Origin: Candidatus Uhrbacteria bacterium
GTDB taxonomy: Bacteria; Patescibacteriota; Patescibacteriia; UBA9934; GWF2-40-263
Length of the DNA: 64,000 nt
Assembly (NCBI GenBank): GCA_016188425.1
Contig: JACPHX010000002.1
Span: 2,373 to 66,372 of the forward strand
Reading direction: 5' to 3'
Below are positions 1 to 64,000 of this stretch, one piece after another. The position numbers and the translations under genes were made by a program. The notes under the pieces were generated by a model, which was not told where the DNA came from, ran no database searches, and saw nothing but the letters and a program-made list of their open reading frames with translations. How positions within the stretch are numbered: position 1 is the stretch's first letter; every line of letters starts with the position of its first letter.

Positions 1-496
1 CGAAATATGGATGAACAGTGAATTGGGCTCTGGATTCCCCTTGTTCTTTTTGTTCCGCCATTTCATCCATGGAAGGAGCCATCTCCTCCGATTCCGGCGG
101 GGGCAGATCGTCGGTCGGAGCGGCTGATTCGTGATCTGCATGAGGAGACGGGCTGTAGCCCGTCTCTACGGATGGCGGGGGTGATGGCGTTTCGTCTGGT
201 GCCGGGGGGGACAAATCCTGCTCGCGCAGGTATTCCAACATGGGGGCGATGTGGCGTTGCCAAATAGCCAGTTTTGTGGTGAACGGAACGTTTTGTGCGC
301 GCAACAGTTGGAGGGCATCGGCCGGCCCTTCGTTGGTGGTGACAGAGCGCAGCCTGGTAAAAAAATCAGCGAACGGCGTATCCGCAGGCGGCACTGCCTC
401 TTCTTGAATGGTTTTGAGCTGATGCGCGAGCGACGAAAAAAACGCATCAACTCTGGGCAAACCGGTTTCCTTCACAGATACCTCTTGCTCAAGCAT
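1..496 (-). CDS. Partial hypothetical protein; N-terminus in window (ATG at 496), continues past the window start. No homology recognised
   Basis: Stop-free minus-strand frame from ~660 to position 1 with protein-like composition (MLEQEVSVKETGLPRVDAFFSSLAHQLKTIQEE...). The start is uncertain and the frame stays open upstream to the M50 gene stop. Confidence 0.3.
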   Translation of the reverse strand, partial: MLEQEVSVKETGLPRVDAFFSSLAHQLKTIQEEAVPPADTPFADFFTRLRSVTTNEGPADALQLLRAQNVPFTTKLAIWQRHIAPMLEYLREQDLSPPAPDETPSPPPSVETGYSPSPHADHESAAPTDDLPPPESEEMAPSMDEMAEQKEQGESRAQFTVHPYF

Positions 497-686
497 GGTC
501 GATTCCACCAGTACGCGCGCTTCCTTGGGAACGCTCTGTTTCCATGCTTTATACGCCTGCGCCTCCTGTGTGGTAGAGAAAACGACTTGTTGCCCCCCTT
601 TTTTTATTTCTGGGATTTCCTCTGTAGGGCGTCGCTCTGGTGATCGAGATGTCTTTGGCATAGAAAAAAATGCAATGGAGAAAGCA

Positions 687-1346
687 TCAAAACCCACACG
701 AAACTCCCAGCAACCAAGAACAGGTACTCGACGAGGCAGAGGAAATAAAACCAAAAATATCGATCCCTGTTGCTTGGGGAAGAATGACGGCAAAACCCAG
801 CAGGAACAGCGAGCCGTATCGTTCAAGAAAAAAGCGCGTTTGGACATGCTCCGGCCCATCAAGGAATGCGAAGAGGAATTTGGAGCCATCAAGCGGCGGG
901 ATGGGGATCAAATTAAAAAACATCAGGGACAGATTCAAGATGATCACGAGAAACAAAAAAGCCAAGAGCAGGCTGTCGGATGCCAACGCGCCGGACGCGA
1001 GCAGCCCGCGAAGAATCAGGGCAGAAATCATCGCGAGCAAAAAATTTGAAGCGGGGCCGGCCAGGGCGATGCGAGCGCTGTCCCAGCGGGGATCGCGCAG
1101 GCTGCGGGGATTGTAGGGAACGGGCTTGGCCCAGCCGAAGCCGACGAAGAGGAGAAACATCAAGCCCAGAGGATCAATGTGAGCAAACGGATTCAGGGTC
1201 AATCGCCCCATGAATTCCGCGGTGCGATCACCGCGCAGCTTGGCGATGAAGGCATGGGAGAATTCATGGAAGGTCAACGAGAAAAAGAGGGCGATCAGCC
1301 AGGCAAGAGCGAGAAGGGGGTCGGCGCGGAAGAGGGAGAAAATCAT
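687..1346 (-). CDS. Site-2-protease-family (peptidase M50-like) membrane zinc metalloprotease
   Basis: Multi-TM protein with an HEFSH (HExxH) zinc motif inside a hydrophobic segment and a downstream LDG motif. Confidence 0.7.
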   Translation of the reverse strand: MIFSLFRADPLLALAWLIALFFSLTFHEFSHAFIAKLRGDRTAEFMGRLTLNPFAHIDPLGLMFLLFVGFGWAKPVPYNPRSLRDPRWDSARIALAGPASNFLLAMISALILRGLLASGALASDSLLLAFLFLVIILNLSLMFFNLIPIPPLDGSKFLFAFLDGPEHVQTRFFLERYGSLFLLGFAVILPQATGIDIFGFISSASSSTCSWLLGVSCGF

Positions 1347-1395
1347 AGAGGGTATGGATGCATACGCAAGGACAGATCAATGATCTGTCCGTACG

Positions 1396-2697
1396 TTACG
1401 GGGTGCGGGTAACGATGGCGCCCAAGGCCTTCAATTTCTCATCCAAGGCCTCGTAGCCGCGGTCGAGATGCTCGATGCCGTTGAGTGTCGATTCCCCATC
1501 CGCCATCAATGCGGCAATGACATAAGCGAGGCCGGCGCGGATGTCGGGGACAGTGACGGTGGCGGGGTGGAGTTTCCTGGGGCCAGTGATAACGGCGGAG
1601 TGTTTATAATTCATTCCACGATACCGACACGGAATTTCCCCAAGACATTTAGTCGACAAAGCAATATCGGCGCCCATTTCCACGAGGGCCTTCGTGTATC
1701 CGAAACGTTCTTCGTAGACCGTTTCATGCACAACGGAGGTCCCCTTTGCCTGCGTCAGTACAGCAACAAACGGCTGCTGCCAGTCGGTGGAAAACCCTGG
1801 AAACGTGTCCGTTTCCAGTTCAATGCTTCGCAAAGCTCCTTCAGCAAAAAAACGAATGCCATCTTTTTTTACCTGATATTCCCCACCGATCTTTCGCACG
1901 GCGTTCAAAAACGACACCATATCTTGCTGACGCGCGCCACGGACCGTGATGTCCCCGCGCGTTCCAAGCGCCATACAGGCGAATGATGCCGCCTCCATGC
2001 GGTCTGGGATAACGGTCTGGGTCGCGCCATGCAACGTCTCAACGCCGATCATCTCAATGGTCCGGTTCGCATTCGTCTGGATGATCGCTCCCATGTTCTG
2101 CAGGAGCATAATAAGTTCCATAATCTCCGGCTCGATGGCGGCGTTGTTGATGACCGTTCGTCCGGCCGCAAGAACACCGGCATACAAACCTGTCTCGGTT
2201 GCGCCGACGGACGGATAGGGCAAATCGATCACTGTCCCCGACAATCGTCCTTCCACCGTCGCTGACAATCCGCCGGGCACCTCGGCAATTGCCGCCCCCA
2301 TGGCCACCAAGGTATCAATATGAAAATTCACCGGGCGAGGCCCGATTTTGTCTCCAGATGGTCGAGGAACCGTGGCAGAGCCGTGGCGATGCAACAAAGG
2401 AGCGGCGAGCAAAATCCCCAAACGATTCTTGCTTCCCATCGGGAGAAAATCCCCGGTCTTTATCTCCTTGGTCTGTGCCGTTATCTCGTGATCCCCCGTC
2501 CAGTCGACGACGTTCCCGACCGCTTTCACCAGTTCGATCGCAATGGATGTCTCTTCATTCTTGGGAACATTTTTCAACGTCACGGGTTCGTCGGTCAACA
2601 ACGAGGCAAACAATAATTTTGAGGCGCTGTTTTTTGCGCCGGCAATTTGGACTTCTCCTGTGAGGGGCTTTCCTCCGGTGATGCGATAAGAAGGCAT
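1396..2697 (-). CDS. murA: UDP-N-acetylglucosamine 1-carboxyvinyltransferase
   Basis: 433 aa, typical MurA/EPSP-fold sequence along the full length (KLxGEVxIxGAKNSA N-terminus). Confidence 0.9.
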   Translation of the reverse strand: MPSYRITGGKPLTGEVQIAGAKNSASKLLFASLLTDEPVTLKNVPKNEETSIAIELVKAVGNVVDWTGDHEITAQTKEIKTGDFLPMGSKNRLGILLAAPLLHRHGSATVPRPSGDKIGPRPVNFHIDTLVAMGAAIAEVPGGLSATVEGRLSGTVIDLPYPSVGATETGLYAGVLAAGRTVINNAAIEPEIMELIMLLQNMGAIIQTNANRTIEMIGVETLHGATQTVIPDRMEAASFACMALGTRGDITVRGARQQDMVSFLNAVRKIGGEYQVKKDGIRFFAEGALRSIELETDTFPGFSTDWQQPFVAVLTQAKGTSVVHETVYEERFGYTKALVEMGADIALSTKCLGEIPCRYRGMNYKHSAVITGPRKLHPATVTVPDIRAGLAYVIAALMADGESTLNGIEHLDRGYEALDEKLKALGAIVTRTP

Positions 2698-2718
2698 AGG
2701 ACAAATAAAAGGAAAAGA

Positions 2719-3048
2719 CTAACGGTCATTCCCGGAGCCGCCCAAGACGCCGCGCTCCAGGCGGGAGAATAATTTTTGCAAGTTGGTCCAGGCGACGTCT
2801 TCCAAAGAAAAACCAAGCTCGGAGGAAATCTGGGCGATATACCACATCACATCCCCCAATTCTTTCTTCACGGCTTCCCGTCTTTGGGGCGTCATCACTC
2901 CCCCATCATCACGCAACATTTTTTTAATCTGTTCCGCGACCTCTCCTGTCTCCCCCGCTAGTCCGAGCGTTGGATACGTTACGTTTGACCCAACTTGTGG
3001 ATACAGGGCAGTCTTTCTGGACTGTTGTTGATATTCGTCTAATGTCAT
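2719..3048 (-). CDS. MazG-like nucleoside triphosphate pyrophosphohydrolase
   Basis: LGLAGETGEVAEQIKK...LGDVMWYIAQI EExxE/MazG motifs. Start re-placed on the internal ATG (MTLDEY...). Confidence 0.65.
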   Translation of the reverse strand: MTLDEYQQQSRKTALYPQVGSNVTYPTLGLAGETGEVAEQIKKMLRDDGGVMTPQRREAVKKELGDVMWYIAQISSELGFSLEDVAWTNLQKLFSRLERGVLGGSGNDR

Positions 3049-3148
3049 ACGAGGGCAGTGTAAACAAAAAAGACCCAGGGAGGAAGGCGTCGATCGTCGA
3101 CGGGGCTCCCGAGGGTCTTCCGCAGAGCGCGTCGTCAAACGAAGCGGC

Positions 3149-3385
3149 TCATCGATTTCGATAGGCCAACAGATCAAGAACCTGGGCGAGACTCCCCTCC
3201 TTGATCAGAACGTCCACTTCAGGTTTCCCCGTGGACATCCCGTTTTGGACGCGCGCGCGGATCTCGAGGAAGCGCCGCTGCCCCTCCCGCGCGAAGGCAT
3301 CCGCCTTCGATTGGGCATGGGCGCGCTCGCCATCGACGAGCTTCAAATGGAACAGTTCTTCGTGGGTTCCGTGGTTCATTTTCAT
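3149..3385 (-). CDS. Hypothetical small protein (78 aa)
   Basis: ORF only, no recognised homology. Position and strand fit the murA-mazG operon. Confidence 0.3.
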   Translation of the reverse strand: MKMNHGTHEELFHLKLVDGERAHAQSKADAFAREGQRRFLEIRARVQNGMSTGKPEVDVLIKEGSLAQVLDLLAYRNR

Positions 3386-3518
3386 TTGATACTCTCCTCT
3401 AAAGAAGCATTCATACGATCACACGCAACACGATCATCGTCAACCACTTGTTTTTCCTCAAGGTTTTGTTCACAATGGGCACACCTTCGAAGAATGGAGG
3501 AGGGAGAATGAAGGGTGA

Positions 3519-3591
3519 CGGGCTATGGCGCAGTTGGTAGCGCGCTTGCATGGGGTGCAAGAGGTCGTGGGTTCAAATCCCGCTAGCCCGA
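3519..3591 (+). tRNA. tRNA-Pro (anticodon GGG)
   Basis: Manual cloverleaf: acceptor CGGGCTA/TAGCCCG, D arm GCGC-AGTTGGTA-GCGC, anticodon stem CTTGC/GCAAG with loop ATGGGGT, T arm GTGGG-TTCAAAT-CCCGC, discriminator A. CCA is not encoded. Confidence 0.8.
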
Positions 3592-3592
3592 G

Positions 3593-3640
3593 GCAAATGG
3601 ACGGCCTAAAGCCGTCCGAGCAACCGCAAAAATCCACCGA
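3593..3640 (+). terminator. Hairpin plus T-run terminator downstream of tRNA-Pro
   Basis: ATCCACCGATGAACGTCGGTGGAT followed by TTTTT. A second hairpin AAAAAACCGCCC...GGGTGGTTTTTT lies at ~3683-3713. Confidence 0.5.
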
Positions 3641-3932
3641 TGAACGTCGGTGGATTTTTGATCGAATAAGAATCGGAATCAAAAAACCGCCCTTTAGGGG
3701 TGGTTTTTTGGCGCCTCGCCGAAGCGATTACGGACGATGCCCCAATGGAACGGGAGTGGGTCGTGATGATTGCTTGTCGAGACCACCACGGCTTCCCTGT
3801 AAGTTCCCATGTTCCGGCTACGGTAACCTATCCCATCGCCCGAACCGACGACACGAGGCAATTACAACGTACCACCAGGATGATGATGATGCAATGAATT
3901 TTTTTGAGTTATCCCCAGCCAAAAACATACAT

Positions 3933-3966
3933 AAAACCCGCTTTTTTCAGAGAGAAAAAGCGGGTC
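3933..3966 (-). terminator. Intrinsic terminator of the RSH-domain gene
   Basis: AAACCCGCTTTTT / AAAAAGCGGGT inverted repeat overlapping the stop codon. Confidence 0.5.
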
Positions 3967-5182
3967 AGCGATAAAACCAGCCGAGTTGGCTCAAGAGAGA
4001 CGCGCGGCAACGGGATTCAACGTGGGGCAGTCGCCAGGGCACACGATAAAAGCGCCAAGGGAGCAAACGAGGAAAGTACTCCCGCAACATCTGCCGCAGC
4101 CGATAGAGGCGGTGATTCTCATCCCCTCCTCCGTAGGTGCAGTTGAGATGATCCCGCATGGGGAGTACCTGGAGCTCGAAGGGCTTCTGGTGCAGATGCA
4201 ACAGCATCTTGATGGCGCGGAACCGTTCGTGAGAATTGGCGTTCTCCTGATCGACCGACACGCCGCCGACAAGATTCTCCCCTTCAAGAACGCAGGTTCC
4301 TCCTGCCCGATGGATCAAATCCTGCACGCGGGAGGCGACCTGGCGCGCCACCGTCTCATCCGCCACCACCAGACGAACCGCCCGGCGATCACGCACCGTA
4401 TAGGCGTCATCTTTCTTGCGCCGAAGCTGTCGCATGATCTTGAGAAGCGTCATGAACGGCAGCTTCACTCGATGGCTCAAGTGCACCGGCTCACCCGTGG
4501 TCAAACGGCGAAAGAGAAACGAGTGCTCTTGCATAACGAAGGATCCTCGAGGGATCGGCCCGTCTTCGATCATCGCTTCTCGTGCCCGATAAGAATCCAC
4601 CGGGTCGTACCAGCCACGCACGGTGGCATCGTGGAACGACCCATCGAAAAGTCCATCCTCGAGGATCGCGAGCAGCCCCTCCAAGTCGCTGGAGGCACTT
4701 TGCAAACTTTCCATGCGATCCAGAAACATCTGCCCGACCGCGAGGTCGAACAAACTGATCGCCTGCGACCAGATGAGACGTTTGGTGCGCGACCCATTGG
4801 CGACATACACCTTTGCTCGATTCAGGAGCCGCTCCAATGTCATCGCAAGACTCACCGACATCTCCAGGTCGAAGATGGATTCGTAGGGTGACGCGAAACG
4901 GCCGATGATGTGATCACGCGCGAGCCGTGATTCGTGGATAGCGGTATTCCCCCGCTCTCGATCGTGATCGGACAACCCCTCCAAGAGAAGTTGCCGATGA
5001 GTGACGGCGGATTCAGACGGTTCGTACCAATCCGGAATCCAATCCAACAGCTGCTTCATGCTGTGCAAAGAACCATGCTCCTCTCTGAACAGAAACCACC
5101 GCAGGTAAGCTGCGGTGGCGGATGGGTTGAGTAGGTTGCAGACTACTTCACTCCACAGACACCGCCGCACAGGAAAAGACAT
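3965..5182 (-). CDS. RelA/SpoT-homologue (small-alarmone-synthetase / toxSAS-like) nucleotidyltransferase-domain protein. Has an N-terminal extension and an Arg/Trp-rich C-terminal tail
   Basis: Residues ~228-345 match the RSH synthetase motifs: HRVKLPFMTLLKIMRQLRRKK (gRvK..S..rK), DRRAVRLVV (DxxGxRiv), SHERFRAIKMLLHL (GYrSlHlvv), FELQVLPMRDH (vEiQiRT..H). The true start is uncertain and the N-terminal ~40 aa have odd composition. Confidence 0.55.
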   Translation of the reverse strand: MSFPVRRCLWSEVVCNLLNPSATAAYLRWFLFREEHGSLHSMKQLLDWIPDWYEPSESAVTHRQLLLEGLSDHDRERGNTAIHESRLARDHIIGRFASPYESIFDLEMSVSLAMTLERLLNRAKVYVANGSRTKRLIWSQAISLFDLAVGQMFLDRMESLQSASSDLEGLLAILEDGLFDGSFHDATVRGWYDPVDSYRAREAMIEDGPIPRGSFVMQEHSFLFRRLTTGEPVHLSHRVKLPFMTLLKIMRQLRRKKDDAYTVRDRRAVRLVVADETVARQVASRVQDLIHRAGGTCVLEGENLVGGVSVDQENANSHERFRAIKMLLHLHQKPFELQVLPMRDHLNCTYGGGDENHRLYRLRQMLREYFPRLLPWRFYRVPWRLPHVESRCRASLLSQLGWFYR

Positions 5183-5320
5183 CCTTGCAGGTAAGGATGA
5201 GATCCATGCGGCAAATGTAGGAATGCAATTTCATAGTCCTTTTCTAGGATACCAGATCGAAAGCAAAAGAAATAAAGTTATCCACAGCATACCAAACCTG
5301 ATTCCTGCTGGACTGGCATA

Positions 5321-5360
5321 TAAAATGTGGCCAAGGGGCATGCCCCTTGGCCACATTTTA
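5321..5360. repeat. Perfect 40-nt palindrome, copy 1 of 3
   Basis: TAAAATGTGGCCAAGGGGCATGCCCCTTGGCCACATTTTA reads identically on both strands. It lies between the ndk stop and the RSH gene. Confidence 0.9.
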
Positions 5361-5370
5361 TATGCTGTAA

Positions 5371-5838
5371 TTAAATTCCTTCTCCAAAAACATACCTGTC
5401 TGTTATCTTCTCATAAGCGAACAGTTCATCCTCTTTGAAGAACCGCTTGATTTCCCCGGCGGCCGCATCGACAGAATCTGATGCGTGTACGAGATTGGAC
5501 GGAACGTTCATCGACAAGTCCGCGCGTATCGTTCCTGCGTCTGCCGCACGAGGATTCGTCGCCCCGACAAGTTTGCGCACGCTCTCGATCGCGTCGATAC
5601 CTTCCAGGACAAGAGCCACGACCGGCGTCTGCATCATGAACTGCTTAATGCTCTTGAAGAACACTTTCTCTTTCAGGTGAATGTAGTGCTCATCAAGAAG
5701 TGCGTCGGTGAGACGGACAAACTTGAGGGCAGAAATCTTGAGACCCTTGCGTTCAAACCGACCAAGAACTTCACCCAAGAGATCGCGCTGCAGAGCATCG
5801 GGCTTAATGAGGACGAGCGTGCGTTCGATATTCGCCAT
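5371..5838 (-). CDS. ndk: Nucleoside diphosphate kinase
   Basis: 155 aa with NDK fold motifs (LVLIKPDALQR..., catalytic-His region NLVHASDS). Confidence 0.9.
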   Translation of the reverse strand: MANIERTLVLIKPDALQRDLLGEVLGRFERKGLKISALKFVRLTDALLDEHYIHLKEKVFFKSIKQFMMQTPVVALVLEGIDAIESVRKLVGATNPRAADAGTIRADLSMNVPSNLVHASDSVDAAAGEIKRFFKEDELFAYEKITDRYVFGEGI

Positions 5839-5867
5839 ATGTTTTCCTGAAAACTACCAAGACTCCG

Positions 5868-6815
5868 CTAATATGGCAAGCGCTCGGCGGAAACAGTTGG
5901 CTCCCCGCCCGTGCTTTTCACAAGAATATCTCCTTGCTGATCCGTCCGGAACACCTCTATGTTTCGATCGGCGAACCGATGCAGCACCACGACGTGCGGA
6001 TGACCGTAAGAATTATCCGCCCCTGCCGAAATCAGCGCAATTTCCGGGGTTATCGTATCCAAAAAATACTGGCTATTGGAACTGGAACTGCCATGATGCC
6101 CTGCTTTGAGGATATCAATGTCTCCCATCGAAGGCGCAATCGCTTCTTCCACCTCTTTCTCGATGTCTCCGGTCAAAAGAATCGTCGTGTCGCCATACGT
6201 CAACTTTAAAACCACTGAGTGGTTGTTTGCCGATGTGTCATCGGGCGTATCCGGCATTGCATCCGGCGACAGCACATCAACCGTCACGCCGCCGACATCA
6301 TACTTCTCCCCCGCTCGTACCGATCGGACGACGGCTCCTTCTTCCCCCACAGCTAAATTGAATCGCTTCGCGATCTTAGTATCCCTCTGTGTTTCACCGT
6401 TCCCCCAAATATCTTTCACCTCGTATCGCTCGAGTACGGAGGGCAAGCCGCCGATATGATCAGCATCCAAGTGGCTGGATACCACATAATCGATCGTCCT
6501 ATCCCACGGCTTCATCACCGCGCCGAGCTTGGCAAGCACTTTGGAATCGCGCCCTCCGTCCATGAGCAGCTGCGTGCCATCGGGTGCCTCAAGAAAAAGC
6601 GCGTCTCCTTGCCCGATATCGAACATCCACAATCGCATCTCTCCCAGAGAACCAGACGCCGCAGAGGCCCCAGAGGTGGCGGAGGAGCGGATCAACAAAA
6701 AAATACCCACGCTCATCCAGACGACGAGCAGAAAAACTACGAACCAGAGTTTGCTGCGTCCTTGAGGGCGTCCACGCGAGGTTTGAAGAGCCATAGAAAT
6801 ATCAGGATAAGACAA
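5868..6815 (-). CDS. ComEC/Rec2 C-terminal metallo-beta-lactamase domain protein. Possibly the distal part of a split comEC
   Basis: N-terminal TM helix, then an MBL core: MFDIGQGDALFLE...SHLDADHIGG...AGHHGS. Confidence 0.65.
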   Translation of the reverse strand: MSYPDISMALQTSRGRPQGRSKLWFVVFLLVVWMSVGIFLLIRSSATSGASAASGSLGEMRLWMFDIGQGDALFLEAPDGTQLLMDGGRDSKVLAKLGAVMKPWDRTIDYVVSSHLDADHIGGLPSVLERYEVKDIWGNGETQRDTKIAKRFNLAVGEEGAVVRSVRAGEKYDVGGVTVDVLSPDAMPDTPDDTSANNHSVVLKLTYGDTTILLTGDIEKEVEEAIAPSMGDIDILKAGHHGSSSSNSQYFLDTITPEIALISAGADNSYGHPHVVVLHRFADRNIEVFRTDQQGDILVKSTGGEPTVSAERLPY

Positions 6816-8209
6816 AAGGCACTCACGATCGCGGCCGTATGAGGATCCACCGATTCATAAACCGCATGAGGGACAGAGGCACCTTGCCGTATAACCCATA
6901 ATATCATCGAAGAGAGAAGCACCGCTGGAACCGACAGATACGCGAGGATCGAGGCAGGCAGGAGAAAAGCCATCGGCAACAAAATAAGGCCAACAGCCAT
7001 CAGCAAAGGAACCAAGGGCAAAACGAATACATTGACGACTGGCGCGATCAAGGAGATCGAACCGAAATGCCAAAACATAATCGGCGCGGTCACAAGCGAA
7101 GCCACCAAGCTCCCCACGAGCGCCTCGCGCAGACCAAACACCTCTGGCATCCACGAAAAATATCCCTCGAGGTGATCTGGAATGAACAAAACAGCCGCCG
7201 TCGCCACAAAGGAAAGTTGAAACCCTGGATCAACGAGGAGGACGAACGGATTCAGAAGCAGCATGATCGGAAGCGCAAACGCGAGGAGGCGCATCGGGCT
7301 CCGCGGTCGACGAACCCACTCCGCCAGAAGCACAATCCCCGCCATGATCCCCGCGCGGATGACCGCCGCGGTCGCCCCTGCCAGGAACACATACACAACG
7401 ACCAACACTCCGGTCATGAAAATCCCCCTCCGCCGACCGAATCGTTCAATCGCAAACGCAAAAAAGAAAAACGTGAACAGCGACACATTGAATCCGCTCG
7501 CAGCAAGGATGTGCGACGTTCCCGTCCGCGAGAACGTATCCTGCAGATCATCGGACAACCCGGATGAACCGCCGAGAATCAAACCAGTCACAAACGACGA
7601 GTGCGGTTCTGGAAGCAGTCGGTTGAATCGATCCATCAGCAGAATCCTTGCTCGATACAGCCCTCCTCGCCAGGTCCACAGCCCCGCCTCGGCCGCGACC
7701 GACGACGGGAAGGTGCACAGCGCGTAGACCCCCTTGGTCGCGAGAAACTGGTCGTAAGGAAAACCGTTGAAGGGTTCTGGCCGTTTGAGTTTGCACGTGG
7801 CCGTCAACTGGTCATCTATGAACACCTCCTCCCCCATCGGGAGAAAGACGAGCACTCCCCCTCTTGCCTCCTCCCCACCAATCGTCAAATCCTTCACCGT
7901 CGCTCGTACGCCAGACATCCGCGTATCCACATCCGCGACGCGTCCGTGGATTTCCACTGCATGCTCTGGAAGCGTATCGACCCAAGTGGGCGTCCCCGGA
8001 GCCAGAATGACGCGCAAAATTCCCAAAAACAAACACAACGCAATTAAGCCAACTCGACGAAGCAGACCAGATGAAAAAACCAACAATAACAACGGAACAG
8101 ACAGCGCATACCAGACCCATTCCCCGGGGATCGGGATGAGCAAAGCAACCAAAATACCAAACATCACCGCCAAACAGGCGGTGACGAAAGTCCCAGAGGG
8201 AGAACGCAA
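6737..8209 (-). CDS. ComEC/Rec2 competence-channel membrane domain protein (proximal part)
   Basis: 490 aa polytopic membrane protein with an N-terminal DUF4131-like beta region and competence-domain-like TM block. Overlaps the MBL-domain ORF by 79 nt in a different frame. Confidence 0.6.
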   Translation of the reverse strand: MRSPSGTFVTACLAVMFGILVALLIPIPGEWVWYALSVPLLLLVFSSGLLRRVGLIALCLFLGILRVILAPGTPTWVDTLPEHAVEIHGRVADVDTRMSGVRATVKDLTIGGEEARGGVLVFLPMGEEVFIDDQLTATCKLKRPEPFNGFPYDQFLATKGVYALCTFPSSVAAEAGLWTWRGGLYRARILLMDRFNRLLPEPHSSFVTGLILGGSSGLSDDLQDTFSRTGTSHILAASGFNVSLFTFFFFAFAIERFGRRRGIFMTGVLVVVYVFLAGATAAVIRAGIMAGIVLLAEWVRRPRSPMRLLAFALPIMLLLNPFVLLVDPGFQLSFVATAAVLFIPDHLEGYFSWMPEVFGLREALVGSLVASLVTAPIMFWHFGSISLIAPVVNVFVLPLVPLLMAVGLILLPMAFLLPASILAYLSVPAVLLSSMILWVIRQGASVPHAVYESVDPHTAAIVSAFCLILIFLWLFKPRVDALKDAANSGS

Positions 8210-8240
8210 CGTTTTGTCGATGAGTGACCGGGCGATATCG

Positions 8241-10679
8241 TTAGCGAATCACGAAGCTGATGAGGCGGCCGGGGATGTAAATAACTTTGATGATCTCCTT
8301 CCCTTCCAAAAATTTCTCGACGTTTTGTTGAGCCTGCGCGCGATCGCGCGCATCTACATCGGACAATGTGGGTGAGATCTCGATCGTCCCGCGTACTTTC
8401 CCGTTGATCTGCACTGCGACTGTCACCAAATCATCCACAAGCATCTTCTCCTCAAAGGAAGGCCATCCGCTTTCAAAGACGGATGTCTTGTAGCCAAGCG
8501 TCTCCCAAATCTCTTCACAAAGGTGAGGGGCGAACGGAGCAAGGGCACGCACGAGCATTTCGTAGGAAGATCGCGGCAGCACCTCCGCCGAACTCATTGC
8601 GTTTACAAGGATCATCGACGCCGAGATCGCGGTATTGAACTTCATCGCCTCCAGATCGTTCGTGATCGAATGGATCGCCTTATGCGTTGCCTTCTCGATC
8701 GATGGATTCGTTGCGTCCGCGACAGACTCGCGCAGCTTCCAGAGCTTCTCCAAGAAGCGGCGTACGCCGACCGCTCCGTTGGTATCCCAAGGTTTCTGAT
8801 CTTCCAACGGCCCCATGAACATCTCGTACATGCGCAACGTGTCGGCGCCGTACTGCTCGACGACCTCGTCGGGGTTCACGACGTTCCCTCGCGACTTACT
8901 CATGCGCACGCCATCCGGCCCCATGATCGTTCCTTGATTGCGCAACTTCGTAAATGGTTCCTCGAAATCGATATGCCCCAAATCCTTGAGCGCGTAGCAA
9001 AAGAATCGTGAGTATAAAAGATGCATCACCGCGTGCTCAGCGCCCCCAACGTATAAATCGACAGGCATCCAGTAACGAATCTTCTCCTGATCCGCCATCA
9101 CCTCCTCGTTCTTTGGATCGCAGAAGCGGAGGAAGTACCAAGAGGAGTCGACAAACGTGTCCATCGTATCGCTCTCGCGGCGCGCGGGTTTGTGGCACGT
9201 CGGACACTTCACGTCATGAAACGACTCACTGCGCGCGAGAGGTGATTCGCCTGTGGGCTTGAAATCGACATCCGTCGGAAGTCGCACGGGGAGATCGGAA
9301 GCGGGAACGGCAACCGGGCCGCAGTCCTCGCACCAGATAATCGGAATCGGCGCGCCCCAGTATCGCTGGCGCGAAAGGAGCCAGTCGCGGATGCGATAGT
9401 TCGTGACGCGACGGCCTTTGTTTTTTGCTTCAAGGGCGTCGGTGATTTGTTGTTTGGCATTCTCGTTGGTGAGGCCGTCAAAGATGCCGGATTGAACCAT
9501 AATTCCTGGATCCGTATATGCCCCATCGGACGGCATGAATGCCGTCCCTGCGGGGGGTGCGACGACCTGGGTGATAGGCAGGTTATATTTCTGTGCAAAC
9601 GCGTAATCGCGTTCGTCGTGGGCGGGGACGCCCATGACGGCGCCAGTGCCGTAGGTCATGAGGGCGTAGTCGGCGATCCAAATCGGCACATCTTTGCCCG
9701 TGAGCGGATGCTTGGCGTAGGCGCCGATGAATTGACCAGTCTTTTCTTTTTGCTCGGAGCGATCGAGTTCAGATTTTCGCGCCGTGGCCGCACGATAGTC
9801 CATGACGGCTTTTGCATACGCAGGATCGACGAGGACGTCGACGAGCGGATGCTCGGGAGCCAAAACAACATAACTGACCCCAAAAAGAGTATCTGGCCTT
9901 GTGGTAAAGACAGATATGATTGTTTCTCTACTCTGTGGTGGCCAAGGGGCACGCCCCTTGGCCACATTCACAATATCAAAGTCAATTTCTGTTCCTTCAG
10001 ATTTCCCGATCCAATTCTGCTGCATCGCCTTAATCGATTCCGGCCAGTCGATCTTCTCCAAACCAGCAAGCAAACGATCCGCATATTTTGTAATGCGGAA
10101 GAACCACTGTTCCAGATCCTTTTGGCGCACAACGTTCTTGCACCGATCGCATTTTCCATCAATGACCTGTTCGTTCGCGAGCACGGTCTGGCAACTATCG
10201 CACCAGTTCACAGGAGCCGAGGCACGATATATCAGGTCGTGTTTATAAAAAAGGAGGAACAACCATTGCGTCCATTTGTAATAAGAAGGATCCGCTGTAG
10301 AGATGACGCGCGACCAGTCAAAAGAAAGCCCAAGGGACTTCATCTGCCGTGTATAGTTGGCCATCGCATCATTCGTCGTCTGCTCGGGGTGGACACCCGT
10401 CTTGATCGCAAAATTCTCCGCCGGCAAACCGAACGCGTCGTACCCGATCGGGAACAAAACGTTCTTTCCCTGCATGCGCCGCCAGCGCGTCACGATATCG
10501 ACCGCCGAGTAGGATTCCACATGACCAACGTGGAGGCCGGTCGCGGAAGGATACGGGAACATCACCAGGTGATAGAGGGAATCCTGTGCCTTCGATGGAT
10601 CTTCCGTGGGGAAAAACGCGAAATTCTGTTCCCAACGCTGCTGCCATTTTTTTTCGATGGATTGGTGGTTGAAGGGCAT
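8241..10679 (-). CDS. leuS: Leucyl-tRNA synthetase
   Basis: HVGH (HIGH) motif, KMSKS, class I LeuRS architecture. Start re-placed at [17 protein letters not shown]. Confidence 0.95.
9938..9965. repeat. Palindrome family copy 2, embedded in-frame in leuS
   Basis: GTGGCCAAGGGGCACGCCCCTTGGCCAC with one central mismatch. It translates on the leuS strand as [10 protein letters not shown], inside the variable region before the TTRPDT motif. Confidence 0.85.
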
Positions 10680-10689
10680 AAGGCGGATC

Positions 10690-10745
10690 GTGAGGGTGAT
10701 AAGGGTGGTAGGGGTGGGTCTACAACCCATCCAACGACTGGATAA
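10690..10745. promoter_or_regulatory. Conserved hairpin-containing element in the leuS upstream region, shared with gdh
   Basis: GGTGATAAGGGTGGTAGGGGTGGGTCTACAACCCATCCAACGAC. A near-identical motif sits at 13961-14030: GTAGGGGCGGGTCTCCAACCCGCCCACCGAC. Confidence 0.4.
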
Positions 10746-10811
10746 TGGTACGAGTGTGACAAAAATGGAGGGAAGGGTCAAAAATAAGACGAATTGTCAA
10801 CAGTTTTGGAT

Positions 10812-10841
10812 AAAAAAACGACGTTCCTGGGGGAACGTCGT
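10812..10841 (-). terminator. Intrinsic terminator of the coiled-coil gene
   Basis: AAAAAAA-ACGACGTTCC-TGGG-GGAACGTCGT, a perfect 10-bp stem with a T-run on the minus strand. Confidence 0.6.
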
Positions 10842-10861
10842 GCATAGGGACTTTTATCGAA

Positions 10862-11830
10862 CTACGGCCGCTGGTTCCCCTGATGCCACTCCTTGCGCGG
10901 CTCCTGCTTTTCCACCGGCGGAAGGGGACGCGAATTCTCGATGACTTTCACGGCCAATTCTTGCGACTTCTTATTCGCCTCCTCGACTTCACGGCGGAGG
11001 AGCTGATTATCTTCCGTCTGACGGGTCAGTTTTTCTTGAAAATGAATGATCTCCGCCTGCATGAGCTGACGCTGGGATTCCGATTCTTTGCGTGCAAATT
11101 CCATCTTCGTCTCCCATTCGCGGTTCATCCGTTCCAAGACCCGTGTCTCCGCTTCCGAGATGTCTTTCTGCAAACGTGCGGGGAATGTTTCTACCTGGCG
11201 TTTGAAATCCGCAAACTCAACTTCCTTCGCTTTTATTTCCCCCTCACGCGTTGCCATGTTTTGTTCCTTTTCCTCACGGACAGATTCAAACTGCGCCTCA
11301 TCGCGAGCCCGCTCCAGCTTGGTCGCGTATTCGTATTCTTCCTTCTCCCTATTCCACTGCTTCCGCTTCTGTTCCATCTGTGCAGCGAGCTCCTGATCAA
11401 GCGTAGAATACTCGGCCTCCATCGCCACTTTTTTCTCTTCGTAGTCCGCGAGCAATTGCTCAAGCGCCTGCGCGGCCACTGTCAAATGATACTCATGCTC
11501 GAGCGTCTGCCGCGACAAATCAATGGCCTTCTGCAAATCCAAAAACGTCTGTTGCTGCGCTTCGACTTTTCCCGTCACTTCGCGGAACGTCTGCTCAATG
11601 CTCTGGGAAAGAGTCTCGATGGCTGTCAGTGTCTCCCGCTTTGCGGATTCCATGGTCGGCCGCATAGAGGAAACAGAACGATCTTTTACCGATCGGACAA
11701 AATCGACTGCGGAGGGATCGTGCACCGCGTGGGCATTCGCTTTAAGCTCTTCGACTTGTTTCTGTAGTTTCTCATACTCTTCCAGGAGCTCCGCTTTGGT
11801 CTTTTTCGTGAACAGTATGGATTGCGACAT
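10862..11830 (-). CDS. Hypothetical long coiled-coil protein
   Basis: 322 aa, extremely E/K/Q/R-rich with heptad-like periodicity and no TM segment. Confidence 0.5.
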   Translation of the reverse strand: MSQSILFTKKTKAELLEEYEKLQKQVEELKANAHAVHDPSAVDFVRSVKDRSVSSMRPTMESAKRETLTAIETLSQSIEQTFREVTGKVEAQQQTFLDLQKAIDLSRQTLEHEYHLTVAAQALEQLLADYEEKKVAMEAEYSTLDQELAAQMEQKRKQWNREKEEYEYATKLERARDEAQFESVREEKEQNMATREGEIKAKEVEFADFKRQVETFPARLQKDISEAETRVLERMNREWETKMEFARKESESQRQLMQAEIIHFQEKLTRQTEDNQLLRREVEEANKKSQELAVKVIENSRPLPPVEKQEPRKEWHQGNQRP

Positions 11831-11917
11831 AGAGAATTTTCAAAGACCGTAACATGGGGAGGGAAAAGGTCAAGTATCCTGTACAACCTCCCTTTTTTTG
11901 TCACCATACCATCGACT

Positions 11918-12349
11918 ATGACGCACCAACTCATCCTGACTCCTTTGCAGGTGGCCGTTGCTTCGCTGGAGGCGGCGATCGAAACGCCGGAAACCGGACT
12001 GTCGCCCCTGCAAGAGAACATGCGGCGCGATGCCATCATTCAACGGTTTGAATGCACATTCGAATTGTGTTGGAAAATGATGAAACGAACAATAGAGCAG
12101 ATCGGCGGACGCGAGGAAACAGATGATCTATTTTCAAAAAAAGACCTTTTCCGTCGCGCCCACGAGGCCGCGCTCATCAAAGATCCTGGTGCCTGGTTCG
12201 CCTATCTTTTGGCGCGCAACCAAACCTCCCATGCCTACGACAAGAAAAAAGCAGAGGCCGTGCATGCAAAAGCCATTCATTTTGCCATAGACGCCCGCGC
12301 CCTCCTTACGAAACTCGAGGAGACCTATGCCCCTTCACATACATCCTGA
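11918..12349 (+). CDS. HEPN-domain protein (HI0074 / nucleotidyltransferase-substrate-binding family): toxin of a HEPN/MNT module
   Basis: Fits the HEPN family profile (IQRFECTFELCWKMMKRTIEQ...). Start re-placed at MTHQLILTPLQ. Overlaps the next gene by 23 nt. Confidence 0.65.
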   Translation: MTHQLILTPLQVAVASLEAAIETPETGLSPLQENMRRDAIIQRFECTFELCWKMMKRTIEQIGGREETDDLFSKKDLFRRAHEAALIKDPGAWFAYLLARNQTSHAYDKKKAEAVHAKAIHFAIDARALLTKLEETYAPSHTS

Positions 12350-12626
12350 ACACCTCGACGGGGTGAAAAAAATCCTCCGTCAAATCATTCCGCGTCATCG
12401 AGTGGCCGTGTTCGGGTCACGAGCAACCGGCACGGCCCGCCCGAGCTCTGATTTGGACTTGTTTGTGTACGGCACTGATCCTCTTGACACAGAGACAACC
12501 ACTAACCTCAAGATGGCATTTTCCGAATCGAACTTGCCGTTCTTCGTCGATATCGTCGAGGAGTCAGGTATCGAACAGGATTTTCGAGATGCCATCGAAA
12601 AGCAATTGGTTGATATCCTCCCGTAA
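12327..12626 (+). CDS. Minimal nucleotidyltransferase (MNT/HI0073-like, Pol-beta superfamily): antitoxin partner
   Basis: GSRATGTARPSSDLDL = GS...DxD nucleotidyltransferase signature. 99 aa. Confidence 0.7.
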   Translation: MPLHIHPEHLDGVKKILRQIIPRHRVAVFGSRATGTARPSSDLDLFVYGTDPLDTETTTNLKMAFSESNLPFFVDIVEESGIEQDFRDAIEKQLVDILP

Positions 12627-12635
12627 AACGCTTAC

Positions 12636-12667
12636 AAAAAAACAGGGATTGCAGCCCTGTTTTTTTG
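12636..12667. terminator. Bidirectional terminator between the MNT gene and gdh
   Basis: AAAAAAACAGGGATTGCAGCCCTGTTTTTTT. Confidence 0.6.
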
Positions 12668-12671
12668 TTTA

Positions 12672-13889
12672 TTATTTTATCGCCTCGTTGATCCTCCTAA
12701 GCGCCAACACGAACGCCGCGCGACGCAAATCCGTCCCAAACTCTTGGCTCAATCGATACACATCCTCCGCCTGCTCGGTCATTATTTTTTTGAGACGGCT
12801 CTCCACATCCTCCACGCTCCATTTCTCTCCTTTGAGATTCTGTTCCCATTCAAACGTCGACACCGTCACCCCACCCGCATTCGCGAGGATGTCTGGAATC
12901 ACAGCGATCCCTCGATCAAAAAGAATGTCATCGGCCTCCGGTGACGTCGGGCCGTTGGCAAGTTCCAAAATTACCTTCGCGCCAATCTGAAGCGCATTGT
13001 GTTCTAAAATTTGATTCTCAAGCGCGGCGGGAATCAAAAGGTCACATGGAAGTTCTAATAATGCTTCATTGGAAACCGCACGGCTTCCAGGAAACCCTTC
13101 CGCCTTTCCCGTCTTTTCTTTCCATGCTTCGACTGCCTTAATGTCAAGTCCGCCTTCGTTCACAATACCCCCTCTTGAATCCGAGACAGCGATAATTTTG
13201 TGGCCGTGCTCCGACCAAATCTTCGCTGCGGTCGCACCGGCATTTCCAAATCCTTGGATGACAACCTTAATCGATCCCAAGAGACCGAGTCGTTGCGCCA
13301 ATGTTTCAAACACAAACCAACCGCCAAGCGCCGTCGCGCGATCACGCCCGAGTGATCCGCCGTGGGCGACCGACTTGCCCGTAAACGTCGCTCCCGTCTT
13401 GTCGCCTGTGAGTTTCTGATACTCATCCGTCATCCAATCCATGATCTGCGGCGTGGTATTCACATCCGGCGCCGGCACATCTTTCTGCGGGCCAATCTCG
13501 TCGACGAATGCGCGCACCCAAGCGCGAGAGAGACGTTCCAGTTCGGTCTTCGACAAGGTCTTTGGATCGACTGTTGCCCCACCCTTCCCGCCACCCATCG
13601 GGATGTTGACGACCGCGGTCTTGATTGCCATCCACAGTGCGAGTGCCTTTACCTCCTGGAGATCTGTCTGTTGATGAAAACGGATGCCGCCCTTGTACGG
13701 CCCACGCGCATTGTTGTGCTGCACGCGATAGACCTCGATATCCATCTTGGACCCATCATCGCGATCGATCATCACGTTTTTCTCGTGGATGTGGTTGGGG
13801 GTCTTGAGTTTCTCGATGAAGGATTCCTCAAAAGGAAAAACGGCCTGGGCGCGGGAAAGTTGGCGGAGGGCATTGTCGAAAGCAGACAT
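12672..13889 (-). CDS. gdhA: Glutamate dehydrogenase (Glu/Leu/Phe/Val dehydrogenase family)
   Basis: Catalytic K-rich GGGKGG motif plus an NAD(P) Rossmann GFGNAG. Start re-placed at MSAFDNA. Confidence 0.9.
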   Translation of the reverse strand: MSAFDNALRQLSRAQAVFPFEESFIEKLKTPNHIHEKNVMIDRDDGSKMDIEVYRVQHNNARGPYKGGIRFHQQTDLQEVKALALWMAIKTAVVNIPMGGGKGGATVDPKTLSKTELERLSRAWVRAFVDEIGPQKDVPAPDVNTTPQIMDWMTDEYQKLTGDKTGATFTGKSVAHGGSLGRDRATALGGWFVFETLAQRLGLLGSIKVVIQGFGNAGATAAKIWSEHGHKIIAVSDSRGGIVNEGGLDIKAVEAWKEKTGKAEGFPGSRAVSNEALLELPCDLLIPAALENQILEHNALQIGAKVILELANGPTSPEADDILFDRGIAVIPDILANAGGVTVSTFEWEQNLKGEKWSVEDVESRLKKIMTEQAEDVYRLSQEFGTDLRRAAFVLALRRINEAIK

Positions 13890-14039
13890 AGGAGGGAAGG
13901 ATGACCCGCCGTCGCCCAAATTGCACTGGGCTATGGCGGGCAGGCAGATATTTTAGAGGTGAACAGAGGATAACAGAAGTCGCGACAAAGACAGGTGTAG
14001 GGGCGGGTCTCCAACCCGCCCACCGACACGAAAATGATA

Positions 14040-14306
14040 TCAGAATTTATAAACATCGCTGCGGTGGCCGATACGGATGACGGTTATTTTTTTCGATGTG
14101 CCATCAAGAACGAGAACCAGACGAAATTCCCCGACGCGCAGGCGGGCGTCTCCTAACCGTTTATTGTTCAAGAATTTAAGTACGTTGCTTGGATCTTCCA
14201 GCGAACCCAGCCACGCGAGCTTTTCTGCGATTCGCTTTTGCATGGTTGGATCCAGAGACAACAGCTGTTTTTCTGCCTTGCGCAGAAGAAACAATGTGTA
14301 GGCCAT
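14040..14306 (-). CDS. RelE/ParE-family type II toxin
   Basis: 88 aa. MAYTLFLLRKAEKQLLSLDP...RIAEKL...FRLVLVL...IGHRSDVY fits the RelE/ParE profile. Confidence 0.7.
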   Translation of the reverse strand: MAYTLFLLRKAEKQLLSLDPTMQKRIAEKLAWLGSLEDPSNVLKFLNNKRLGDARLRVGEFRLVLVLDGTSKKITVIRIGHRSDVYKF

Positions 14307-14583
14307 ACCGTTTCTTCAATACGTCAAAAGACACCAGACCTTTTCCTGTTTTCATGGACCGCCGAGCAAGCGCGGCGTCTTTCGCCAATGATTCCGAAGA
14401 ATACATCTCGAGATCCTCCATTACCTCGGCAAAATCTTCATTTGAAAAAAAGAATCCGAGGGTTTTCGCCCCACGGGTAACGCGCGTAAACCCGCGAAGC
14501 GCCCGCGAGGGGCTTCGTTGGATATCGCGGATGGAAGCGGTTCGTTCTTTAGAGAAAAACGGGGAGGGGGGAGGGGTAGGCAT
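14176..14583 (-). CDS. Putative Phd/YefM-like antitoxin. Its frame runs 131 nt into the toxin gene
   Basis: C-terminal region FFFSNEDFAEVMEDLEMYSSESLAKDAALARRS...VSFDVLKKRYGL resembles Phd/YefM antitoxins. No stop codon until 14176, inside relE. A frameshift/indel is suspected. Confidence 0.35.
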   Translation of the reverse strand: MPTPPPSPFFSKERTASIRDIQRSPSRALRGFTRVTRGAKTLGFFFSNEDFAEVMEDLEMYSSESLAKDAALARRSMKTGKGLVSFDVLKKRYGLHIVSSAQGRKTAVVSGSNHAKANRRKARVAGFAGRSKQRT

Positions 14584-14757
14584 AGTGTATAGATTTGTAT
14601 GTAGAGTAGCATCCGAGGGAACGCGGGTCAAAACAAAAAGCTCCGGCGTTCCCATGAGAAAAACGCCGGAGCCGAACGCCAAGGGAACAAGGAACCAAGC
14701 GCCATACCAAGAGCCAAGGATCCAAGTGTCCAAGGACTATAGTGATCACTATAGCGC

Positions 14758-15690
14758 CTATTTCTTGTGTTCCATCGCCTCCAACCACCGCTGCGCGTCC
14801 AACGCGGCCGCGCATCCTGTCCCCGCGGCCGTGACGGCCTGGCGGTATTTCCAGTCGGCGACGTCGCCGGCGGCGAAAACGCCTTCGACATTGGTCCACG
14901 TCGATCCTGGTTTTACCGTGAGATACCCTTTTTCCATTTCCAATTTTCCTTCAAAAATTTTCGTATTGGGCGAGTGGCCGATCGCGAGAAACATGCCGTC
15001 GACCGCCAGATCGGACTCTTCGTTGGTCTTCGTGCTGATGAGACGCAACCCCGTCACCTGTTTTTCATTCCCCATCACTTCCTTCACTCCCGTGTTAAAC
15101 AAAAAATTGATCTTCGGGTTGGTCTTCGCCCGGTCTTCCATGATCGGGGACGCACGCAACTTGTCAGACCGAACCAGTACCGTCACCGATGTCGCGAAGC
15201 GGGTCAGGAACGTCGCCTCTTCCATCGCGGAATCCCCTCCGCCCACGACCGCCACTTTTTTCCCTCGAAAGAAAAACCCGTCGCAAGTAGCGCAGGCGGA
15301 TACGCCGCGGCCTTTGTATTTCTCTTCACTGGGGAGACCCAGATAGTTCGCCGATGCCCCCGAGGCGATGACGACGGCCTTGGCCTGGTATTCCCCTTTC
15401 TCGGTACGGACAACAAACGGACGTCTAGAAACATCAACGCCCAGCACCTCCTCCGCCTTCACGTCGGTTCCAAAACGGACGGCCTGATCTTTGAAAAGCC
15501 GCATCAATTCAGGCCCTTGTATCCCTTTTGGAAACCCGGGGAAATTCTCCACCTCCGTCGTCGTCATGAGCTGCCCGCCCGGCTCCACCCCCTCAAACAA
15601 CACCGGCGCCAAATGCGCCCTTGCCGCATAAATTGCGGCGGTGTAGCCGGCAGGGCCGGATCCGATGATGATGAGCTGGTGCACATCCAT
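14758..15690 (-). CDS. trxB: Thioredoxin-disulfide reductase
   Basis: GSGPAGYTAAIYAAR FAD motif, CATC redox centre, GGGDSAMEEA NADPH motif. Confidence 0.9.
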   Translation of the reverse strand: MDVHQLIIIGSGPAGYTAAIYAARAHLAPVLFEGVEPGGQLMTTTEVENFPGFPKGIQGPELMRLFKDQAVRFGTDVKAEEVLGVDVSRRPFVVRTEKGEYQAKAVVIASGASANYLGLPSEEKYKGRGVSACATCDGFFFRGKKVAVVGGGDSAMEEATFLTRFATSVTVLVRSDKLRASPIMEDRAKTNPKINFLFNTGVKEVMGNEKQVTGLRLISTKTNEESDLAVDGMFLAIGHSPNTKIFEGKLEMEKGYLTVKPGSTWTNVEGVFAAGDVADWKYRQAVTAAGTGCAAALDAQRWLEAMEHKK

Positions 15691-15692
15691 AG

Positions 15693-16010
15693 TTACAAAT
15701 GCTTTTCGATCTTCCCTTTCAAAGACTCCTTGGACATCGACCCCGAAAATTGTTCTACGACCTGGCCCCTCTTGAAAATGATAAAAGTGGGAATCGAGAG
15801 AATGTTGTACTTCTGTGCCAAGGCCCCTTGGTCATCTACGTTTACTTTAGCGACCGTCAATTTATCCCCCATTTCTTTCGCGAGTTCATCCACAAGCGGA
15901 GACATAACCTTGCATGGGCCGCACCAAGGGGCCCAAAAATCCACAATGACGGGGGTCTCGGAGGAGAGGACGGTGCTGTCGAAGTTGGCGGCGGTGAGTT
16001 CGAGAGACAT
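15693..16010 (-). CDS. trxA: Thioredoxin
   Basis: WAPWCGPCK active site. 105 aa. Confidence 0.9.
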   Translation of the reverse strand: MSLELTAANFDSTVLSSETPVIVDFWAPWCGPCKVMSPLVDELAKEMGDKLTVAKVNVDDQGALAQKYNILSIPTFIIFKRGQVVEQFSGSMSKESLKGKIEKHL

Positions 16011-16019
16011 AGGGATAAT

Positions 16020-16059
16020 CGTTACGGATTACGGAAGTGTACGGAATTACGGAAATACG
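16020..16059. promoter_or_regulatory. Phased CCGTAA array abutting the trxA start codon, copy 1 of 2
   Basis: CGTTACGGATTACGGAAGTGTACGGAATTACGGAAATACG = four CCGTA(A) units spaced 8-10 nt. The same 40-mer (2 mismatches) lies upstream of rnc. Confidence 0.5.
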
Positions 16060-16119
16060 AAAAAGAACAACAACCAGGGTTTCACTCTATCATAGGGCTG
16101 GGAGGAGAGGGAGGTGGGG

Positions 16120-16240
16120 TGGGGAAAAAACGTGGGAAGGTTTCAAGGGTCGCAAGGATTTCAAGAGCATCAAGCGCAAACAAAAAAGGCACGGCCCGAA
16201 AGCGCATGCCCTTGCGACCCTTGCCGCCCTTGAAACCCTT
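16120..16240. other. Long nested inverted repeat downstream of infB
   Basis: GGTTTCAAGGGTCGCAAGG ... CCTTGCGACCCTTGCCGCCCTTGAAACC: outer and inner arms of ~11 and 14 bp around a ~50-nt loop. Confidence 0.45.
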
Positions 16241-16246
16241 GGGGCC

Positions 16247-18277
16247 TTACCGCTTCGAAATCCCCTGGATCACCAGCGCGCGCACCCGTCGTTCTTCCTT
16301 GTACGCCTCGATAAGATCCCCGACTTCAGGCTTTACCTTGCCGACATACTGCATCCCGATCTCTTGGCCGGTCTGGCCGGTCTTGATCTCCGAGCGGCCC
16401 AGGCGCAGCTCTTCGATAGTGCCTTCGCCGACGTACTCGCCCAGGTGGGAGAGGCGCAGCTTGAGGCCGGCCACGAGCTTGCCTTGCGTGACCTTGCCGC
16501 CGATGACCCAGCCGTTATCAGTACGCTTGAAGTTCATCAGGACTTCGAAGCGGCCGACTTCCTCGATGACCGTCTCGCTCGGAAGGAGTTTCTCCAGGTC
16601 GGTAATGAGGTCTTCGAAGAGTCGATAAATGACCGTATACGGACGAATCTCCACGTGCTTGTCCCGAGCGAGCGTCTTTGCCGTTTCCGTCGCGGACACG
16701 CCGAAGCCAAGGACGACCGCATGCGTTGCCTCCGCGTTTGCGATATCCGTGTCGTTGACGTTTCCCAATCCTTTTCCAACGACTTTGATGCCGACCTCCT
16801 GGTGTTTCACGGTATCAAGCATGCCCAGAATCGCCTCGAGGGATCCGAGCACGTCGGCACGAATGATGACGTTTACAAACTGTTTCGCCTCTGCTCCATC
16901 GGCCGCCACGGCCTTGATCGACGCGACGTTCTCCGTTCCCACGCGAGACTGCTCGGTCGTCTTCACGCGCTCAAGCGACTTCACATCCTGCGGCACTTCC
17001 ATGATGTCGCCGACGGCCGGCGCCGCTTTCCATCCGAGGATCTTTACCGGGAACGAAGGAGGGGCTTCCTTGACATCCTCCCCGCTCCAATTCTTCATCG
17101 CGCGCACGCGCCCGAACCATTGCCCGCGCGCCGCCAGCGCATCCCCCAAACGCAGCGTGCCGCTTTGGACAAGAACCGTCGCCACCGGACCCGCATTTTT
17201 ATCCACATGCGATTCGATAACGGTCCCGATCGCCAAACGCGTAGGATCGGCGATGATCTTTTCTTTCTCCACCTCGGCCACGAGCAACAGCGCATCCAGC
17301 AGCTTGTCGATGTTCGTCCCCTGCTTGGCTGAAATCGGGACCGCGATCGTCTGCCCGCCCCACTCCTCTGGAATGAAACCGGCGTCGGAAAGTTCGCGCT
17401 TTACCTTTTCAATGTCTGCCCCTGGCGCATCGATCTTGTTGATGGCCGCCACGAACGGAAGCTTGGCGGATTTGATGATGTTGATAACTTCCTTGGTCTG
17501 CGGCCGCACCCCGTCGTCGGCCGCGACGACCAAAATCGCGAGGTCGGCCACCTTGGCTCCACGCGAACGCATCACCGTAAATGCTTCGTGGCCAGGCGTG
17601 TCTATGAACGTCAAAAGCTGGTTGTTGCGCACGACCTGATACGCACCAATATGCTGGGTGATGCCACCGGCCTCCGTTTCCATGACATGCGTCGCACGGA
17701 TGGCATCGAGTAGTTTCGTCTTCCCGTGGTCGACGTGCCCCATCACAACGACGATCGGCGGACGCGGAAGGACACGTTCCTTTTCTTGGGAATCGAGGAT
17801 GGTCTTCAGGCGCATGCTCTCATCTTCCTTCACATCGACCGCCAACCCTTCGTTGACCTCTGCATGGACTTTGTATCCAAGATCCTCGCCGATGATGCTC
17901 GCCGTGTCGATGTCGATGCGGTCATTGATGGAAGCCAGAATGCCGTTGCGCATGAGCTCCTGCATGAGCCGAGGGACGGGAACGTCCAACCGAGACGCCA
18001 ACTCGCGCACCGTCATGACCGCGGGCAAGGTAATATCTTTGATGAGGACCGGGGCTGCGTCGCCCACCGGCCGGCCGGTCATCCCTTTCTGGAGTTCTAT
18101 CTTCTCGGCCAAGTAGTGCTTGCGGCGGTATTCGCCGAACGCACGTTCGATTTTCGGGATCATCCGGTCGTCCACTTTGAGCGCCCGCGCACCGATATTA
18201 AACCCAAGCGTGGGCAGCACGGTGCGAAGCTCTTCGGCAGAACTGTGGAGCCTACGGGCCAATTCGGTAAGATTCAT
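16247..18277 (-). CDS. infB: Translation initiation factor IF-2
   Basis: GHVDHGKT G-domain, DTPGH, full IF-2 domain order. 676 aa. Confidence 0.95.
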   Translation of the reverse strand: MNLTELARRLHSSAEELRTVLPTLGFNIGARALKVDDRMIPKIERAFGEYRRKHYLAEKIELQKGMTGRPVGDAAPVLIKDITLPAVMTVRELASRLDVPVPRLMQELMRNGILASINDRIDIDTASIIGEDLGYKVHAEVNEGLAVDVKEDESMRLKTILDSQEKERVLPRPPIVVVMGHVDHGKTKLLDAIRATHVMETEAGGITQHIGAYQVVRNNQLLTFIDTPGHEAFTVMRSRGAKVADLAILVVAADDGVRPQTKEVINIIKSAKLPFVAAINKIDAPGADIEKVKRELSDAGFIPEEWGGQTIAVPISAKQGTNIDKLLDALLLVAEVEKEKIIADPTRLAIGTVIESHVDKNAGPVATVLVQSGTLRLGDALAARGQWFGRVRAMKNWSGEDVKEAPPSFPVKILGWKAAPAVGDIMEVPQDVKSLERVKTTEQSRVGTENVASIKAVAADGAEAKQFVNVIIRADVLGSLEAILGMLDTVKHQEVGIKVVGKGLGNVNDTDIANAEATHAVVLGFGVSATETAKTLARDKHVEIRPYTVIYRLFEDLITDLEKLLPSETVIEEVGRFEVLMNFKRTDNGWVIGGKVTQGKLVAGLKLRLSHLGEYVGEGTIEELRLGRSEIKTGQTGQEIGMQYVGKVKPEVGDLIEAYKEERRVRALVIQGISKR

Positions 18278-18342
18278 GGGAAATTACAAAAAAGATTGAC
18301 ACAACCTTACCAAGCGCAGGCAAGGGAGTCAATGGAGCTTCG

Positions 18343-18732
18343 TTATGATATAGGCACGAACCTCATGATATCCCGCACCAACTCTGAAAGCGGATGGTCG
18401 GATTTGACCACATACCCAACCGCGCCGAGAGATTTTGCCTTCTCCCGATCCCCCGGCTGCTCGAGGGTCGAGACCAGAAGGACGGGAGTATCGCGCACGT
18501 CATCGTCTTTCTGCACCATGGAAAGGATGTCAAAACCAGTCAGATGAGGAAGGATGAGGTCGGCGACCACAAGCTGGGGACGCCAGCGGTGGATCTCTTT
18601 GAGCACCTGCAATCCGTCCGTCGTGATGCGCGTGTCGACCCCCTCGCGCTTGAGGCGGCGGGCGAGCGTGTCGGCGATGTAGGGATCGTCTTCGACCAAA
18701 AGAACCAATTTGTCGTTCTTGTGCTTTTCCAT
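18343..18732 (-). CDS. Stand-alone response-regulator receiver (CheY-like)
   Basis: LLVEDD...D(phospho-acceptor)...K layout. Start re-placed at MEKHKND. Confidence 0.8.
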   Translation of the reverse strand: MEKHKNDKLVLLVEDDPYIADTLARRLKREGVDTRITTDGLQVLKEIHRWRPQLVVADLILPHLTGFDILSMVQKDDDVRDTPVLLVSTLEQPGDREKAKSLGAVGYVVKSDHPLSELVRDIMRFVPIS

Positions 18733-18776
18733 ACGGCGTGTGACGCTATAATACCACGAGAAAATCACCGCCTTCT

Positions 18777-19550
18777 ATGATTGGATTCCTCCTCATCGAC
18801 AAACCCCTCGGTCTCACATCCAACGACGTGGTCGCGCGCGTCCGCCGGCTCACGGGCGTGCAACGGGTCGGCCACGCAGGCACGCTCGACCCGCTTGCAA
18901 CCGGCCTCCTCATCGTAGGCGTCGGGCGCGAAGCGACCCGAGAATTTCCCCGGTTGGTTGGCTTGCCCAAAACCTACCTCTCCACCTTCATTCTCGGCGC
19001 ACGTTCAACGACAGACGATGCCGAGGGAGAAAAAATAAGCGACCCAGTCCCGTCTCTCACGGAGGAAATCGTCGACCAAGGTCTCCTCCAACTCACAGGC
19101 GAAATCACCCAAACCCCTCCCCAATTCTCCGCGGTCAAAATCAAAGGCAAACCTGCCTACGCCCAGGCGCGCAAAGGGATAGAGGTGGTGATAAAGCCAC
19201 GGCAGGTGACAGTTTCTACTTTCAAAAGAATCGGATCGATCCGTCCACAAGCGGACGGGACGTTTGAGATCGACGTGAGCATCGATTGCTCGTCGGGGAC
19301 GTACATCCGTTCTCTGGCGAGAGACCTGGGGAGAATTCTGGGAGGTGGGGGGTATGTAAAAACGTTGCGACGGACATCTATAGGACCCTTTTCAGCCCAA
19401 GAAGCAATTCCATTACCAGCTGGAATATCCCATACCCAGCCAAGGGGCATGCCCCTTGGCCACATGTCTGATCCTGCCCTTCCAGCCATTCCAGCCCTCC
19501 CCCTGCTCCCCGTCCCAGGCCTTCTTGCCCTCCTCCCTCCCCCCTGCTAA
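18777..19550 (+). CDS. truB: tRNA pseudouridine(55) synthase. The C-terminal ~45 aa are encoded by repeat elements
   Basis: GHAGTLDPLATGLL catalytic Asp motif. The tail ...QPRGMPLGHMSDPALPAIPALPLLPVPGLLALLPPPC is translated from palindrome copy 3 plus the C-rich repeat. Confidence 0.8.
   Translation: MIGFLLIDKPLGLTSNDVVARVRRLTGVQRVGHAGTLDPLATGLLIVGVGREATREFPRLVGLPKTYLSTFILGARSTTDDAEGEKISDPVPSLTEEIVDQGLLQLTGEITQTPPQFSAVKIKGKPAYAQARKGIEVVIKPRQVTVSTFKRIGSIRPQADGTFEIDVSIDCSSGTYIRSLARDLGRILGGGGYVKTLRRTSIGPFSAQEAIPLPAGISHTQPRGMPLGHMSDPALPAIPALPLLPVPGLLALLPPPC
19438..19463. repeat. Palindrome family copy 3 (in the truB tail)
   Basis: AGCCAAGGGGCATGCCCCTTGGCCAC. Confidence 0.85.
19470..19550. repeat. 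C-rich element (copy A); the related copy B lies upstream of tRNA-Glu
   Basis: Shares TTCCAGCCCTCC and CTTCTTGCCCTCC blocks with 54446-54522. Confidence 0.5.
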
Positions 19551-19701
19551 AGTATGCCGGTAAATCGTAACGAATGCCGGCTGCTTCCGACTTGGTATGC
19601 GATCCGCCTTTCTCCAACTTTCCCCTTTCTCACCGATCCGCTATTTCCGGTTGTTCTTATAGTTGAAGGCCGTCCATCCGTCGGTTCAGCGGCAAGGCCG
19701 T

Positions 19702-21264
19702 ATGAACCTCACCACCATTGTCGTCCCCCTTCTCACCCTCGCTGCCGGTACAGGCGCGGGGTATGCCCTTCGTAAACAGATAGCTCTGCGCCATGCCACC
19801 GATGCCGCGGCCACGGCCGAGCGGCTCATCGAGGAAGCCAAGCAGAAAGCCCATGCCACAAGCATGAACGCCCAACAGGAAGCCAGTGAAATTCTCATCA
19901 AGGCAAAAGAACGCGCCTTCAGCCAGCTGGAAGAAGTAAAACGCGAGGAAGCCACGCTTAGGCGTGAAATCCAGGATGCACAAAAGCGCATGGAAAAGCG
20001 CGAGGAGACATTCGACCAAAAAATCCTCGATCTTGAGCAGAAAAAACAACAACTGGAGGATAAGCTCCAGTTCGTCGAGCAGACGAAAACCGAGCTCGCC
20101 CGCGCAAAGGACGAGCATGTAGAACGACTTGAGGCCGTCGCCCATCTCTCGCAGGAGGATGCCCTGGCGCAGCTCCACTCCCACGTAGAAGGACGACACA
20201 CCGAATCCCTCCTCTCCCGCATCCGCAAGCTTGAACAGACGGAGGAGGAAGAGATCGAGAAACAGTCGCGCCGCGTCCTTTCCATGGCCATCACCCGCTT
20301 CGCCTCCTCGGTCTGCGCCGAGCACACGACCTCGGTCGTTGAGCTCCCAAACGACGAGATGAAAGGGCGCATCATCGGGAAAGAGGGGCGCAACATCAAA
20401 GCCATCGAGCATCTGACTGGCACCGAAATCATCGTGGACGAGACACCGTCGGCGATCACGATCAGCGGGTTCTCCCCCATCCGCCGCCAGGTGGCCAAAC
20501 GCGCGCTGGAAGATCTCATCAAGGACGGCCGCATCCAACCCGCCCGCATCGAAGAGGCGGTAAATGAGGCCAAGCTGAACCTCGCCAAAGAAGTCCGCAA
20601 AGCAGGCGAAGAGGCCCTCTACCAATGCGGCATCCCCGTTTCCTCCGTGGATCCGAAACTGACCTCCATCCTCGGCCGCATGCGCTTCCGCACGAGCTAT
20701 GGCCAGAACGCGCTCATGCACTCCATCGAAGTCTCAACCCTCTCTGGCATGATCGCCGAGGAGCTGGGAGCCGATGTGTTCATCTGTAAAAAGGGAGGCC
20801 TCTTCCACGACATTGGCAAGGCCGTGGACCATGACATGCAAGGCGCGCATCCGGAAATCGGGTACAATATCATGCGGAAGTTCGGCTTCCCCGAGGAAAT
20901 CGCCTACCAGTCCATCGCCCATCACGAGGACAAGCCGAGGACTATCGAAGGGGCTATCGTCAAAGCGGCAGATGCCATCAGCGGCTCACGCCCGGGCGCC
21001 CGCCGGCAATCGGTGGAACAGTTCATCCAGCGCATGGAGCAGCTGGAGAAAACCGCCATGGGCTTCACGGGGGTGGAAAAGGCCTACGCCATCCAAGCCG
21101 GCCGCGAAGTGCGCGTCTTTGTAAAGCCCGAGGAAATCGATGACCTCACCGCCTACAAGCTGGCCCAGGACGTCGCCCAAAAGATCGAAGCGGAGCTGAC
21201 CTACCCTGGAGAAGTGAAAGTGACGGTCATCCGCGAAACGCGCGTGTGTGAATACGCCCGCTAG
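19702..21264 (+). CDS. rny: Ribonuclease Y
   Basis: N-terminal TM helix, coiled coil, KH domain (GKEGRNIKAIE), HD domain (HSIEV...HDIGK...HHED). Confidence 0.9.
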   Translation: MNLTTIVVPLLTLAAGTGAGYALRKQIALRHATDAAATAERLIEEAKQKAHATSMNAQQEASEILIKAKERAFSQLEEVKREEATLRREIQDAQKRMEKREETFDQKILDLEQKKQQLEDKLQFVEQTKTELARAKDEHVERLEAVAHLSQEDALAQLHSHVEGRHTESLLSRIRKLEQTEEEEIEKQSRRVLSMAITRFASSVCAEHTTSVVELPNDEMKGRIIGKEGRNIKAIEHLTGTEIIVDETPSAITISGFSPIRRQVAKRALEDLIKDGRIQPARIEEAVNEAKLNLAKEVRKAGEEALYQCGIPVSSVDPKLTSILGRMRFRTSYGQNALMHSIEVSTLSGMIAEELGADVFICKKGGLFHDIGKAVDHDMQGAHPEIGYNIMRKFGFPEEIAYQSIAHHEDKPRTIEGAIVKAADAISGSRPGARRQSVEQFIQRMEQLEKTAMGFTGVEKAYAIQAGREVRVFVKPEEIDDLTAYKLAQDVAQKIEAELTYPGEVKVTVIRETRVCEYAR

Positions 21265-21308
21265 CAACCTTGGCAAACCTTCTCAATTTGCTCTACACTA
21301 CTATCGAT

Positions 21309-21638
21309 ATGAACAAAGCAGAACTTGCCTCACGCCTGGCGGATCGCCTGGGCGTCTCTAAAAAACTCGGCGACGATTTCGTTGACGCGTTCGAAGACAT
21401 CGTCACCAAAACCCTTGTGGGCGGCGGCGAAGTCACCATCGCCGGCTTCGGCACCTTCTCGGCCCGCAAACGCGCCGGCCGCATCGGTGTCAACCCCCGC
21501 GACCCGTCCAAGCCCATCACGATCAACCCGGTCACGGTCGCGAAGTTCAAGGCAGGGAGCGCGCTTAAGAAGATTCTGAAACAGGGGGAGAGGACGGCGG
21601 CCAGCACACCACCCCAGACCATATCCACTCCATCGTAA
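21309..21638 (+). CDS. hup: HU-family DNA-binding protein with a C-terminal extension
   Basis: MNKAELASRLADRLGVSKK...GFGTFSARKRAGRIGVNPR HU/IHF fold. Start re-placed at the internal ATG. Confidence 0.85.
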   Translation: MNKAELASRLADRLGVSKKLGDDFVDAFEDIVTKTLVGGGEVTIAGFGTFSARKRAGRIGVNPRDPSKPITINPVTVAKFKAGSALKKILKQGERTAASTPPQTISTPS

Positions 21639-21642
21639 CAAC

Positions 21643-21675
21643 AAAAGAACCTCGGCATTGCCGAGGTTCTTTTTA
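21643..21675. terminator. Bidirectional terminator between hup and the lipoprotein gene
   Basis: AAAAGAACCTCGGCATTGCCGAGGTTCTTTTT. Confidence 0.6.
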
Positions 21676-21683
21676 ACGTACCA

Positions 21684-22214
21684 TCAGTTGGCTGACATCG
21701 TCCCCAACACCAGTTCCACCGCTTTCTCTTCCTCCAAGAAAACACTCACGATAATCAAGGATTCGTTTCGTTCAAAAACATAATGGGTCTTCTCAAGCCC
21801 CGCCGTCTGGGTGGTGCTGACAATCCTCTTGGCTGCGACGCCCCCGAGCTCGACATCCTCTATGGATTTCACTTCGTCCTTATTGTTCTTGATCGCCTCG
21901 ACAAAACCGTCCGTCGTAAGGCCCTTCGCCGCGTAAAAGTACGCGAGACTGATAGGCTTGTCCTCGCGCACTGTATCGCGCAGCGAGAGGAAGAAATCGA
22001 CATCCAGGCCAAGGTATTTGTACGCGCGTGTGTCCTTGTCTCGCAGATGGGTTTCCATGTACCCGGGGAAACGGAACGAGAACCCGTAATCGGCATCCTC
22101 GTATTTTTCCTTGAATTCGGGTGAGGCCACTGGCTTCACTTCCTCCTGTTTCCCCCACGTACATCCTGCTCCCAGGAGGAGCATCAGTCCGGCAACCGCA
22201 AATAGTTTTCGCAT
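21684..22214 (-). CDS. Hypothetical lipoprotein
   Basis: Signal peptide with lipobox LLGAGC. 176 aa, no recognised domain. Confidence 0.5.
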   Translation of the reverse strand: MRKLFAVAGLMLLLGAGCTWGKQEEVKPVASPEFKEKYEDADYGFSFRFPGYMETHLRDKDTRAYKYLGLDVDFFLSLRDTVREDKPISLAYFYAAKGLTTDGFVEAIKNNKDEVKSIEDVELGGVAAKRIVSTTQTAGLEKTHYVFERNESLIIVSVFLEEEKAVELVLGTMSAN

Positions 22215-22215
22215 A

Positions 22216-23487
22216 TTATTCGTTTACGAACATCATCAATTTCTCCGTGATGTCGGCCAGTGGCACCAGGCGGCTTTCCGCTTCTGTGCGGCCCTTCCAT
22301 TCAATCATCCCGTCGGCCATCGTCCGCCCCGAGAGGACAAGACGCAAGGGGAAGCCCAGAAGATCCGCCGAGGAGAACTTCTCCCCAGGCGACGCATCCC
22401 GATCGTCCCAGAACACCTCGATCCCCTGCTTGGTCCATTCCTCATACAGCTCCGCCGCCCGTTCGCTGACCTGCCGCTGCACTTCCGGATCTTTATTAGA
22501 AAGCGAGACGAGCGTGACCGCAAACGGCGAGACGGACTTGGGCCAGATGATCCCCTTCTCGTCATTGAACTTTTCCACGATCACTCCCATAACACGCGAG
22601 ATCCCGATCCCGTAACAGCCCATGATGGGAAATTGCTTATTGCCATCCGCATCAATGAATGGCAAATCGAAGTCCTGGCCATACTTCGTCCCAAGGTCGA
22701 ATACGTTCCCGACCTCCGACGCGCGCGCCGACTTCAAGGCGCCATCCTGTTTGCGAGGACACGCGTCCCCTTCCTTTACGGTGGCGATTTCTTTGTTCAC
22801 GCAGAAGTCGCACCGCTCGCAGTAGAGGATGTCATCCTCACCCGCATCCGTCAGTACCATGAACTCGTAGGACACCTTTTTGGAAAACGCGCCGCCGGAC
22901 GCTTCCGTCACTTTCGCCGTGAGTCCAAACCGCGAGAACAGGCGGAGGTAGACTTCCTTCGCCTGTTGGTAGAACCGGTCGAAATCTTCCTGGGAAGTGT
23001 GGAAACTGTACATGTCCTTCATGAAAAACTCGCGCCCGCGCATGATGCCGCTCTTGGCGCGCAACTCGTCGCGGTACTTCCAATGGATCTGGTAGACAGC
23101 CAAGGGAAATTGCTTGTAGCTCTTTGCCCGCGACAATACGAGCGGCGTCACGATCTCCTCTTCGCTCTGCCCCAGCGCATACTCGTTGCCGGTACGGCTC
23201 TTGATCTTGAAGAGGACGTCGATACTGTCCCAGCCGCCTGTCTTCACCCAAGGATCTTTAGGATGGAGCGTCGGCATGAGCACTTCCTGCCCGCCAAGTT
23301 TGTTCATCTCTTCACGGACGATCGCCTCGATGCGGCGCAGTACGCGCAATCCCAATGGGAGATAAGAATACACGCCCGCCATGAGCGGATCAACGAACCC
23401 TCCTTGGATGAGGAGGCGGGCATTAGCAGTATCGGCATCGTGGGGGGCTTGGCGTTCCGTTTTGGTAAAGAGGTGGGAAGAGCGCAT
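22216..23487 (-). CDS. proS: Prolyl-tRNA synthetase (class II; no long editing insertion)
   Basis: Class II motifs (FRDE...REFxMKDxYSFH, GCYGIGISR motif 3). Start re-placed at MRSSHLFTKTERQ. Confidence 0.9.
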   Translation of the reverse strand: MRSSHLFTKTERQAPHDADTANARLLIQGGFVDPLMAGVYSYLPLGLRVLRRIEAIVREEMNKLGGQEVLMPTLHPKDPWVKTGGWDSIDVLFKIKSRTGNEYALGQSEEEIVTPLVLSRAKSYKQFPLAVYQIHWKYRDELRAKSGIMRGREFFMKDMYSFHTSQEDFDRFYQQAKEVYLRLFSRFGLTAKVTEASGGAFSKKVSYEFMVLTDAGEDDILYCERCDFCVNKEIATVKEGDACPRKQDGALKSARASEVGNVFDLGTKYGQDFDLPFIDADGNKQFPIMGCYGIGISRVMGVIVEKFNDEKGIIWPKSVSPFAVTLVSLSNKDPEVQRQVSERAAELYEEWTKQGIEVFWDDRDASPGEKFSSADLLGFPLRLVLSGRTMADGMIEWKGRTEAESRLVPLADITEKLMMFVNE

Positions 23488-23723
23488 AGGGGAAGGGCGG
23501 AAAGGGTTGAAAGTGCGGAAAGGATTTAGAAAAACAAGACGGCCCTGTTCGAATAAAGCGTAGCAAATATAGGCGGAGATGCAAAACACCCGTGTCCGGG
23601 CAACCCCTCTTAATCTCCCCTTGGCAGGGGAGATCGAGCTCGTGCTGCGTTCCGAACGTAGCGGCGCGGCTTTAGCCCGCCATCCGGTGAATCGGATGGC
23701 ACGGTAAAGGGATGCCGCTAGTT

Positions 23724-23776
23724 CTCAAAAACTCAAAAGCCCCGGAGATCCGCGTAGAACGTGCGGATTCCGGGGC
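23724..23776 (-). terminator. Intrinsic terminator of the basic-protein gene
   Basis: A-run, then GCCCCGGAGATCCGC-GTAGAACGT-GCGGATTCCGGGGC, a 15-bp stem with a T-run on the minus strand. Confidence 0.6.
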
Positions 23777-23811
23777 TTGAGACGTGGGACGTGAGGGGGG
23801 GACTTGGGCAC

Positions 23812-24267
23812 CTAACGGCGCTTGCGGCGCGGCTGGTGCATGCCGGACGTGCGTCCGGCATTGGAGATCATCCGCGTCTCGGAAACGGCGCGGTGAAGCC
23901 GCTCGACGAGCACCTGACGCTCGACGGCCGTGAGCTTGCGCTCGGGCTTGGCCACGACGATCGCGGGCGCCGTCTTCTGAACGGGAACGTCGACGACCTT
24001 CGGGGCCGGCTTGGTCGCTTGGACGTCGACTTCACGGCGAAGACCGAAGCGCGAGCGCTCCGGCTTGACGTCGAACTTGATCGACTCGACGAGCTCGCGC
24101 TCCTCCGAGGTCAATCGACCCTTGCGACGCTCCTCGGAAACAGCCGAGGTCTGGTTTGAATTGTGATGAGAAACGGGAACCATGCGGGTTCCCTGACGCC
24201 TGAATCCAGTCTGATTGAAGATCATGAAGATCCTCCGTGGCCCGGGACGGCCGAACAATTGGCGCAT
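23812..24267 (-). CDS. Hypothetical highly basic protein (Arg/Lys-rich)
   Basis: ORF with a strong terminator. No family recognised. The start is uncertain. Confidence 0.35.
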   Translation of the reverse strand: MRQLFGRPGPRRIFMIFNQTGFRRQGTRMVPVSHHNSNQTSAVSEERRKGRLTSEERELVESIKFDVKPERSRFGLRREVDVQATKPAPKVVDVPVQKTAPAIVVAKPERKLTAVERQVLVERLHRAVSETRMISNAGRTSGMHQPRRKRR

Positions 24268-24418
24268 TCAAGCACCAAAGCCCTTATTCAACGCGTAAAT
24301 GGCGCCAAATAACGGCCTTTGTGCGTATCTATTTGAACAAATTAACTTGCAAATATACAAGAAAATATAGGTTTTGTCAATAGTCACCGAGCAAAAACAA
24401 AAAGGGCTTGCGTTGCCC

Positions 24419-24916
24419 TTAGTTTACGAACGCCTCACGAAGCGTAGGTGCATTGAGTACCTTACGAAGAGCCCCACGGAACTGTTCACCGTGATCGGGC
24501 AGGATGGAATAGAGAGTGCCGCCTACGTCCTGGCACAAGATCTCCAAGTTGATCTCTGCGAAGAGTACCTGGATACGAACCGGGATGTGGCCCAATAGGT
24601 CGATCGTTGTGTGTAACGACGCCCTCTTAAACAGGGCTTCGTCTGCCTCTTTATTGGGGTATCCGTCCGTCAAACGAACGAACAGGACGACGAGATCCTT
24701 TTGAGACAGGATATCAGCCGCCAGGCGAGAAACCTGCAGGCCGACACCTGGCGGCAGGGAGACAGATCGCCGCTTCTCCATCACGCGAAGATTTTTCACT
24801 TCCCTGCTCTGCGACAGATACTCGCCCTCGATGATCGCGACGCGATCTGGGGGCGGAGGAGCAAATCGCTTGAACGTCTTCAACAAGGGGTACAATTTCA
24901 GGAAACGAGCATTCAT
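24419..24916 (-). CDS. Hypothetical protein
   Basis: 165-aa ORF heading the surface operon; no recognised domain. Confidence 0.35.
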   Translation of the reverse strand: MNARFLKLYPLLKTFKRFAPPPPDRVAIIEGEYLSQSREVKNLRVMEKRRSVSLPPGVGLQVSRLAADILSQKDLVVLFVRLTDGYPNKEADEALFKRASLHTTIDLLGHIPVRIQVLFAEINLEILCQDVGGTLYSILPDHGEQFRGALRKVLNAPTLREAFVN

Positions 24917-24974
24917 TATGTAACCTCCGTCTCATCTATGAGACACGGAACCCTAGCGCGAATAGTGCGAAGCG

Positions 24975-25865
24975 TCAAGGAGCGGGTGGGCGCCTCGACC
25001 GTCGTGATGATTTTAATTCTGGATACTGAATCTTTTTCCCTTGCGGGCAGCTACACGCCCGCTCGCTCTTATAAAGCCGGTACGCCGCCCGCCGCCAGAA
25101 GAAAAAGAACAGAGCAGCCAACAGAAGAAACAGCCAATTGAAAAGCCAAACCGACTTTGGACGAGGATGCAAAACCGTCACCGACGGGCACTGTGGCAGA
25201 GGCAGCGTCGCGGTCGGAACAAGCGGGAGGCAGCTTGGAGCTAGGATGGGGGGAGGAAGGAGGGGGGAGGTTGGAGGGGGGGGAGTGTCCGGCGGAGCCG
25301 GATCCGGCTCCGCCGGAGAGAATGACGGGGGGGAGGTTGGAGGGGGGGCGGCAATCGTGAACGTTGCGTTGCGAACTTGGCGGACGATATTTGTTCCTTC
25401 CCCGTCGCCAGAAAGCACGGAGGCGTTTTGGAACCGAATATCTGCCCGACCTTCCTTGAGCGTCTTAAACTCTGCCGTGAAGACCAACCCGTCGGATCCG
25501 ACGAATCCACCAGGCGTCAAATCGACTCCCGTGAACTGTATCGTCCCTTGCCCGCGATCGATAAACGGTTCCCGGAACCAGTGGCTGATGATAGTCCCCT
25601 CTGTCGTAATCCCTGTCGCCTCGACCAGTTCAGACGGAAACACGATGGCACCCTCAACGGCATTCACGGGAGTATCTGTTTGCACAAACACATGCACGGT
25701 GAAGGTTTGACCAACCATGAACGCTCCCGAGGCCGGAGCGAGTTCTATCGAAGCGGTTGCGGCGGAGACGGAAAAAGCGGGCAGCAGGCAGCTGGCAGCA
25801 AGCAGCAACGCAAAAAACAGCGAAGTCAATGGCCTTGCTATTCCTTTGAACGTTTTTTCCTCCAT
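24975..25865 (-). CDS. Membrane-anchored surface protein with a cohesin-like domain, Pro-rich stalk and C-terminal TM anchor
   Basis: Signal peptide. A ~125-aa beta-sandwich region matches cohesin topology (VGQTFTVHVFV...VNAVEGAIVFP...GTIQFTG...DGLVFTAEFKTLKEG). PPPTSPP stalk. C-terminal FLLLAALFFFFWRRAAYR anchor. Confidence 0.5.
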   Translation of the reverse strand: MEEKTFKGIARPLTSLFFALLLAASCLLPAFSVSAATASIELAPASGAFMVGQTFTVHVFVQTDTPVNAVEGAIVFPSELVEATGITTEGTIISHWFREPFIDRGQGTIQFTGVDLTPGGFVGSDGLVFTAEFKTLKEGRADIRFQNASVLSGDGEGTNIVRQVRNATFTIAAPPPTSPPSFSPAEPDPAPPDTPPPPTSPLLPPPILAPSCLPLVPTATLPLPQCPSVTVLHPRPKSVWLFNWLFLLLAALFFFFWRRAAYRLYKSERACSCPQGKKIQYPELKSSRRSRRPPAP

Positions 25866-26755
25866 ACGATTGCAGATATCATACCAAGAATCAGGAGCAG
25901 CGTCCCAGCGATAAGCCGAACGTCCATCCGATCCCAGAACAGGAGCGGAATTTCTACCGATGACATTTTCACATTCCCTGCCGCATCCGTGACACGAATG
26001 TACACGGTCTTCCCTGCCCGCGATGGTTGGTACACGTCCCCTCCTTTCACCCAGGACGTATCGGACGGAGGCTCGCCGTCCGTTTCTTGGTATTCAATCG
26101 AGGCGATCCCCGTCTGCGCGTCAAACGCGCGTACAGAGACCAACGGGTGGCCCTCGGTCGCTTGGGTGCCAGGAATCTGTTGAATAGTTTCAATCGTGGG
26201 CAGCTGATGATCCGCAACTGGAGCAGGTAAACCTTGCTTTGATGTCACCGCCACCTCCATGGAGGCGTCGCGAGTCACGGGTGTGGCCCCCCCATCGCTC
26301 CCCAGCATGCGTACGCTTCCGAGCGTCAATGACACGTCTCCGCTCTGCAGGGTGTCGAAAGAGATAGAAAAGAGCGTCCCGACTCCCGTGAACCCTCCCG
26401 GGATCATCGCCGCAAAAGGGATCCGCCCGTCCTCTGCGCTGGGACGTTCTATCCAAAGCGCGTTTAGCGAGGAACCTGTTTGCACCACTCCAGGAAGCAG
26501 CTGCAAGACAGGATAGGAAAGCTCTCCCTCGATGGCATTCACCGACTCCCCATGCGTATCAATGACGACGTCAACAGTGGTCGTCGCCCCGATGCCTGCA
26601 GTGGGATGAAGGGTCACCATCCCGGCAGCGACGGAGCGCGGGAGGATGCACAAAAACAACAGAACCACATACGCAATAGCCCATGGCCGACGGCAGACGC
26701 CATTTTTTTTCAGAGAGTTCCCCTCTTCTGTTTGTAAAATGTTTGTCATATTCAT
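25838..26755 (-). CDS. Paralogous membrane-anchored cohesin-like surface protein
   Basis: Same layout: signal peptide, cohesin-like domain (TTVDVVIDT...VNAIEGELSYP...GTLFSISFDTLQSG), extra Ig-like region, C-terminal TM plus KKRSKE. Confidence 0.5.
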   Translation of the reverse strand: MNMTNILQTEEGNSLKKNGVCRRPWAIAYVVLLFLCILPRSVAAGMVTLHPTAGIGATTTVDVVIDTHGESVNAIEGELSYPVLQLLPGVVQTGSSLNALWIERPSAEDGRIPFAAMIPGGFTGVGTLFSISFDTLQSGDVSLTLGSVRMLGSDGGATPVTRDASMEVAVTSKQGLPAPVADHQLPTIETIQQIPGTQATEGHPLVSVRAFDAQTGIASIEYQETDGEPPSDTSWVKGGDVYQPSRAGKTVYIRVTDAAGNVKMSSVEIPLLFWDRMDVRLIAGTLLLILGMISAIVWRKKRSKE

Positions 26756-28095
26756 TCTGTCCAGTTGGCGGCCATGATACTGAAATCAATGAGATCGATG
26801 ACGCCGTCATTGCTCAACGCATTCCCTTCAAACACCCGCGCAAACTCGGAAAGCGGTTTTTTGTACCAATAAGCGGCGATGGAGAAATCTTGCAAGTTCA
26901 CCAGACAATCTCCATTCAGATCCCCCCGCCTTGGACAAACCCGATGCGGCGGCTGCACGGATGTCTCACCGACCTCAAACGAAGCCGCGATCCCAAGCTG
27001 GCTTACCTGCCCATCCACATGCACCTGCGCGCGCGCCACATGCGCTCCAGCATCGAACCCTGCCAACGCAAGGGTATACGCGAACGCCCCGTTTGCATCC
27101 GAGTGCGTCGAAACCTGTTGCTCTGCAATGGAATCGATCACGATATCAACATCAGCGCTCGGAGCCGCGAAGCCGCTTAAGATAATGCTCCCGAAAGAGA
27201 GCTGGGTCAGGTAATTGCTCACCAGCGTCGGGGGAAGGATGATGCCAGACACGGTCGTGCTGGAATTCGCTGTGACCAATTTTGATCGTGTATATAAAGC
27301 AGAACGATGCGTCAGAGGATCGATGGCGTAGAGGGCAAAATCATACCACCCTCCCACAAACCCCAATGCCTCCACAGAAAAACGTCCGGACGCATCCGCT
27401 TTGGCAACCGAGAGCGGCAACGTGTCTTTCAACAAAAACACATCGACGCTTGGATACGCGACTCCCTCAAACTTGATAGACGTCTTGGACGTCGTACTCC
27501 CATCCGCTCCGCCCCCTCCCCCGCCGCCCCCACCTCCACCCCCGCCACCTCCTCCTGCGCCTACGGGTACCGCAAATACCTCTCCCGACCGCGAAAGGAT
27601 CTCCCCACCGACCACAGACTCAACGACAAAATAATACGTCGTTCCATTTACGAGACCCGCGCTTGAGTACAGAAGTACATTGCCGACATTGGTAAACGTG
27701 TAGGGTCCTCCGGAAACCAGCGAGCGGCCGACACGGTACGATTCGACAGTTCCATGCGTCCCCGCGCTCGCAGTCCACAGCAGATCCACTTGTGCATCCC
27801 CGGGAGTCGCGGTCACCACAGACTCCGTCGCAAACGGGAAATACTCATACCCGGATTTCAACCCAAAAGAAGCAGAATCGCTCGCTCCAGGAGCCGCCTC
27901 CCCCATGGCTCCCAACATCTGGAACGAAGCGGACGAAGAGGTGCCACCCGCCTCCGTCACCGCTGGCTTTTTCAATTCAAAAGAGGGAGAGGTGTAGATG
28001 GACGAGGCAGACGCAGGACGCATCGCAAACAGACCGGCGAGAAACACGAACGCCGATGTTCGAAGGATCCACCGATGAAAGGATGTCTGGCGCAT
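26752..28095 (-). CDS. Secreted FN3 / poly-Gly-linker / Ig-like protein with a C-terminal dockerin module
   Basis: Signal peptide, FN3 (LLWTASAGTHGTVESYRV...GTTYYFVV), an 18-Gly linker, C-terminal duplicated Ca-binding loops DLNGDCLVNLQD and SNDGVIDLID typical of type-I dockerin. Confidence 0.55.
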   Translation of the reverse strand: MRQTSFHRWILRTSAFVFLAGLFAMRPASASSIYTSPSFELKKPAVTEAGGTSSSASFQMLGAMGEAAPGASDSASFGLKSGYEYFPFATESVVTATPGDAQVDLLWTASAGTHGTVESYRVGRSLVSGGPYTFTNVGNVLLYSSAGLVNGTTYYFVVESVVGGEILSRSGEVFAVPVGAGGGGGGGGGGGGGGGGADGSTTSKTSIKFEGVAYPSVDVFLLKDTLPLSVAKADASGRFSVEALGFVGGWYDFALYAIDPLTHRSALYTRSKLVTANSSTTVSGIILPPTLVSNYLTQLSFGSIILSGFAAPSADVDIVIDSIAEQQVSTHSDANGAFAYTLALAGFDAGAHVARAQVHVDGQVSQLGIAASFEVGETSVQPPHRVCPRRGDLNGDCLVNLQDFSIAAYWYKKPLSEFARVFEGNALSNDGVIDLIDFSIMAANWTE

Positions 28096-28096
28096 G

Positions 28097-28540
28097 TCAG
28101 TAGGTCACATCTACCTCCGCTTCACGGATCACGAGCGCCGTAGTCGTGCTGTAAAGTATGGCCTTGTTCGCCTTGGGATAAATAATAACGCGATCCCCCT
28201 CCTTAGCTCCCACAAAAAACGGCTTGCCATCAAGGGGAGCCAGGTCGCGGATGGTGGCAACGGTCGGCTCCTCATCGTCTGGTAACGCCGTCTGATTTCC
28301 CACGGTCTCTAACAGCCGCCGGATCGATTCCTGTTTTTCTATATACGAATCGCGCCGTGCTTCCGCCTGGTTGCTGGAGGCCTTTGTAAGACTAAGCTTG
28401 TAGGCAACAAACCATCCGCCACCGATCAAGGCGAACATAAGCAGAGGCCCCAACACGAACAGAACCGGGTGATGTTGTGCCGCGGTTAGTTCTGGCGGAG
28501 GCAGGCCAGAAGGAGGATACCGTTGGATCGGAGTGGGCAT
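28097..28540 (-). CDS. Hypothetical single-pass membrane protein
   Basis: 147 aa, one TM helix (VLFVLGPLLMFALIGGGWFVAY), tightly packed in the operon. Confidence 0.4.
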   Translation of the reverse strand: MPTPIQRYPPSGLPPPELTAAQHHPVLFVLGPLLMFALIGGGWFVAYKLSLTKASSNQAEARRDSYIEKQESIRRLLETVGNQTALPDDEEPTVATIRDLAPLDGKPFFVGAKEGDRVIIYPKANKAILYSTTTALVIREAEVDVTY

Positions 28541-28549
28541 ACAAACAGG

Positions 28550-31500
28550 TTACGGCGCCACGAGCTCTGCCGGAGCTTCTTCCGGCGCCGGCGCTTCAGG
28601 GGCTGGGGTAGGCGGCGCCTCAATCACGGGAACCGCAACAGGCACGTCCTCGACGACAGGTACCACCTCGGCGGCATCGTCTGTCGTGGCTGCATCTGGA
28701 GCGGGTTCAATTGGGGTCGGTTCTTCTTGGGCAGGATCCTGCTCCGCGCTGCTACTCCCCGGCTCTTCCGAAGGGGGGACCTCTGCCTCATCTTCTGAAG
28801 ACAAAGGTTCTTCAAATCCAGATGTTTCCGCCTCTGCAGGAACCGATTCTGCCTCCGGCTCCGTCCTGTGGACAGGGTCAGCTTCCGCCGAAGGCGCCCT
28901 TCCGTTGGTGATCCCGTTGTTGCGGCTGATGTTTCCATCCTTCACTGCAAGGGCGATCCAGCTGAAATTCAATTCCTGCGGAGCATCGACGTCGATGCTG
29001 ATATTGAACCCAAGCTTGGATTTGTTCGTGACGATATAGCGCAGACCGGAGCCAAAGATACTATCCATGCCCATGTCGCCGGATTCAAGCGAGAGGGTGA
29101 TGTTCACCGAAGGATCGTGGAGATAGGGCTCGGCAAAATCTACACGCACCGAACGCTGGCCTTGCGCGACCGCCGCGAACCCTGCCGTGTCTATATTGGC
29201 GGCGGCTTTACCGAACAACAAATCGCCATACACAATCGTTTCGGGGCTTGTGGCAGAACCGACCTGATCGAGCTCAAGCCCGCCGCCTAAGAGCAAGGAA
29301 CCGGAGACGACGAGCGATCCTTCCGCTTCTGTCGCGGACGAAACCAATGCTGATGTTCCACCCCATGGCGCGCTCGCCGAGAGGAACAACACCACGTTTC
29401 CTTCTCCTTCCCCGTCATATTCACTCATCGCGCGGCCGATAATCGGGGATCCTACTCCCGCCTTCACCGCGACGCCGTTCTTCCCAGAGGAGGTCAGATA
29501 ATCTCCTACATGGATGATGCCGTTCGCGGCAGAAGCGCGGACGGACACGCGCCCCGTGATCGCGACGCGAACTCCGTCAAATGTACCGTTACTAACCTCC
29601 ACGCCGGACGTTTTTGTAACGACGCCCACCATGAGGTCATCGGCGGCGAGTTTTGAAGGCTCGACTTTGGGGCCTTCTCCCGTCAAAGAGACGATCGTTC
29701 CCTCGGGGATTTCGGTGTTATCCGACGGGAACATCTGTGTCATGGCGCTCCCGGTGGAAAAATCCGCCGTCACTTTCTTGAGTTCCCAAGATTCTTTCAT
29801 GCCGTCGATGCCCAAATCCGTCTGGGCGGGGGTCAGGTCTTCCGCATCGGCGGGAGCCCCCTCTGGCGTCGCGGCATCGGCAACGGCCGCCTCGGGGGTC
29901 TGTTCATTGTCATCCTGCCACGCGCGGAAAAAATCGACGTCCATGGAGCCGCTCGCGCCGCCCGAGCGAGACTGCCAGTGGAACATCGGCGCCAAGCTTA
30001 TGGTCGGGATATTCGTCGAGCTGCCACCGTCGCACTCGGTGAAAGCCACCCCGTCGCTCACATCCGGATCGATAAAGAAATGGACATCGGAGGTGGAGCG
30101 GACTTCAACCATCATCAATGCGTACTGGGAAGTGGAAACGGTTTGTCCCGCGCACGCGACCGTCGTCTGCGTCCCGCCGGAAATGGTCACGCCGGCCCAT
30201 GTCGTCGACCCTTCCGTAGAAAAGCCGATGAAGTTCGTCGGAGCCGCCGTTAATCCGTCCGTCGAATCCGCCATGCCGGCATAGGCATAGAAATTCGCCC
30301 CCGTATTGTTCGGACGAAGCTTCATGAGCATGACGGGCAGGTTGTCTGCGTCCAAAACGGAACGCGCGTTGTTGAGCGCATCGTCCATCATCAACAGACA
30401 TCCGTTGCCTGAACCCGTGTTTGCTATGTTCACAATCCCGTTGATCGCATCATTGGTTGAAGTAAAGGTGCAGTTGGCATTCTCGTACGCCCCCCATCCG
30501 CCGCCGTCCCCGAGACCTGTTCCGGAAGCGCCGGTCGTATCTACCGTGATCGTTGTGCGCTTTTTTGAAAATTCCTCCTCGATTTTGGAGTTCCGATCGA
30601 TAAATGCGCCGGCGTTCATGGCCAACCCGAAATTCGTGTTGATATCCCGCGCCTGCAGCAGGTTATTCGTGCCATCGCTCCAAGCAAGCAGCCCGGCATC
30701 GACGAATTGCCAGGTGGGCGTCGAGCTGCGGAAACGAATACCGTCGCCGAACTGCGCCTGGCCGATCACTTCCAGTTCATCCGCCACGCGCAGGTCGCCT
30801 GCCCCACCGGACGCATAGCTGAACGCGGAATCGGATCCGACAATCACAGCAGCCGTGTTGTAGAACAGTCCGTTGGCGCCCACGGACCAGGCTGAACCCG
30901 TGATATCGCTTGTAAAGGCGACCGTTCCGGACCCATCCTTGAACGTAATCGTGCGGTCCGCCGTCGGCTCGATGAACGCGAACGTCGTCTCGTTGGCGTC
31001 TGCGACGGCGCCTTCAAACGTAAGCGGCGTCGTACCGCCGCCGATCGTGGCCGTAATCGTAAAAATATCGGACGCGGCATTCCCGATCGCGGTATTTCCG
31101 TTCACCGTAAGATCGCCTGCCGTGAGGACATCGCCCGTTGTTCCGGAGACGGTAAAGTTGGACGTATCGACCGCCATGCCGCCATCCAAGTTTACAAGCG
31201 CGGCGGTAGTCGCTCCGCGCCCGGTCACGGAGGCGAGCGTGGATGTATTGTTCACCGTGACGGTGTCTGTCGCGGAGGTCACGACGTTGATATCCGTTCC
31301 ATCGACGAATGTCATCGTGTCGCCATTGCTGATGGTCTGCGGAGTCGTGCCATCGGTGATGGTGAATGCGACGCCTCCGGAGGTGAGACAGGTGGCGCAG
31401 CCGATGTCGCCTGCCGCGCTTAAAGTAACCGGGGACGTTGCGGACACCGCCACGGTACCAGAGGCATTGGGGAACGTGATGGTTCGATCGGCCGTGGGAT

Positions 31501-31843
31501 CCGCGACCGCAAACGTGGTTTCAAACGCATCTACCGTCGCCCCCTCAAAGACAAGCGGTGAGCCGCCAAGCACGGTCGCATTGAACGTGACGGTATCTGC
31601 TGCATCGGAACCGATGTAGGCATTTCCAATAACTTCGATCTCATCTGCCACGCGTAAATCACCAATGCCACCGGAGGCGAAGCTGAACGCAACATCGGTG
31701 CCGACGATCACCGCCTTGTCATCTTCAAAGACGCCCATCGCGCCATCTTCCCAAAGATTCGTTCCGATGTCGGAAATCCGCAAAGGCGAACGTCGATTCA
31801 AAGGCATCAACCGTTCCCCCTTCAAAGACAAGTGGGGATGCAC
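28550..31843 (-). CDS. Giant beta-strand-repeat surface protein, distal fragment (modules plus an acidic Pro/Glu-rich tail)
   Basis: Repeated modules SPLVFEGATxDAFETTFAxxDPTADRTITFxxASGTVA. The N-terminal 119 nt overlap the upstream ORF in another frame. Confidence 0.55.
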   Translation of the reverse strand: MHPHLSLKGERLMPLNRRSPLRISDIGTNLWEDGAMGVFEDDKAVIVGTDVAFSFASGGIGDLRVADEIEVIGNAYIGSDAADTVTFNATVLGGSPLVFEGATVDAFETTFAVADPTADRTITFPNASGTVAVSATSPVTLSAAGDIGCATCLTSGGVAFTITDGTTPQTISNGDTMTFVDGTDINVVTSATDTVTVNNTSTLASVTGRGATTAALVNLDGGMAVDTSNFTVSGTTGDVLTAGDLTVNGNTAIGNAASDIFTITATIGGGTTPLTFEGAVADANETTFAFIEPTADRTITFKDGSGTVAFTSDITGSAWSVGANGLFYNTAAVIVGSDSAFSYASGGAGDLRVADELEVIGQAQFGDGIRFRSSTPTWQFVDAGLLAWSDGTNNLLQARDINTNFGLAMNAGAFIDRNSKIEEEFSKKRTTITVDTTGASGTGLGDGGGWGAYENANCTFTSTNDAINGIVNIANTGSGNGCLLMMDDALNNARSVLDADNLPVMLMKLRPNNTGANFYAYAGMADSTDGLTAAPTNFIGFSTEGSTTWAGVTISGGTQTTVACAGQTVSTSQYALMMVEVRSTSDVHFFIDPDVSDGVAFTECDGGSSTNIPTISLAPMFHWQSRSGGASGSMDVDFFRAWQDDNEQTPEAAVADAATPEGAPADAEDLTPAQTDLGIDGMKESWELKKVTADFSTGSAMTQMFPSDNTEIPEGTIVSLTGEGPKVEPSKLAADDLMVGVVTKTSGVEVSNGTFDGVRVAITGRVSVRASAANGIIHVGDYLTSSGKNGVAVKAGVGSPIIGRAMSEYDGEGEGNVVLFLSASAPWGGTSALVSSATEAEGSLVVSGSLLLGGGLELDQVGSATSPETIVYGDLLFGKAAANIDTAGFAAVAQGQRSVRVDFAEPYLHDPSVNITLSLESGDMGMDSIFGSGLRYIVTNKSKLGFNISIDVDAPQELNFSWIALAVKDGNISRNNGITNGRAPSAEADPVHRTEPEAESVPAEAETSGFEEPLSSEDEAEVPPSEEPGSSSAEQDPAQEEPTPIEPAPDAATTDDAAEVVPVVEDVPVAVPVIEAPPTPAPEAPAPEEAPAELVAP
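31636..31775. repeat. 140-nt identical block of a ~600-nt tandem gene-internal repeat; partner at 32236-32375
   Basis: Exact 140/140 identity at a 600-nt offset, flanked by ~90%-identical sequence. Confidence 0.85.
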
Positions 31844-33713
31844 CTAAATAGACCGCTCCGGTGAAGTCGTAGTTCCCAGTTCCCGTGTCTCCCGTGTTAA
31901 AGAGGAACACATCGTTGACGTTGACCGAGTCCCCGCTGACCGTGGTATTCGTTCCGTTGGAAAGATTAGTGTCATCCGATATATCCACCGATCCATTCGC
32001 AATCATCGTTCCGGTCACGGAACCGGCATCTCCTGTCGTCACAACCGTGCCGGTGACGTCCGGGACTGTAATGACGCGATCTGCCGTCGGATCGGTGATG
32101 GCGAGTGTTGTCTCGAACGCATTCGCCGTGGCTCCTTCAAAGACAAACGGGGAGCCGCCCAGGATGGTTGCATTCAATGTGACGGTATCCGCCGCATCGG
32201 ATCCGATGTACGCATTGCCAATGACCTCGATCTCATCTGCCACGCGTAAATCACCAATGCCACCGGAGGCGAAGCTGAACGCAACATCGGTGCCGACGAT
32301 CACCGCCTTGTCATCTTCAAAGACGCCCATCGCGCCATCTTCCCAAAGATTCGTTCCGATGTCGGAAGTCGGATCCGCGAACGCGAACGTCGATTCGAAA
32401 GCGTCAACGGTTCCTCCTTCAAAGACGAGCGGGGACGCGCCTTGCAGCACCGCTCCCGTGAAGTCATAATCCCCCGTTCCCGTATCACCTGTGTTCATCA
32501 AGAACACGTCGTTCACATCAATCGAATCCCCGTTGACGGTGGTATTCGTCCCGTTGGAAAGATTCGTGTCATTCGAGATATCCACCGACCCGTTGGCGAT
32601 CATCGCCCCTGTGACGGAACCCGTGTCACCTGTGGTCACGACGGTGCCGGTGACGTCTGGGAAGGTAATCGTCTGATCCGCAGTAGGATCCACGAGAGCC
32701 AGAGTCAACTCAAACGTATCCGCCGTGGCGCCTTCCAAAACCCAAGGAGCTGCGCCGAAAAAAACAGCGCCGGAAAAATCATAGTTCCCCGTCGCGACAT
32801 CGCCTGTGTTGAAAAGATAACTGTCGGCGATATCAAGCGTGACCGTATCGGTAATGCTGTCCCCTGTAACAGTGATGTTTGCTGATCCAGCAGAGAGGGA
32901 AAGCGTGTCCGTCGCCGAATCAGCGACTGGGGCCGTTCCAGACGTGGTCGCGATCGTCTCAAAAAGATTCTGCGAACCAGCAATATCGGAAAGGAAGGCG
33001 ACGGTTCCGCTCGCATCCTGAAAGGTGATCGTCCGATCCGCGGTCGGATCCGTCATGGCGAACGTCGTCTCGAACGCATCTGCCGTCGCACCCTCAAAGA
33101 CGAGCGGCGACCCGGTCTGCAAAGACGCGCCGGAAAAATCAAAATCCCCCGTGGCGGTATCGCCCGCACTGGCAAGGAAATCCGCCGCTCCCATCCCTTC
33201 CAGGGTCCCGGCGTTTATCGCGTAGCCAGACGAACGGATCCTCTGGCGTGGAGAGAGGTTTTCAAACACAGCCAAGGCACAGGAACCCGCTACCTGATCC
33301 CCGACCTCCACGTTGAGATAGGCCTCGTCAGTGGATTGGAAATTGAAATCCAGAAGATCCCCGCCTGCGCCCACATCGCCGATACCCGCGGTAAAGACGC
33401 CCTCTGTCACTTCGATGGTCATGGTCGAGGGCGCGCCAGCCGGCCACAGCTGCGCATCCCCCCCTCCGACCGTTTCATCATCAAAAAACGAAAATTTGAA
33501 ACAGTAATCCGTTCCGCTGGAGCCACCCAATAAATTCCCAGAACCATCCAATAGTCTTCCTTGATAGGTTACTTCTTCCGGAACGCCAACCGCCGCGCGC
33601 GCAGCGAATGCTGGAATGAAATACGACAAAAACACGACAAGCAAGGCCGTGGTAGTGATTTTAAAAATTCCCTTTTGTCTTCGGTGCATGAGTGCCTCCA
33701 CAAAATGGAACAC
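31725..33713 (-). CDS. Giant beta-strand-repeat surface protein, proximal fragment with signal peptide
   Basis: Signal peptide (KITTTALLVVFLSYFIPAFAARAA), same module family. Ends in an out-of-frame tail (FRHRNESLGRWRDGRL) where a paralogous repeat reads PTSDIGTNLWEDG. Confidence 0.55.
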   Translation of the reverse strand: MFHFVEALMHRRQKGIFKITTTALLVVFLSYFIPAFAARAAVGVPEEVTYQGRLLDGSGNLLGGSSGTDYCFKFSFFDDETVGGGDAQLWPAGAPSTMTIEVTEGVFTAGIGDVGAGGDLLDFNFQSTDEAYLNVEVGDQVAGSCALAVFENLSPRQRIRSSGYAINAGTLEGMGAADFLASAGDTATGDFDFSGASLQTGSPLVFEGATADAFETTFAMTDPTADRTITFQDASGTVAFLSDIAGSQNLFETIATTSGTAPVADSATDTLSLSAGSANITVTGDSITDTVTLDIADSYLFNTGDVATGNYDFSGAVFFGAAPWVLEGATADTFELTLALVDPTADQTITFPDVTGTVVTTGDTGSVTGAMIANGSVDISNDTNLSNGTNTTVNGDSIDVNDVFLMNTGDTGTGDYDFTGAVLQGASPLVFEGGTVDAFESTFAFADPTSDIGTNLWEDGAMGVFEDDKAVIVGTDVAFSFASGGIGDLRVADEIEVIGNAYIGSDAADTVTLNATILGGSPFVFEGATANAFETTLAITDPTADRVITVPDVTGTVVTTGDAGSVTGTMIANGSVDISDDTNLSNGTNTTVSGDSVNVNDVFLFNTGDTGTGNYDFTGAVYLGASPLVFEGGTVDAFESTFAFADFRHRNESLGRWRDGRL

Positions 33714-33810
33714 GGCAGAACAAGCGTCTGCTTCCGTTACAGAGAAAGTATATCACACAATTTTTTTCTCTCCCACAAAATGAAAAATCGATCACAAGAT
33801 CGATTTTTCA

Positions 33811-33888
33811 TGGTGCGGGCAGAGGGAGTCGAACCCCCAACCCTCAGCTTCGAAGGCTGATGCTCTATCCAGTTGAGCTATGCCCGCC
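33811..33888 (-). tRNA. tRNA-Arg (anticodon TCG), CCA encoded
   Basis: Reverse complement GGCGGGC-ATA-GCTC-AACTGGATA-GAGC-A-TCAGC-CTTCGAA-GCTGA-GGGTT-GGGGG-TTCGACT-CCCTC-TGCCCGC-A-CCA. Confidence 0.8.
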
Positions 33889-33889
33889 T

Positions 33890-34135
33890 ATGGCTGGAGG
33901 CCCTAGAATCGCGATCTGCTGGCTTACGTCTCCGCGCCAGGCCTCAACGTACCATTGAGGTACGCCTCGGCCTGGTGCTCGCCGTGCGCCAGCATCTCAT
34001 CGATTCTAGAGCCTCCAGCCCGATGTGTTCGTGTGAATAATGGCCTAGATCCATAACGGCCGGAGCGCCTAGAATCGCGATCTGTGGCTTGCGCCGACAT
34101 TTCAATGATTCTAGGCATCCCGGCCTTTTGTTTGT
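33890..34135. repeat. Two inverted-repeat-bounded elements sharing a CCTAGAATCGCGATCTG core, between tRNA-Arg and tRNA-Lys
   Basis: GGCTGGAGGCCCTAGAATCG...CGATTCTAGAGCCTCCAGCC (33891-34019) and GGCCGGAGCGCCTAGAATC...GATTCTAGGCATCCCGGCC (34057-34135). Confidence 0.5.
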
Positions 34136-34197
34136 GGCCGAACTTTAGCAACTTTCTTGACGATGCGCAAGAATATTGGCATTCTTTTCGCACCTAG

Positions 34198-34273
34198 GCA
34201 CTGGTAGCTCAGCTGGTAGAGCAGCGGACTCTTAATCCGTTGGTCGCGGGTTCGAATCCCGCCCGGTGCACCA
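34198..34273 (+). tRNA. tRNA-Lys (anticodon CTT), CCA encoded
   Basis: GCACTGG-TA-GCTC-AGCTGGTA-GAGC-A-GCGGA-CTCTTAA-TCCGT-TGGTC-GCGGG-TTCGAAT-CCCGC-CCGGTGC-A-CCA. Confidence 0.85.
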
Positions 34274-34610
34274 GCATAAAGCCATCAACTTGAGTAGCTG
34301 CAGAATCGGCAGAGGTCTGCCGGCCCCTGTGGATAATCTAGTTGGTGGCTTTTTGTTTGCAGATTTGATGGGTTACTTGCTTTCTCTCTATAAAAAGAGG
34401 GAGGATGGGACGGTTCGAATCCTCATTGCCTCAAACTGTCATTGTGTATGCCACTCGAACCTAAACCGAATTCACGCGTTTCAATCACAAGCCTTAAATC
34501 GAGCCATATCAAACGCATCCGCGCAGCCATTGAGAAGGAATCTGGCCAGCTGCTCGATCTTACCGATACGGAACTGGAGGTGTATGCGGTGGAGATTTTG
34601 AGAGCGATGG

Positions 34611-34928
34611 ATGTTGTATATTTATGAAACAATGACTCCCCATTCTATGAATGTAGATCATGTTATTCTACTTATTTCGTTAGGAATACCTGCTTGTTTG
34701 ATTGCATTCTGTTGGTGCGTTTTACTTTTTACGATGCGTAGGACTACTGGTGAATTGAGACTATTTCTTTCCGCGGAAAATCTGGTTAAAGGCATGGTTG
34801 TTATATTTGTCTTACTAACTACAACTGCCCTGAGTATTCTGGGCATACTCTCGGGCGAGTTAGCTGGTACTATTATTGGTGGCATTATTGGATATACTCT
34901 TGGAACTAAGTTTTCTGTGGAAAAATAG
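34611..34928 (+). CDS. Island small membrane protein (2-3 TM)
   Basis: AT-rich ORF with hydrophobic helices (ILLISLGIPACLIAFCWCVLLF; VVIFVLLTTTALSILGIL). Confidence 0.4.
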   Translation: MLYIYETMTPHSMNVDHVILLISLGIPACLIAFCWCVLLFTMRRTTGELRLFLSAENLVKGMVVIFVLLTTTALSILGILSGELAGTIIGGIIGYTLGTKFSVEK

Positions 34929-34932
34929 TAGT

Positions 34933-35151
34933 ATGAAAATTTTGCTCAGTATGTTGGTGGCGGTCGGATTCGTTGTGGGAATAATCATTGGCGGTTCTCT
35001 AAAAGGTAAGGAGAACTCGGATTGTTATAAGTTTTCTCTGCTCCAAGCCGTGTCCCAGGTTGATCAAGGTGGTTATATTGCTGATGTGCAGGCTCGACAA
35101 AAGGCACAAGATGAAGCGTTGGTTCCGTTACTCACGACTTGCCTCCAATGA
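34933..35151 (+). CDS. Island small single-TM protein
   Basis: MKILLSMLVAVGFVVGIIIGGSL... 72 aa; the ATG was checked. Confidence 0.35.
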   Translation: MKILLSMLVAVGFVVGIIIGGSLKGKENSDCYKFSLLQAVSQVDQGGYIADVQARQKAQDEALVPLLTTCLQ

Positions 35152-35226
35152 TAAGATACATGTTTCAATGCCACTCCTTTCGTGTTGATTGATGTTGCAA
35201 TTTATCGTACGCTGGAAAAAAGACTT

Positions 35227-35415
35227 ATGGATCTCAAACAACAGTTTTTGAAGGTGTATTCAACGCTTCCTTTAGGCATACGTAAAGAGATCGTGATTGT
35301 TTTAGATGCGCCGGTGGGACCGGTCAGTTGGGAGGCGGCATACCTCGAAGTTGAAAACCGTACCGCTGTTTCCGAAGTGATTCTAACGAAGCTTCACGAG
35401 CTTCAAATCATATGA
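35227..35415 (+). CDS. Island small protein A (62 aa from the ATG; alternative GTG start at 35182)
   Basis: First gene of a coupled triplet; its stop overlaps the next start (ATGA). Confidence 0.4.
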   Translation: MDLKQQFLKVYSTLPLGIRKEIVIVLDAPVGPVSWEAAYLEVENRTAVSEVILTKLHELQII

Positions 35416-35645
35416 CCGACAATCAAAAAATCGATACACGGTACTCGGATGAAGAAATCCGTAAGTTGGTCGTGGCGCGACTCTCCGTGCTTTCTTCAGA
35501 TATGCAGATTTCGATTGGCTCCTCTGGTACCTTTACGCGTGACGAGCTCATTGGGCACGTGAACGCAAACGATGATCTTGGACGGAAGATCGAAGAGATC
35601 GAACTCGAGTGGTTGCGCTCGTGGAAAGATAAGGCACACGTATGA
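35412..35645 (+). CDS. Island small protein B (77 aa)
   Basis: ATGA overlaps on both sides. No recognised family. Confidence 0.45.
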   Translation: MTDNQKIDTRYSDEEIRKLVVARLSVLSSDMQISIGSSGTFTRDELIGHVNANDDLGRKIEEIELEWLRSWKDKAHV

Positions 35646-36283
35646 TGCTTGTGACGCGGCCAGACTACGATCCGGCGACACGGTATCTTTCCGCATGGTC
35701 TTCCATCTTGATGGAGGAGGCAGAGCGTCGAAAATTACGAGTCATTGATCTTCCGGGCGAGAAAGCAAGAAAGGCCGACCTTGTGGGTCGGATCAACAAA
35801 TTAAAGCCTGATTTACTCGTCTTGAACGGGCATGGGAGCGACGAATGTATTGCTGGACAAGATGCGGAGGTTCTCGTGAAGGCCAAGGACAACGCCGTGC
35901 TCCTCAAAGGAAAGGTGACGTACGCGGTCTCCTGCAATTCCGCCGCTGTTTTGGGAGAGGAAGTCGGCACCTACTCTGACACGGCGTATATAGGTTTTGA
36001 GAATGAATTCGCGATAATCCAATCGCAGGACCATGCGAGCCGTCCCCTGGATGATCCGTTCGCGAAGCCCTTCATGGAATTTTCGAATCAGGTGGTGACG
36101 GGTCTTCTTAAAGGACACAAAACAGCGGAGTGTGTGAGTCGTGCGAAGGAGACGGGTAAGGCGAAGATCAACGCGCTTCTCACCAGCGATTCCGATCCTG
36201 ACAAGCAGGCGATCGCACGGTATCTTTGGTGGGATATTCAAGGACTTGTGTGTAAAGGTGACCAGAATAAGAAGATATTATAG
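35642..36283 (+). CDS. Island protein C: alpha/beta protein with an HG...C putative catalytic dyad (caspase / clan-CD-like or DJ-1/PfpI-like cysteine hydrolase)
   Basis: Hydrophobic strand + NGHG (PDLLVLNGHGSDE), then ~35 aa later hydrophobic strand + Cys (KVTYAVSCNSAAV). 213 aa. Confidence 0.4.
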   Translation: MMLVTRPDYDPATRYLSAWSSILMEEAERRKLRVIDLPGEKARKADLVGRINKLKPDLLVLNGHGSDECIAGQDAEVLVKAKDNAVLLKGKVTYAVSCNSAAVLGEEVGTYSDTAYIGFENEFAIIQSQDHASRPLDDPFAKPFMEFSNQVVTGLLKGHKTAECVSRAKETGKAKINALLTSDSDPDKQAIARYLWWDIQGLVCKGDQNKKIL

Positions 36284-36332
36284 AAGAAAATTCGCAACCA
36301 GTGTTTCGACTTCATCCACGTTAGTGCACCAG

Positions 36333-36362
36333 AAAAGACACTCTATTTTTGGAGTGTCTTTT
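36333..36362. terminator. Bidirectional terminator at the island edge / xth 3' end
   Basis: AAAAGACACTC-TATTTTT-GGAGTGTCTTTT. Confidence 0.65.
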
Positions 36363-37139
36363 CTATGTTCCTGCTATCTCAATCCCCACCGGACAATGGT
36401 CCGACCCCATCACGTCATTGAGAATAAACGCCTTCTTGATCCGTTTCATGATCGCCTTATCCGCCCAAAAATAATCGATTCTCCACCCAATATTCCTCGT
36501 CCGAGCGTACGTCTTCATATCCCACCAGGAATAGGCCTCGATCGTCTTTGGGTGCAGCGAACGGAAGGTGTCGACATACCCGTGTTTCTCAAGCTTATCC
36601 AACCACTTGCGTTCCATGGGAAGAAACCCGGATGTCTTCTCGTTCTCTTTCGGATGCGACAAATCGACAGGACGATGCGCGGTGTTTACATCCCCGCAGA
36701 TGATGACGGGTTTGTGTTTGCGATACCCCTCGATGAAGCCGAGGAACCGATCGTAAAAATGCATCTTAAAATCCAACCGCTCGCGATTGCGCGCGCCGTT
36801 TGGGAAATACACATTGAAAAGATAAAAATCCTTGTGCTCTGTCAGAATGATGCGCCCCTCCCCATCGAGCGTCAGGTCGCCGAAGTTCGACATCTCCATG
36901 AGCGGCTTCTCTTTCGAGAAGGTCGCGGTTCCACTGTACCCCTTCTTCAACGCCGAATTCCAAATCCCCATGTAGCCGTCGGGATGGATGATGTCGTGGG
37001 AGAGTTGCTCGACATGGGCTTTCGTTTCTTGAAGGCACAGGATGTCGGGGCTCGCTTCTTGAAGCCAGGGGAGGAAACCTTTTTTCACGGCGGCGCGGAC
37101 GCCGTTCACGTTCCAAGAAAGCAGGGTCATGTTTTTCAT
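36363..37139 (-). CDS. xth: Exodeoxyribonuclease III (AP endonuclease)
   Basis: LLSWNVNG...DILCLQETK...GDVNTAHRPVD...SDHCPV EEP-family motifs. Start re-placed at MKNMTLLSW; the ORF-track N-extension is spurious. Confidence 0.85.
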   Translation of the reverse strand: MKNMTLLSWNVNGVRAAVKKGFLPWLQEASPDILCLQETKAHVEQLSHDIIHPDGYMGIWNSALKKGYSGTATFSKEKPLMEMSNFGDLTLDGEGRIILTEHKDFYLFNVYFPNGARNRERLDFKMHFYDRFLGFIEGYRKHKPVIICGDVNTAHRPVDLSHPKENEKTSGFLPMERKWLDKLEKHGYVDTFRSLHPKTIEAYSWWDMKTYARTRNIGWRIDYFWADKAIMKRIKKAFILNDVMGSDHCPVGIEIAGT

Positions 37140-37242
37140 AGGTGAGGTTTCAGACGTCGCAGAGGTTTCAGACGTTTCAGAGGCACATGCCTTCAAACGC
37201 CTCTGTCGCCTCTGGGGCGTCTGCGACCTCTGCTGCCACAAC

Positions 37243-37932
37243 CTACCACCCTTTCTCCGCCAACGCCTTCGCGGCCGCATCCACCTGCGCTTCATGCTTG
37301 GACAGTCCCGTTCCTTTGGCGACCTGCTCTTTCTCCAAATAGACTCCGACGATGAAGGTCTTGGAGTGGTCCGGGCCTTCCTCCGAGAGGACTTTGTACG
37401 AGGGCGTGATACCCACATGCTCCTGGGCGGCTTCTTGGAAGCGGCTTTTGGGATCGATGTAGAGGCGGTGTTCGAGGATGCGTGGAAGATGCACCATGAC
37501 GGTGCGAAGGATGAATTGCTTGGACGGTTCCCATCCTTGGTCGAGATAAATGGCGCCGATAAGCGCCTCGAAGGCGTTGGCGAGGATGTAGCGGCGCGCC
37601 TTCGTGTCCTTGTCGCGGGACTCTCCCCGGGAAAGGAGCAGATCCCCCTCGATATCGAGACTGTGGCAAATTTCGGCGAGCATGTCGGCGTTTACCAGCG
37701 ACGCGCGCCAATTGGTGAGTTCCCCTTCCGGGTTCTCGTAGTTCTGATACAGGTATTCTGTCACGACGAGTTCAAGAACGGCATCGCCCAAAAATTCTAA
37801 ACGCTCGTTGTGGCCAAGCTCAAAAGACGGGTGTTCGTTCAAATACGATCGGTGAACAAGGGCTTGGCGTAAGGTATCTTTATTCTGAAACGTCACGCCG
37901 AGAACTTGTTCGATGTGGGAGAGATCGCTCAT
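37243..37932 (-). CDS. rnc: Ribonuclease III
   Basis: ERLEFLGDAVLELVV signature plus a C-terminal dsRBD. Confidence 0.9.
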   Translation of the reverse strand: MSDLSHIEQVLGVTFQNKDTLRQALVHRSYLNEHPSFELGHNERLEFLGDAVLELVVTEYLYQNYENPEGELTNWRASLVNADMLAEICHSLDIEGDLLLSRGESRDKDTKARRYILANAFEALIGAIYLDQGWEPSKQFILRTVMVHLPRILEHRLYIDPKSRFQEAAQEHVGITPSYKVLSEEGPDHSKTFIVGVYLEKEQVAKGTGLSKHEAQVDAAAKALAEKGW

Positions 37933-37939
37933 AAGACAT

Positions 37940-37980
37940 CGTTACGGATTACGGAAGTATACGGAATTACGGAAGTACGG
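37940..37980. promoter_or_regulatory. Phased CCGTAA array abutting the rnc start codon, copy 2
   Basis: CGTTACGGATTACGGAAGTATACGGAATTACGGAAGTACGG, 38/40 identical to 16020-16059. Confidence 0.5.
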
Positions 37981-38494
37981 ATAACACATCCTGTTTTTCC
38001 TCCCCTTGCGCCCTCTGTGCCTCCTGCGCCCCTTGCGCCTCTTTCTTTTCCTCTTTATCCACCTCCTTGAGCTCTCCCTTCTCCACCATGTCCTTGTAGA
38101 TAGCCCCCAACACCCCGTTCACGAACCTTCCTGATGCATCGCCGCCGAATCCTTTGGCCAGCTCGATAGACTCGTTAATGGCGACTTTGGAGGGGACGGC
38201 TTGGGAATACTTAAGCTCGTAGGCGCCGATGCGCAGGATATTCCGGTCGATGAGCGTCATGTTGGCGATCGGCCATTCTGGGGCGAATTGGACGATGACG
38301 GCATCGACGTCGGCGAGATGGTCGTGCACCCCGTGAACCAATTCGACGATGAAACCGGCGTCATTGAAGTTCGGGGCGAATTCTTGGCGATCGTACTCGA
38401 TGATGTCGTCGATGTTGCCTTCCGGAAACCCAAGGAAATCCCATTGATAGAGGGTTTGCAACGCGATCGTCCTGGCGAGATGACGGTTGGACAT
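37967..38494 (-). CDS. nusB: Transcription antitermination factor NusB with an acidic/Gln-Ala-rich C-terminal tail
   Basis: MSNRHLARTIALQTLYQWDF... NusB fold. Start re-placed; the tail KEAQGAQEAQRAQGEE is encoded by a GC-rich repeat motif. Confidence 0.85.
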   Translation of the reverse strand: MSNRHLARTIALQTLYQWDFLGFPEGNIDDIIEYDRQEFAPNFNDAGFIVELVHGVHDHLADVDAVIVQFAPEWPIANMTLIDRNILRIGAYELKYSQAVPSKVAINESIELAKGFGGDASGRFVNGVLGAIYKDMVEKGELKEVDKEEKKEAQGAQEAQRAQGEEKQDVLSVLP

Positions 38495-38553
38495 ACAAGG
38501 CTTCCTTATTGTAGCAAAACGCCGCCTGTTGGCTAGGCGGCGGCTGCAGGGGT

Positions 38554-38907
38554 TTACTCTTTGGTTTTGGTCGCTTTCTTTGCGGCAGCATTCTTGGCTG
38601 CCTTCTTCGGCTTCTCTGCGAGCGCTTCCTCTTCGTGCGTATGCCCGTCGGAATGGTCGTGACCGGCATGGGCATCGGCGGCAACCGGCTTGCCTTTGAT
38701 CTCCGCGGCCTTGGCGGCCCGGCGATTCTTGCGATCCATAGAAAGGATCATCTTCCCGTCGTAGCGGCCGCAAGAGGTGCAGGCGTGGTGAGGACGGATG
38801 GGGGTTTTGCAAGAAGGACAGGCGGTGAATGCCGCTGGCGAGAGAGCGAAATGCGACGCACGGCGCCGTTTGTGTGAACTTGTTCTTCGATGACCGGGGA
38901 GACCCAT
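38554..38907 (-). CDS. rpmF: 50S ribosomal protein L32 with a ~60-aa His/Lys/Ala-rich C-terminal extension
   Basis: HRRTSSHKRRRASHFAL...CPSC...CTSCGRY matches L32 and its zinc ribbon. Start re-placed at MGLPGH. Confidence 0.7.
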   Translation of the reverse strand: MGLPGHRRTSSHKRRRASHFALSPAAFTACPSCKTPIRPHHACTSCGRYDGKMILSMDRKNRRAAKAAEIKGKPVAADAHAGHDHSDGHTHEEEALAEKPKKAAKNAAAKKATKTKE

Positions 38908-38969
38908 AGGAGGGGGATGTAGGTTTAAGTTGCAGGGAGAGTAACGGGGAACCCCGCTCTTTGTCAAGA

Positions 38970-41456
38970 CTAAATAATGGTTGAGCTCGCCACCGTATCG
39001 GCCGCCGTCTTAAAGCGCATGATACGCACCCCCTGTGTCGCGCGCCCAAGGACCGGGACCGACGAAACGGCGGAACGGATCACCTGCCCTGCCCCCGAGA
39101 CAATAAGCATGTCCCGGTCGTCTTTGCCGTTCACGATCATGGCTTCGATGATCTTCCCGGTCTTGCTCGTGACATGGGCTGTCAGCACGCCGGATCCGCC
39201 ACGTCCTTGCAGCTTGTATTCCGTAACATCCGTCCGTTTCCCGTAGCCGTTTTTCATGACGACGAGGAGATGGAGTTGGTTTTTCTTTATCGCCGTCCCC
39301 TGCTCGATGACTTCCATACCAACCACCAGATCCGTCCCTTTGAGCTTGATGCCGCGCACGCCCGCCGCCACGCGCCCCATGGGGCGCACATCGCCTTCGG
39401 TAAAACGGATAGATTGCGCTTCGGCCGAGACGAGCATGATATCGTCTTTCCCTGTGGATGGCTTCACCCACTCCAGGTTGTCCCCATCATTCAGCTTGAT
39501 CGCGATGAGGCCGCTGCGACGCACGTTCTCGAAATCGTCCAAAGATGTTTTCTTGATCGTCCCTTTGTTGGTGACCATGACGAGGTACTTGAACGCATCC
39601 ATTTCCGACATGGACAGCGATGCGGTCACGGTCTCACCTGGAGCAAGCTCGAGAAAATTCACGAGCGCTTGTCCTTTGGAGGTACGCGACGCTTCTGGCA
39701 CTTCGTACGCCTTGAGCTTGAAGACGCGCCCGCGGCTCGTGAAGAACATCAAATCCTTGTGGGTCGTCGTCGAAAAAATCGTCTCAACCTGGTCGTCCTC
39801 TTTGGTCTCCAGCCCGATGACCCCCTTCCCTCCGCGCCCTTGCTGTTTGAACGTGTCGGGCGGCAGGCGCTTGATGTAGCCCGCGCGGGTAATCAGGATC
39901 ATCGTCGCCGCGTCGGGAATCACATCTTCGACCGAAAATTCTTTCAATCCGGATTTGATTATTTGTGTGCGTCGGTCTTCGCCGTATTTGTCGCGAATCT
40001 CTTTGACTTCCGCAGCAATGACGGAAAGCATGCGCTTTTCCGATTTCAAAATCGCTTCCAATTCTTTGATGAGTTTCATCTTCTCCTCGTATTCCTGCTC
40101 GACTTTGAGACGTTCCAGGTTGGCCAGCTGTTGGAGGCGCATTTCCAAGATCGCGACCGTTTGCGGATCCGAGAGTTTGAACTTCGCGATCAAATTGATC
40201 TTCGCCTCGTCCTTATCCTTCGATTTCTTGATCGTCTCGATGATCTTGTCGATGTGGAGCATCGCGATACGGTAGCCCTCGAGGATATGGGCGCGATCCA
40301 TGGCACGCGTAAGCTCGAACTGGGTACGCCGGCGCACGACGACTTTGCGGTGCTTCAGATATTCCTCCAGGATGGTCTTCAAGTTCAAGACGCGCGGCTG
40401 GATGCCGTCCACAAGAGCCAGCATATTGTAGTGGAAGCTCTCCTGGAGCTGGGTCGTCTGGTAGAGACGGTTCAGCACTTTCATTGGGTAGGCGTCTTTC
40501 TTGAGCTCAATGACGATGCGGACACCTTCCTGGGTGGATTCGTCACGCAAATCACGAATACCTTCCACTTTCTTGTCACGGACATTTTGTGCGATGCGTT
40601 CAAGGAGCGTCGCTTTGTTCACCTGGTAGGGAATCTCGTGAACGAGAATGATCGCATTCCCCTTTTTATCCTCCGCGATCTCGGTCTTCGCACGTACGAC
40701 AATGCCACCTTTGCCGGTCGCATATGCTTGTTTCAAATCTTTGGCGTTGTAGACGATGGCGCCCGTTGGAAAATCCGGCCCTTTCACGAATTCAGAAAGG
40801 TCATCAACCGTCGCTTCCGGTTTCTCGATGAGATGAAGGACCGCGTCGCACACCTCGCGCAGGTTATGCGGTGGGATGTTGGAGGCCATACCAACAGCGA
40901 TGCCGACCGTGCCGTTGATCAAAAGGTTCGGGAGCTTCCCAGGAAGCACCTGCGGCTCCTTCTGGGAACCATCGTAGTTGGGAACGAAATCGACCGTATT
41001 CTTTTCAAGGTCGACAAGAAGCTCCTCCGCGATACCGGCGAGTTTCGCTTCGGTATAACGCATGGCCGCGGCCGCGTCGCCGTCCATGGAGCCGAAGTTC
41101 CCTTGTCCGCGCACGAGCGGCGCGCGCATGGAAAAATCTTGCGCCATGCGCACGAGCGTGTCGTAAATCGCGCTGTCGCCGTGGGGGTGGTATTTCGCCA
41201 TCACTTCACCAACCACGAACGCCGACTTCTTGAACTTCGCCGTGGAGCGCAACCCGATGTTCCACATCGCATACAAGACGCGACGATGCACCGGTTTCAA
41301 CCCGTCACGCACGTCCGGAAGCGCACGCCCGACGATGACCGACATCGCATAATCCAAATACGACCGTTCCATTTCCTCCACGATATTCTGTGGCGAAATC
41401 GTCCCGATCTTAATCTCATCCGATGGTTCACCATCGTGCTTGGAAGCGCGTGCCAT
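38970..41456 (-). CDS. gyrA: DNA gyrase subunit A
   Basis: [26 protein letters not shown] active-site region, C-terminal beta-pinwheel repeats. 828 aa. Confidence 0.95.
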
Positions 41457-41457
41457 A

Positions 41458-41775
41458 TCAATTTTGTTTCTTCAAAAGTTCGGTAAGGGCAGAACGAATC
41501 TCGGTGTCACCGGTGGCAGAGGGCCGAAGTTCGGACTCCTCCCCTGCCAAGGGGAGGGCGGGTGGGGTCGCCGCTGGTTTTAGCGCCTCCAATGTATCCT
41601 GCGCCTGCAGACTCACATCCCCATATCCCGCCTTGAACACATCCGTCACCCCCGCAAACGCCCCTTGCATGAACGCAGCCCAAGCAACGACGATCCCTAC
41701 GGACAAAAACGCGCTCCCTCCATAAAGAGACCACCGCTGAAACTTGGTCGGCTGACGGACAAAACGTACATGCAT
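41458..41775 (-). CDS. Hypothetical small membrane protein
   Basis: One TM helix ([16 protein letters not shown]); directly upstream of gyrA. Confidence 0.4.
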
Positions 41776-41779
41776 AGGA

Positions 41780-42412
41780 TTAGCGAGTCATGGTGACACA
41801 TTTAAGGCCTTCCTCGGGGAGGTCTCTCTTTTGAAGTTTCAACTTCCCTGTCTCTTCCTTCTGGCAGGTACCGACGGCTTTATAAAAATCATCCACCGAC
41901 GCCAATGTTTCTTTGAGATTAGGAACACCGAAAGTCATGGGAATCACGACCCCTGGTTCCACATGCGACACCACCGCCGCCGCCTGCTTCCCATCGAGGA
42001 CTCGGCCACCACCACATGGAACCATCAAAATATTCGCTCCTTGAACGAATTTGAGCTCTTCTTCCGTCAGTTCGCGATCGAGAGTCCCTAGATGCGCGAT
42101 GGACATGTCCTCGGCTTCAAAACGGAAGAGGCGATGCGCGCCACTCTTTATAGGAGCAGACATGGAATAGACGAACAGTCCTTTGGTTTCAAATTCCCCA
42201 GGCATGTCCACGATGAAGGGGCTGCCCAACAACGCACCGATCGCGTTGGCATCCTCCGCGTCGTGGCTTGTGGCAACGACTTGCGCTTCGATGGTCCGTG
42301 GAAACCGCAACCCAGTCGTATTGTCGTACGGATCAACCACAAGCGTCATCTCCCCCGCCGGGGTTTTCGCGACCACTTCAAAACAAGAAAGTCCGTGCCA
42401 AATGATATGCAT
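41780..42412 (-). CDS. MBL-fold metal-dependent hydrolase (UPF0173-like)
   Basis: MHIIWHGLSCFEV...VVATSHDAED...GGG. Start re-placed at the internal ATG; the upstream part of the ORF is a GC-rich repeat. Confidence 0.65.
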   Translation of the reverse strand: MHIIWHGLSCFEVVAKTPAGEMTLVVDPYDNTTGLRFPRTIEAQVVATSHDAEDANAIGALLGSPFIVDMPGEFETKGLFVYSMSAPIKSGAHRLFRFEAEDMSIAHLGTLDRELTEEELKFVQGANILMVPCGGGRVLDGKQAAAVVSHVEPGVVIPMTFGVPNLKETLASVDDFYKAVGTCQKEETGKLKLQKRDLPEEGLKCVTMTR

Positions 42413-42439
42413 AATTGCGTGCTGAATCGTGGGGATCGT

Positions 42440-42600
42440 ATCATGGGGAAGGAGCGGGGACAAGGACAGGCGCAAGGGGCGCAGGGGGTCCAGGGGCGCA
42501 AGAGGAAGGGCAAGAAAACACGAGGTCAAAAGCGAACCGCGCGCTTGCGCGCCCATGTTCTCTGCGCCCCTTGGACCCCCTGCGCCCCTTGCGCCCTGCA
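42440..42600. repeat. Inverted pair of GC-rich CTGCGCCCCTTGCGCC-family repeats
   Basis: CGCAAGGGGCGCAGGGGGTCCAGGGGCGCA ... TGCGCCCCTTGGACCCCCTGCGCCCCTTGCGCC. The same 16-mer occurs inside nusB (38036-38051). Confidence 0.6.
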
Positions 42601-42602
42601 TC

Positions 42603-43286
42603 TTATGCATCCTTCCCCTCCGCCAACACCCCCTTCCAATACTCCACCTCATTCTTCACGTCCGCGAGCTCCGGGTCTCGCTCGGTGACGGAGAGGCCTT
42701 CGCGAAAGGTTTTGACGCGCTCCAGGGCTTCGGTGCGAATCGTGGGCTCCTGGGTCGCGAGGGCTTCCAACGCGTTGATGGCCTCTTCGATAGCCGCGAG
42801 GTTCTGCTCTTCCTCCGCGAGTTTTTTCTTATACGCAGGATCTTCCGCGAGTGCCACCGGATCCATTTCCTCCTTTACATGCGTCTGCGCGTCCAGGAAA
42901 CCGTGCTCGAATTGGTAGCGCTCCTCGGGAGTGAATTCTTTTTCAAACAGGTCGCTCTGCATGATGCTTGCGAGCGACACGCCAGAGGCGACTATTTTCT
43001 CCACCTTCCCGCGCACCGCGGGGTCGAGATGTTCCAAGACGAACAGTTTTGTCTTCTCCTCCACCGTCGCGTCCATAAGCGCATGGTACGCCCTTCGCGC
43101 CGCAAACTCCCCGCGTCCTGTCTGCACAAGCGCCGCCCGGATCTGTTCTTCCGTCGCATCCTGGTTTGCAAGCAATTCCTTATACATCCGCTTCGCCTCC
43201 TCCGCGACTTCGGCTGGAACCGTCGGCACAAGATGATCGATGGCGAACTTATACTCGTCGAGCATGGCTTTGAAGTGGTGGGGCAT
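42603..43286 (-). CDS. Hypothetical alpha-helical protein
   Basis: 227-aa ORF; no recognised domain. Confidence 0.45.
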   Translation of the reverse strand: MPHHFKAMLDEYKFAIDHLVPTVPAEVAEEAKRMYKELLANQDATEEQIRAALVQTGRGEFAARRAYHALMDATVEEKTKLFVLEHLDPAVRGKVEKIVASGVSLASIMQSDLFEKEFTPEERYQFEHGFLDAQTHVKEEMDPVALAEDPAYKKKLAEEEQNLAAIEEAINALEALATQEPTIRTEALERVKTFREGLSVTERDPELADVKNEVEYWKGVLAEGKDA

Positions 43287-43567
43287 AGGGGGGAAGGATA
43301 ACAGAGGTTACAGAGGATGACAGAGGCGAACAGAGGTCGGAAAAAAAGGAAATCAGGAACGTAGCGGCTACATTCCATCAAAATTCTAACACGCCCAAAC
43401 CAAAACCATTTCCCTCCGTCAAGGGAACGCACCGCTGCTAACGCTCGGGGTTGGCAGAAGGGAAAACTGCTAACGCCGAGCGTTAGCAGCGAAAAAATAA
43501 GAGGAGACCGGAAACCGGAAAGCCAAGGTCCAAAGACCAAGCTCTCCAAGTTCCGATCTCCAAGCGA

Positions 43568-43858
43568 CTAGCGCAACTCCCGAGGGGCAGGCACACCCCA
43601 GTACGGAAGGGCAAGGCGGACGTCGCGCACGTAGCAGTGCACCTTGCGAACGCCGCGGTCGAAGTGCACGCCGACCGCGTCCAACCAAAGGCCGTCGCCT
43701 GGGACATTCACCTTGTACCCGGCGGCCGAGACGAACGGGACATCGTCTCCGTTCATGGCCTGCACCCAAGCCCGCTTTTTGGCCTGATTGCCAAAAGCAA
43801 ACCCGCCGTTTTTCTTTCGCAGCCCCCGCAATCTGGCACAAAATTGACTTCCTATCAA
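43568..43858 (-). CDS. Hypothetical protein
   Basis: 96-aa ORF; weak support. Confidence 0.25.
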   Translation of the reverse strand: MIGSQFCARLRGLRKKNGGFAFGNQAKKRAWVQAMNGDDVPFVSAAGYKVNVPGDGLWLDAVGVHFDRGVRKVHCYVRDVRLALPYWGVPAPRELR

Positions 43859-43965
43859 CCTTCCCCTACACTCTCCCTACTTCTTAATTATTGATTCCGT
43901 TGGGACGTGACGACCTCCTCCAGCTGCCTGGAGACAGGGGCCGGTCACCCTCCTGCCGGCCCTCT

Positions 43966-45114
43966 ATGCCCAAGACCAATGCCACCCCGGTCGAACAAAC
44001 CGTTGACCTGTCCCCTCTTGGAAAACTCCTTGAAAACCCTTCCTATCTCCAAATCCCAAAAACAGGGGATGTTGTGAAAGGAAAAATCCTCTCGGTGAAC
44101 CGCCGCGAGGTGCGCCTCGATTTGGCTGGCATGCAGACGGGTGTCGTCCGCGGCCGCGAACTTTTTGCCGAATCGCTTGAGTTCAAACATTTGGATATTG
44201 GCCACGAGGTAGAAGCGACCGTGATCGACATCGAAAACGAAAACGGCGAAGTCGAACTTTCTTTCCGTTTTGCGGGTCAAAAGAAAGCGTGGGAAGAATT
44301 GCGCCGCCTCTTCACATCCAATGAACCGGTCGAGGTCAAAATCCTCGAAGCAAACAAAGGCGGTCTGTTGGTACGCGTGGAGCACATCAACGGTTTCCTC
44401 CCTGTCTCCCAGCTCGCTCCAGACCACTACCCGCGCGTCACTGGTGGCGACAAGCAGAAAATCCTGGAGCGTTTGAAGAGCTATGTCGGCGACACCTTTA
44501 AAGCCCGCATCCTGGACATGAACGAAGAAGATGAAAAGCTTATCGTGTCTGAAAAAGCCGTCTGGGAAGAATCGCAAAAGAACATCATCTCCAAATACAA
44601 AGTCGGAAGTCTCGTAGAGGGAGATGTCACCGCCATCGCGGACTTCGGCGCCTTCGTAAAATTCGACGGCCTGGAAGGGCTCGTACACATCAGCGAAATC
44701 GCCTGGCAGCGTATAGACCACCCACGCGACTTGCTGCACCTGGGCCAGCACGTGAAAGCGGAAATCATCGGCTTGGAAGGAAGCAAGATCTTCCTCTCGA
44801 TGAAGAAGCTCGTCTCCGACCCATGGCAGACAATCAGCGAACGCTACAAGGTTGGCGACGTGGTGCAGGGCAAGGTACTGAAAGTGAACCCGTTCGGCTT
44901 CTTCGTGGAGCTCGATCCGGAAATCCATGGCCTCGCCCATGTAAGCGAACTCTCCGACGCGCCTATCAAGAATATCGACGAGATCGGCAAAATCGGCGAA
45001 ACGCTCCCCTTCAAGATCGTCTCGATTGAACCACAGGAACATCGCCTGGGCCTCTCGATCAAAGCTATCAAAGCCAAGGAAGAGACCAAAGAAAAGGAAG
45101 CCAAGAAAGAATAG
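43966..45114 (+). CDS. rpsA: 30S ribosomal protein S1 (four S1 domains)
   Basis: Repeated S1 OB-fold signatures (GDVVKGKILSV, GSLVEGDVTAIADFGAFV, GDVVQGKVLKVNPFGFFV). Confidence 0.85.
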   Translation: MPKTNATPVEQTVDLSPLGKLLENPSYLQIPKTGDVVKGKILSVNRREVRLDLAGMQTGVVRGRELFAESLEFKHLDIGHEVEATVIDIENENGEVELSFRFAGQKKAWEELRRLFTSNEPVEVKILEANKGGLLVRVEHINGFLPVSQLAPDHYPRVTGGDKQKILERLKSYVGDTFKARILDMNEEDEKLIVSEKAVWEESQKNIISKYKVGSLVEGDVTAIADFGAFVKFDGLEGLVHISEIAWQRIDHPRDLLHLGQHVKAEIIGLEGSKIFLSMKKLVSDPWQTISERYKVGDVVQGKVLKVNPFGFFVELDPEIHGLAHVSELSDAPIKNIDEIGKIGETLPFKIVSIEPQEHRLGLSIKAIKAKEETKEKEAKKE

Positions 45115-45131
45115 TAATTTGGAGGAACCGG

Positions 45132-46985
45132 ATGGGAAGACGAAAGTCTTCCCATCTTGGTTCTCCACCCACTATGAAACCACTTTCCAAACAACTCATC
45201 GCCGTCCTCGTTGGTCTCCTGCTCATCTCCGCCGTCTTTGCGAATATGCGGCTCTCCGGCGCGAAGCCTGCGGTCTTATCAATGAAAGACATCGCCGCTC
45301 ACGTGCAAGCCGCGGATCTCAAATCCATCGAAATCGAGGGGAGCAACCTCAAGATCACGGGGAAAGACGATGTCATCTACACCTCAAAGAAGGAACCGGA
45401 TGCTCCGCTCTCCGAGCAGCTTGCCCAATACGGCGTCACGGCAGAGAACCTCAAAAACGTCGACATCAAGGTCGTTGAAAAAGGGGCGCGCGACTATATT
45501 CTTGGCGTACTCCTCCCTTCGCTTCTTCCGATCATCCTCCTGGTGGGCGTGTTCTATTTCATGCTCCGTTCCATGCAAGGGGCAAATAACCGCGCCATGA
45601 GCTTCGGCCAAAGTAATGCGCGGGAAAACACGCCGGAGTCTGGGAAAAAGGTGACGTTTGCAGACGTCGCAGGTGCGAAAGAACCCAAGGAAGAGCTGGA
45701 AGAGGTTGTAGACTTCCTCAAGAACCCGAAAAAATTTGCCGACCTGGGCGCGAAGCTCCCCAAGGGTGTCCTTTTGATGGGACGTCCTGGAACAGGAAAA
45801 ACACTCATGGCGCGAGCGGTCGCTGGTGAGGCGAACGTTCCGTTCTTCCACTTGAGCGGCTCTGAATTTGTCGAAATGTTCGTCGGCGTTGGCGCCTCGC
45901 GCGTGCGCGACCTCTTTGCGAAAGCAAAAAAGGCGGCGCCCTGCATTATTTTCATCGATGAGATAGACGCGGTCGGACGCCAGCGCGGCGCCGGCTTGGG
46001 AGGCGGACACGACGAACGCGAACAAACCTTGAACCAGATCCTCGTGGAGATGGACGGCTTCGATCCGCACCTGGGCGTCATCGTGATCGCGGCCACCAAC
46101 CGCCCCGACGTGCTGGATCCTGCCTTATTGCGCCCCGGCCGCTTTGACCGGCGCGTCACGATGAACCTCCCCGACATCAGCGAACGAGAGGCCATCCTTG
46201 CCGTGCATGCCAAAGACAAACCTATGGCTCCCGATGCCAACCTGCGCCGTGTCGCAGAACGCACCGTCGGTTTTGCCGGCGCCGATCTCATGAACCTCCT
46301 CAATGAGGCCGCGATCCGCGCCGCGCGCCGCAACGACAAGTTGGTCACGCAAGAAGACATCCTCCTGTCCATCGAGAAAGTATTGCTTGGCCCTGAACGC
46401 CGCAGCTCTGTCGTTTCCGAAGAAGAGAAAAAAATGACCGCCTACCACGAAGCCGGCCATGCGCTTGTCGGGCACTTACTTCCCAACACCGACCCGATCC
46501 ACAAGGTATCGATCATCTCCCGTGGGAATGCGGGCGGCTACACAATGCACCTTCCTTCCGAAGACCGCCGCTTCCACAAGAAAGCCCAATTCGTCGACAC
46601 GATGGCTATGATGCTGGGCGGCTACGTCGTAGAGCAAGAGGTCTTCGGCGACCTGTCGACGGGGGCGTCCGATGATTTGCGCAAATGCTCCCAGCTCGCC
46701 CGCGAGCTCGTGACCCGCTACGGCATGAGCGAAGAGCTCGGGCCACTCGTCTTTGGCGAAGGCCAAGACATGATCTTCCTGGGCCGGGACCTGCACGACG
46801 CGCGCAACTACTCGGAGCACACCGCACAGCGCATCGACGAGGAGGTAAAAAAATTCGTCTTTAGCGCATTGGAAAGCGCTCGTGCTATAATTCGAAAGGA
46901 GCGTGCGTCGCTTGATAAAATAGCGAACGCTCTCCTCGAAAAAGAAACGATTGAAAAAGAAGCATTCGAGGCCTTACTCGCTTGA
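45132..46985 (+). CDS. ftsH: ATP-dependent zinc metalloprotease FtsH
   Basis: Two N-terminal TM helices, AAA+ Walker [18 protein letters not shown] zinc site. An alternative start at 45174 is possible. Confidence 0.95.
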
Positions 46986-47003
46986 TAGACCCGGAAGGAG
47001 GAT

Positions 47004-47975
47004 GTGAAACTCTCGTTCAAACCCTACCGCCACCTCTTATTGGAGGCCTGGCAACAAACCTGCAAACATCCGCATCTTTGGTTATGCGGCGTGTTTGCAG
47101 GTTTTGCGTCTCTGGGCGGGTTCTCCCATCTTCCCCTGTTGGTTCCTTCCAGCCCGCAAGCCGTCCGTACGTTTATCCGATCATTCCTAGAGCCGGGACA
47201 AACCTTCGACGCCTTTGCCGAGGTTGTTCGGTTCTTCATGCGCCATACGCCCCAAGAAATATTTTGGTATATCGCTCTTCTGGTTCTTTTTTGCGCCATG
47301 CTGCTTGTAACAGTATCTATATGCCAAGCCGGTATTCTTGCCGGCCTGCGCGAAGCCGATCCCCAGCGCCCCTCCGATGTGCTGCGCCTCGCCCGCCCAT
47401 TTTTTCTCCGAGTGATTGGGGTGGATCTGGCGTATAAAGCAGTACTGACATTGTTGCTGTTCATCGGTTCTTGTCCGCTGTTGCTCCTGTCTACCCATCA
47501 GACGCCCGGCCGAGCATGGTTCGCCTTCCTGTCTCTGCTTCTTGTTATTCCCGCCGCCCTTTTGTGGCAACTCTTGAGCACCCTTACGCTTGTAGGGGTG
47601 GTTCGAGCCGACCGATCCATCATCCACAGCACCCATGATGCGTGGGTTATCTTCCGAAGGCACCCGCTCGCCACGGTCGAATTTGCCGTCCTGGTTCTCC
47701 TTATGACCGCTGGTATTCTCCTCGTGAGCGCTACCGTTCTCATATTGGTGCTTATCCCGTTGCGTTCATTCTTGCTGCTCCTCTCCTCCTCCCTCCCTCC
47801 TCCCCTCCAATCGATGGACGACCTCTTCATCCTGTTTGTGAGCATCGGCTTCCCAACTATCGTGGGCGGCATCATGACGGTTTTTTCTTACGCGGCTTGG
47901 CAGCGTTTTTATGAACATGCCGCCCCGCTCACCGTCCGTTTTCCCATCATCGCCAAACTGCGTCGGCTCTTCTGA
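47004..47975 (+). CDS. Hypothetical polytopic membrane protein
   Basis: 323 aa, ~6-7 predicted TM helices. Confidence 0.45.
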   Translation: MKLSFKPYRHLLLEAWQQTCKHPHLWLCGVFAGFASLGGFSHLPLLVPSSPQAVRTFIRSFLEPGQTFDAFAEVVRFFMRHTPQEIFWYIALLVLFCAMLLVTVSICQAGILAGLREADPQRPSDVLRLARPFFLRVIGVDLAYKAVLTLLLFIGSCPLLLLSTHQTPGRAWFAFLSLLLVIPAALLWQLLSTLTLVGVVRADRSIIHSTHDAWVIFRRHPLATVEFAVLVLLMTAGILLVSATVLILVLIPLRSFLLLLSSSLPPPLQSMDDLFILFVSIGFPTIVGGIMTVFSYAAWQRFYEHAAPLTVRFPIIAKLRRLF

Positions 47976-48022
47976 AGTCCGCCGCCCGTTGTGGTATCAT
48001 CGACGGGTGAAACCTCTTCTCT

Positions 48023-49750
48023 ATGGCATCGGACATCCCCTCCATTGATGATTTGTTGACATCCAAAGGCGCGGGCCCTTCGGGAAGCACGCAACAGGTT
48101 GCCGTCAGCAAACTGAAGGAAAAGATGGGAACCATCCATCTCAAAGAAAAAGAAGAGGAAACGGCAAAGGCCGCGGCGGCGGCCGGCCTTCCGTATGTGA
48201 ACCTCAAAGGATTCCCCATAAGCCCCGATGCCATCACGCAAATTCCGAAAGCACAAGCGATGGAGCTGAACATCGTCTGTTTTCTGAATACCGGAAGCGA
48301 TGTACGCCTTGGAACAACGAACGCGTCCAATCCGCAAGCAAAGGAACTCCTCTTCCAAATACAGGAACGTCTGGAAGCAAAGGGGGGGCTGTATCTCATT
48401 TCAGAAGCGAGTCTCAAAGAAGCGATCGCGTTTTATGATCGGCTGCCGAAAATTCGGCAGATCATTAAGGGCGTGAAGATCACCTCCGACGAATTGAACA
48501 AATTTTCCGTCTCGAGCAAAACGCCGGAGCAGATACGCGAGTCGCTTGAAAAAGCGAACGTAACTGACATCGTGACGATTCTGATTGCAGCCGCCCTCGA
48601 ACTCAACTCGAGCGATATCCACGTAGAAGCGGAACAAAGCGGCATTGTCGTCCGGTTGCGCATCGACGGCATCTTGCAGGAAATCGCAACCCTCCCGCTG
48701 GAACAATGGAAAAAGATTGTCTCGCGCATCAAGCTGTTCAGCGGGCTCAAAATCAATATTACCGACACCCCCCAAGACGGCCGCTTCACCATTTTCCTCC
48801 AAAGTGGCGATACCGACGTCCGCGTCTCTTGCATCCCCACCACTTGGGGAGAATCCGTCGTCATGCGCGTCCTCAAGGCGTCCGCCATCCAAGTTGAATT
48901 CAACGAACTCGGATTCCGGCCACCCGCCGAAAAAAGATTGCGCGGGGAAATCAACAAGCCCTTCGGCATGATCCTTTCGACCGGGCCGACCGGTTCGGGA
49001 AAAACGACCACGCTCTACACCATCCTGCGGCTCAAAGCGCAGCCGGATATAAAAGTCATCACCCTGGAAGATCCGATCGAGTACAAACTGGAAGGAATCA
49101 ACCAATCACAGATCGACCGCACGAAAGAATACACCTTCGTGACCGGCTTGCGCGCCATCCTTCGCCAGGATCCAGACGTGCTGATGGTGGGAGAAATCCG
49201 CGACCTGGAAACCGCCGAGGTCGCCATCAATGCCTCCCTCACCGGCCACCTCCTCCTCTCCACCCTCCACACCAACGACGCCGCCGGCGCTCTGCCGCGA
49301 TTGCTCTCCATGGGCGTGAAGCCGTTCCTGCTCGCCCCGGCTCTAAACGCGATCATGGGGCAACGTTTGTTGCGACGCGTCTGTACAAAGTGCGGAGTTC
49401 CTGCCACACCGACTCCCGAGACAACGGCGGCTATCCGTGATGCGCTTGCGTCTCTCCCGACCAATTCAGGAGAGACTGTCCCACCAGAGGCGCAGTGGAA
49501 AGTCGTCGCCCCCAAAGGATGCGAGGCCTGCCACAACACCGGCTACAAAGGCCGCGTCGGTTTGTTTGAGGTGCTCCTCATGGACAAACAAATCGAACAG
49601 GCCATGAACGACAATCTCTCGGAAGTAAAAATGAAAGAATTGGCCGCCGCACAGGGAATGGTCACCCTGCGGCAGGATGGAATGCTGAAAGTGCTCGATG
49701 GGATCACGACGATTGAAGAAGTGATGCGCGTGACAGCGCAGGAGAAATAA
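48023..49750 (+). CDS. Type IV pilus / type II secretion assembly ATPase (PilB/GspE family)
   Basis: GspE N-terminal domain, Walker A GPTGSGKTTT, Asp/His boxes, C-terminal tetracysteine CTKC...CEAC. Confidence 0.85.
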   Translation: MASDIPSIDDLLTSKGAGPSGSTQQVAVSKLKEKMGTIHLKEKEEETAKAAAAAGLPYVNLKGFPISPDAITQIPKAQAMELNIVCFLNTGSDVRLGTTNASNPQAKELLFQIQERLEAKGGLYLISEASLKEAIAFYDRLPKIRQIIKGVKITSDELNKFSVSSKTPEQIRESLEKANVTDIVTILIAAALELNSSDIHVEAEQSGIVVRLRIDGILQEIATLPLEQWKKIVSRIKLFSGLKINITDTPQDGRFTIFLQSGDTDVRVSCIPTTWGESVVMRVLKASAIQVEFNELGFRPPAEKRLRGEINKPFGMILSTGPTGSGKTTTLYTILRLKAQPDIKVITLEDPIEYKLEGINQSQIDRTKEYTFVTGLRAILRQDPDVLMVGEIRDLETAEVAINASLTGHLLLSTLHTNDAAGALPRLLSMGVKPFLLAPALNAIMGQRLLRRVCTKCGVPATPTPETTAAIRDALASLPTNSGETVPPEAQWKVVAPKGCEACHNTGYKGRVGLFEVLLMDKQIEQAMNDNLSEVKMKELAAAQGMVTLRQDGMLKVLDGITTIEEVMRVTAQEK

Positions 49751-49806
49751 CAACGACACTCTTAGAAAGAAAAATCCATCGCGTCCAAAGACGATAGATT
49801 TTTAAT

Positions 49807-50223
49807 TTAGGAAGGGATCGTAATGGTTCGTGTCTGTTCTCCTGTGTGTTCAAACCGGATCTCCTGGTGCGCGATCGGCAGAATATTCTTCGGCCATTCG
49901 ATGAGGAGGATCGTGTCCGTCCTCCCGGCGTATTCCTGGAGCCCCAGCTCCCGCGCATCCACCGGTTTGTCGATGCGGTACAGGTCGGCGTGGATGATCT
50001 GTTTGATGACGGGATGGGTTGTTTTATATATCTGCACCAGCGTAAACGTCGGACTGCGCACGGCATCGGTGGCTCCGAGCGCCGCCGCGACCGCGCGCAC
50101 GAAGGTTGTCTTTCCTGCCCCGAGGTCGCCCTCAAGATACACAACCTCCCCGCCATGGAGGGTGGAAGCAAATCGAGCGGCTATGTCGGCGGTTTGTTGT
50201 GGGGAATTGGTTTCGTATTTCAT
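49807..50223 (-). CDS. tsaE: tRNA threonylcarbamoyladenosine biosynthesis protein TsaE
   Basis: GDLGAGKTTFVRA P-loop; 138 aa. Confidence 0.85.
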   Translation of the reverse strand: MKYETNSPQQTADIAARFASTLHGGEVVYLEGDLGAGKTTFVRAVAAALGATDAVRSPTFTLVQIYKTTHPVIKQIIHADLYRIDKPVDARELGLQEYAGRTDTILLIEWPKNILPIAHQEIRFEHTGEQTRTITIPS

Positions 50224-50274
50224 ATCAATTCAACAATTCAATTCTATAGGCGGGGTCTGGGGATCCCGCCTATT

Positions 50275-51378
50275 TTATGAAGATGATTCCCCCAACCGCA
50301 ATCCCGGATCCGCCGCGAGTGTCAGCGGATCCACGAATTTCCCCGCCTTCGCATTGAAATATCCCGCGATGCCGATCATGGCCGCGTTGTCTCCTGTGAG
50401 AGACAGGTCTGGAACGAACAGCGTGACACCCTCCTTGTCCGCCATCTCTTGCATACGCTCCCGCAGCCGTCGGTTCGCCGACACGCCGCCGACCACGCAC
50501 AACGATTTCGGCCGCACCTTCTCGATGGCTTTTTGCGTTTTGAGGACGAGACAATCCACAATCGCTTCCTGAATCGACGCACACACATCCGACAACGCCG
50601 CCGGCGCTGCCGTGCCTTTCACATAATGCAGGACCGCCGTCTTGAGCCCCGAGAAACTAAAATCCAAATCCCCCGAATCCATCATCGGCCGCGGAAACGC
50701 GACCGCATCTATTTTTCCAGCTGCCTGCTGCAAGCTGCCTGCTGCAAGCTTCCCCATCATCGCCCCCCCCGGATACCCCAGCCCCAGTAGCTTCGCCGTC
50801 TTATCAAACGCCTCCCCCGCCGCATCATCCCTCGTCTCCCCGAGGCGTTCATACAAGCCATGTCCCCGCATAAGGATCAATTCCGTGTGACCGCCCGAGA
50901 CGATCAGCGCCACCGCCGGAAATTCCGGAATTCCCCTTTTCCCTTTCCGATTTTCGATTTTCGAATTTGTTTCGGATTTCGGATTTCGAATTTCGAATTT
51001 CTCCGTCTGGTTCCTCCAGACGGAGTAGATGTGCCCTTCCAAATGATTCACGGGAACCAATGGTTTTTGCCAACTCCAGGATAATGCTTTGGCGGTTTCA
51101 ACACCGATGCGTAACGCGGGCAACAACCCGGGCCCCGCCGTGACGGCCACGGCATCGATCTCGTTTCCATCTCGAGGAATCTCTAACAGATCCAGCATCG
51201 GGAACAGACGTTCAATGTGGGCACGCGCGGCCACCTCCGGCACGACTCCTCCGTACTTGGCATGGATGTCCACTTGGGAAGAAACCAAATGCCGCTCAAT
51301 GCCAACCGACCCCGTCGCATCGGAGATGATCGCAAGGGCCGTTTCGTCACAACTTGTTTCGATCGCCAGGATGCGCAT
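50275..51378 (-). CDS. tsaD: tRNA N6-adenosine threonylcarbamoyltransferase TsaD, with a ~27-aa low-complexity insertion
   Basis: MRILAIETSCDETALAI...HLEGH...SGGHTELI Kae1/TsaD motifs. The insertion NQTEKFEIRNPKSETNSKIENRKGKRGI is encoded by TTCGAAA/TTCGGAAA tandem repeats. Confidence 0.9.
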   Translation of the reverse strand: MRILAIETSCDETALAIISDATGSVGIERHLVSSQVDIHAKYGGVVPEVAARAHIERLFPMLDLLEIPRDGNEIDAVAVTAGPGLLPALRIGVETAKALSWSWQKPLVPVNHLEGHIYSVWRNQTEKFEIRNPKSETNSKIENRKGKRGIPEFPAVALIVSGGHTELILMRGHGLYERLGETRDDAAGEAFDKTAKLLGLGYPGGAMMGKLAAGSLQQAAGKIDAVAFPRPMMDSGDLDFSFSGLKTAVLHYVKGTAAPAALSDVCASIQEAIVDCLVLKTQKAIEKVRPKSLCVVGGVSANRRLRERMQEMADKEGVTLFVPDLSLTGDNAAMIGIAGYFNAKAGKFVDPLTLAADPGLRLGESSS

Positions 51379-51504
51379 AAGGGCAAAAGATTACCATTGA
51401 ATCCTTGAGAAAAACAAGGATTTGGGATTTCTATTGTTATAGTGGTGGAAATTGCAGAAGAGGTGGTACTCTTGATAAAAGTTAACTCTCTATGGAATAA
51501 ATAT

Positions 51505-52128
51505 ATGCTGAAACGACTCAATCCGCTGCACGAATACTTTCTTCTCCATTTAAACATTGTCGTCCGCCTACTCATTCTCTCCGATGTTGTGTGGATGGGT
51601 GCCTTGGGATTTCTCAGCCCCATCTTCGCCATATTCATCCTCGACAACATCAAGGGGGGGAACGAGGCGGTCGTCGGTGTGGCGGCGTCGATCTATCTCG
51701 TCACGAAAAGCCTGATGCAGATCCCCGCCGCCGCGATTATCGATCGTATCCGAGGAGAAAAAGATGATTTCTGGATTATGTTCATCGGTTCCTTGATGGG
51801 CGCCTCCATTCCCCTCTCTTATCTTTTCATCCACACACCAATTCAACTGTATATTACCCAATTCGTTCTTGGTGTGGTCATCGCCTTCACCTTCCCCTCC
51901 TACATGGCTATCTTTACTCGCCATATCGATAAAAAACGAGAGGGAACAGATTGGGGTATCTATTTCACCCTGACCGATTTGAGCTCGGCAGCGACCGCGG
52001 CTATTGGCGGCGTCATGGCCGCAACACTAGGCTATCACGCCGTCATCTTCACTATGGTTGCCATCAGCCTGTTTGGAGCATGTGCGCTGTTCCCCATCCG
52101 CAAGCATCTCATCAGAACACCACGATGA
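51505..52128 (+). CDS. MFS-like 6-TM membrane protein. Resembles one half of an MFS transporter; possibly truncated
   Basis: Six hydrophobic helices and a DRIRGEKDD loop resembling the MFS D-R-x-G-R motif. Start re-placed at MLKRLNPL. Confidence 0.45.
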   Translation: MLKRLNPLHEYFLLHLNIVVRLLILSDVVWMGALGFLSPIFAIFILDNIKGGNEAVVGVAASIYLVTKSLMQIPAAAIIDRIRGEKDDFWIMFIGSLMGASIPLSYLFIHTPIQLYITQFVLGVVIAFTFPSYMAIFTRHIDKKREGTDWGIYFTLTDLSSAATAAIGGVMAATLGYHAVIFTMVAISLFGACALFPIRKHLIRTPR

Positions 52129-52195
52129 GGGAAGAGGGAAAGGGGGTCAGGTCGTGAATTGACGGTTCTTGCCATTTTGCTAAGAAATCTTGCCA

Positions 52196-52615
52196 TTATT
52201 CCTGCGCACTCCAATCAACGGTACGCGCGGCTTTTTTCTTTTTCATCCCCTCCTTCTCCCGCAGCCGTCTTTCTTTGGAAGCGCGCGACGGCCGCGTCGG
52301 AATCCTCTCTTTCTCTGGTACCAACGCTTCCTCAACCATCTGTCGCAACAGCGCGACGGCCCGTTCCCGATTCTGGACTTGCGACCGTTCTTCTTCACAA
52401 ACAACGAGGAGATCCCCTTCGGTTGTCATCCGTGTCGCCAACTGTTCCTTGATCCTCTGCTTCTGCGCATCAGAAACCGCCGCCGACCGATCGACGTTCC
52501 ACCGCACCTGCACCTTCGTCTCCCGCCGGTTCACGTTTTGCCCGCCGGCGCCGGAAGATCGCGAGAATTCAAAGACAAGTTCAGATTCGGGGATAAACAA
52601 TAGAGGATCAGTCAT
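52196..52615 (-). CDS. arfB: Peptidyl-tRNA hydrolase ArfB (alternative ribosome-rescue factor B)
   Basis: GGQ motif (SRSSGAGGQNVNRRETKV) plus a basic C-terminal tail. 139 aa. Confidence 0.8.
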   Translation of the reverse strand: MTDPLLFIPESELVFEFSRSSGAGGQNVNRRETKVQVRWNVDRSAAVSDAQKQRIKEQLATRMTTEGDLLVVCEEERSQVQNRERAVALLRQMVEEALVPEKERIPTRPSRASKERRLREKEGMKKKKAARTVDWSAQE

Positions 52616-52639
52616 AGATGAATGTATTCTACATTCGAT

Positions 52640-52880
52640 GTCTCCTCTTTGTGAACGTTTGTTACAATAAGAAGGCCGTGGGGGTGGTCGAGTACGAAAC
52701 CAGGATTGTCATCCATGGTTTCCGGGGTGCAAATCCCCGCACCTCCACGGCATAAAAGTCATTGACTATTTCTATTTTTACTGATACTATTTATTCGGAT
52801 GACAATCCTGGATAGAGTACTCGATCGAAATACCAATCCCCGGAAACGGGGATTTTGGTTTTTTAATATTGACCAACCCA
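52640..52880 (+). promoter_or_regulatory. Structured leader upstream of the VanW-family gene: a cloverleaf-like element, a 15+8-nt long-range inverted repeat, and a terminator
   Basis: GCCGTGG...CCACGGC terminal stem enclosing three hairpins. CCAGGATTGTCATCC (52701-52715) is perfectly complementary to GGATGACAATCCTGG (52799-52813). AATCCCCGGAAACGGGGATTTTGGTTTTTT terminator at ~52838-52867. Confidence 0.4.
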
Positions 52881-52946
52881 AAGATTCCCGCTATCCTCGC
52901 CGCTTCTCATAAACTGTCCTTTTTCATAGTTTCGTAACGTTGTCCT

Positions 52947-53750
52947 ATGCCCGCCCTCTCCACCAAACACCCTCTCCTCTATAAAGCCGCCGTCGCAAAA
53001 GGACGTCTGCTTCGCCATGCCCGCTGGGCACGAACACGCCTCGCGACGCATCGGCAGGCAGACCCTCTGGCGATACGCATCACCTCTCATCAGAGCACAC
53101 TCATGCGCAAACTCGGCGATGTCGACATGCGCCTCCAACGCAACAAGGTGACCAACCTTCGCTTGGCGGCCGACGGCATCAATGGCGTCCTCATCCGCAC
53201 CGGCGAGACGCTCTCCCTTTGGAAACTCATCGGGAATTCCACCGCCAAGCGCGGATTCCTTCCTGGGATACTTCTCTCAAACGGGAAAATCCTTGAAGGC
53301 GTTGGAGGCGGACTTTGCCAGATGGCCAATCTCGTCTATTGGATGGCCCTCCATTCCCCACTGACCGTCACGGAACGCCACCGCCACAGCTATGACATCT
53401 TTCCCGATTCAGGACGAACGGTTCCGTTTGGAACCGGCGCGACTTTGTTTTACAACTACATGGACCTTTCGATCAAAAATGAAACCGACCAGACATTCCA
53501 AGTGATGGTGTCGCTCACCGACGAACATCTCAAAGGAGAAATCCGATCGGAAAAAGAATGGCCGGTCTCTTACCGCCTTCTCGAGCGCGCCCATCGTTTT
53601 TCCAAGGACGAAAACGGCGCCGTATTCCGCCACAACGAGATCCATCGCCAGACGATCGACCGGACGACCGGCAACACTGTTTCCGACGACCTGCTCTACA
53701 AGAACAATTGCCCCGTGCTCTACGAGGTGGATCCGTCCAACATCGGATAA
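52947..53750 (+). CDS. VanW-family protein
   Basis: VanW-domain signature GGGLCQMANLVYW plus surrounding conserved blocks. The start may be internal. Confidence 0.7.
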   Translation: MPALSTKHPLLYKAAVAKGRLLRHARWARTRLATHRQADPLAIRITSHQSTLMRKLGDVDMRLQRNKVTNLRLAADGINGVLIRTGETLSLWKLIGNSTAKRGFLPGILLSNGKILEGVGGGLCQMANLVYWMALHSPLTVTERHRHSYDIFPDSGRTVPFGTGATLFYNYMDLSIKNETDQTFQVMVSLTDEHLKGEIRSEKEWPVSYRLLERAHRFSKDENGAVFRHNEIHRQTIDRTTGNTVSDDLLYKNNCPVLYEVDPSNIG

Positions 53751-53779
53751 GAGGCCATGCGGCCTCTTTTTCGTTCCCA

Positions 53780-53808
53780 TTGACACGCCCCGCGACGCCC
53801 CGTATGAT
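53780..53808 (+). promoter_or_regulatory. Consensus sigma70-type promoter; the ATG follows 12 nt after the -10 (leaderless or near-leaderless)
   Basis: TTGACA, 17-nt spacer, TATGAT. Confidence 0.55.
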
Positions 53809-53820
53809 CGCGCTCGTACC

Positions 53821-54369
53821 ATGCACAAAAAAATAGAACCGGTGCAGCTGCGCATCGAGGATACCCTCGTCCTCCTGGTTGCCTTCGATCGCCACACGGA
53901 TATAGACCTGCTCGCGGAAACCGTCGCGGACCAGTCTTATCCCAAAGTGGGGATCCTGGGACGCTTGAGCGACGGGCCCGTCATCAGCTTCATCCGGCGC
54001 CTGCAAAACAGGAAAATCGACGTGGAGTCGCACCAGCACGAAACCTCCGTCGCCTGTGGCGCGTACAAGGACGGCAACACGCTGCTCATGGCCCGACTGG
54101 ATCCGTTCGGCTTCCTCCTCGCCCTGAAGGCGATCGGCATCACCTACAGCGGCATCGAGGCGGATATCCACGCCTTCGATCAAGAAGAACGCGAGCCGCC
54201 CACACGAAACGGCAAGTTCCTGCAAGACGGCTGGAACAGCATCCCCCACGCGTCGCTTGCCGACATCGACCTGTCCCTTGCCATCGGGTCTCTGTTCAAA
54301 GGGTTCGCCCTGCGAATCAAAGATCAACATGCGGGCATGACCGTCGCAAGCCCGACCCTCGTCTCCTAG
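53821..54369 (+). CDS. Hypothetical protein (182 aa)
   Basis: ORF immediately downstream of a consensus promoter; no recognised family. Confidence 0.4.
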   Translation: MHKKIEPVQLRIEDTLVLLVAFDRHTDIDLLAETVADQSYPKVGILGRLSDGPVISFIRRLQNRKIDVESHQHETSVACGAYKDGNTLLMARLDPFGFLLALKAIGITYSGIEADIHAFDQEEREPPTRNGKFLQDGWNSIPHASLADIDLSLAIGSLFKGFALRIKDQHAGMTVASPTLVS

Positions 54370-54408
54370 GGACTTCAGCACATCGCTGACGTCCTTTTCT
54401 TTTTTCCA

Positions 54409-54437
54409 TTGACACGCCCCTTCACGTTTCCTATCAT
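54409..54437 (+). promoter_or_regulatory. Second consensus sigma70-type promoter (TTGACA-17-TATCAT), near-identical to 53780-53808, upstream of tRNA-Glu
   Basis: CCATTGACACGCCCC is shared by both promoters. Confidence 0.55.
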
Positions 54438-54445
54438 ACCCGCAC

Positions 54446-54522
54446 CAAAAGGTTCCGAATGCCCCACCCTTCCCGCCTTTCCAGCCCTCCCAGCCCTTCT
54501 TGCCCTCCCGGCCCTCCCCCAC
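54446..54522. repeat. C-rich element, copy B
   Basis: TTCCAGCCCTCCCAGCCCTTCTTGCCCTCC, related to 19470-19550. Confidence 0.5.
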
Positions 54523-54594
54523 GGCCCCATCGTCTAATGGTTAGGACGCCTCCCTTTCACGGAGGAAATCGGGGTTCGACTCCCCGTAGGGTCA
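54523..54594 (+). tRNA. tRNA-Glu (anticodon TTC)
   Basis: GGCCCCA-TC-GTCT-AATGGTTA-GGAC-G-CCTCC-CTTTCAC-GGAGG-AAAT-CGGGG-TTCGACT-CCCCG-TAGGGTC-A. One C-A mismatch in the acceptor stem. Confidence 0.6.
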
Positions 54595-54802
54595 CGCCAG
54601 CCAGACGGACTAAATCCGTTTGCAAGCACCAACAAAAACCACTCTTGAAAGAGAGCGGTTTTTGTTTCAAGAAATATCAACATCCTTGCGGTTCCAATCT
54701 GTGCGCAATGTTTGCGCGATTGTTGCGCGATTCGAATTTTCGGTCTCACTGTTTGACGAAGAAGCAAAGTAATTATATGATAATTTCATACTAAAATTTC
54801 AT

Positions 54803-55024
54803 ATGTCTACCATTTCCGTGCCCCTCACCCCTCCGCTCGAACAGTTCATTAACTCCATGATTAAAACGGGGCGTGCTTCAAATAAGGCCGAGGTTGTTCG
54901 TCGCGCGCTTGTGAAGATGGCAGAAGATGAGGCCGTCGAAGCTGTCATGCGGTCCATGCGCGAAGTAAAGGCAGGAAAAATTCTTCGAGGAAATTTGGAC
55001 GAATTAGCAAAGAACATCTCCTAG
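54803..55024 (+). CDS. Ribbon-helix-helix-type antitoxin (ParD/CopG-like)
   Basis: 73 aa, located 5 nt upstream of a RelE/ParE toxin gene, in an AT-rich patch next to tRNA-Glu. Confidence 0.55.
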   Translation: MSTISVPLTPPLEQFINSMIKTGRASNKAEVVRRALVKMAEDEAVEAVMRSMREVKAGKILRGNLDELAKNIS

Positions 55025-55029
55025 GGGAT

Positions 55030-55296
55030 ATGGAGGTTTCTTACGCCCCATCCTTCATCCGGCAGTATAAAAATCTTCCAGCTTTGCTTAAACAAGAAGT
55101 GAAAGAAAAAGTGAGCTTATTTGCCGATATTCGAAATCATCAGGCGTTAAGAGTTCATAAATTAAAGGGCAGCTTGAAGGAACAGTATGGTTTAAATGTG
55201 AATTATGAGATACGAATCGTTTTTTGGTATATGAAGACAAAACCAAAGGAAGCGGTACTTCTCGCGATCGGGGATCATGAGGTGTATAAAAAGTGA
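55030..55296 (+). CDS. RelE/ParE-family type II toxin
   Basis: 88 aa. ...LKQEVKEKVSLF...HKLKGSLKEQYGLNVNYEIRIVFWY...LLAIGDHEVYKK matches the RelE/ParE profile. Confidence 0.7.
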   Translation: MEVSYAPSFIRQYKNLPALLKQEVKEKVSLFADIRNHQALRVHKLKGSLKEQYGLNVNYEIRIVFWYMKTKPKEAVLLAIGDHEVYKK

Positions 55297-55460
55297 CAAT
55301 CGGTTCCCCGCAAAAATCACCTTCAATCGAGCGTGTCCCAAAAAAGGATTACCGCTGACGTAGGTCAATAACACCACCAATGAGAGGTGGTGTTATACAT
55401 CAAAAAAAACCCGCTGCTCTCGCAACGAGTCACGTTTGCCTCCCACCAAAACCCTTTCCT

Positions 55461-56648
55461 TTACGACAATCGCCCTTTGAAATCCGCGTACCCAAACCGG
55501 CGTACGAGGCGGAACTCTGCCGGATCCGGCCACCAGGTCGCCAACGAAGGCAGACGGACGCCGTTGAAAGTCGTCGTCTTGACCGTCGTGTAATGGGACA
55601 TGTCCAGAAAGACAATCTTGTCGCCGACGTTCAACGGTTTGTTAAACGAATACCCTCGGTCACCCCGGGCGCCGATCATGTCCCCCGCCAAGCAAGTGAG
55701 ACCGCCTAAACGATACGAAAACGGCAACTCACCCGGTTTGCGCGCCCCGTACACTTCCGGCCGATAGGGCATCTCCAGCGTATCGGGCATATGCGCGGTC
55801 GCGGACGTGTCCAGCATCGCGATGAGGCCGTCGTTCTCCACGATGTCCAGCACCGTGGAGACGAGAACGCCTGTGCCGATGGCAACCGCTTCTCCTGGCT
55901 CCAAGATAACCTCGAGCCCCGTCCGCTTCTTGAAATCCAGGATCGTCTGCACGAGAAGCCTGCGGTTGTACCCCGGCTTGGTGATATGGTGCCCGCCGCC
56001 CATATTGATCCAAATGAGGCGCGGGAACCAACGGCCGAACTTCTCCTCTACCGCCGCGAGCGTGCGCACGAGCGGCTCGGCCCCCTGCTCGCACAAAGTA
56101 TGGAAATGCAGCCCGCTGACCTCCCCAAGCTCCTCCTCTTTGAACTGGGCGAGCGTCACCCCCAATCTCGAACCGCGGGCGCAGGGATTGTACAAATCCA
56201 CCTCCGCTTCCGAATGCTCGGGATTGATCCGGATACCGATCCGTTTTTGAGATGCTGTCATCATCGTCCGAAACTCCCGCCACTGCGAGAACGAATTGAA
56301 CGTAATATGGTCGCACATTTCCACCATCTCCCGCATGTCCTTTTGGGAGTAGGCGGGGGCATAAGCATGCACCTCCTTCCCCATCATCTCGTAGGCAAGC
56401 CGTGCCTCGTCCGGGGAACTCACGGCCGCCCCCGACAGGTATTGGGCCATGAGCGGAAACGTGTCCCACATGGCAAAGGCCTTGAGCGCCACCAGCACCT
56501 TGCAGCCCGCCTGCGCCTGGACCTTTTCCAGGATGCCCAGGTTCTCCTGCAGCACCTCCAAGTTCACCACCGTGCACGGGCTCTCCTCGCGCAGGTACGG
56601 AACCATCTTCTCAACCCACGAAAACTGTTTCTCCAAGGATGTCTCCAT
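55461..56648 (-). CDS. nspC: Carboxynorspermidine/carboxyspermidine decarboxylase
   Basis: Close match to NspC motifs: FHTLCEQ...INMGGGHHITKPGY...ILEPGEAVA...LDTSATAHMPDTLEMPYRP. Start re-placed at METSLEKQ. Confidence 0.85.
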   Translation of the reverse strand: METSLEKQFSWVEKMVPYLREESPCTVVNLEVLQENLGILEKVQAQAGCKVLVALKAFAMWDTFPLMAQYLSGAAVSSPDEARLAYEMMGKEVHAYAPAYSQKDMREMVEMCDHITFNSFSQWREFRTMMTASQKRIGIRINPEHSEAEVDLYNPCARGSRLGVTLAQFKEEELGEVSGLHFHTLCEQGAEPLVRTLAAVEEKFGRWFPRLIWINMGGGHHITKPGYNRRLLVQTILDFKKRTGLEVILEPGEAVAIGTGVLVSTVLDIVENDGLIAMLDTSATAHMPDTLEMPYRPEVYGARKPGELPFSYRLGGLTCLAGDMIGARGDRGYSFNKPLNVGDKIVFLDMSHYTTVKTTTFNGVRLPSLATWWPDPAEFRLVRRFGYADFKGRLS

Positions 56649-56788
56649 TGTGTCCTCCTTTTGGGATGTCGGGAGCATAACATAAACAATCCTCCCCGCG
56701 TCCAGATCCGTACCCACCCCCACGACCCCCTTAACACCCCTACCCCCTCCCAGACACCCTCTCTTTTTTTTGCTACACTGTACTCGAT

Positions 56789-57850
56789 ATGCCAGGAGGA
56801 ATTCTCGCCCCCACAAACAAAAACCATGTTGTGCGCTGGTTCTTTTTACTCGTCAGTACGGGATTGCTTTTTCTGTTCTGGAAAATGCTGGAACCCTTTG
56901 CGTTCGTCCTGATCACGGCCGGGATTACGGCCATCGTCGTGTCCCCGTTGGACGACCATCTCTCCCATTACTTCCATCACGACAAAATCCGCGCGTTCCT
57001 GCTCTCCTGTCTGGTATTTCTTGTGCTGGTCCTGCCACTATTCCTTACGGCCGTGCTCATCATTTTCCAAGCGAGAGACGTCCTCACCCTCTTGCAAGGC
57101 GCAGACCTCGGCTCCCTCATCCGACCGGAAAAACTACCGTTCGGCTCCCTGGTGGCTCCGTGGCTCTTGGATCTCCTCTCCACATTCCAGTTTAAAATGG
57201 TGACAGAAAAAATCGCCCAATACGCGTTCGCCAACATAGGGGAACTGTTTTCAAGCACCGCGCAGCTCATCTTGAATACGTTCATCTATTTCCTTAGCGT
57301 CTATTACTTCCTGTCTGCCCGCAAACGGATCAAGCAAGAAATGCTCGACCTTTCTCCTCTCAAAGATTCCCTGGACAAGGCGATCATAGATCGAATTTCC
57401 ACCACGATTCGCGCAGTGGTGTTCGGGGCTCTTATCATCTCCATCATCCGCGGCGTCCTGGCCGCGATCGGCATGACGATCTTCGGCGTCCCGGGAGCCA
57501 TCATCTGGGGCGCCATAACCGTCGTCGCCGCCCAAGTGCCGATCGTGGGGGTGGGGGTCGTCTTGGTCCCAGCGACCCTTTTCCTTTTTGCCAGCGGGGA
57601 ATCCGCCGCCGCCTTCGGGTTGCTTGCCTGGTCGACGGTTATCGTGGGGCTCGCGGACAATATTCTGGGGCCGATCATCATGAAAAACCGCACGAACGCG
57701 AACATGCACAGCTTGCTTATCTTGCTCTCTATCTTGGGAGGCATCCAGCTCTTCGGTTCCATCGGAATCATCATGGGGCCGACGGTGCTCGCCGCTATCA
57801 TGATTGTCTTGGAGCTCTACAAACACGGCCTACTGAACAAACCGTCCTAG
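56789..57850 (+). CDS. AI-2E family transporter (PerM/YhhT, UPF0118)
   Basis: 8-TM topology and family-typical loops. 353 aa. Confidence 0.75.
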   Translation: MPGGILAPTNKNHVVRWFFLLVSTGLLFLFWKMLEPFAFVLITAGITAIVVSPLDDHLSHYFHHDKIRAFLLSCLVFLVLVLPLFLTAVLIIFQARDVLTLLQGADLGSLIRPEKLPFGSLVAPWLLDLLSTFQFKMVTEKIAQYAFANIGELFSSTAQLILNTFIYFLSVYYFLSARKRIKQEMLDLSPLKDSLDKAIIDRISTTIRAVVFGALIISIIRGVLAAIGMTIFGVPGAIIWGAITVVAAQVPIVGVGVVLVPATLFLFASGESAAAFGLLAWSTVIVGLADNILGPIIMKNRTNANMHSLLILLSILGGIQLFGSIGIIMGPTVLAAIMIVLELYKHGLLNKPS

Positions 57851-57867
57851 ACCATTTTCACCACCCT

Positions 57868-58560
57868 ATGCTCACCTTTGCCAGCACGTTTCTCCTGCTC
57901 ATCTGGATCGGCTTGTACGTGTTCTCCTCACAAACCAGACGAGAACAAATCATCATGAGCATTGTTGGACTCATTCTGACGCCAGGGGCTTTCGTGCTCA
58001 TTCTCTCCAATACAAATGGCAATGCTTCCATTGAACTTTCCGCGACCGTAGAACCGTTCCTTTTCGCTATTTGCCTCTTTGGCATTGCCGCGGTCGGCTA
58101 CCAGGCCACGCTCTCTCCATATCTGACGGAAAAAAAACCATCCAAAGCCCGCAAACCGCTGTCGCTCGGGCACTGGCTCGGACACCTCCTCATCATCCTC
58201 TCTGTCTGGATACTCATCGGCATCTTTGGGTACCTTATTCTTCGCGAGCCCCCCATCCAAGCCATGGCTTTGGGCGGAGTCCTTGTCGGCACCTACATCA
58301 TCGCCGACCGCAAAGACCTCCTGTGGAACTCCCTCACGTCCGGATTGCTTATTGCCACACTCGTCTTTGGTGTGGAACAATGGCTGGGAGCGATTCTCCT
58401 TCCCGCCACGGCTCTGGCAGGCCGCACGGGCATTATCCTTGGAGGCATTCCGATTGAGGAACTCGTCTGGGCCGCCGTCGTCGGCTTTGCCGTGGGTCCC
58501 CTCTACGAATATATCCGTCACGAACGCCTTATTTTACGCACGCGGTATGCAAGACCTTGA
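57868..58560 (+). CDS. Hypothetical polytopic membrane protein
   Basis: 230 aa, ~7 TM helices. Confidence 0.45.
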   Translation: MLTFASTFLLLIWIGLYVFSSQTRREQIIMSIVGLILTPGAFVLILSNTNGNASIELSATVEPFLFAICLFGIAAVGYQATLSPYLTEKKPSKARKPLSLGHWLGHLLIILSVWILIGIFGYLILREPPIQAMALGGVLVGTYIIADRKDLLWNSLTSGLLIATLVFGVEQWLGAILLPATALAGRTGIILGGIPIEELVWAAVVGFAVGPLYEYIRHERLILRTRYARP

Positions 58561-58936
58561 GCAAGATTTTTTCTCCTCCCTCTCCCCTTCTTCATCCTCT
58601 TCCGAGGGTCAATTGGCGGTAGATGTCATGGAAACAACGGACGCCGTCATCGTCCGTTCCGCGGTGGCGGGAGTAGAGGCAGACGATTTGGATATCCACG
58701 TTGAGCCAGAAAAACTCACGATCCGCGGACGTCGGGAGGAGTGTTCGCAAGAGGAAGGAACGGTTTCCCATGTAGAAGAGTGTTTTTGGGGGGCCTTTTC
58801 CCGCACCATTTCTCTCCCCTCCCCCGTTGACCCAACCCGTACAGACGCAGAGCTCCAAAACGGCATCCTGACGGTCCGGTTGCAAAAACAATCGGAAGGA
58901 GCCGATATCAGCGTGGAGGACGTGGGCGACCTATGA
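58547..58936 (+). CDS. Small heat-shock protein (Hsp20/alpha-crystallin family)
   Basis: LAVDVMETTDAVIVRSAVAGVEADDLDIHVE...LTIRGRRE...GAFSRTISLP...ELQNGILTVRL ACD motifs. Confidence 0.8.
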   Translation: MQDLEQDFFSSLSPSSSSSEGQLAVDVMETTDAVIVRSAVAGVEADDLDIHVEPEKLTIRGRREECSQEEGTVSHVEECFWGAFSRTISLPSPVDPTRTDAELQNGILTVRLQKQSEGADISVEDVGDL

Positions 58937-60834
58937 CCACCGTGAAGCGCACGGCAAAACAAGTCGCCTACTTTACATTATTGGGGACAGTTTTTTTTGT
59001 TTTCGTCTGCACGGCCGCGGGACTCGCCCTTGTCTTCTGGGCAAAACCCCAAGAAGGCCGTATAGCTCCCGGCACGTGGATCGGTGATGTCTCCGTAGGA
59101 GGACTGACTCCACAGCAAGCGCAAGAACAGGTCGAAAAACAAGCAGACCGTATTTTGACAGAAGGAATGATCCTGGAGGGACTGGGCCAAACCGCCACCT
59201 TGCCTCTTTCGACCTTGGTCGGATCCGACTTGGTCGAAGATGTGGAAATCAACGTCCGCTCTGCTTTGGATAAAGCCCAAGCAAGAGCCAACCACAAAAG
59301 CCCGCTCGTGCGGGCTCTCCTTTTGGCACAAGCGAATTTTTTTGGAGGAAATGCATATATCCCCGTTGAGATAACGCTCCACGAAGATGCCATCTCCGCA
59401 AACATCGCGCGCCTATTCGCGGAGAAAGAAACACCCGTCACAGACGCAGGATTCCTGTTTACAAAACAAGATGGTAATTGGGTGGGAGAAATTACCCCCG
59501 CCTCCGTCGGGACGCAAATCGATCTTCAAAGTGCCTTTACCGATCTGACCCGCTCCCTCACAAACCTCCGCCAGCGCCCGATCACCCTCGTCTTCCGTCA
59601 GACTCCCCCGACCATAAACGAAAGCGAAGCTCGTACCGCTGTACCAACAGCTCTTTCCTATCTCTCCCGCGCCCCCATCACCCTCACCATTCCCGCGGAC
59701 CACCCCGGAACAGACTTCATCCTTGATGACCAAAAAATAGCCCTACTGCTTACCCCAGGTGCCATCCCAGGAAAACCAATTGCCATCGATCAAGATGTCC
59801 TTACGCGCACACTCTCCCCGCTGCGAGATTCACTTGAAAACCCAGCGGTAAATGCCAGCCTTCATTTGGAGGAAGGCCGGGTCACCACGTTTTCTCCCAG
59901 CAAGGAGGGGGTGGTGATCGATTGGCAGACGCTCTCCAACTTACTCCAAGATGCCCTTTCCGGAAGTGAGAAGTCCATAGACATTCCTCTCATAAAAGCG
60001 GAACCAGATGTCACCGTCGGAGAACTGAATGACCTCGGTATCCGTGAACTCTTGGGGGTAGGTACCTCCAGCTATCGCAACAGTCCCACCAACCGCATAC
60101 GGAACATCAAAAACGGAGTACGCCTCTTAAATGGCCTTCTCATCGCTCCGGGAGAAACATTCTCCCTGATAAGCGCCCTCAAGCCGTTCACGCTTGAAAA
60201 TGGCTATTACCCAGAGCTCGTCATCAAAGGAGACAAAATCGAGCCGGAACTCGGGGGGGGGTTATGCCAAATCGGCACCACCACCTTTCGTGCCACCATG
60301 ATGAGCGGGCTTCCCGTCAAAGAACGGCGCAACCATTCGCTGGTGGTTTCCTATTACAACGACCCGCAAAACGGGAATCCGGGCACCGATGCCACCATTT
60401 ACGAACCCGCCCCGGATTTCAAATTTGAAAACAATACCGGCTATCACGTCCTCTTCCAGGCGGAAGTACTCGAAGACGTCCGACAATTGCGGTTCAGCTT
60501 TTGGGGCACCGCAGACGGCCGAATCGGCAGCTATTCACCGCCCGTGGTGCACCGATGGATTCCCGTCGGCGAACCGGTAAACACCGAAACGACCGACCTC
60601 AAGCCGGGAGAGCAAAAATGCCAGGAAGCGCATGTCGGAGCCGACGCTTCCTTCACCTACACGATCACGAATCCAGACGGTTCAACCACAGACGAACTCT
60701 TCACCTCTCACTACCGCCCGCTTCCAAAAATCTGTCTTGTGGGCGCAACCGAACCCGCCCCTTCGGATCCGAATCTGCCTCCCGCTGATCCTCTCCAAAC
60801 CCCCGCCGGCGAAACGCCTCTCACCGACGGCTAA
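58933..60834 (+). CDS. YoaR-like membrane-anchored protein with a VanW domain
   Basis: N-terminal TM, then a VanW signature ELGGGLCQIGTTTFRATMMSG. 633 aa. Confidence 0.7.
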   Translation: MTTVKRTAKQVAYFTLLGTVFFVFVCTAAGLALVFWAKPQEGRIAPGTWIGDVSVGGLTPQQAQEQVEKQADRILTEGMILEGLGQTATLPLSTLVGSDLVEDVEINVRSALDKAQARANHKSPLVRALLLAQANFFGGNAYIPVEITLHEDAISANIARLFAEKETPVTDAGFLFTKQDGNWVGEITPASVGTQIDLQSAFTDLTRSLTNLRQRPITLVFRQTPPTINESEARTAVPTALSYLSRAPITLTIPADHPGTDFILDDQKIALLLTPGAIPGKPIAIDQDVLTRTLSPLRDSLENPAVNASLHLEEGRVTTFSPSKEGVVIDWQTLSNLLQDALSGSEKSIDIPLIKAEPDVTVGELNDLGIRELLGVGTSSYRNSPTNRIRNIKNGVRLLNGLLIAPGETFSLISALKPFTLENGYYPELVIKGDKIEPELGGGLCQIGTTTFRATMMSGLPVKERRNHSLVVSYYNDPQNGNPGTDATIYEPAPDFKFENNTGYHVLFQAEVLEDVRQLRFSFWGTADGRIGSYSPPVVHRWIPVGEPVNTETTDLKPGEQKCQEAHVGADASFTYTITNPDGSTTDELFTSHYRPLPKICLVGATEPAPSDPNLPPADPLQTPAGETPLTDG

Positions 60835-60939
60835 TGTTATCCACAAAAATCTCTTCCCAGAAAAAAAGGATGGGCGTACCATCTTTTCACGAGCGCAAAA
60901 AACAAAACGCTCCGCCAGAATGACGGAGCGCCCTGTCAG

Positions 60940-61090
60940 AGAAGAAACTTTTCTTCTCACCTCTAGATGGACAGAAGCCTGCAGACAAGAAATTTTGTCC
61001 GTGGAAAGGTCGAGGCGAACCCCGAGCTTCCGCGAGAGCAAAATCCCATGCTTGTCGTGTCTGCAGGCTTCTATCTACCTTCAGACAACC
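60940..61090. other. 15-bp perfect inverted repeat (AGAAGCCTGCAGACA / TGTCTGCAGGCTTCT) enclosing ~75 nt. Possible structured RNA
   Basis: Seen directly in the intergenic region between the VanW gene and clpP. Confidence 0.35.
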
Positions 61091-61186
61091 AATGATACCA
61101 GGTGGGTTATTTTTTGTCAAGCGGACGAACACAAAAAGCTTTTCAATCAATTACGGCGAAAATTCCGCAAAAATATCAAAGAAAAA

Positions 61187-61203
61187 AGAGGCGTTACGCC
61201 TCT
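61187..61203. terminator. Bidirectional terminator overlapping the clpP stop codon
   Basis: AAAAAAGAGGCGTTACGCCTCTTTTTTA. Confidence 0.6.
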
Positions 61204-61814
61204 TTTTTAATCACCGCATCGATGAGCCCGTACGCTTTCGCGTCTTCCGGATCCATAAAATTGTCGCGTTCCGTATCTTGTTCCACCTTCGCCTTCTTCT
61301 GCCCCGTATGCGAAGAGAGGATTAAATTCAGCTTGTCTTTGATCTTGAGGATGCGCTCCGCATGGATCTTGATGTCCGTTGCTTGGCCTTGCACGCCGCC
61401 CAATACCTGATGAATCATGATTTCTGCGTTCGGGAGGGCAAAACGCTTCCCTGCGGCTCCTGCGGCCAAGAGGACGGCGCCCATGGACGCAGCCAAACCG
61501 ACACAAGTCGTGGAAACATCCGGTTTCACGTATTGCATCGCGTCATAGATAGCGAGGCCGGCGGTGACGGATCCGCCCGGGGAGTTGATGTAGAGCTTGA
61601 TGTCCTTGGTTTTATCCTGCGTTTCCAAAAAAAGCATCTGCGCGATCACGAGATTCGCGACCGTGTCGTTGATTTCGGTTCCCAGAAAGATGATACGATC
61701 CTTAAGGAGACGGGAATAGATATCGTAGGCGCGCTCGCCCATGTGGGTCTTTTCGATGACGGTCGGGACGAGGATCTGGTTAGAAATCTGTTCATGAGAC
61801 ATAGAGGTGTTCAA
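61194..61814 (-). CDS. clpP: ATP-dependent Clp protease proteolytic subunit
   Basis: Catalytic-Ser region [14 protein letters not shown] and the His/Asp region; 206 aa. Confidence 0.9.
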
Positions 61815-62773
61815 AAACGTTCAATGCGATGCGAACCATCGGGGAGCTGATGAATTTTAGCCTTTTCTACGGTAAACCCGGCGGCGCGCGTATGCCCTCC
61901 CCCGCCAAAGGCGCGGGCAATCAGGGACACGTCCCGATGAGAGCTGCGCATGCTGCACGAAACCCCGCCCGCTTGGTTCTCCCGTAACACGAGCAGCGTA
62001 TCAATGTTCAAGACGAATTTCAAGAAATTGGAAAGGCCTCCGACTTCTTCCTCGTCCACGTCCGCCAGAGCCAGGTCGGCTCGCGTAATGAACGTGGAGA
62101 TGAACCCGAACGGTTTGTGCTCATGAAGCCGGTCAAACGCCAATCCCCACAATCGAAGCGAGGCAACGCTGTGGCTTTTCGTCAGCGCCTGTTGGATTAC
62201 GGGGAGACGCCCGCCCAAACGAACCAAATCCGCGATCATACGGAATGATGCTTCGTTTGTATTGCTATTGCGAAGCAAACTCGTATCGAAACCAATCCCT
62301 GCAAGAAGGCAGAGGGCAGCGGGTGGCGAAATCTTCTGTCGAACATAATTCAAAAGCCGGTACAGCAACTCTGCCGTGGCAGGTGCCTTTTCATCAACAA
62401 GGTTCAGATCGCCATAGCGGGAGTTCGTCGCATGGTGGTCGACGTTGATGAGAAGGACTCCTGGAGGAAAACTGGGGCGCAGGGACTCGATATATGGCGC
62501 GTCGGAGCAATCAAAGGAAATGATGAGGTCTGGGTTCAATGCTTTTGCCTTGGATACATCTTGTGTGCAGAGGGAGAGATGGGGCAGGAATTGGTAGAGT
62601 GGAGGGACAAGTTCAGAGACAAGGACGACCACCTGTTTCCCCTCCTGGATCAGGATATCCGCCAAAGCCAAGGATGACCCCAAACTATCCCCATCCACCC
62701 GTTTATCAGGAACAATAAGAATCCGGCTCGCCGCCATGATCTTCCCCCATGCTTCTGTGAACAAAAGTTCCAT
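61811..62773 (-). CDS. nrnA: DHH-family phosphoesterase (NrnA-like bifunctional oligoribonuclease / pAp phosphatase)
   Basis: DHH motifs ([11 protein letters not shown]) and a DHHA1 GGGGH motif. Confidence 0.8.
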
Positions 62774-62832
62774 AAGGGGAGGATGCTACGGGATATTGGG
62801 GAGGCGGTCAACCCTGCTATACTACCCAACGT

Positions 62833-64000
62833 ATGCACCTATCGGGCCTCACCATCCAAGGGTTTAAGACGTTTGCCAAGAAAACAACCCTTCCTTTTTC
62901 TCCGCCGAAAATCGGGCATATCCCGGTCACAGGCGTCGTTGGACCAAACGGGTCTGGGAAATCAAACGTTGCCGACGCGATTCGGTGGGTGTTAGGAGAG
63001 CAAAGTTTAAAGCTGTTGCGTGGCAAAAAATCAGAAGATGTCATCTTCTCTGGCTCTGAAGGCCGTGGAAAGAGCGGCTTTGCAGAGGTTTCTTTGACGC
63101 TTGATAACGCGGACCGCGCGATCGACCTCGATGCCGCCGAAATCACCATCACCCGCCGTCTCTATCGAAGCGGTGAAGGCGAGTACCTCGTGAACCAACA
63201 ACCCGCCCGCCTTCTGGACCTCCTCCAATGGCTCGCCCAGGCCAATGTCGGCCAAAAATCGTACTCCGTCATCGGCCAAGGGATGATCGACCACGTCCTC
63301 ATCGCTTCCCCAGAAGAGCGGAAGACGTTTTTTGATGACGCCACCGGTGTCCGCCCTCTCCAGCTGAAACGTCACGAAGCAATGCTCAAGCTCATCCGCA
63401 GCTGCGAGCATCTCTCGGAAATCCAACGTATCCTCCAAGAAATCGAACCGCGCGTCCGCTCGCTCAAGCGCCAGGTCGCACGGCTGGAGGAACGCGAAGC
63501 TGTAGAACGCCAGCTCCTGGCTCTCGAAGGTCGTTTTTATGGCTCCCAGTGGTGGAGCATTCAAGACGATCTCAAGGAGCTTCAAGGAAAAGAAGCACCG
63601 ATTAAGACGGCTTTGGAAGAAAAGAAGGTAAAACGGAAGGCACTGGAAGAAAAGTTCGCAGCACTCGCGTCTGATGGTCCGTCTCAAGACACGACAGCCG
63701 ACCAAGGACTCGCCGCGCTCCAGTCGGAACAGACGAGATTGCAAAAAGAAATCTCGCGATTGAGGGAGGAACAATTCCAGGCGGAGAAAACCCTCGAGAT
63801 CAAGAAAATCCAATCGCAATCAAGTTGGTCTCCCCTTCCGCTTGATTCGATCACGCGAGAGTTGGGATCGATTACGACGGAACAGACGGCGCTTCTCATT
63901 GAATTAAAAGCGGCGACCACGACCGAGACGATCCAGTCGCTTCTTCCAAGAATCGAACGTCTCTTCGGCCAAAGCGGCGCCCTCCTCAAACGTCTCCAAC
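62833..64000 (+). CDS. smc: Chromosome partition protein SMC, N-terminal part (continues past the window end)
   Basis: Walker A GPNGSGKSN, then coiled coil. The frame stays open to position 64000. Confidence 0.85.
   Translation, partial: MHLSGLTIQGFKTFAKKTTLPFSPPKIGHIPVTGVVGPNGSGKSNVADAIRWVLGEQSLKLLRGKKSEDVIFSGSEGRGKSGFAEVSLTLDNADRAIDLDAAEITITRRLYRSGEGEYLVNQQPARLLDLLQWLAQANVGQKSYSVIGQGMIDHVLIASPEERKTFFDDATGVRPLQLKRHEAMLKLIRSCEHLSEIQRILQEIEPRVRSLKRQVARLEEREAVERQLLALEGRFYGSQWWSIQDDLKELQGKEAPIKTALEEKKVKRKALEEKFAALASDGPSQDTTADQGLAALQSEQTRLQKEISRLREEQFQAEKTLEIKKIQSQSSWSPLPLDSITRELGSITTEQTALLIELKAATTTETIQSLLPRIERLFGQSGALLKRLQ

Follow-up and report, generated by a model that had tools for sequence, protein, structure and literature searches.

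[quoted passage not shown] In Rel, RelA and RelQ, an R-x-K...K motif binds the phosphates of ATP, the Asp of Syn2 and the Glu of Syn4 coordinate Mg2+, and the Phe/Tyr position of Syn3 stacks on the acceptor base. The physiology of the CPR bacteria (Patescibacteria) is inferred almost entirely from genomes, and the gene described here comes from one of them, Ca. Uhrbacteria, within a stretch of 64,000 nucleotides (the window). NCBI lists it as HYV73_00110, annotated 'hypothetical protein'. A preliminary description made from the letters of the window had read its product as a toxSAS-like RSH protein, an interpretation that is partly supported by the analysis below. The reading we prefer, and to which we give a probability of roughly one half, is that HYV73_00110 would be enzymatically active: an ATP-dependent pyrophosphokinase, coupled to nucleoside diphosphate kinase (Ndk), with a nucleotide of the alarmone type as its product.

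Homology of HYV73_00110 to RSH enzymes

The maximal open reading frame, 3965-5182 on the reverse strand (405 aa), is present as first described, and the listed RSH synthetase motifs occur in the stated order (in 405-aa numbering, R238-V-K240...K248; D265-RRAVRLVV; E319-RFRAIKMLL; E336-LQV-L340-P341...H357..Y360). Translation most likely yields 367 aa rather than 405 aa. The TTG start agrees with the NCBI annotation and is common to the homologues, and because both place the start at codon 39, the first 38 codons are probably an untranslated 5' leader (Table 1). Residues are numbered below on the 367-aa protein. The GC content of the gene is ordinary.

Table 1. Features of the HYV73_00110 locus (positions within the 64,000-nt window; residues in 367-aa numbering)
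Feature	Position	Strand	Remarks
tRNA-Pro(GGG)	3519..3591	+	convergent with HYV73_00110; recurrent neighbour of family members
Intrinsic-terminator-like hairpin	3936..3965	-	overlaps/directly follows the HYV73_00110 stop codon, then T-run
HYV73_00110, likeliest coding sequence	3965..5068	-	367 aa + stop; TTG start at 5068; AGGAG 9 nt upstream
Aromatic C-terminal tail, conserved	3968..4063	-	P337, Y341, W345 ... LGW
Three-strand beta extension and RSH SYNTH-like core	4064..4648	-	aa 141-189, then aa 190-335
Syn5-like N318-H319-R-L-Y322	4103..4117	-	aligns to RelA 'AAHWKYK'
Syn4 E298-L-Q300, then V-L-P replacing I-R-T	4169..4177	-	alignment of 139 members
Syn3/acceptor-binding segment, divergent	4208..4243	-	N276-xx-S279-S/H-xx-F283-R-A-x-K287
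Syn2 Asp D227 in DRRAVRLVV	4388..4390	-	aligns to Asp of RelA 'DVRAVRIV' strand
Syn1-like R200-x-K202-x7-K210	4439..4471	-	ATP phosphate-binding helix; aligns to RelA R252/K254/K262
N-terminal all-helical domain, family-specific	4649..5068	-	aa 1-140; pLDDT 96 model
Upstream in-frame extension of the maximal ORF	5069..5182	-	38 codons; terminator-like hairpin 5119-5095 inside
Palindrome, perfect, 50 nt	5316..5365	.	5 nt after ndk stop; terminator-type hairpin for ndk
ndk (nucleoside diphosphate kinase)	5371..5838	-	PF00334 E 4e-49; conserved upstream neighbour of the family

Searches with the single sequence were uninformative (Pfam, NCBIfam, PADLOC and phmmer against the PDB), and a word-indexed homologue search returned only 2-4 proteins. 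The family was revealed only by an exhaustive HMMER search, which found about 170 relatives. It lies mainly in Patescibacteria/CPR. Scans of GTDB genomes gave 0 and then 4 loci, a number too small to serve as a census of taxa. All named members are labelled 'hypothetical protein' and carry no Pfam, NCBIfam or PADLOC assignment, and no description of the family was found in the literature on CPR/Patescibacteria alarmone enzymes. Because RSH classification rests on HMM searches, the family escapes assignment.

The match to the RelA_SpoT profile of Pfam (PF04607), proposed at the outset as a check, is non-significant for the window protein alone (13.8 bits, E=0.075; the cut-off is 27 bits), but the relationship becomes significant with a family-level profile, with hhalign and at the level of the fold. 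Weak PF04607 matches occur in 18 of 60 family members, the best of these 60 core members reaching E 5.4e-4, and a distant member (P0145) scores 24.4 bits. When a profile of the 60 members was searched against the PDB, the top nine matches were all Rel/RelA (E 1.3e-4 to 2e-2); long Rel/RelA enzymes scored above CapRel, Tas1 and the small alarmone synthetases (SASs), with RelP at E=0.54 and no match to CapRel, FaRel2 or Tas1 at E<=10. In hhalign, the family aligned with E. coli RelA (E 9.6e-6, probability 83%) throughout Syn1 to Syn5.

An AF2 prediction made with a 3-sequence alignment reached a pLDDT of 43, and one made with the 60-sequence alignment reached a pLDDT of 96 and a pTM of 0.92. The top 33 Foldseek matches of the latter model in the PDB are RSH enzymes only, with low TM-scores on the query (0.22-0.30). 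RelA/SpoT proteins also top the matches in a viral library. Alignment and model together show the predicted RSH synthetase fold in the C-terminal two thirds of the protein, and on this footing HYV73_00110 belongs to an RSH family that is very divergent and had gone without annotation. The earlier assignment to a divergent RelA/SpoT homologue with extra N- and C-terminal regions thus finds support in the family profile, hhalign and Foldseek.

Domain layout and active-site conservation

The regions outside the core, initially called unrecognisable, proved in the alignment and the AF2 model to be conserved, confidently folded domains of the family. The N-terminal domain has long predicted helices at residues 34-58, 94-119 and 122-139 and a conserved RRRFEAxSxFD motif; its profile matches nothing in the PDB or Pfam. 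An origin from the HD hydrolase domain found no support: there was no profile match, hhalign against the SpoT HD domain (residues 1-260) gave a probability of 0.5%, and no conserved His-Asp hydrolase motif was seen. The N-terminal region accordingly gives no signal of the hydrolase domain found there in long RSHs. The beta extension carries a [HY]-D-P..Y-R-V motif together with R187 and leads into a core of beta-alpha-beta-alpha-beta-beta-beta-alpha-alpha topology. The C-terminal tail is predicted to pack on the core with a pLDDT of about 97, except for the last 7 residues, and is conserved at P337 (138/139), W345 (124/139) and Y341 (101/139, with Phe in another 25). After Syn5 the chain continues for just 45 residues; it has no Pfam domain and no TGS, helical, ZFD or ACT region.

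Residue conservation was scored over 139 family members with a mean identity of about 25%. Against this background, K202 and D227 are invariant, and the remaining Syn1 positions R200 and K210 are kept in 130 and 128 members. E298 is found in 137 and Q300 in 107, and the Syn5 residues H319 and Y322 in 126 and 135. The Syn1 R-x-K...K, the Syn2 Asp, the Syn4 Glu/Gln and the Syn5 H-x-x-Y-[KR] are present in order, in the window protein as elsewhere. Judged from this alignment, the catalytic-type residues are kept under strong purifying selection.

Two parts of the active site depart from the canonical pattern. In Syn3, N276 is kept in 128 members and S279 in 116 (Thr in 13 more), and position 283, the counterpart of the Tyr in RelA 'NGYQSIH', is Phe or Tyr in 116. 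At Syn4, the replacement of the 'RT' of EIQIRT by LP that had been remarked on is indeed seen at positions 302-303, but it is not peculiar to this protein: position 302, where M, Q, L, V or T is found, is Arg in none of the 139 members, and position 303 is Thr in 52 and Pro in 20. With the EIQIRT Arg missing throughout the family and the Syn3/G-loop segment altered, these proteins could use another acceptor or even another chemistry.

These departures lend some weight to an alternative in which the RSH fold has changed its job, acting either as a transferase on a non-canonical acceptor (another nucleotide, a metabolite, Ndk or tRNA-Pro) or as a regulator of Ndk that binds nucleotides and makes little alarmone or none. 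Besides the lost Arg and the rewritten Syn3 (N-xx-S-S-xx-[FY]-[RK]-A-x-K), conserved residues outside the canonical core (D155, P156, R187, P337 and W345), an N-terminal domain without relatives and the tight physical linkage to ndk would all suit such a protein. However, the full pyrophosphokinase set for ATP binding and catalysis is nearly invariant, which is not expected of a mere binding protein, and 116 of 139 members retain the aromatic residue with which Syn3 stacks on the base. Longer members of the family likewise show no TGS, ZFD or ACT region, and no further domain, enzymatic or binding, was found fused to them. We consider a changed job unlikely.

Genomic context and the linkage to ndk

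The neighbours of HYV73_00110 are housekeeping genes (ComEC, MBL, ndk, murA, NusB and RNase III). Among 17 contexts seeded with family members, ndk adjoins the gene in 12, among them a rearranged locus and distant members whose surroundings otherwise differ. Viewed from ndk, the gene is present at 7 of 52 related loci (7 of the 17 closest). Its absence from the other 45 (10 of the 17 closest) indicates that it is not a core stringent-response gene, and this patchy presence argues against an indispensable housekeeping role; it is a chromosomal and dispensable gene. Where it is missing, its slot is taken by ordinary metabolic genes (GNATs, peptidases, murA). It also diverges quickly, with 22-29% identity where Ndk retains 70-79% and ComEC/MBL about 42%. 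The trees of the protein and of Ndk are only weakly congruent (r=0.39) and yet the adjacency persists, which suggests selection for linkage; in part the adjacency could also be inherited gene order. HMM, BLAST and phmmer searches of the window and related loci, which cover a fraction of any one genome, found no second RSH or SpoT-like hydrolase. With 64 kb of this genome covered, the alternative raised at first, that the protein is the organism's only (p)ppGpp synthetase, is a conjecture.

No conserved small partner gene was found beside the gene across the family contexts, in line with the initial statement that the gene stands alone, without room for a separate antitoxin between it and ndk; the conserved neighbour is ndk. 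Two candidates for a partner were rejected: the small ORFs between ndk and the gene at two loci (L012 and L016) bear no relation to one another and so were not accepted as antitoxins, and a MazG gene at 2719-3177 was not found at related loci.

The palindrome that had been described as a 40-nt element preceding the gene is in fact 50 nt long and, lying directly past the ndk stop codon, is better attributed to the end of ndk than to HYV73_00110. The window has no second copy and the related loci lack it, although most related ndk spacers at this position have a hairpin of their own. Downstream, the reported terminators and tRNA-Pro were confirmed, with the hairpin at the stop codon followed by further ones at 3680-3710 and 3627-3660; a candidate sRNA is placed at 3711-3935. 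For the leader and the downstream spacer, Rfam returned only the tRNA and spurious miRNA matches on the palindrome, and a riboswitch or known non-coding RNA was therefore rejected. The adjacency to tRNA-Pro is real and recurrent. Its meaning is another matter: ndk and tRNA-Pro(GGG) are also neighbours at a locus without the gene (L064), so the arrangement looks like ancestral synteny rather than a clue to the substrate or an integration site. Use of the tRNA gene as an island integration site was also rejected on inspection, since with respect to the gene the tRNA may be on either strand, there is no integrase and the spacer measures only about 1.7 kb.

The context bears most directly on the proposal that the protein is a self-contained toxSAS-like toxin and immunity protein, in which the core would pyrophosphorylate the 3'-CCA of tRNA or make toxic (p)ppApp while a fused domain, such as the N-terminal helical domain or the C-terminal tail, holds it in check, to be released by a trigger (phage infection, for instance) as CapRel is. 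Both regions are present as candidates for such a domain and resemble nothing known. That the gene stands by itself, without a partner, and encodes extra conserved domains fits this, as do its patchy presence in an otherwise syntenic region, its faster evolution than that of its neighbours, the incongruence of its tree with that of Ndk, a tRNA gene as recurrent neighbour, and the presence of CapRel (7ztb) and Tas1 (6ox6) among the fold matches. Several observations nevertheless stand against it. First, PADLOC and PHROGs gave no consistent match for 60 members, and phage and plasmid collections (searched with tblastn) and IMG/VR yielded no relatives. Second, the neighbours are housekeeping genes, the alternatives in the slot are not defence genes, and the ndk adjacency persists family-wide, unlike that of mobile defence genes; no mobile-element signatures were seen at the gene, and ndk and tRNA-Pro(GGG) adjoin even without it. 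Finally, sequence profiles favour long Rel/RelA and leave the toxSAS and Tas1 toxins unmatched. The phage-defence framing of the preliminary description is thus not supported, and a toxin of this kind seems to us rather improbable. That the motifs reflect chance or a generic nucleotidyltransferase-fold likeness, in a protein unrelated to RSHs, is very improbable indeed: the single-sequence Pfam match is non-significant and the TM-scores are low, but four independent lines converge on RSH only, other nucleotidyltransferases (Pol lambda/mu, TglT, CCA-adding enzymes) rank below the 33 RSH structures with Foldseek E above 0.2, and the invariant residues are the RSH catalytic positions.

Proposed function and comparison with known systems

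If HYV73_00110 is an active pyrophosphokinase, as we favour, it would move the beta,gamma-pyrophosphate group from ATP onto a purine nucleotide, at the 3'-OH, and so produce alarmones of the (p)ppGpp or (p)ppApp type. Together with Ndk it could form a small module in which Ndk interconverts the NDP and NTP pools of acceptor and product. Ndk takes part in the (p)ppGpp cycle by converting GDP to GTP (bioRxiv 10.1101/350843), and E. coli spoT lies in an operon with gmk, much as the present gene lies beside ndk. More speculatively, the helical domain at the N-terminus, the aromatic tail and the beta extension, all family-specific, may stand in for the HD, TGS and ACT regulatory domains of long RSHs, and might govern the active site or alter its shape, perhaps making up for the missing EIQIRT Arg.

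A bolder version, which we regard as doubtful, is that the family is a new CPR-centred RSH branch forming with Ndk a two-gene nucleotide-signalling module, in which an altered acceptor site, lacking the EIQIRT Arg, with a new Syn3 and with additional conserved residues contributed by the beta extension, would make a messenger or modification unlike those of known RSHs, under the control of a novel N-terminal sensor; if so, the streamlined Patescibacteria would have a stringent-response-like switch of their own. Should the enzymes be active as pyrophosphokinases, the family would add to the RSHs an architecture in which a new regulatory domain is combined with an altered active site, and would point to sensing and signalling of nucleotide or nutrient status in ultra-small CPR bacteria. 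The conserved linkage to ndk offers a concrete two-enzyme hypothesis, and the family as a whole advises caution, as Pfam-based statements that a lineage lacks RelA/SpoT can overlook remote homologues.

Among known systems, the long RSHs (B. subtilis Rel 6yxa/8acu, RelSeq 1vj7/24io and E. coli RelA 5iqr) give the best profile and fold matches. HYV73_00110 shares with them the order of R-x-K...K, Asp, E-x-Q and H-x-x-Y-[KR], the core topology and the presence of a large domain that precedes the synthetase. Unlike them, it has no HD hydrolase or pseudo-hydrolase signal, no TGS, ZFD or ACT domain and no EIQIRT Arg, its Syn3 is rewritten and it falls below the Pfam threshold, and it adds the three-strand beta extension and the aromatic C-terminal tail. 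With the SASs RelQ, RelP and RelV (5ded, 6ewz, 6fgx) and the exported SAS 8vx3, it has in common that it stands alone without ribosome-binding domains, and the model matches them at a Foldseek probability of 0.97-1.00 over about 180 columns. However, SASs consist of a single SYNTH domain of about 200-250 aa, whereas the present protein, at 367 aa, exceeds them by about 150 residues, its core being preceded by the additional, conserved helical domain of 140 aa and by the beta extension; its sequence likeness to SASs is weaker than to long RSHs. SAS genes are not known to be linked to ndk. The toxSAS CapRel (7ztb, 9erv) is likewise a single polypeptide that joins an RSH core to a regulatory-looking domain without a partner gene. 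In CapRel, however, the antitoxin domain is C-terminal, whereas the extra domain here is N-terminal and unrelated, and neither CapRel nor the other toxSAS/Tas1 toxins match at the sequence level. CapRel genes are associated with prophages or defence, whereas the context of HYV73_00110 is one of housekeeping genes, with no phage, plasmid or PADLOC signal.

The gene and its flanking RNA elements

HYV73_00110, a RelA/SpoT-homologue (RSH)-like gene annotated by NCBI as a hypothetical protein, lies within the maximal minus-strand ORF of 405 aa (3965-5182) reported in the preliminary description. NCBI holds an identical protein of 367 aa (68-kb contig) that starts at codon 39 of this ORF, a TTG at 5068 with AGGAG 9 bases upstream, and the same start is found in P0002, the closest homologue (46% identity), and in the rest of the family. 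Because the NCBI protein, the AGGAG and the homologues share this start, the coding sequence is taken as 3965-5068, and residue numbers refer to the 367-aa protein (the 405-aa numbering is higher by 38).

The palindrome after ndk is perfect, as had been claimed, but 50 rather than 40 nt long (GCATATAAAATGTGGCCAAGGGGCATGCCCCTTGGCCACATTTTATATGC); it lies 5 nt downstream of the ndk stop codon, occurs nowhere else in the window, is absent from all fetched loci and gave only spurious miRNA-like matches in Rfam. Most spacers between ndk and the RSH-like gene carry a terminator-like hairpin after ndk; in the window this hairpin is the palindrome, and most related spacers have an unrelated one of their own. 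Transcription of the gene may therefore depend on read-through or on a separate promoter. Its leader, of about 250 nt, matches nothing in Rfam and shares no conserved sequence with related loci; it contains two terminator-like hairpins, the nearer of which (10 bp, seven of them G-C, then TTTCTGTT) stops 27 nt short of the start codon. These hairpins could serve as an attenuator or read-through control.

Downstream, the candidate small RNA region and positions 1519-1900 of L001, the locus of the closest homologue, share collinear conserved blocks in this comparison of two sequences (GTGxTACGTTGTAA, TGGTGGTCxCGACAAGCAA and the terminator CACCAAAAAACCA...GGTTTTTTGA). The region is non-coding, because indels between the blocks are not multiples of three; Rfam returned nothing for it, and a stable fold is predicted for 3675-3968 (-104.6 kcal/mol). 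The neighbouring tRNA-Pro, also pointed out earlier, recurs beside the gene in either orientation (six contexts), 106-376 nt after it in L014, L016, L018 and L026. Since L064 pairs ndk and tRNA-Pro without the gene, the simplest reading is that the gene probably fits into an old, ancestral ndk/tRNA-Pro neighbourhood, and a functional link to tRNA is conceivable.

Features of the window, of the compared loci (L numbers) and of the modelled protein
Feature	Locus	Position	Strand	Remark
murA	window	1396-2697	-	
MazG-domain nucleotide pyrophosphohydrolase	window	2719-3177	-	PF03819, E 7.6e-12; ~0.8 kb downstream of RSH-like gene
tRNA-Pro(GGG)	window	3519-3591	+	convergent with RSH-like gene
Bidirectional terminator	window	3680-3710		
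Candidate small RNA or structured 3' region	window	3711-3935	-	between the two terminators
Terminator of RSH-like gene	window	3936-3965		
Leader hairpins	window	5199-5180; 5119-5095	-	terminator-like
Leader	window	5069-5315	-	ndk hairpin to TTG start
Palindrome	window	5316-5365		
ndk	window	5371-5838	-	upstream of RSH-like gene
Metallo-beta-lactamase-fold protein	window	5868-6815	-	
ComEC	window	6737-8209	-	
tRNA-Pro(GGG)	L014	6663-6739	same as RSH-like gene	
tRNA-Pro(GGG)	L016	6855-6931	same as RSH-like gene	
tRNA-Pro(GGG)	L018	9171-9246	same as RSH-like gene	
tRNA-Pro(GGG)	L026	6047-6120	same as RSH-like gene	
tRNA-Pro(GGG)	L020	9278-9351	opposite	between RSH-like gene and ndk
tRNA-Pro(GGG)	L064	4376-4449		1.4 kb downstream of ndk
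Small called ORF	L012	4687-4911		between ndk and RSH-like gene; 74 aa, basic, low-complexity
Small called ORF	L016	4819-5004		between ndk and RSH-like gene; 61 aa, basic, low-complexity
P0145	L022	6001-7410		distant branch
P0172	L023	6001-7308		distant branch; MAG labelled Desulfobulbaceae
P0171	L024	6001-8202		distant branch; 733 aa
All-helical N-terminal domain	model	residues 1-140		
Three long extra strands	model	residues 141-189		
Beta-alpha-beta-alpha-beta-beta-beta-alpha-alpha core	model	residues 194-335		motif-bearing
Short helical aromatic tail	model	after core		

Relationship to RSH enzymes and the predicted active site

The RSH core read from the sequence holds for the family rather than for the single protein, which alone falls below the 27-bit cut-off of Pfam RelA_SpoT (PF04607; E=0.075, 13.8 bits, profile positions 7-101 of 113). 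Single-sequence searches of NCBIfam, PADLOC and PDB gave nothing useful, and a word-indexed protein search returned only the protein itself and one relative. When HMMER was run exhaustively over 1.84 billion cluster representatives, 169 proteins passed E<=1e-3 and 42 of these E<=1e-30; most are 360-470 aa long and align over their full length. In a 60-member alignment mean column identity is 24%, K202, D227, N276 and Y322 are invariant, and 18 members show weak individual PF04607 matches; the distant member P0145 scores 24.4 bits. The profile of this alignment matches Rel and RelA chains in PDB, namely B. subtilis Rel (8acu, E 1.3e-4; 6yxa, E 2.4e-4), RelSeq (1vj7, E 4.9e-4), E. coli RelA (5iqr, E 1.7e-3) and M. 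tuberculosis Rel, and all nine of its best matches are long RSHs. With hhalign, the family aligns to residues 244-362 of E. coli RelA (E 9.6e-6, probability 83%), where R-x-K...K and the Asp strand coincide and NGYQSIH, EIQIRT and AAHWKYK pair with N-xx-SS-xx-F-R-A-x-K, E-x-Q-x-x-T and E-N-H-x-L-Y-R-L, respectively.

The AlphaFold2 model, built from the 60-sequence alignment, reached a pLDDT of 96 and a pTM of 0.92. The first 33 places in a Foldseek search of PDB are all RSH enzymes (among them RelSeq, S. aureus Rel, RelP, RelQ, SpoT, an exported SAS, CapRel and Tas1), and other nucleotidyltransferases (Pol lambda/mu, TglT and the CCA-adding enzyme) rank after them at E>0.2. TM-scores on the query are low (0.22-0.30) because of the extra domains, so the structural relationship suggested by the model is remote yet unanimous; a viral structure library gave the same RSH picture and no close relative. 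The regions outside the core had been called unrecognisable; they are conserved in the family and confidently modelled. The 140-residue profile of the N-terminal domain found only coiled-coil noise in PDB and Pfam, its comparison with the hydrolase domain of SpoT gave no match (probability 0.5%), and a conserved His-Asp is lacking. D155-P156, R187, P337, Y341 and W345 are conserved residues specific to the family, with no RSH counterpart. Longer members contain no additional Pfam domains.

K202 and D227 are conserved in all 139 members that reach 300 aa or more, P337 in 138, E298 in 137, Y322 in 135, R200 in 130, K210 in 128 (plus six R), N276 in 128, H319 in 126, W345 in 124, S279 in 116 (plus 13 T), and position 283 is F or Y in 116. 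Mapped onto Rel and RelA through the profile-PDB and hhalign matches, the conserved positions are those that in Rel, RelA and RelQ hold the ATP phosphates and Mg2+ and provide the stacking contact with the acceptor base. Retention of catalytic-type positions at ~25% identity indicates that the family is an enzyme and not a relic. The R and T of EIQIRT are indeed both absent from the window protein, but this is a family trait rather than its own peculiarity (Arg in 0/139, Thr in 52/139).

Linkage to ndk and patchy distribution

On the minus strand the window order is ComEC, metallo-beta-lactamase-fold protein, ndk, RSH-like gene, MazG-domain protein and murA. Among 17 contexts found from family proteins, ndk adjoins the gene in 11 (window, L001, L002, L003, L006, L009, L012, L014, L016, L018 and L019) and in L020 is no more than 1 kb away, on the opposite strand; it is missing from L004, the truncated locus L021 and the three most distant relatives (L022-L024; 94-139 bits against the family profile). 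The adjacency is kept where all else differs, as in L009, L012 and L014 (NusB, RNase III, L32, ndk, RSH-like gene). Pairwise identities of the two proteins correlate weakly (r=0.39, Mantel p ~0.004) with clear incongruences (window vs L001, 47% for the RSH-like protein and 45% for Ndk; window vs L025, 22% and 79%), and the pair therefore appears not to be simply inherited as a block, yet stays together. L018 and L020 (GTDB genome contigs CAZPPQ010000015.1 and CAZWRL010000007.1) have the Uhrbacteria-type order ComEC, metallo-beta-lactamase-fold protein, ndk, RSH-like gene, murA under the title 'uncultured Gammaproteobacteria bacterium', probably a wrong label of these TPA assemblies. The MazG neighbour recalls relA-mazEF-mazG of E. 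coli (L010); no MazG gene was found near family members in other loci, and its presence is probably coincidental.

As a control, 80 metagenomic loci with Ndk 51-79% identical to that of the window were collected, and the 52 with at least 1.5 kb downstream were scored. Seven carry the RSH-like gene, all among the 17 closest, and no pseudogene remnants were seen in the other scorable loci. Relatives without the gene have GNAT acetyltransferases, M20/M19 peptidases or a kinase-like protein in its place, or murA directly. It is thus dispensable and patchy, lies in an ordinary chromosomal region and is no core gene of the stringent response; nor is its slot a defence island.

Patchiness would also suit the toxSAS-like toxin of phage defence first suggested, as would rapid divergence and the single-gene architecture with extra fused domains. 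Against this role, no consistent PADLOC or PHROGs match was obtained for any of the 60 members, tblastn against 50,697 phage and 72,556 plasmid records found no match, two motif sets found no relative in IMG/VR, the family profile has no sequence-level match to CapRel, FaRel2 or Tas1, and GC is unremarkable. Nor does a conserved small partner ORF occur across loci, which bears out the remark that a separate antitoxin is lacking; the small called ORFs of L012 and L016, one of which overlaps the start of the RSH-like gene by 4 nt, are mutually unrelated, come from two distant lineages and are probably spurious gene calls. We consider a toxin role unlikely.

Classification and proposed activity

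Within thin taxonomic sampling, every member that has a name is listed as a 'hypothetical' or 'uncharacterized' protein from Ca. Uhrbacteria or the 'Patescibacteria group'. The neighbours of P0172 in L023 are hybrid histidine kinases, response regulators and a response regulator with an HD domain. This setting may point to a function in signalling and to family members beyond CPR, or else the MAG may be contaminated. No description of the family was found in the literature, and searches at Pfam-level sensitivity would miss it. An HMM-based RSH classification recognizes 30 SAS, 11 SAH and 13 long-RSH subfamilies (PMC7229694); we classify the family as an apparently new RSH architecture and subfamily.

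The analysis establishes the RSH fold at the level of profiles and a predicted model, together with the conserved catalytic set, the ndk linkage and dispensability. Beyond this, we propose that the protein is an ATP-dependent pyrophosphokinase that would add pyrophosphate at the 3' position of a purine nucleotide, while Ndk would interconvert the NDP and NTP forms of its substrates and products. The acceptor could be other than in known RSHs, because Syn3 (the third RSH synthetase motif) and the Arg of EIQIRT differ. More speculatively, the N-terminal domain, beta extension and tail may be regulatory or substrate-shaping parts. Conversion of GDP to GTP by Ndk is a step of the classical (p)ppGpp cycle (bioRxiv 10.1101/350843). 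RSH genes beside nucleotide-metabolism genes have precedent in E. coli, where gmk and spoT are in one operon and mazEF-mazG come after relA.

Follow-up and report, generated by a model that had tools for sequence, protein, structure and literature searches.

What kind of element is a short GC-rich palindrome that occurs three times in Candidatus Uhrbacteria DNA, once beside ndk and twice inside the essential genes leuS and truB, and how did it come to be translated in two unrelated proteins? We addressed this question in a window of 64,000 nucleotides, that is, the whole stretch of DNA that was analysed.

Three copies of one GC-rich hairpin

We searched the window for near-identical copies of TGGCCAAGGGGCATGCCCCTTGGCCA, allowing up to three mismatches. 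Three copies were found, at 5328-5353 without any mismatch, at 9939-9964 with one mismatch (the centre reads CACG), and at 19437-19462 with two, located at the left end. In 100 dinucleotide-preserving shuffles, the pattern was never matched (0/100), which bears out the three-copy palindrome family proposed in the first-pass annotation. The three sites that it had listed also stand, but their extents had to be corrected. In particular, copy 1 had been described as a 40-nt palindrome and is in fact perfect over 50 nt. The features are as follows.

5316-5365, no strand assigned: copy 1, a 50-nt perfect palindrome in the 3' flank of ndk (core 5328-5353, 27-nt unit 5330-5356)
5371-5838, minus strand: ndk, nucleoside diphosphate kinase
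8241-10679, minus strand: leuS (812 aa), host of copy 2
9938-9967, minus strand: copy 2, inside leuS (arms 9938-9950 and 9953-9965, centre CACG, 27-nt unit 9941-9967)
18777-19550, plus strand: truB (257 aa), host of copy 3
19437-19465, plus strand: copy 3, inside truB (11-nt arms spanning 19439-19460, 27-nt unit 19439-19465)

The names given earlier to the three genes hold: the leuS product is 100% identical to NCBI MBI2550741.1 (P0001), the truB product is identical to MBI2550751.1, and ndk was recognized from its translation, the syntenic genes of relatives carrying PF00334.

The repeat has a core of 26-28 nt forming a GC-rich stem-loop with perfect arms of 11-13 nt, and the 27-nt unit GCCAAGGGGCAYGCCCCTTGGCCACAT, equivalent to nine codons, is common to the three copies. 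The stem remains perfect in both coding copies; copy 2 differs from the others in the loop and copy 3 at the outer end. The left flanks read ATGTG, GTGGTG, and ACCCA, and the sole common flank is a 3' CACAT. Neither a target-site duplication, nor a common target motif, nor a flanking direct repeat was visible at the three copies.

One possibility was that the copies reflected an assembly or chimera artefact, or that each had arisen independently by chance. Some library or assembly artefacts do yield perfect palindromes, and the same 22-mer occurs coincidentally in unrelated bacteria, e.g., Phaeospirillum and a Desulfobacteraceae MAG. However, the Logan assemblies of two sequencing runs, SRR12113421 and SRR12113418, agree with the NCBI MAG sequence and reproduced copies 2 and 3 with 100% identity, so that a fault of a single assembly does not account for them. 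Moreover, both coding copies leave the reading frames intact, and the shuffles predict zero matches. The probability of such an origin is close to negligible.

The first-pass annotation had also evoked a target of restriction-modification or of a nucleoid protein. The core palindrome does contain nested sites of the MscI, SphI, HaeIII, and StyI type, but such sites occur in any GC-rich palindrome, and the SphI site GCATGC is absent from copy 2. We counted 20 TGGCCA and 17 GCATGC sites versus about 18.5 estimated from base composition, that is, neither motif is avoided or enriched. Among the window ORFs scanned, we detected neither a restriction-modification gene nor any methyltransferase or endonuclease domain. 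The proposal is thus unsupported, and we regard a restriction-modification or methylation target as very improbable.

The copy next to ndk

Copy 1 begins 5 nt past the stop codon of ndk, in the position of an ndk terminator, which the first-pass annotation had missed. Its GC-rich stem is bordered by ATAAAATG and CATTTTAT and, on the ndk strand, is followed by the U-rich tract AUUUUAUAU. Its computed folds reached -43.9 and -45.8 kcal/mol, with z values of -5.9 and -7.5. No U-tract follows copies 2 and 3, which indicates that copy 1 alone should terminate transcription. Only copy 1 combines a GC stem-loop, a U-tract, and a location just past a stop codon. In two relatives (L021 and L022), an A5-stem-T5 terminator occupies the same post-ndk position, where the sequences read AAAAACCCCGAC..GTCGGGGTTTTT and AAAAACCCTGAGC..GCTCAGGGTTTTT. 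The other perfect hairpins of this genome are mostly terminators of the A-tract/stem/T-tract type. Judging from these sequence features, copy 1 is probably a bidirectional intrinsic terminator of ndk. It was not listed by a terminator consensus scan, probably because its stem extends into the T-tract. Incidentally, an unrelated 30-nt palindrome lies inside a gene at 25288-25317.

Two in-frame copies in essential genes

Copy 2 is in frame with leuS, of which codons 239-247 (9939-9965) read VAKGRAPWP. It is located in the hypervariable LeuRS turn between NWIGKSEG and TTRPDT and overlaps residues 240-251, which join the strands 226-236 and 253-259 and make up the only segment with pLDDT <50 in the AlphaFold2 model. 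In many relatives the base length of this loop is 19-21 aa, compared with 31 aa here. Since the closest LeuRS relatives also carry expansions of 12-14 aa of their own at this turn, the ancestral length of the loop is ambiguous. The nearest LeuRS in databases is 66% identical, and the databases offered no close relative in which the site is empty, so that we infer the insertion rather than observe it. In another Uhrbacterium (L020), this LeuRS loop contains, in frame, a different hairpin with 16-nt arms (z -4.8). The loop peptide of one further LeuRS (P0059) appears repeat-derived, as judged from the protein sequence alone.

Copy 3 is in frame with truB, where codons 221-229 (19437-19463) read QPRGMPLGH; the peptide of the region is GMPLGHMSDPALPAIPALP. 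Pfam places TruB_N at residues 23-177 and TruB_C_2 at residues 178-211, and AlphaFold2 models the linker 211-240 as a coil with no secondary structure and a pLDDT of 55-70. A 9-residue gap faces copy 3 in every one of the aligned TruB orthologues (44/44). It had been proposed that the palindrome, together with a downstream C-rich element, shifted the truB stop codon by about 45 codons. This is not the case: the C-rich tail aligns with the native C-terminus of the orthologues, ALPLLPVPGLLALL matching their conserved end (..LIPV..LLSRL) with a pLDDT of 95 in the AlphaFold2 model, and the palindrome corresponds to one 9-residue gap. The last 15 TruB residues are the native C-terminus and not a read-through tail. 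A weaker hairpin was seen in the TruB linker of another genome (L026), and rny, encoding RNase Y, is located directly 3' of truB.

Among 238 LeuRS or TruB orthologues, none had VAKGRAPWP or QPRGMPLGH in these loops. Both peptides are thus found only here, in hypervariable surface loops that the AlphaFold2 models depict as disordered. The words RAPWP and HAPWP were spotted in two orthologues but discarded, being sited in the conserved C-terminal region and not in the loop. These alignments agree with the earlier view that the leuS and truB copies were added in frame within variable parts of these two essential genes. The first-pass annotation had itself named orthologues carrying the peptide without the nucleotide palindrome, or an assembly artefact, as evidence that would speak against it; no such orthologue was found, and the two Logan assemblies speak against an artefact for copies 2 and 3.

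Owing to its symmetry, the repeat encodes the same three open peptides on both strands, which agrees with the earlier remark on coding symmetry. There is no need to invoke the further suggestion of a selection for in-frame insertion, since 27 nt keep the frame. Likewise, the idea of a selection for being open in all frames was rejected, since 65% of arm-shuffled palindromes of the same composition were equally open. A frame-keeping 27-nt unit surviving in permissive loops points to tolerated passengers, and we infer that the coding copies are translated as loop filler rather than as functional modules.

An alternative was that the repeat is a functional cis-element, either a site for one protein (a regulator, a nucleoid protein, or a tyrosine recombinase) or an RNA hairpin whose binding by an RNase or an RNA-binding protein would couple the ndk, leuS, and truB transcripts. 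The 11-6-11 layout, which resembles a dif or lox site, the self-complementary CAUG loop, the perfect stems kept in the coding copies, and the vicinity of rny and truB are all in line with this idea. Yet, the three substitutions are too few for a test of conservation, the copies are mid-gene instead of in promoters or untranslated regions, and recombination between copies would destroy leuS and truB. In addition, the sequence is absent at these places in every relative examined and has no match in Rfam. We therefore hold a functional cis-element to be improbable.

Extent of the family and its relation to known repeats

Three copies in the window had been taken earlier to imply hundreds genome-wide. 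Logan contigs lengthened the region leftward by 2.3 kb and rightward by 6.3 kb, and no new copy was found in the added sequence. Hence, in a total of about 72.5 kb examined, the three copies all lie inside 14.1 kb, copies 2 and 3 being 4.6 and 14 kb from copy 1, and the other ~58 kb contains none. The figure of hundreds is unsupported, and the multi-copy, genome-wide status of the repeat is unproven. No degenerate copies were detected in the window, where half-site matches with three mismatches were at chance level. Two half-sites, at 15823 and 15924, were considered as repeat remnants and rejected, as they encode the WCGPC motif of thioredoxin.

We also searched beyond this genome. The GTDB representative genomes, a set that does not include the genome of the window, were scanned with GCCAAGGGGCRYGCCCCTTGGC. 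Phaeospirillum tilakii and a Pseudomonadota MAG yielded matches from another REP-like family, built of two hairpins; the remaining matches were single hairpins elsewhere. All were judged coincidental, their 10-nt arm being identical but their centre and flanks different. The scan of JGI metagenomes returned one match, on the same Desulfobacteraceae contig, and that of IMG/VR returned none; no other family member was thus found in these three collections. Plasmids and phages gave sub-threshold partial matches only. In a local HMMER test, a perfect 10-aa match gave an E-value of at least 23 at the size of the database searched, versus an E-value limit of 10. In Rfam, four tRNAs were the only matches, with none for the repeat.

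In-frame palindromic repeats are already known from other genomes, and the present locus adds a neat example with three copies. The palindromic elements of Rickettsia (RPEs), described by Ogata et al. (2000) and recounted in PMC10969869, are in-frame palindromic inserts of ~100-150 bp in unrelated housekeeping genes, with about ten families and dozens of copies. Like RPEs, the leuS and truB copies are inserted in frame in unrelated housekeeping ORFs with no stop in the frame used, and the structural models would place the extra peptides at fold-compatible loop positions. In contrast, the RPE peptide has ~30-50 aa, whereas we are dealing here with 27 nt and 9 aa, with three copies, and with a different phylum; moreover, one copy doubles as a predicted terminator.

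Coxiella QMITE1 and QMITE2 are MITEs with in-frame insertions (PMC5896051). The resemblance lies in a non-autonomous repeat able to extend or interrupt ORFs in frame, but MITEs are 100-400 bp long, the class as a whole covering ~50-500 bp, and show both terminal inverted repeats and a target-site duplication, while the present repeat is a single hairpin with neither feature. SPRITE repeats (2011, PMC3049150) are dispersed repeats with an intrinsic-terminator structure and are longer and multi-copy, whereas only copy 1 is in a terminator context here. REP elements, a precedent for repeats that are terminator-like or able to act on transcript ends (PMC3184786), are likewise GC-rich stem-loops of 20-40 nt found 3' of genes. 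However, REPs are extragenic by definition, number tens to hundreds, and are imperfect palindromes, often with a 5' GTAG; two of our three copies are intragenic, the three are the only ones in ~72.5 kb, and the palindrome is perfect and without GTAG. REP and REPIN elements are mobilised by RAYT transposases (Nunvar 2010; Bertels & Rainey 2011). REPs typically accompany a REP-flanked RAYT gene, encoding an IS200-like Y1 transposase; in the ~50 window ORFs scanned, Pfam gave no match to a transposase, a RAYT (Y1_Tnp), or a recombinase. Finally, the mitochondrial GC-clusters of yeast and other fungi are GC-rich palindromes of ~30-50 bp that have spread to hundreds of copies within AT-rich genomes and are occasionally in frame inside protein genes, e.g., var1. 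The GC-rich palindrome and the in-frame copies are shared traits, but these clusters belong to organelle genomes and are present in hundreds of copies, and nothing indicates a shared ancestry.

Collectively, these data lead us to favor, with a probability of about 0.5, a small, lineage-private family of GC-rich dispersed hairpin repeats, REP/RPE-like, in Candidatus Uhrbacteria (Patescibacteria), whose in-frame copies are tolerated passengers. The repeat would have been copied between loci by copy-and-paste, possibly through transposition in trans, with the gene for the enzyme lying elsewhere, or through short templated ectopic copying. As the genome is gene-dense, most insertions would strike genes, and the survivors would be those that keep the frame, bring in no stop codon, and fall in permissive loops. 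The frame would be kept by virtue of the 27-nt unit, the core being open in all frames.

A possible, though clearly less probable, scenario is that copying was local: the ndk terminator would have arisen where it now stands, and two copies of its GC stem would have entered neighboring genes, either by template-switching during replication or by short-patch ectopic repair at DNA prone to form hairpins, with no genome-wide family and no transposase. The grouping of the copies, the lack of a transposase in the scanned ORFs and of a visible target-site duplication are what such events would leave, and both the 50-nt symmetry of copy 1 and the palindrome at 25288-25317 are expected products of hairpin-templated correction. 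Yet, clustering this tight of three points is not significant (P ~0.12), and two independent ectopic copies of exactly 27 nt would be odd for sporadic template switching.

The dispersed-repeat family that we favor might also be given a wider meaning, which we see as rather unlikely: short hairpin repeats would be a general and active source of lineage-specific loop insertions in Patescibacteria (CPR) proteins. The 27-nt, frame-neutral, and stop-free unit would spread by an undescribed mechanism, without RAYT or MITE hallmarks, and would seed terminators between genes and surface loops in essential genes; the hairpins in the LeuRS of L020 and the TruB of L026 would be further instances.

For annotation, the value of these observations is that the truB tail is native and that the hairpin after ndk is probably the ndk terminator. 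If the complete genome turns out to contain many copies, the repeat would represent compact selfish palindromic DNA, at nine codons far smaller than the Rickettsia elements, that survives within the essential genes of a CPR bacterium whose genome is streamlined and gene-dense. It would then also offer a concrete source for the numerous small lineage-specific insertions in CPR proteins.

A palindromic repeat with three copies

A pattern search with the 26-nt core TGGCCAAGGGGCATGCCCCTTGGCCA returned three occurrences in the window, which bears out the first-pass annotation's proposal of a three-copy repeat; no match appeared in dinucleotide-preserving shuffles (0/100). On the plus strand, the copies have in common a 27-nt block, GCCAAGGGGCAYGCCCCTTGGCCACAT, that is, exactly nine codons.

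Copies of the palindrome, with core, shared block (plus-strand reading) and location
Copy 1: core 5328-5353, exact match to TGGCCAAGGGGCATGCCCCTTGGCCA; block 5330-5356; 3' of ndk (5371-5838, minus strand)
Copy 2: core 9939-9964, one central mismatch; block 9941-9967; in leuS (8241-10679, minus strand)
Copy 3: core 19437-19462, two mismatches at the left end; block 19439-19465; in truB (18777-19550, plus strand)

Copy 1 in full is a perfect palindrome of 50 nt (5316-5365), larger than the 40 nt initially ascribed to it, and the arms of copies 2 and 3 measure 13 and 11 nt, respectively. No further copy, degenerate ones included, was present in the window. Half-sites at 15823 and 15924 were rejected as family members, as they correspond to the thioredoxin WCGPC motif.

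Copy 1 starts 5 nt past the ndk stop. Two relatives (loci L021 and L022) share the gene order comEC, ndk, ~400-aa gene, and both carry classic bidirectional terminators at exactly the place of copy 1 (AAAAACCCCGAC-CATGT-GTCGGGGTTTTT and AAAAACCCTGAGC-ACG-GCTCAGGGTTTTT). Perfect hairpins with arms of 10 nt or longer number 20 in the window, versus ~1 in shuffles; most are built as A-tract/stem/T-tract, each with its own stem sequence. Copy 1 has this same architecture (ATAAAATG-stem-CATTTTAT), with a predicted fold of about -44 kcal/mol. On the mRNA, a U-rich run follows the hairpin of copy 1 only, copies 2 and 3 being followed by CCACAGAG and AUGUCUGAUCC, so that, judging from sequence, copy 1 alone would be expected to terminate transcription. 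In the same region, leuS is followed directly by comEC (8209-8241), while the two relatives have ugd (UDP-glucose dehydrogenase) in between. Elsewhere, an inverted repeat with 25-nt arms, 92% complementary (CGCTGCTAACGCTCGGGGTTGGCAG / CTGCTAACGCCGAGCGTTAGCAGCG, 43433-43491), lies at the boundary between ORFs 42429-43301 and 43470-43841.

In-frame copies in leuS and truB

Copy 2 is translated as VAKGRAPWP (LeuRS residues 239-247), with the conserved motifs NWIGKSEG and TTRPDT on either side. The stretch between the two motifs spans 17 to 46 residues in 120 LeuRS orthologues, on a base of 19-21, and reaches 132 where a whole domain is inserted; it is 31 residues in the window LeuRS. In an AlphaFold2 model that drew on 50 orthologues, residues 240-251 are the sole segment with pLDDT below 50 and form the turn joining strands 226-236 and 253-259. 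Some Patescibacteria LeuRS proteins (P0047, P0058, P0061, P0063, P0070) carry a PF04266 (ASCH) domain; in P0047 and P0058, it is this same loop that reaches 132 residues.

Copy 3 is read in a different frame, as QPRGMPLGH (TruB residues 221-229), and an alignment placed a 9-residue gap opposite it in 44/44 TruB orthologues. Residues 211-240 were modelled by AlphaFold2 as coil with pLDDT 55-70. The idea that the palindrome and a downstream C-rich element push the truB stop ~45 codons outwards did not hold: the C-rich stretch encodes ALPLLPVPGLLALL, which aligns to the conserved C-terminus of TruB orthologues (e.g. ALPLIPVSDLLSRV in P0176) and is modelled at pLDDT 95 as a strand and helix packed onto the TruB domain. 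The start of rny is at 19663.

A further 238 LeuRS or TruB proteins were retrieved, and neither peptide occurred in the corresponding regions of any of them. With identities of only 61-66%, even the nearest relatives offer no true empty site. From the presence of the same 27 nt at three unrelated loci and its absence from orthologues, we infer that a 27-nt unit was inserted at leuS and truB, in line with the original reading of the palindrome as an insertion. As for a REP/MITE-like element that tolerates, or is selected for, in-frame insertion, the REP/RPE-like character and the tolerance stand, but no special selection has to be assumed: neither strand of the GC core has a stop in any frame, and the same is true of 65% of arm-shuffled palindromes. 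The outer, AT-rich arms of copy 1 do contain stop codons, consistent with genes harboring no part of the element except the GC core.

LeuRS and TruB are 100% identical to MBI2550741.1 and MBI2550751.1, from a 68,087-nt contig of a Candidatus Uhrbacteria (Patescibacteria) MAG. Logan assemblies of SRR12113421 and SRR12113418 matched the region over 16.5 kb and 1.4 kb with zero differences, copies 2 and 3 included, and a single-assembler artefact is therefore unlikely.

Extent and origin of the repeat

Extending the region with Logan contigs by 2.3 kb to the left and 6.3 kb to the right yielded no additional copy. This gives three copies in ~72.5 kb, all inside 14.1 kb, a clustering with a chance probability of about 12%. 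No member of the family was detected when GTDB representative genomes, JGI metagenomes and IMG/VR were scanned for the exact pattern, and the earlier estimate of hundreds genome-wide is thus unsupported. The GTDB matches were isolated hairpins and a different, multi-copy REP-like two-hairpin repeat (..GGAGGGCCnnnnGGCCCTCCGCGGGATT-GCCAAGGGGCGCGCCCCTTGGC) of Phaeospirillum tilakii (loci L001, L002, L006-L008, L011-L013) and a Pseudomonadota MAG (L005, L009, L014-L016). The second hairpin of this repeat shares its 10-nt arms with the window palindrome, probably by coincidence, since GC-rich hairpins are extremely numerous in 596 Gb.

The most parsimonious account is that a repeat was copied between loci and the survivors filtered. 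A hairpin would be copied from locus to locus, would land mostly within genes in a gene-dense genome, and would persist where it preserved the frame (27 nt), lacked stops and fell in a disordered loop. Pfam identified no transposase, RAYT, recombinase or restriction-modification gene in ~50 window ORFs, and no target-site duplication or common target was visible at the three copies. The main rival is that the ndk terminator stem was copied locally by templating, which the clustering favors, as do the absence of a transposase from the ORFs scanned and the window's other perfect palindromes (copy 1 with its 50-nt symmetry; 25288-25317). The latter, an unrelated 30-nt sequence (TCCGGCGGAGCCGGATCCGGCTCCGCCGGA) inside ORF 24975-25865 (minus strand), is a second in-frame perfect palindrome in the window and is read as PAEPDPAPP in the Pro-rich linker of a protein without Pfam match. 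This ORF and 25838-26755 are weak paralogues. Ten ORFs had no Pfam match at E of 0.001 or better, nine in 23812-32885, the tenth being 35642-36283; they include a 1097-aa protein (28550-31843).

Nothing speaks positively for a functional element, be it a site bound by a protein or an RNase or the restriction-modification target suggested by the first-pass annotation: the counts of TGGCCA and GCATGC agree with the estimate from composition, and Rfam gave no match at the copies.

Returning to repeat copying, another Uhrbacterium has in its LeuRS (P0053), in frame and in the same loop as copy 2, a different hairpin with 16-nt arms (GAGCCGAGGGATCTCG..CGAGATCCCTCGGCTC, L020 4419-4461, z of -4.8), and an imperfect, weaker one (L026 about 1560-1620, z of -2.4) encodes the TruB linker of P0138. 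This suggests that hairpin events in loops recur in this group. The P0138 linker is a further lineage-specific loop expansion derived from repeats, as is the loop in the P0041 LeuRS, where tandem GGGGCGAGGGG repeats (L022 about 10690-10740) make up the coding sequence. In the window, TsaD (tsaD, 50275-51378, minus strand) has a low-complexity insert of ~25 aa, EKFEIRNPKSETNSKIENRKGKRG (50940-51010), which is encoded by short GAAAT/TCGAAA-type repeats and divides the Pfam TsaD match in two.

Relation to known repeats

Yeast mitochondrial GC-clusters are one analogue of the window repeat. In behavior, the closest are the Rickettsia palindromic elements, described in PMC10969869 as inserting in frame into housekeeping genes at fold-compatible positions, although they are four to five times longer. 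In-frame MITE insertions are also known in Coxiella (PMC5896051). REP elements are closest in size and shape, but differ in hallmarks (PMC3184786): two of the three copies here are intragenic instead of extragenic, the GTAG flank is absent, and no RAYT turned up in the ORFs scanned. The terminator-like copy 1 recalls SPRITE (PMC3049150). Belonging to no named family, the window repeat is filed with the dispersed palindromic repeats, a class already known, as a new entry. The finding is of modest weight unless a complete genome shows many copies.

Follow-up and report, generated by a model that had tools for sequence, protein, structure and literature searches.

The CCGTAA arrays in front of trxA and rnc in this genome of Candidatus Uhrbacteria (CPR/Patescibacteria) probably represent one family of dispersed short-tandem-repeat cassettes, specific to this lineage, copied between gene junctions, and not the mark of a trxA/rnc regulon; we put the probability of this reading at roughly 0.6. 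The window, i.e., the whole stretch of DNA analysed, comprises 64,000 nucleotides (GCA_016188425.1, JACPHX010000002.1:2373-66372). Many unrelated tandem array families with units of 7-10 nt are present in this genome and, to a lesser extent, in its relatives. Nothing indicates a regulatory site shared by trxA and rnc, and a common regulon is unlikely.

A search of the window revealed the 40-mer in exact form at 16020-16059 and with two mismatches at 37940-37979, confirming the 38/40 identity described in a first-pass annotation of this DNA. No further match with up to three mismatches was found in the window, and none in 100 shuffles. Extended to 16018-16059 and 37938-37979, the two copies are identical at 40/42 positions, and their likeness fades by 16064 and 37984 (43/47). 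Both precede minus-strand genes, trxA and rnc (Table 1). The gap between the 40-mer and the ATG, previously given as 8-10 nt, is 9 nt at trxA, within that range, and 7 nt at rnc, below it. CCGTA units start at -42/-34/-24/-17 at trxA, with a degenerate TCGTA unit farther 5', and at -48/-40/-32/-22/-15 at rnc. The resulting spacings, 8/10/7 nt and 8/8/10/7 nt, are irregular and contradict the helical phasing of ~10/10/8 nt proposed earlier. Each cassette comprises five TYCGTA(A) units, always in the same 8/8/10/7-nt register, and has CCGTAACGAT at its end.

Table 1. Coordinates of the cassette copies, the relic and neighboring features in the window.
Feature	Position	Strand	Description
Cassette copy 1, 5' of trxA	16018..16064	-	TTTTTCGTAT TTCCGTAA TTCCGTACAC TTCCGTAA TCCGTAACGAT, then TATCCCT, ATG
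Cassette copy 2, nusB/rnc junction	37938..37984	-	TTATCCGTAC TTCCGTAA TTCCGTATAC TTCCGTAA TCCGTAACGAT, then GTCTT, ATG
One-unit relic, TTTCGTAACGTTGTCCT	52930..52946	+	Adjoins ATG of VanW-like gene
trxB	14758-15690	-	Follows trxA; Pfam PF07992
trxA, thioredoxin, 105 aa	15693..16010	-	Downstream of copy 1; Pfam PF00085
infB-trxA spacer, other arrays	16094..16241	-	C-rich sense array 16094-16124; CAAGGG-type 9-mer hairpin
infB	16247..18277	-	5' of trxA; 236-nt spacer to trxA
rnc-xth spacer, two partly complementary 9-nt arrays	37144..37233	-	Together fill the spacer
rnc, RNase III, 229 aa	37243..37932	-	Downstream of copy 2
nusB	37967..38494	-	Last codons and stop codon encoded by cassette copy 2
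VanW-like gene	52947..53750	+	Downstream of the one-unit relic; PF04294

The cassette was said to form the entire 5' leader of both genes. This holds only for rnc, in that the array contains the nusB stop codon (37967-37969) and the 34-nt nusB-rnc spacer is wholly element; the 236-nt spacer before trxA also contains the C-rich array and a long hairpin, whose arms (16139-16170 and 16206-16237) give a predicted -58 kcal/mol. The leader of copy 1 (16011-16064) is G-poor, with 6 G in 54 nt, and carries TAA codons at -39, -21, and -14. Other arrays crowd the surroundings of rnc. The C-terminal tail of nusB is encoded by a 9-nt array (38002-38043, AQG/AQE/AQR repeats), while nusB in relatives ends shortly past ...KEVDKE, and a promoter-like TAGCCA-16-TG-TACAAT is located upstream of the gene at 38535-38508. 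In the rnc-xth spacer, the G-rich array is positioned past the rnc stop codon and the C-rich one stops 4 nt before the xth ATG; the same spacer measures 19 nt and 2 nt in the closest relatives (L203 and L204, respectively). Arrays in this genome also reach into coding genes, at their 3' ends and in loops (nusB, truB, tsaD). The window further contains an S1-domain protein gene (43966-45114), and the gene syntenic to it, near gyrA in related locus L205, matches PF00575.

Beyond the two near-identical copies, a third, diverged copy was located in the same genome at 5484-5565 of locus L219, ~2 kb left of the window edge. It reads TTTCGTAA TTTCGTAT TTTCGTATA TTTCGTAG TTTCCG(30-nt GC hairpin)TAACGAT-CCCCCT-ATG; the position of the hairpin between TTTCCG and TAACGAT shows the same terminal unit, split by a later insertion. 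The relic matches the TCCGTAACGATGTCTT-ATG of rnc at 13/16 positions, and a promoter-like TTGACC-N17-TATCCT lies ~50 nt 5' of it. All four related copies (three full and one relic, in ~66 kb of genome) run in sense and terminate in (C)CGTAACG(A/T)T, leaving 5-7 nt to the ATG; all are located between co-directional genes. The placement of the four copies before ATGs is not random. A neutral repeat alone does not explain a fixed distance of 5-7 nt, so that either an insertion-site preference or selection for a role at the start site is needed. Given this placement, a start-site role of the cassette, in translation or as a leaderless promoter, is possible. Neither terminal inverted repeats nor target-site duplications were visible, and the flanks of the copies are alike only within the cassette; a MITE or other small mobile element was rejected on these grounds.

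Comparison with the same junctions in related Uhrbacteria disclosed no carrier of the cassette among 80 rnc loci and nine trxA loci, and a search of JGI metagenomes did not recover the composite. Two of the 80 rnc loci (L144, L154) have arrays of a related unit, TTCGTAG. The infB/trxA spacer in relatives is 2, 14, or 40 nt long and has no array, compared with 236 nt here, and nusB/rnc spacers consist of a few nucleotides or contain other arrays (e.g., CCACCTAA, TACCTTATC, ATTCGTAG, or an ACTCAACGACT hairpin). Even where rnc is closest (88% and 83% amino-acid identity), the upstream sequence present on the contigs, 19-21 nt long, is unrelated to the cassette. Since these junctions measure 2-40 nt in relatives and lie inside operons, there was no ancestral regulatory region at either site.

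These observations bear on the proposal, made in the first-pass annotation, that the arrays are a multimeric DNA-binding site through which one regulator co-controls thiol-redox and RNA-processing genes. Such an operator could explain why a 6-7-nt motif is directly repeated four or five times, why the sequence is near-identical at two unrelated genes, and why two further related copies precede other genes. We nevertheless regard it as very unlikely: the units are direct repeats with irregular 7-10-nt spacing, far from a helical turn, orthologous junctions do not share them even where protein identity is 83-88%, and those junctions are short and internal to operons in relatives. Moreover, many other array families have a like genomic habit, and in the ~72 kb of genome covered no theme evidently unites the genes downstream of the four copies of the cassette (trxA, rnc, the VanW-like gene, and an unnamed gene). 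Since the regulon lead does not hold up, effort on a supposed co-regulation of trxA and rnc can be saved.

The dispersed-cassette reading is in agreement with the distribution of tandem arrays in general. At least six other array unit families occur in the window, and 47 non-redundant Uhrbacteria loci (748 kb) contain 90 arrays, 49 of which fall in the 15% of the sequence that is intergenic, a 7.4-fold higher density in intergenic DNA. An identical or closely related unit recurs at separate sites in L142, L184, and L192. Start-proximal arrays tend to be poor in G on the sense strand (G<C in 12/16, G>C in 3/16), and stop-proximal arrays tend to be G-rich. In other genomes, the distance between TTCGTAG arrays and start codons varies, and one such array lies 5' of a promoter-like site. 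Arrays of the TACGGA type are common in many phyla, with more than 117 stretches among the matches listed, and their orientation to start codons in other phyla is inconsistent (15 vs. 10 among the matches listed).

TRF assigned the cassette arrays a period of 8 with 4.6-4.9 copies, and also a period of 18 with two copies, at 81-82% matches and 14-15% indels. Replication slippage could have produced the arrays and thereby widened originally tiny spacers between co-directional genes. Ectopic recombination or gene conversion would then have carried copies of whole cassettes from junction to junction; what points to copying is the irregular higher-order register common to the copies, which independent slippage would not reproduce. 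The array sequence was the same in three sequencing runs wherever covered, so ongoing slippage is not visible. This finding, together with units too imperfect and unequal in length to be a good slippage substrate and an array placed outside the downstream ORF, makes a phase-variable contingency locus, in which changes in repeat number switch downstream expression, extremely improbable. A tandem array beside a start codon is what such a locus would look like, and the contig starts of independent short-read assemblies in or at the arrays (16034, 37968, 37981, and 37981) could reflect length heterogeneity.

We then considered the start signals around the cassette. Neither ATG is preceded by a GGAGG-like sequence, as had been noted, but this is no special property of the two genes: the lack of Shine-Dalgarno (SD) sequences extends across the genome, with only 6 of the 49 window genes having an SD-like sequence. 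T occupies position -1 in ~70% of start codons. Detection of the anti-SD motif succeeded for only 48% of Parcubacteria 16S rRNAs, and its absence is concentrated in one subgroup (PMC9297842). The cassette RNA is predicted to be unstructured, with minimum free energies of -1.5 to -2.9 kcal/mol and z-scores of 0.05 to 1.2, no better than those of shuffled sequences, and an Rfam gathering scan returned four tRNAs only, with no match to the cassette. The RNA element suggested before did not hold up in the structural sense, and a structured cis-regulatory RNA was discarded for the same two reasons.

A weaker alternative from the same annotation, a common translation-initiation element, does survive and is possible given the placement of the four copies. 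In its explicit form, ribosomes would land on the pyrimidine-rich repeat (UCCGUAA)n plus CGUAACGAU independently of SD pairing, or an RNA-binding protein such as S1 would use it as a platform, and the module would have been copied before genes that had lost their tight coupling to the upstream gene. Four sense copies ending 5-7 nt from an ATG, an RNA predicted to lack structure, the scarcity of SD-like sequences in the genome, the S1-domain gene in the window, and the G-poor sense strand of start-proximal arrays of other families all agree with this model. We consider it unlikely, however, because the cassette is not conserved and related Uhrbacteria that lack it translate the same genes with 2-40-nt spacers. 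In addition, GTAACG occurs near start codons in no other genome among the 47 loci, and the variable distances of TTCGTAG arrays elsewhere, once 5' of a promoter-like site, as well as the inconsistent orientation of TACGGA arrays, do not fit a ribosome-binding function.

The terminal TAACGAT could alternatively act as a -10 element (AACGAT, in which A occupies -11 and T occupies -7) of a portable promoter for leaderless mRNA, directing transcription from or near the A of the ATG and giving trxA and rnc promoters of their own inside former operons. The distance fits leaderless transcription: the three full copies have the last base of AACGAT at -8, -6, and -7, and the relic has a true TANNNT, TAACGT, ending at -7. 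Across Uhrbacteria, TANNNT hexamers whose last base lies at -10 to -7 from the ATG were counted in 41/26/16/21 genes compared with ~11 elsewhere, a peak suggesting that near-leaderless promoters are common in this group, and the frequent T at -1 points the same way. A consensus scan detected no sigma-70-like site in the trxA spacer or the rnc cassette, the scan at rnc giving a sole hit upstream of nusB, and the best sigma-70 alignment of the cassette, TTCCGT-N17-AACGAT, reaches just 5/12 consensus positions, whereas recognisable promoters in the window are canonical, e.g., TTGACA-N17-TATGAT and TG-TACAAT. A -35 element provided by the array is impossible in the L219 copy, where the 30-nt hairpin stands between the array and TAACGAT. 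Taken together, a portable promoter appears quite unlikely.

Under the dispersed-cassette reading, a sense copy would provide a G-poor, unstructured leader with TAA stops in two of the three frames, ending 5-7 nt before the ATG, and at rnc it also supplies the nusB stop codon. The cassette may keep the initiation region single-stranded. Because SD pairing is rare and many leaders are very short, such a sequence could be tolerated beside start codons, probably only in sense. A bolder and unlikely extension is that, in SD-poor and near-leaderless Uhrbacteria, G-poor, start-adjacent tandem-repeat cassettes are functional start modules (landing pads or leaderless promoters) that spread by copy-and-paste to gene 5' ends and rewire former operon junctions such as infB/trxA and nusB/rnc, with the repeated gain of arrays and hairpins before rnc in particular reflecting autoregulation by RNase III.

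CPR genomes are thought to be compact and streamlined. In the Uhrbacteria lineage studied here, operon junctions have gone from 2-40 nt to 100-240 nt through families of short tandem arrays, which obey rules of strand and position (G-poor at start codons, with G-rich partners past stop codons) and even lengthen protein C-terminal tails. If these placement rules reflect function, they could offer insight into how translation or transcription starts in bacteria largely without SD pairing. Short-read assemblies are also broken at the arrays, a point of relevance to the quality of metagenome-assembled genomes. A literature search uncovered no account of arrays like these in CPR bacteria.

Several known systems resemble the cassette in part. 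Matus-Garcia, Nijveen and van Passel (2012) reportedly described putative mobile promoters, identical upstream sequences before non-homologous genes; the cassette likewise is a near-identical sequence directly 5' of unrelated genes in one genome, but no promoter was recognised in it, it is built of tandem repeats, and it showed no connection with mobile elements. Phase-variable simple sequence repeats of Haemophilus and Neisseria share the short tandem repeats near gene starts and differ from the cassette, whose repeats are imperfect and irregular, showed no length variation in three samples, and precede housekeeping genes. REP/BIME elements are dispersed intergenic repeats within operons, and other array pairs here do form long hairpins; the TCCGTAA cassette, in contrast, is not palindromic, has no sequence complementary to it in the vicinity, and is predicted to lack structure. 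SD-independent initiation on unstructured leaders is known from Bacteroidota and from S1-dependent initiation. An SD-poor genome and a G-poor, single-stranded leader at the ATG recall these systems, although relatives lack the repeat and nothing indicates that the cassette repeat is required.

The closest parallel may be the STRR (short tandemly repeated repetitive) sequences of filamentous heterocyst-forming cyanobacteria. These are 7-bp repeats arrayed in the DNA that separates co-transcribed genes; their function is unknown, with roles in transcript stability or translational coupling having been proposed (PMC2670836). In both cases, units of ~7 bp stand in tandem in noncoding DNA between co-transcribed genes, several families per genome are each dispersed at many sites, and some pairs form hairpins; the cassette itself is a short tandem unit, present at several loci (three full copies and a relic in ~66 kb), intergenic, and accompanied by other families. 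Unlike STRR, the cassette belongs to CPR/Patescibacteria, has units of 7-10 nt in an irregular but fixed register that form a ~45-nt composite, and lies in a single orientation with 5-7 nt to the start codon, and arrays in this genome also enter coding genes (nusB, truB, and tsaD, as above). Canonical STRR heptamers (CCCCAGT etc.) differ from the cassette units, and the cassette is an analogue of STRR, not a member.

A scan of the window located the shared 40-nt sequence exactly at 16020-16059 and a copy differing at two positions at 37940-37979, confirming the 38/40 identity that the first-pass annotation had reported for trxA and rnc; there was no further match at up to three mismatches in the window and none in 100 shuffles. 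The repeat finder stretched the pair to 47 nt, and direct counting gave 40/42 identical positions (16018-16059 versus 37938-37979) and 43/47 over the full length. The pair is real, and chance is ruled out. Both copies lie upstream of minus-strand genes, where TCCGTA(A) units run in series along the coding strand, starting at -42/-34/-24/-17 before trxA and at -48/-40/-32/-22/-15 before rnc. The resulting spacings, 8/10/7 and 8/8/10/7 nt, do not reproduce the helical phasing of ~10/10/8 nt originally proposed. The 40-mer ends 9 nt before the ATG of trxA, within the 8-10 nt initially described, but 7 nt before that of rnc. The nusB frame enters the rnc-side array and its stop codon is a TAA triplet of that array, so all 34 nt between nusB and rnc belong to the element; the idea that the array forms the entire 5' leader therefore holds for rnc but not for trxA, where the infB-trxA spacer is 236 nt long and contains two more repeat structures besides the cassette.

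Pyrimidines make up 68% of the trxA leader and 65% of the rnc leader, both are poor in G, with 6 or 7 in 52-54 nt, and TAA codons occur in two of the three frames of the cassette. Neither inverted termini nor target duplications were found on it. The suggestion of an RNA element was not borne out in the structural sense, as an Rfam scan returned no match to the cassette and the leaders fold at -1.5 to -2.9 kcal/mol, the same as shuffles, with no predicted structure. Searching the window for a complementary (TTACGGA-sense) hairpin or antisense partner disclosed nothing beyond lone TCCGTAA heptamers scattered along the opposite strand. Two further candidates, complementarity to the 16S 530 loop and opposite-strand GGA motifs of the CsrA type, were dropped, since the genes lie on the other strand and orientation is inconsistent from phylum to phylum.

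Coordinates of cassette copies, adjoining genes and other repeats (window positions, except L219, a locus reaching beyond the left edge of the window)
Feature	Position	Strand	Remark
trxA	15693-16010	minus	followed by trxB
Cassette before trxA	16018-16064
rnc	37243-37932	minus	RNase III
Cassette before rnc	37938-37984		at nusB-rnc junction
nusB stop codon	37967-37969
Third copy	L219 5484-5565		~2 kb left of window; spacer after transglutaminase-like gene
Relic	52930-52946		before VanW-like gene
nusB tail array	38002-38043
truB tail array	19472-19544
tsaD	50275-51378	minus
tsaD arrays	50719-50750; 50916-51001		heptamers/octamers, in frame
Promoter and array region before tRNA-Glu	54409-54522		promoter at 54409-54437; tRNA-Glu 5' end at 54523
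Repeat with similar promoter	53767-53808		TTGACA-N17-TATGAT
Palindrome ATGTGGCCAAGGGGCATGCCCCTTGGCCACAT	5316-5365; 9938-9968; 19439-19465		three copies
Array hairpin	42455-42602		at 5' end of gene called 41780-42556
Long direct repeats	30894-33164		in and beside giant ORF
Giant ORF	28550-31807

RNase III and thioredoxin place the source of the window in Candidatus Uhrbacteria (CPR/Patescibacteria). Logan assemblies, three of which contain the window sequence, added ~2.9 kb of contig on its left side and ~7.5 kb on its right. The left extension carries a third copy, TTTCGTAA TTTCGTAT TTTCGTATA TTTCGTAG TTTCCG-[CTCGCCCCGCACCCGCCTAGTGGCGCGGGG]-TAACGAT-CCCCCT-ATG, whose terminal unit, once a 30-nt GC hairpin is removed, reads TTTCCGTAACGAT as in the trxA and rnc copies; this inserted hairpin has no relative within the window. 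A relic, TTTCGTAACGTTGTCCT-ATG, agrees with the rnc end, TCCGTAACGATGTCTT-ATG, at 13/16 positions. Across the window and 46 loci, GTAACG at most ~30 nt upstream of a start codon is confined to three genes in this genome and one isolated case elsewhere (L149). At least three full copies and one relic thus occur in ~66 kb, in sense orientation throughout, 5-7 nt from the ATG and ahead of unrelated genes. The common irregular register (8/8/10/7) and terminal CCGTAACGAT indicate descent of the copies from a single cassette rather than an origin by independent slippage.

Logan contigs from three runs (L002-L005) stop inside or exactly at TCCGTAA arrays (16034, 37968, 37981), which hints at more near-identical copies or at population length variants; the trxA and rnc copies have no 31-mer in common. 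Such breaks in short-read contigs would also suit phase variation, an explanation made very unlikely by the imperfect units and by a sequence that does not differ among the three runs.

The lack of a Shine-Dalgarno (SD) sequence noted at trxA and rnc is correct but not peculiar to them: GGAG, GAGG or AGGA appears at -18 to -4 in 6 of the 49 confidently called genes (12%) of the window, which has 55% G+C, and because SD-like sequences are this rare across genes, their absence is a property of the genome rather than of these two genes alone. Position -1 is T in 73% of window genes, and -2 to -4 are C-rich ('CCCT ATG'); among 546 genes of related loci (L123-L202), 19% have an SD-like sequence and 69% a T at -1. 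The anti-SD motif was found in only 48% of Parcubacteria 16S rRNAs, being missing mainly in one subgroup (PMC9297842). In L123-L202 and the window together, over positions -16 to -7 from start codons, the last base of TANNNT falls at -10 to -7 in 41, 26, 16 and 21 genes versus ~11 elsewhere, and this peak suggests that many promoters in Uhrbacteria give very short or no leaders. The window offers two examples, TG-TACAAT ahead of nusB (38516-38508) and, for the gene at 56789, TACACT.

The fixed 5-7-nt gap to the ATG is the single feature unexplained by a purely neutral repeat, and it leaves a low probability to two functional readings of the cassette. That it serves as a translation-initiation module is doubtful. 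More doubtful still is a portable -10-like element for leaderless transcripts: AACGAT sits at the TANNNT peak of the clade, but its fit to the consensus is poor, and in the third copy the hairpin lies between it and the array. A sigma-70 scan found no promoter-like site in the trxA spacer or in the cassette.

Comparison with related genomes bears on the age of the insertions. Five related lineages keep the order infB-trxA-trxB with an infB-trxA gap of 2, 14 or 40 nt and no array. Most of the 80 metagenomic rnc loci retain the order nusB-rnc, usually with a spacer of few nucleotides, and longer spacers carry other arrays (CCACCTAA, TACCTTATC, ATTCCAA, ATTCGTAG) or a ACTCAACGACT hairpin. In the two relatives nearest by RNase III, at 88% and 83% identity, the sequence over 19-21 nt ahead of the ATG is unrelated to the cassette, and the rnc-xth spacer, 103 nt here, measures 19 and 2 nt. 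As these junctions are tight and intra-operon in relatives, the cassettes are recent insertions rather than remnants of a conserved regulatory region. A multimeric DNA-binding site governing a common regulon, as first envisaged, is very unlikely, because the unit spacing is irregular, the cassette is not conserved in relatives and the junctions arose inside operons; the regulon reading is not supported.

Arrays occur within 60 nt upstream of rnc in 11/42 lineages, compared with 38/704 other genes (odds ratio 6.2, p = 3e-5), and about four of these 11 consist of repeated Lys/Glu codons in the nusB tail. This makes the junction of nusB and rnc a recurrent hot spot of unrelated arrays and array-built hairpins (for example, in loci L142, L159, L174, L176, L144 and L205), and some of the hairpins abut the rnc ATG. 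Hairpins at the rnc start could be RNase III autoregulatory substrates.

TRF revealed arrays of period 7-10 throughout the window, with several repeat families recurring at far-apart sites. They fill co-directional spacers (infB-trxA, rnc-xth, the tRNA-Glu leader, upstream of proS and of gene 42603-43286) and enter coding sequence in the nusB and truB tails and, in frame, within tsaD. Of the 90 arrays counted across 47 non-redundant loci of Uhrbacteria (748 kb with 763 gene calls), 49 are intergenic, a 7.4-fold enrichment given that intergenic DNA is 15% of the sequence. Sixteen arrays lie at most 30 nt upstream of a start codon, with sense-strand G<C in 12 and G>C in 3, and those right after stop codons tend to be G-rich; where the two kinds occur together, they are complementary and form long hairpins of -36 to -107 kcal/mol. 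Selection at the RNA level was probed by a G-U test comparing the stability of other array hairpins in sense and antisense, and no consistent asymmetry emerged.

Related TTCGTAG arrays are present in three other Uhrbacteria genomes (L135, L144 and L154) at variable positions, once upstream of TTGACA-N17-TAGAGT. The TACGGA unit is widespread: among the matches listed from GTDB genomes, which exclude the source genome, arrays with periods of 7, 8 or 9 nt occur in Ignavibacteria, Kapaibacteria, Bacteroidales, Chloroflexota, Vibrio and Patescibacteria, often adjoining other arrays (CTCACACC, TTACTGA, GTGACGA) and sometimes tRNA genes, many of them at contig ends. By crude gene calls, 15 are sense and 10 antisense upstream of start codons, giving no universal orientation rule. 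The exact composite had no match in JGI metagenome contigs, the 17 matches in viral contigs were generic and uninformative, and a literature search on tandem repeats in Patescibacteria found nothing relevant.

Other repeats in the window show a range of placements. The tsaD arrays leave the reading frame intact and apparently add low-complexity loops to an essential enzyme. The 9-nt arrays of the nusB and truB tails are translated as C-terminal extensions (AQG/AQE/AQR repeats in NusB, for example) that are absent in relatives. Downstream of a canonical promoter, TTGACA-N17-TATCAT, a 56-nt CCCAGCCCT-type array reaches to within 4 nt of tRNA-Glu, so that arrays are found in the leader of a non-coding gene as well. 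The GC-rich palindrome ATGTGGCCAAGGGGCATGCCCCTTGGCCACAT, with one copy just after ndk and two within ORFs called leuS and truB, behaves like a REP-type dispersed hairpin. Inverted GGCGCAAGG arrays, of the 9-mer family that also encodes the nusB tail, build a hairpin of ~150 nt (-107 kcal/mol). The giant ORF, associated with 300-nt units ~595 nt apart that are 79-84% identical, is probably a repetitive surface protein.

These data establish a lineage-specific cassette family, biased in orientation and position, as one of many array families with a like habit. The evidence best supports a dispersed short-tandem-repeat cassette, which may spread between junctions via ectopic recombination or gene conversion. 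Beside a start codon, it would survive only where its orientation leaves the initiation region G-poor and single-stranded. It is best filed as a CPR-specific kind of dispersed short tandem repeat whose preference for sites directly ahead of start codons is unexplained. As a dispersed repeat it is analogous to the short tandemly repeated repetitive (STRR) sequences of filamentous cyanobacteria, dispersed ~7-bp repeats between co-transcribed genes, for which roles in transcript stability or translational coupling have been proposed (PMC2670836).
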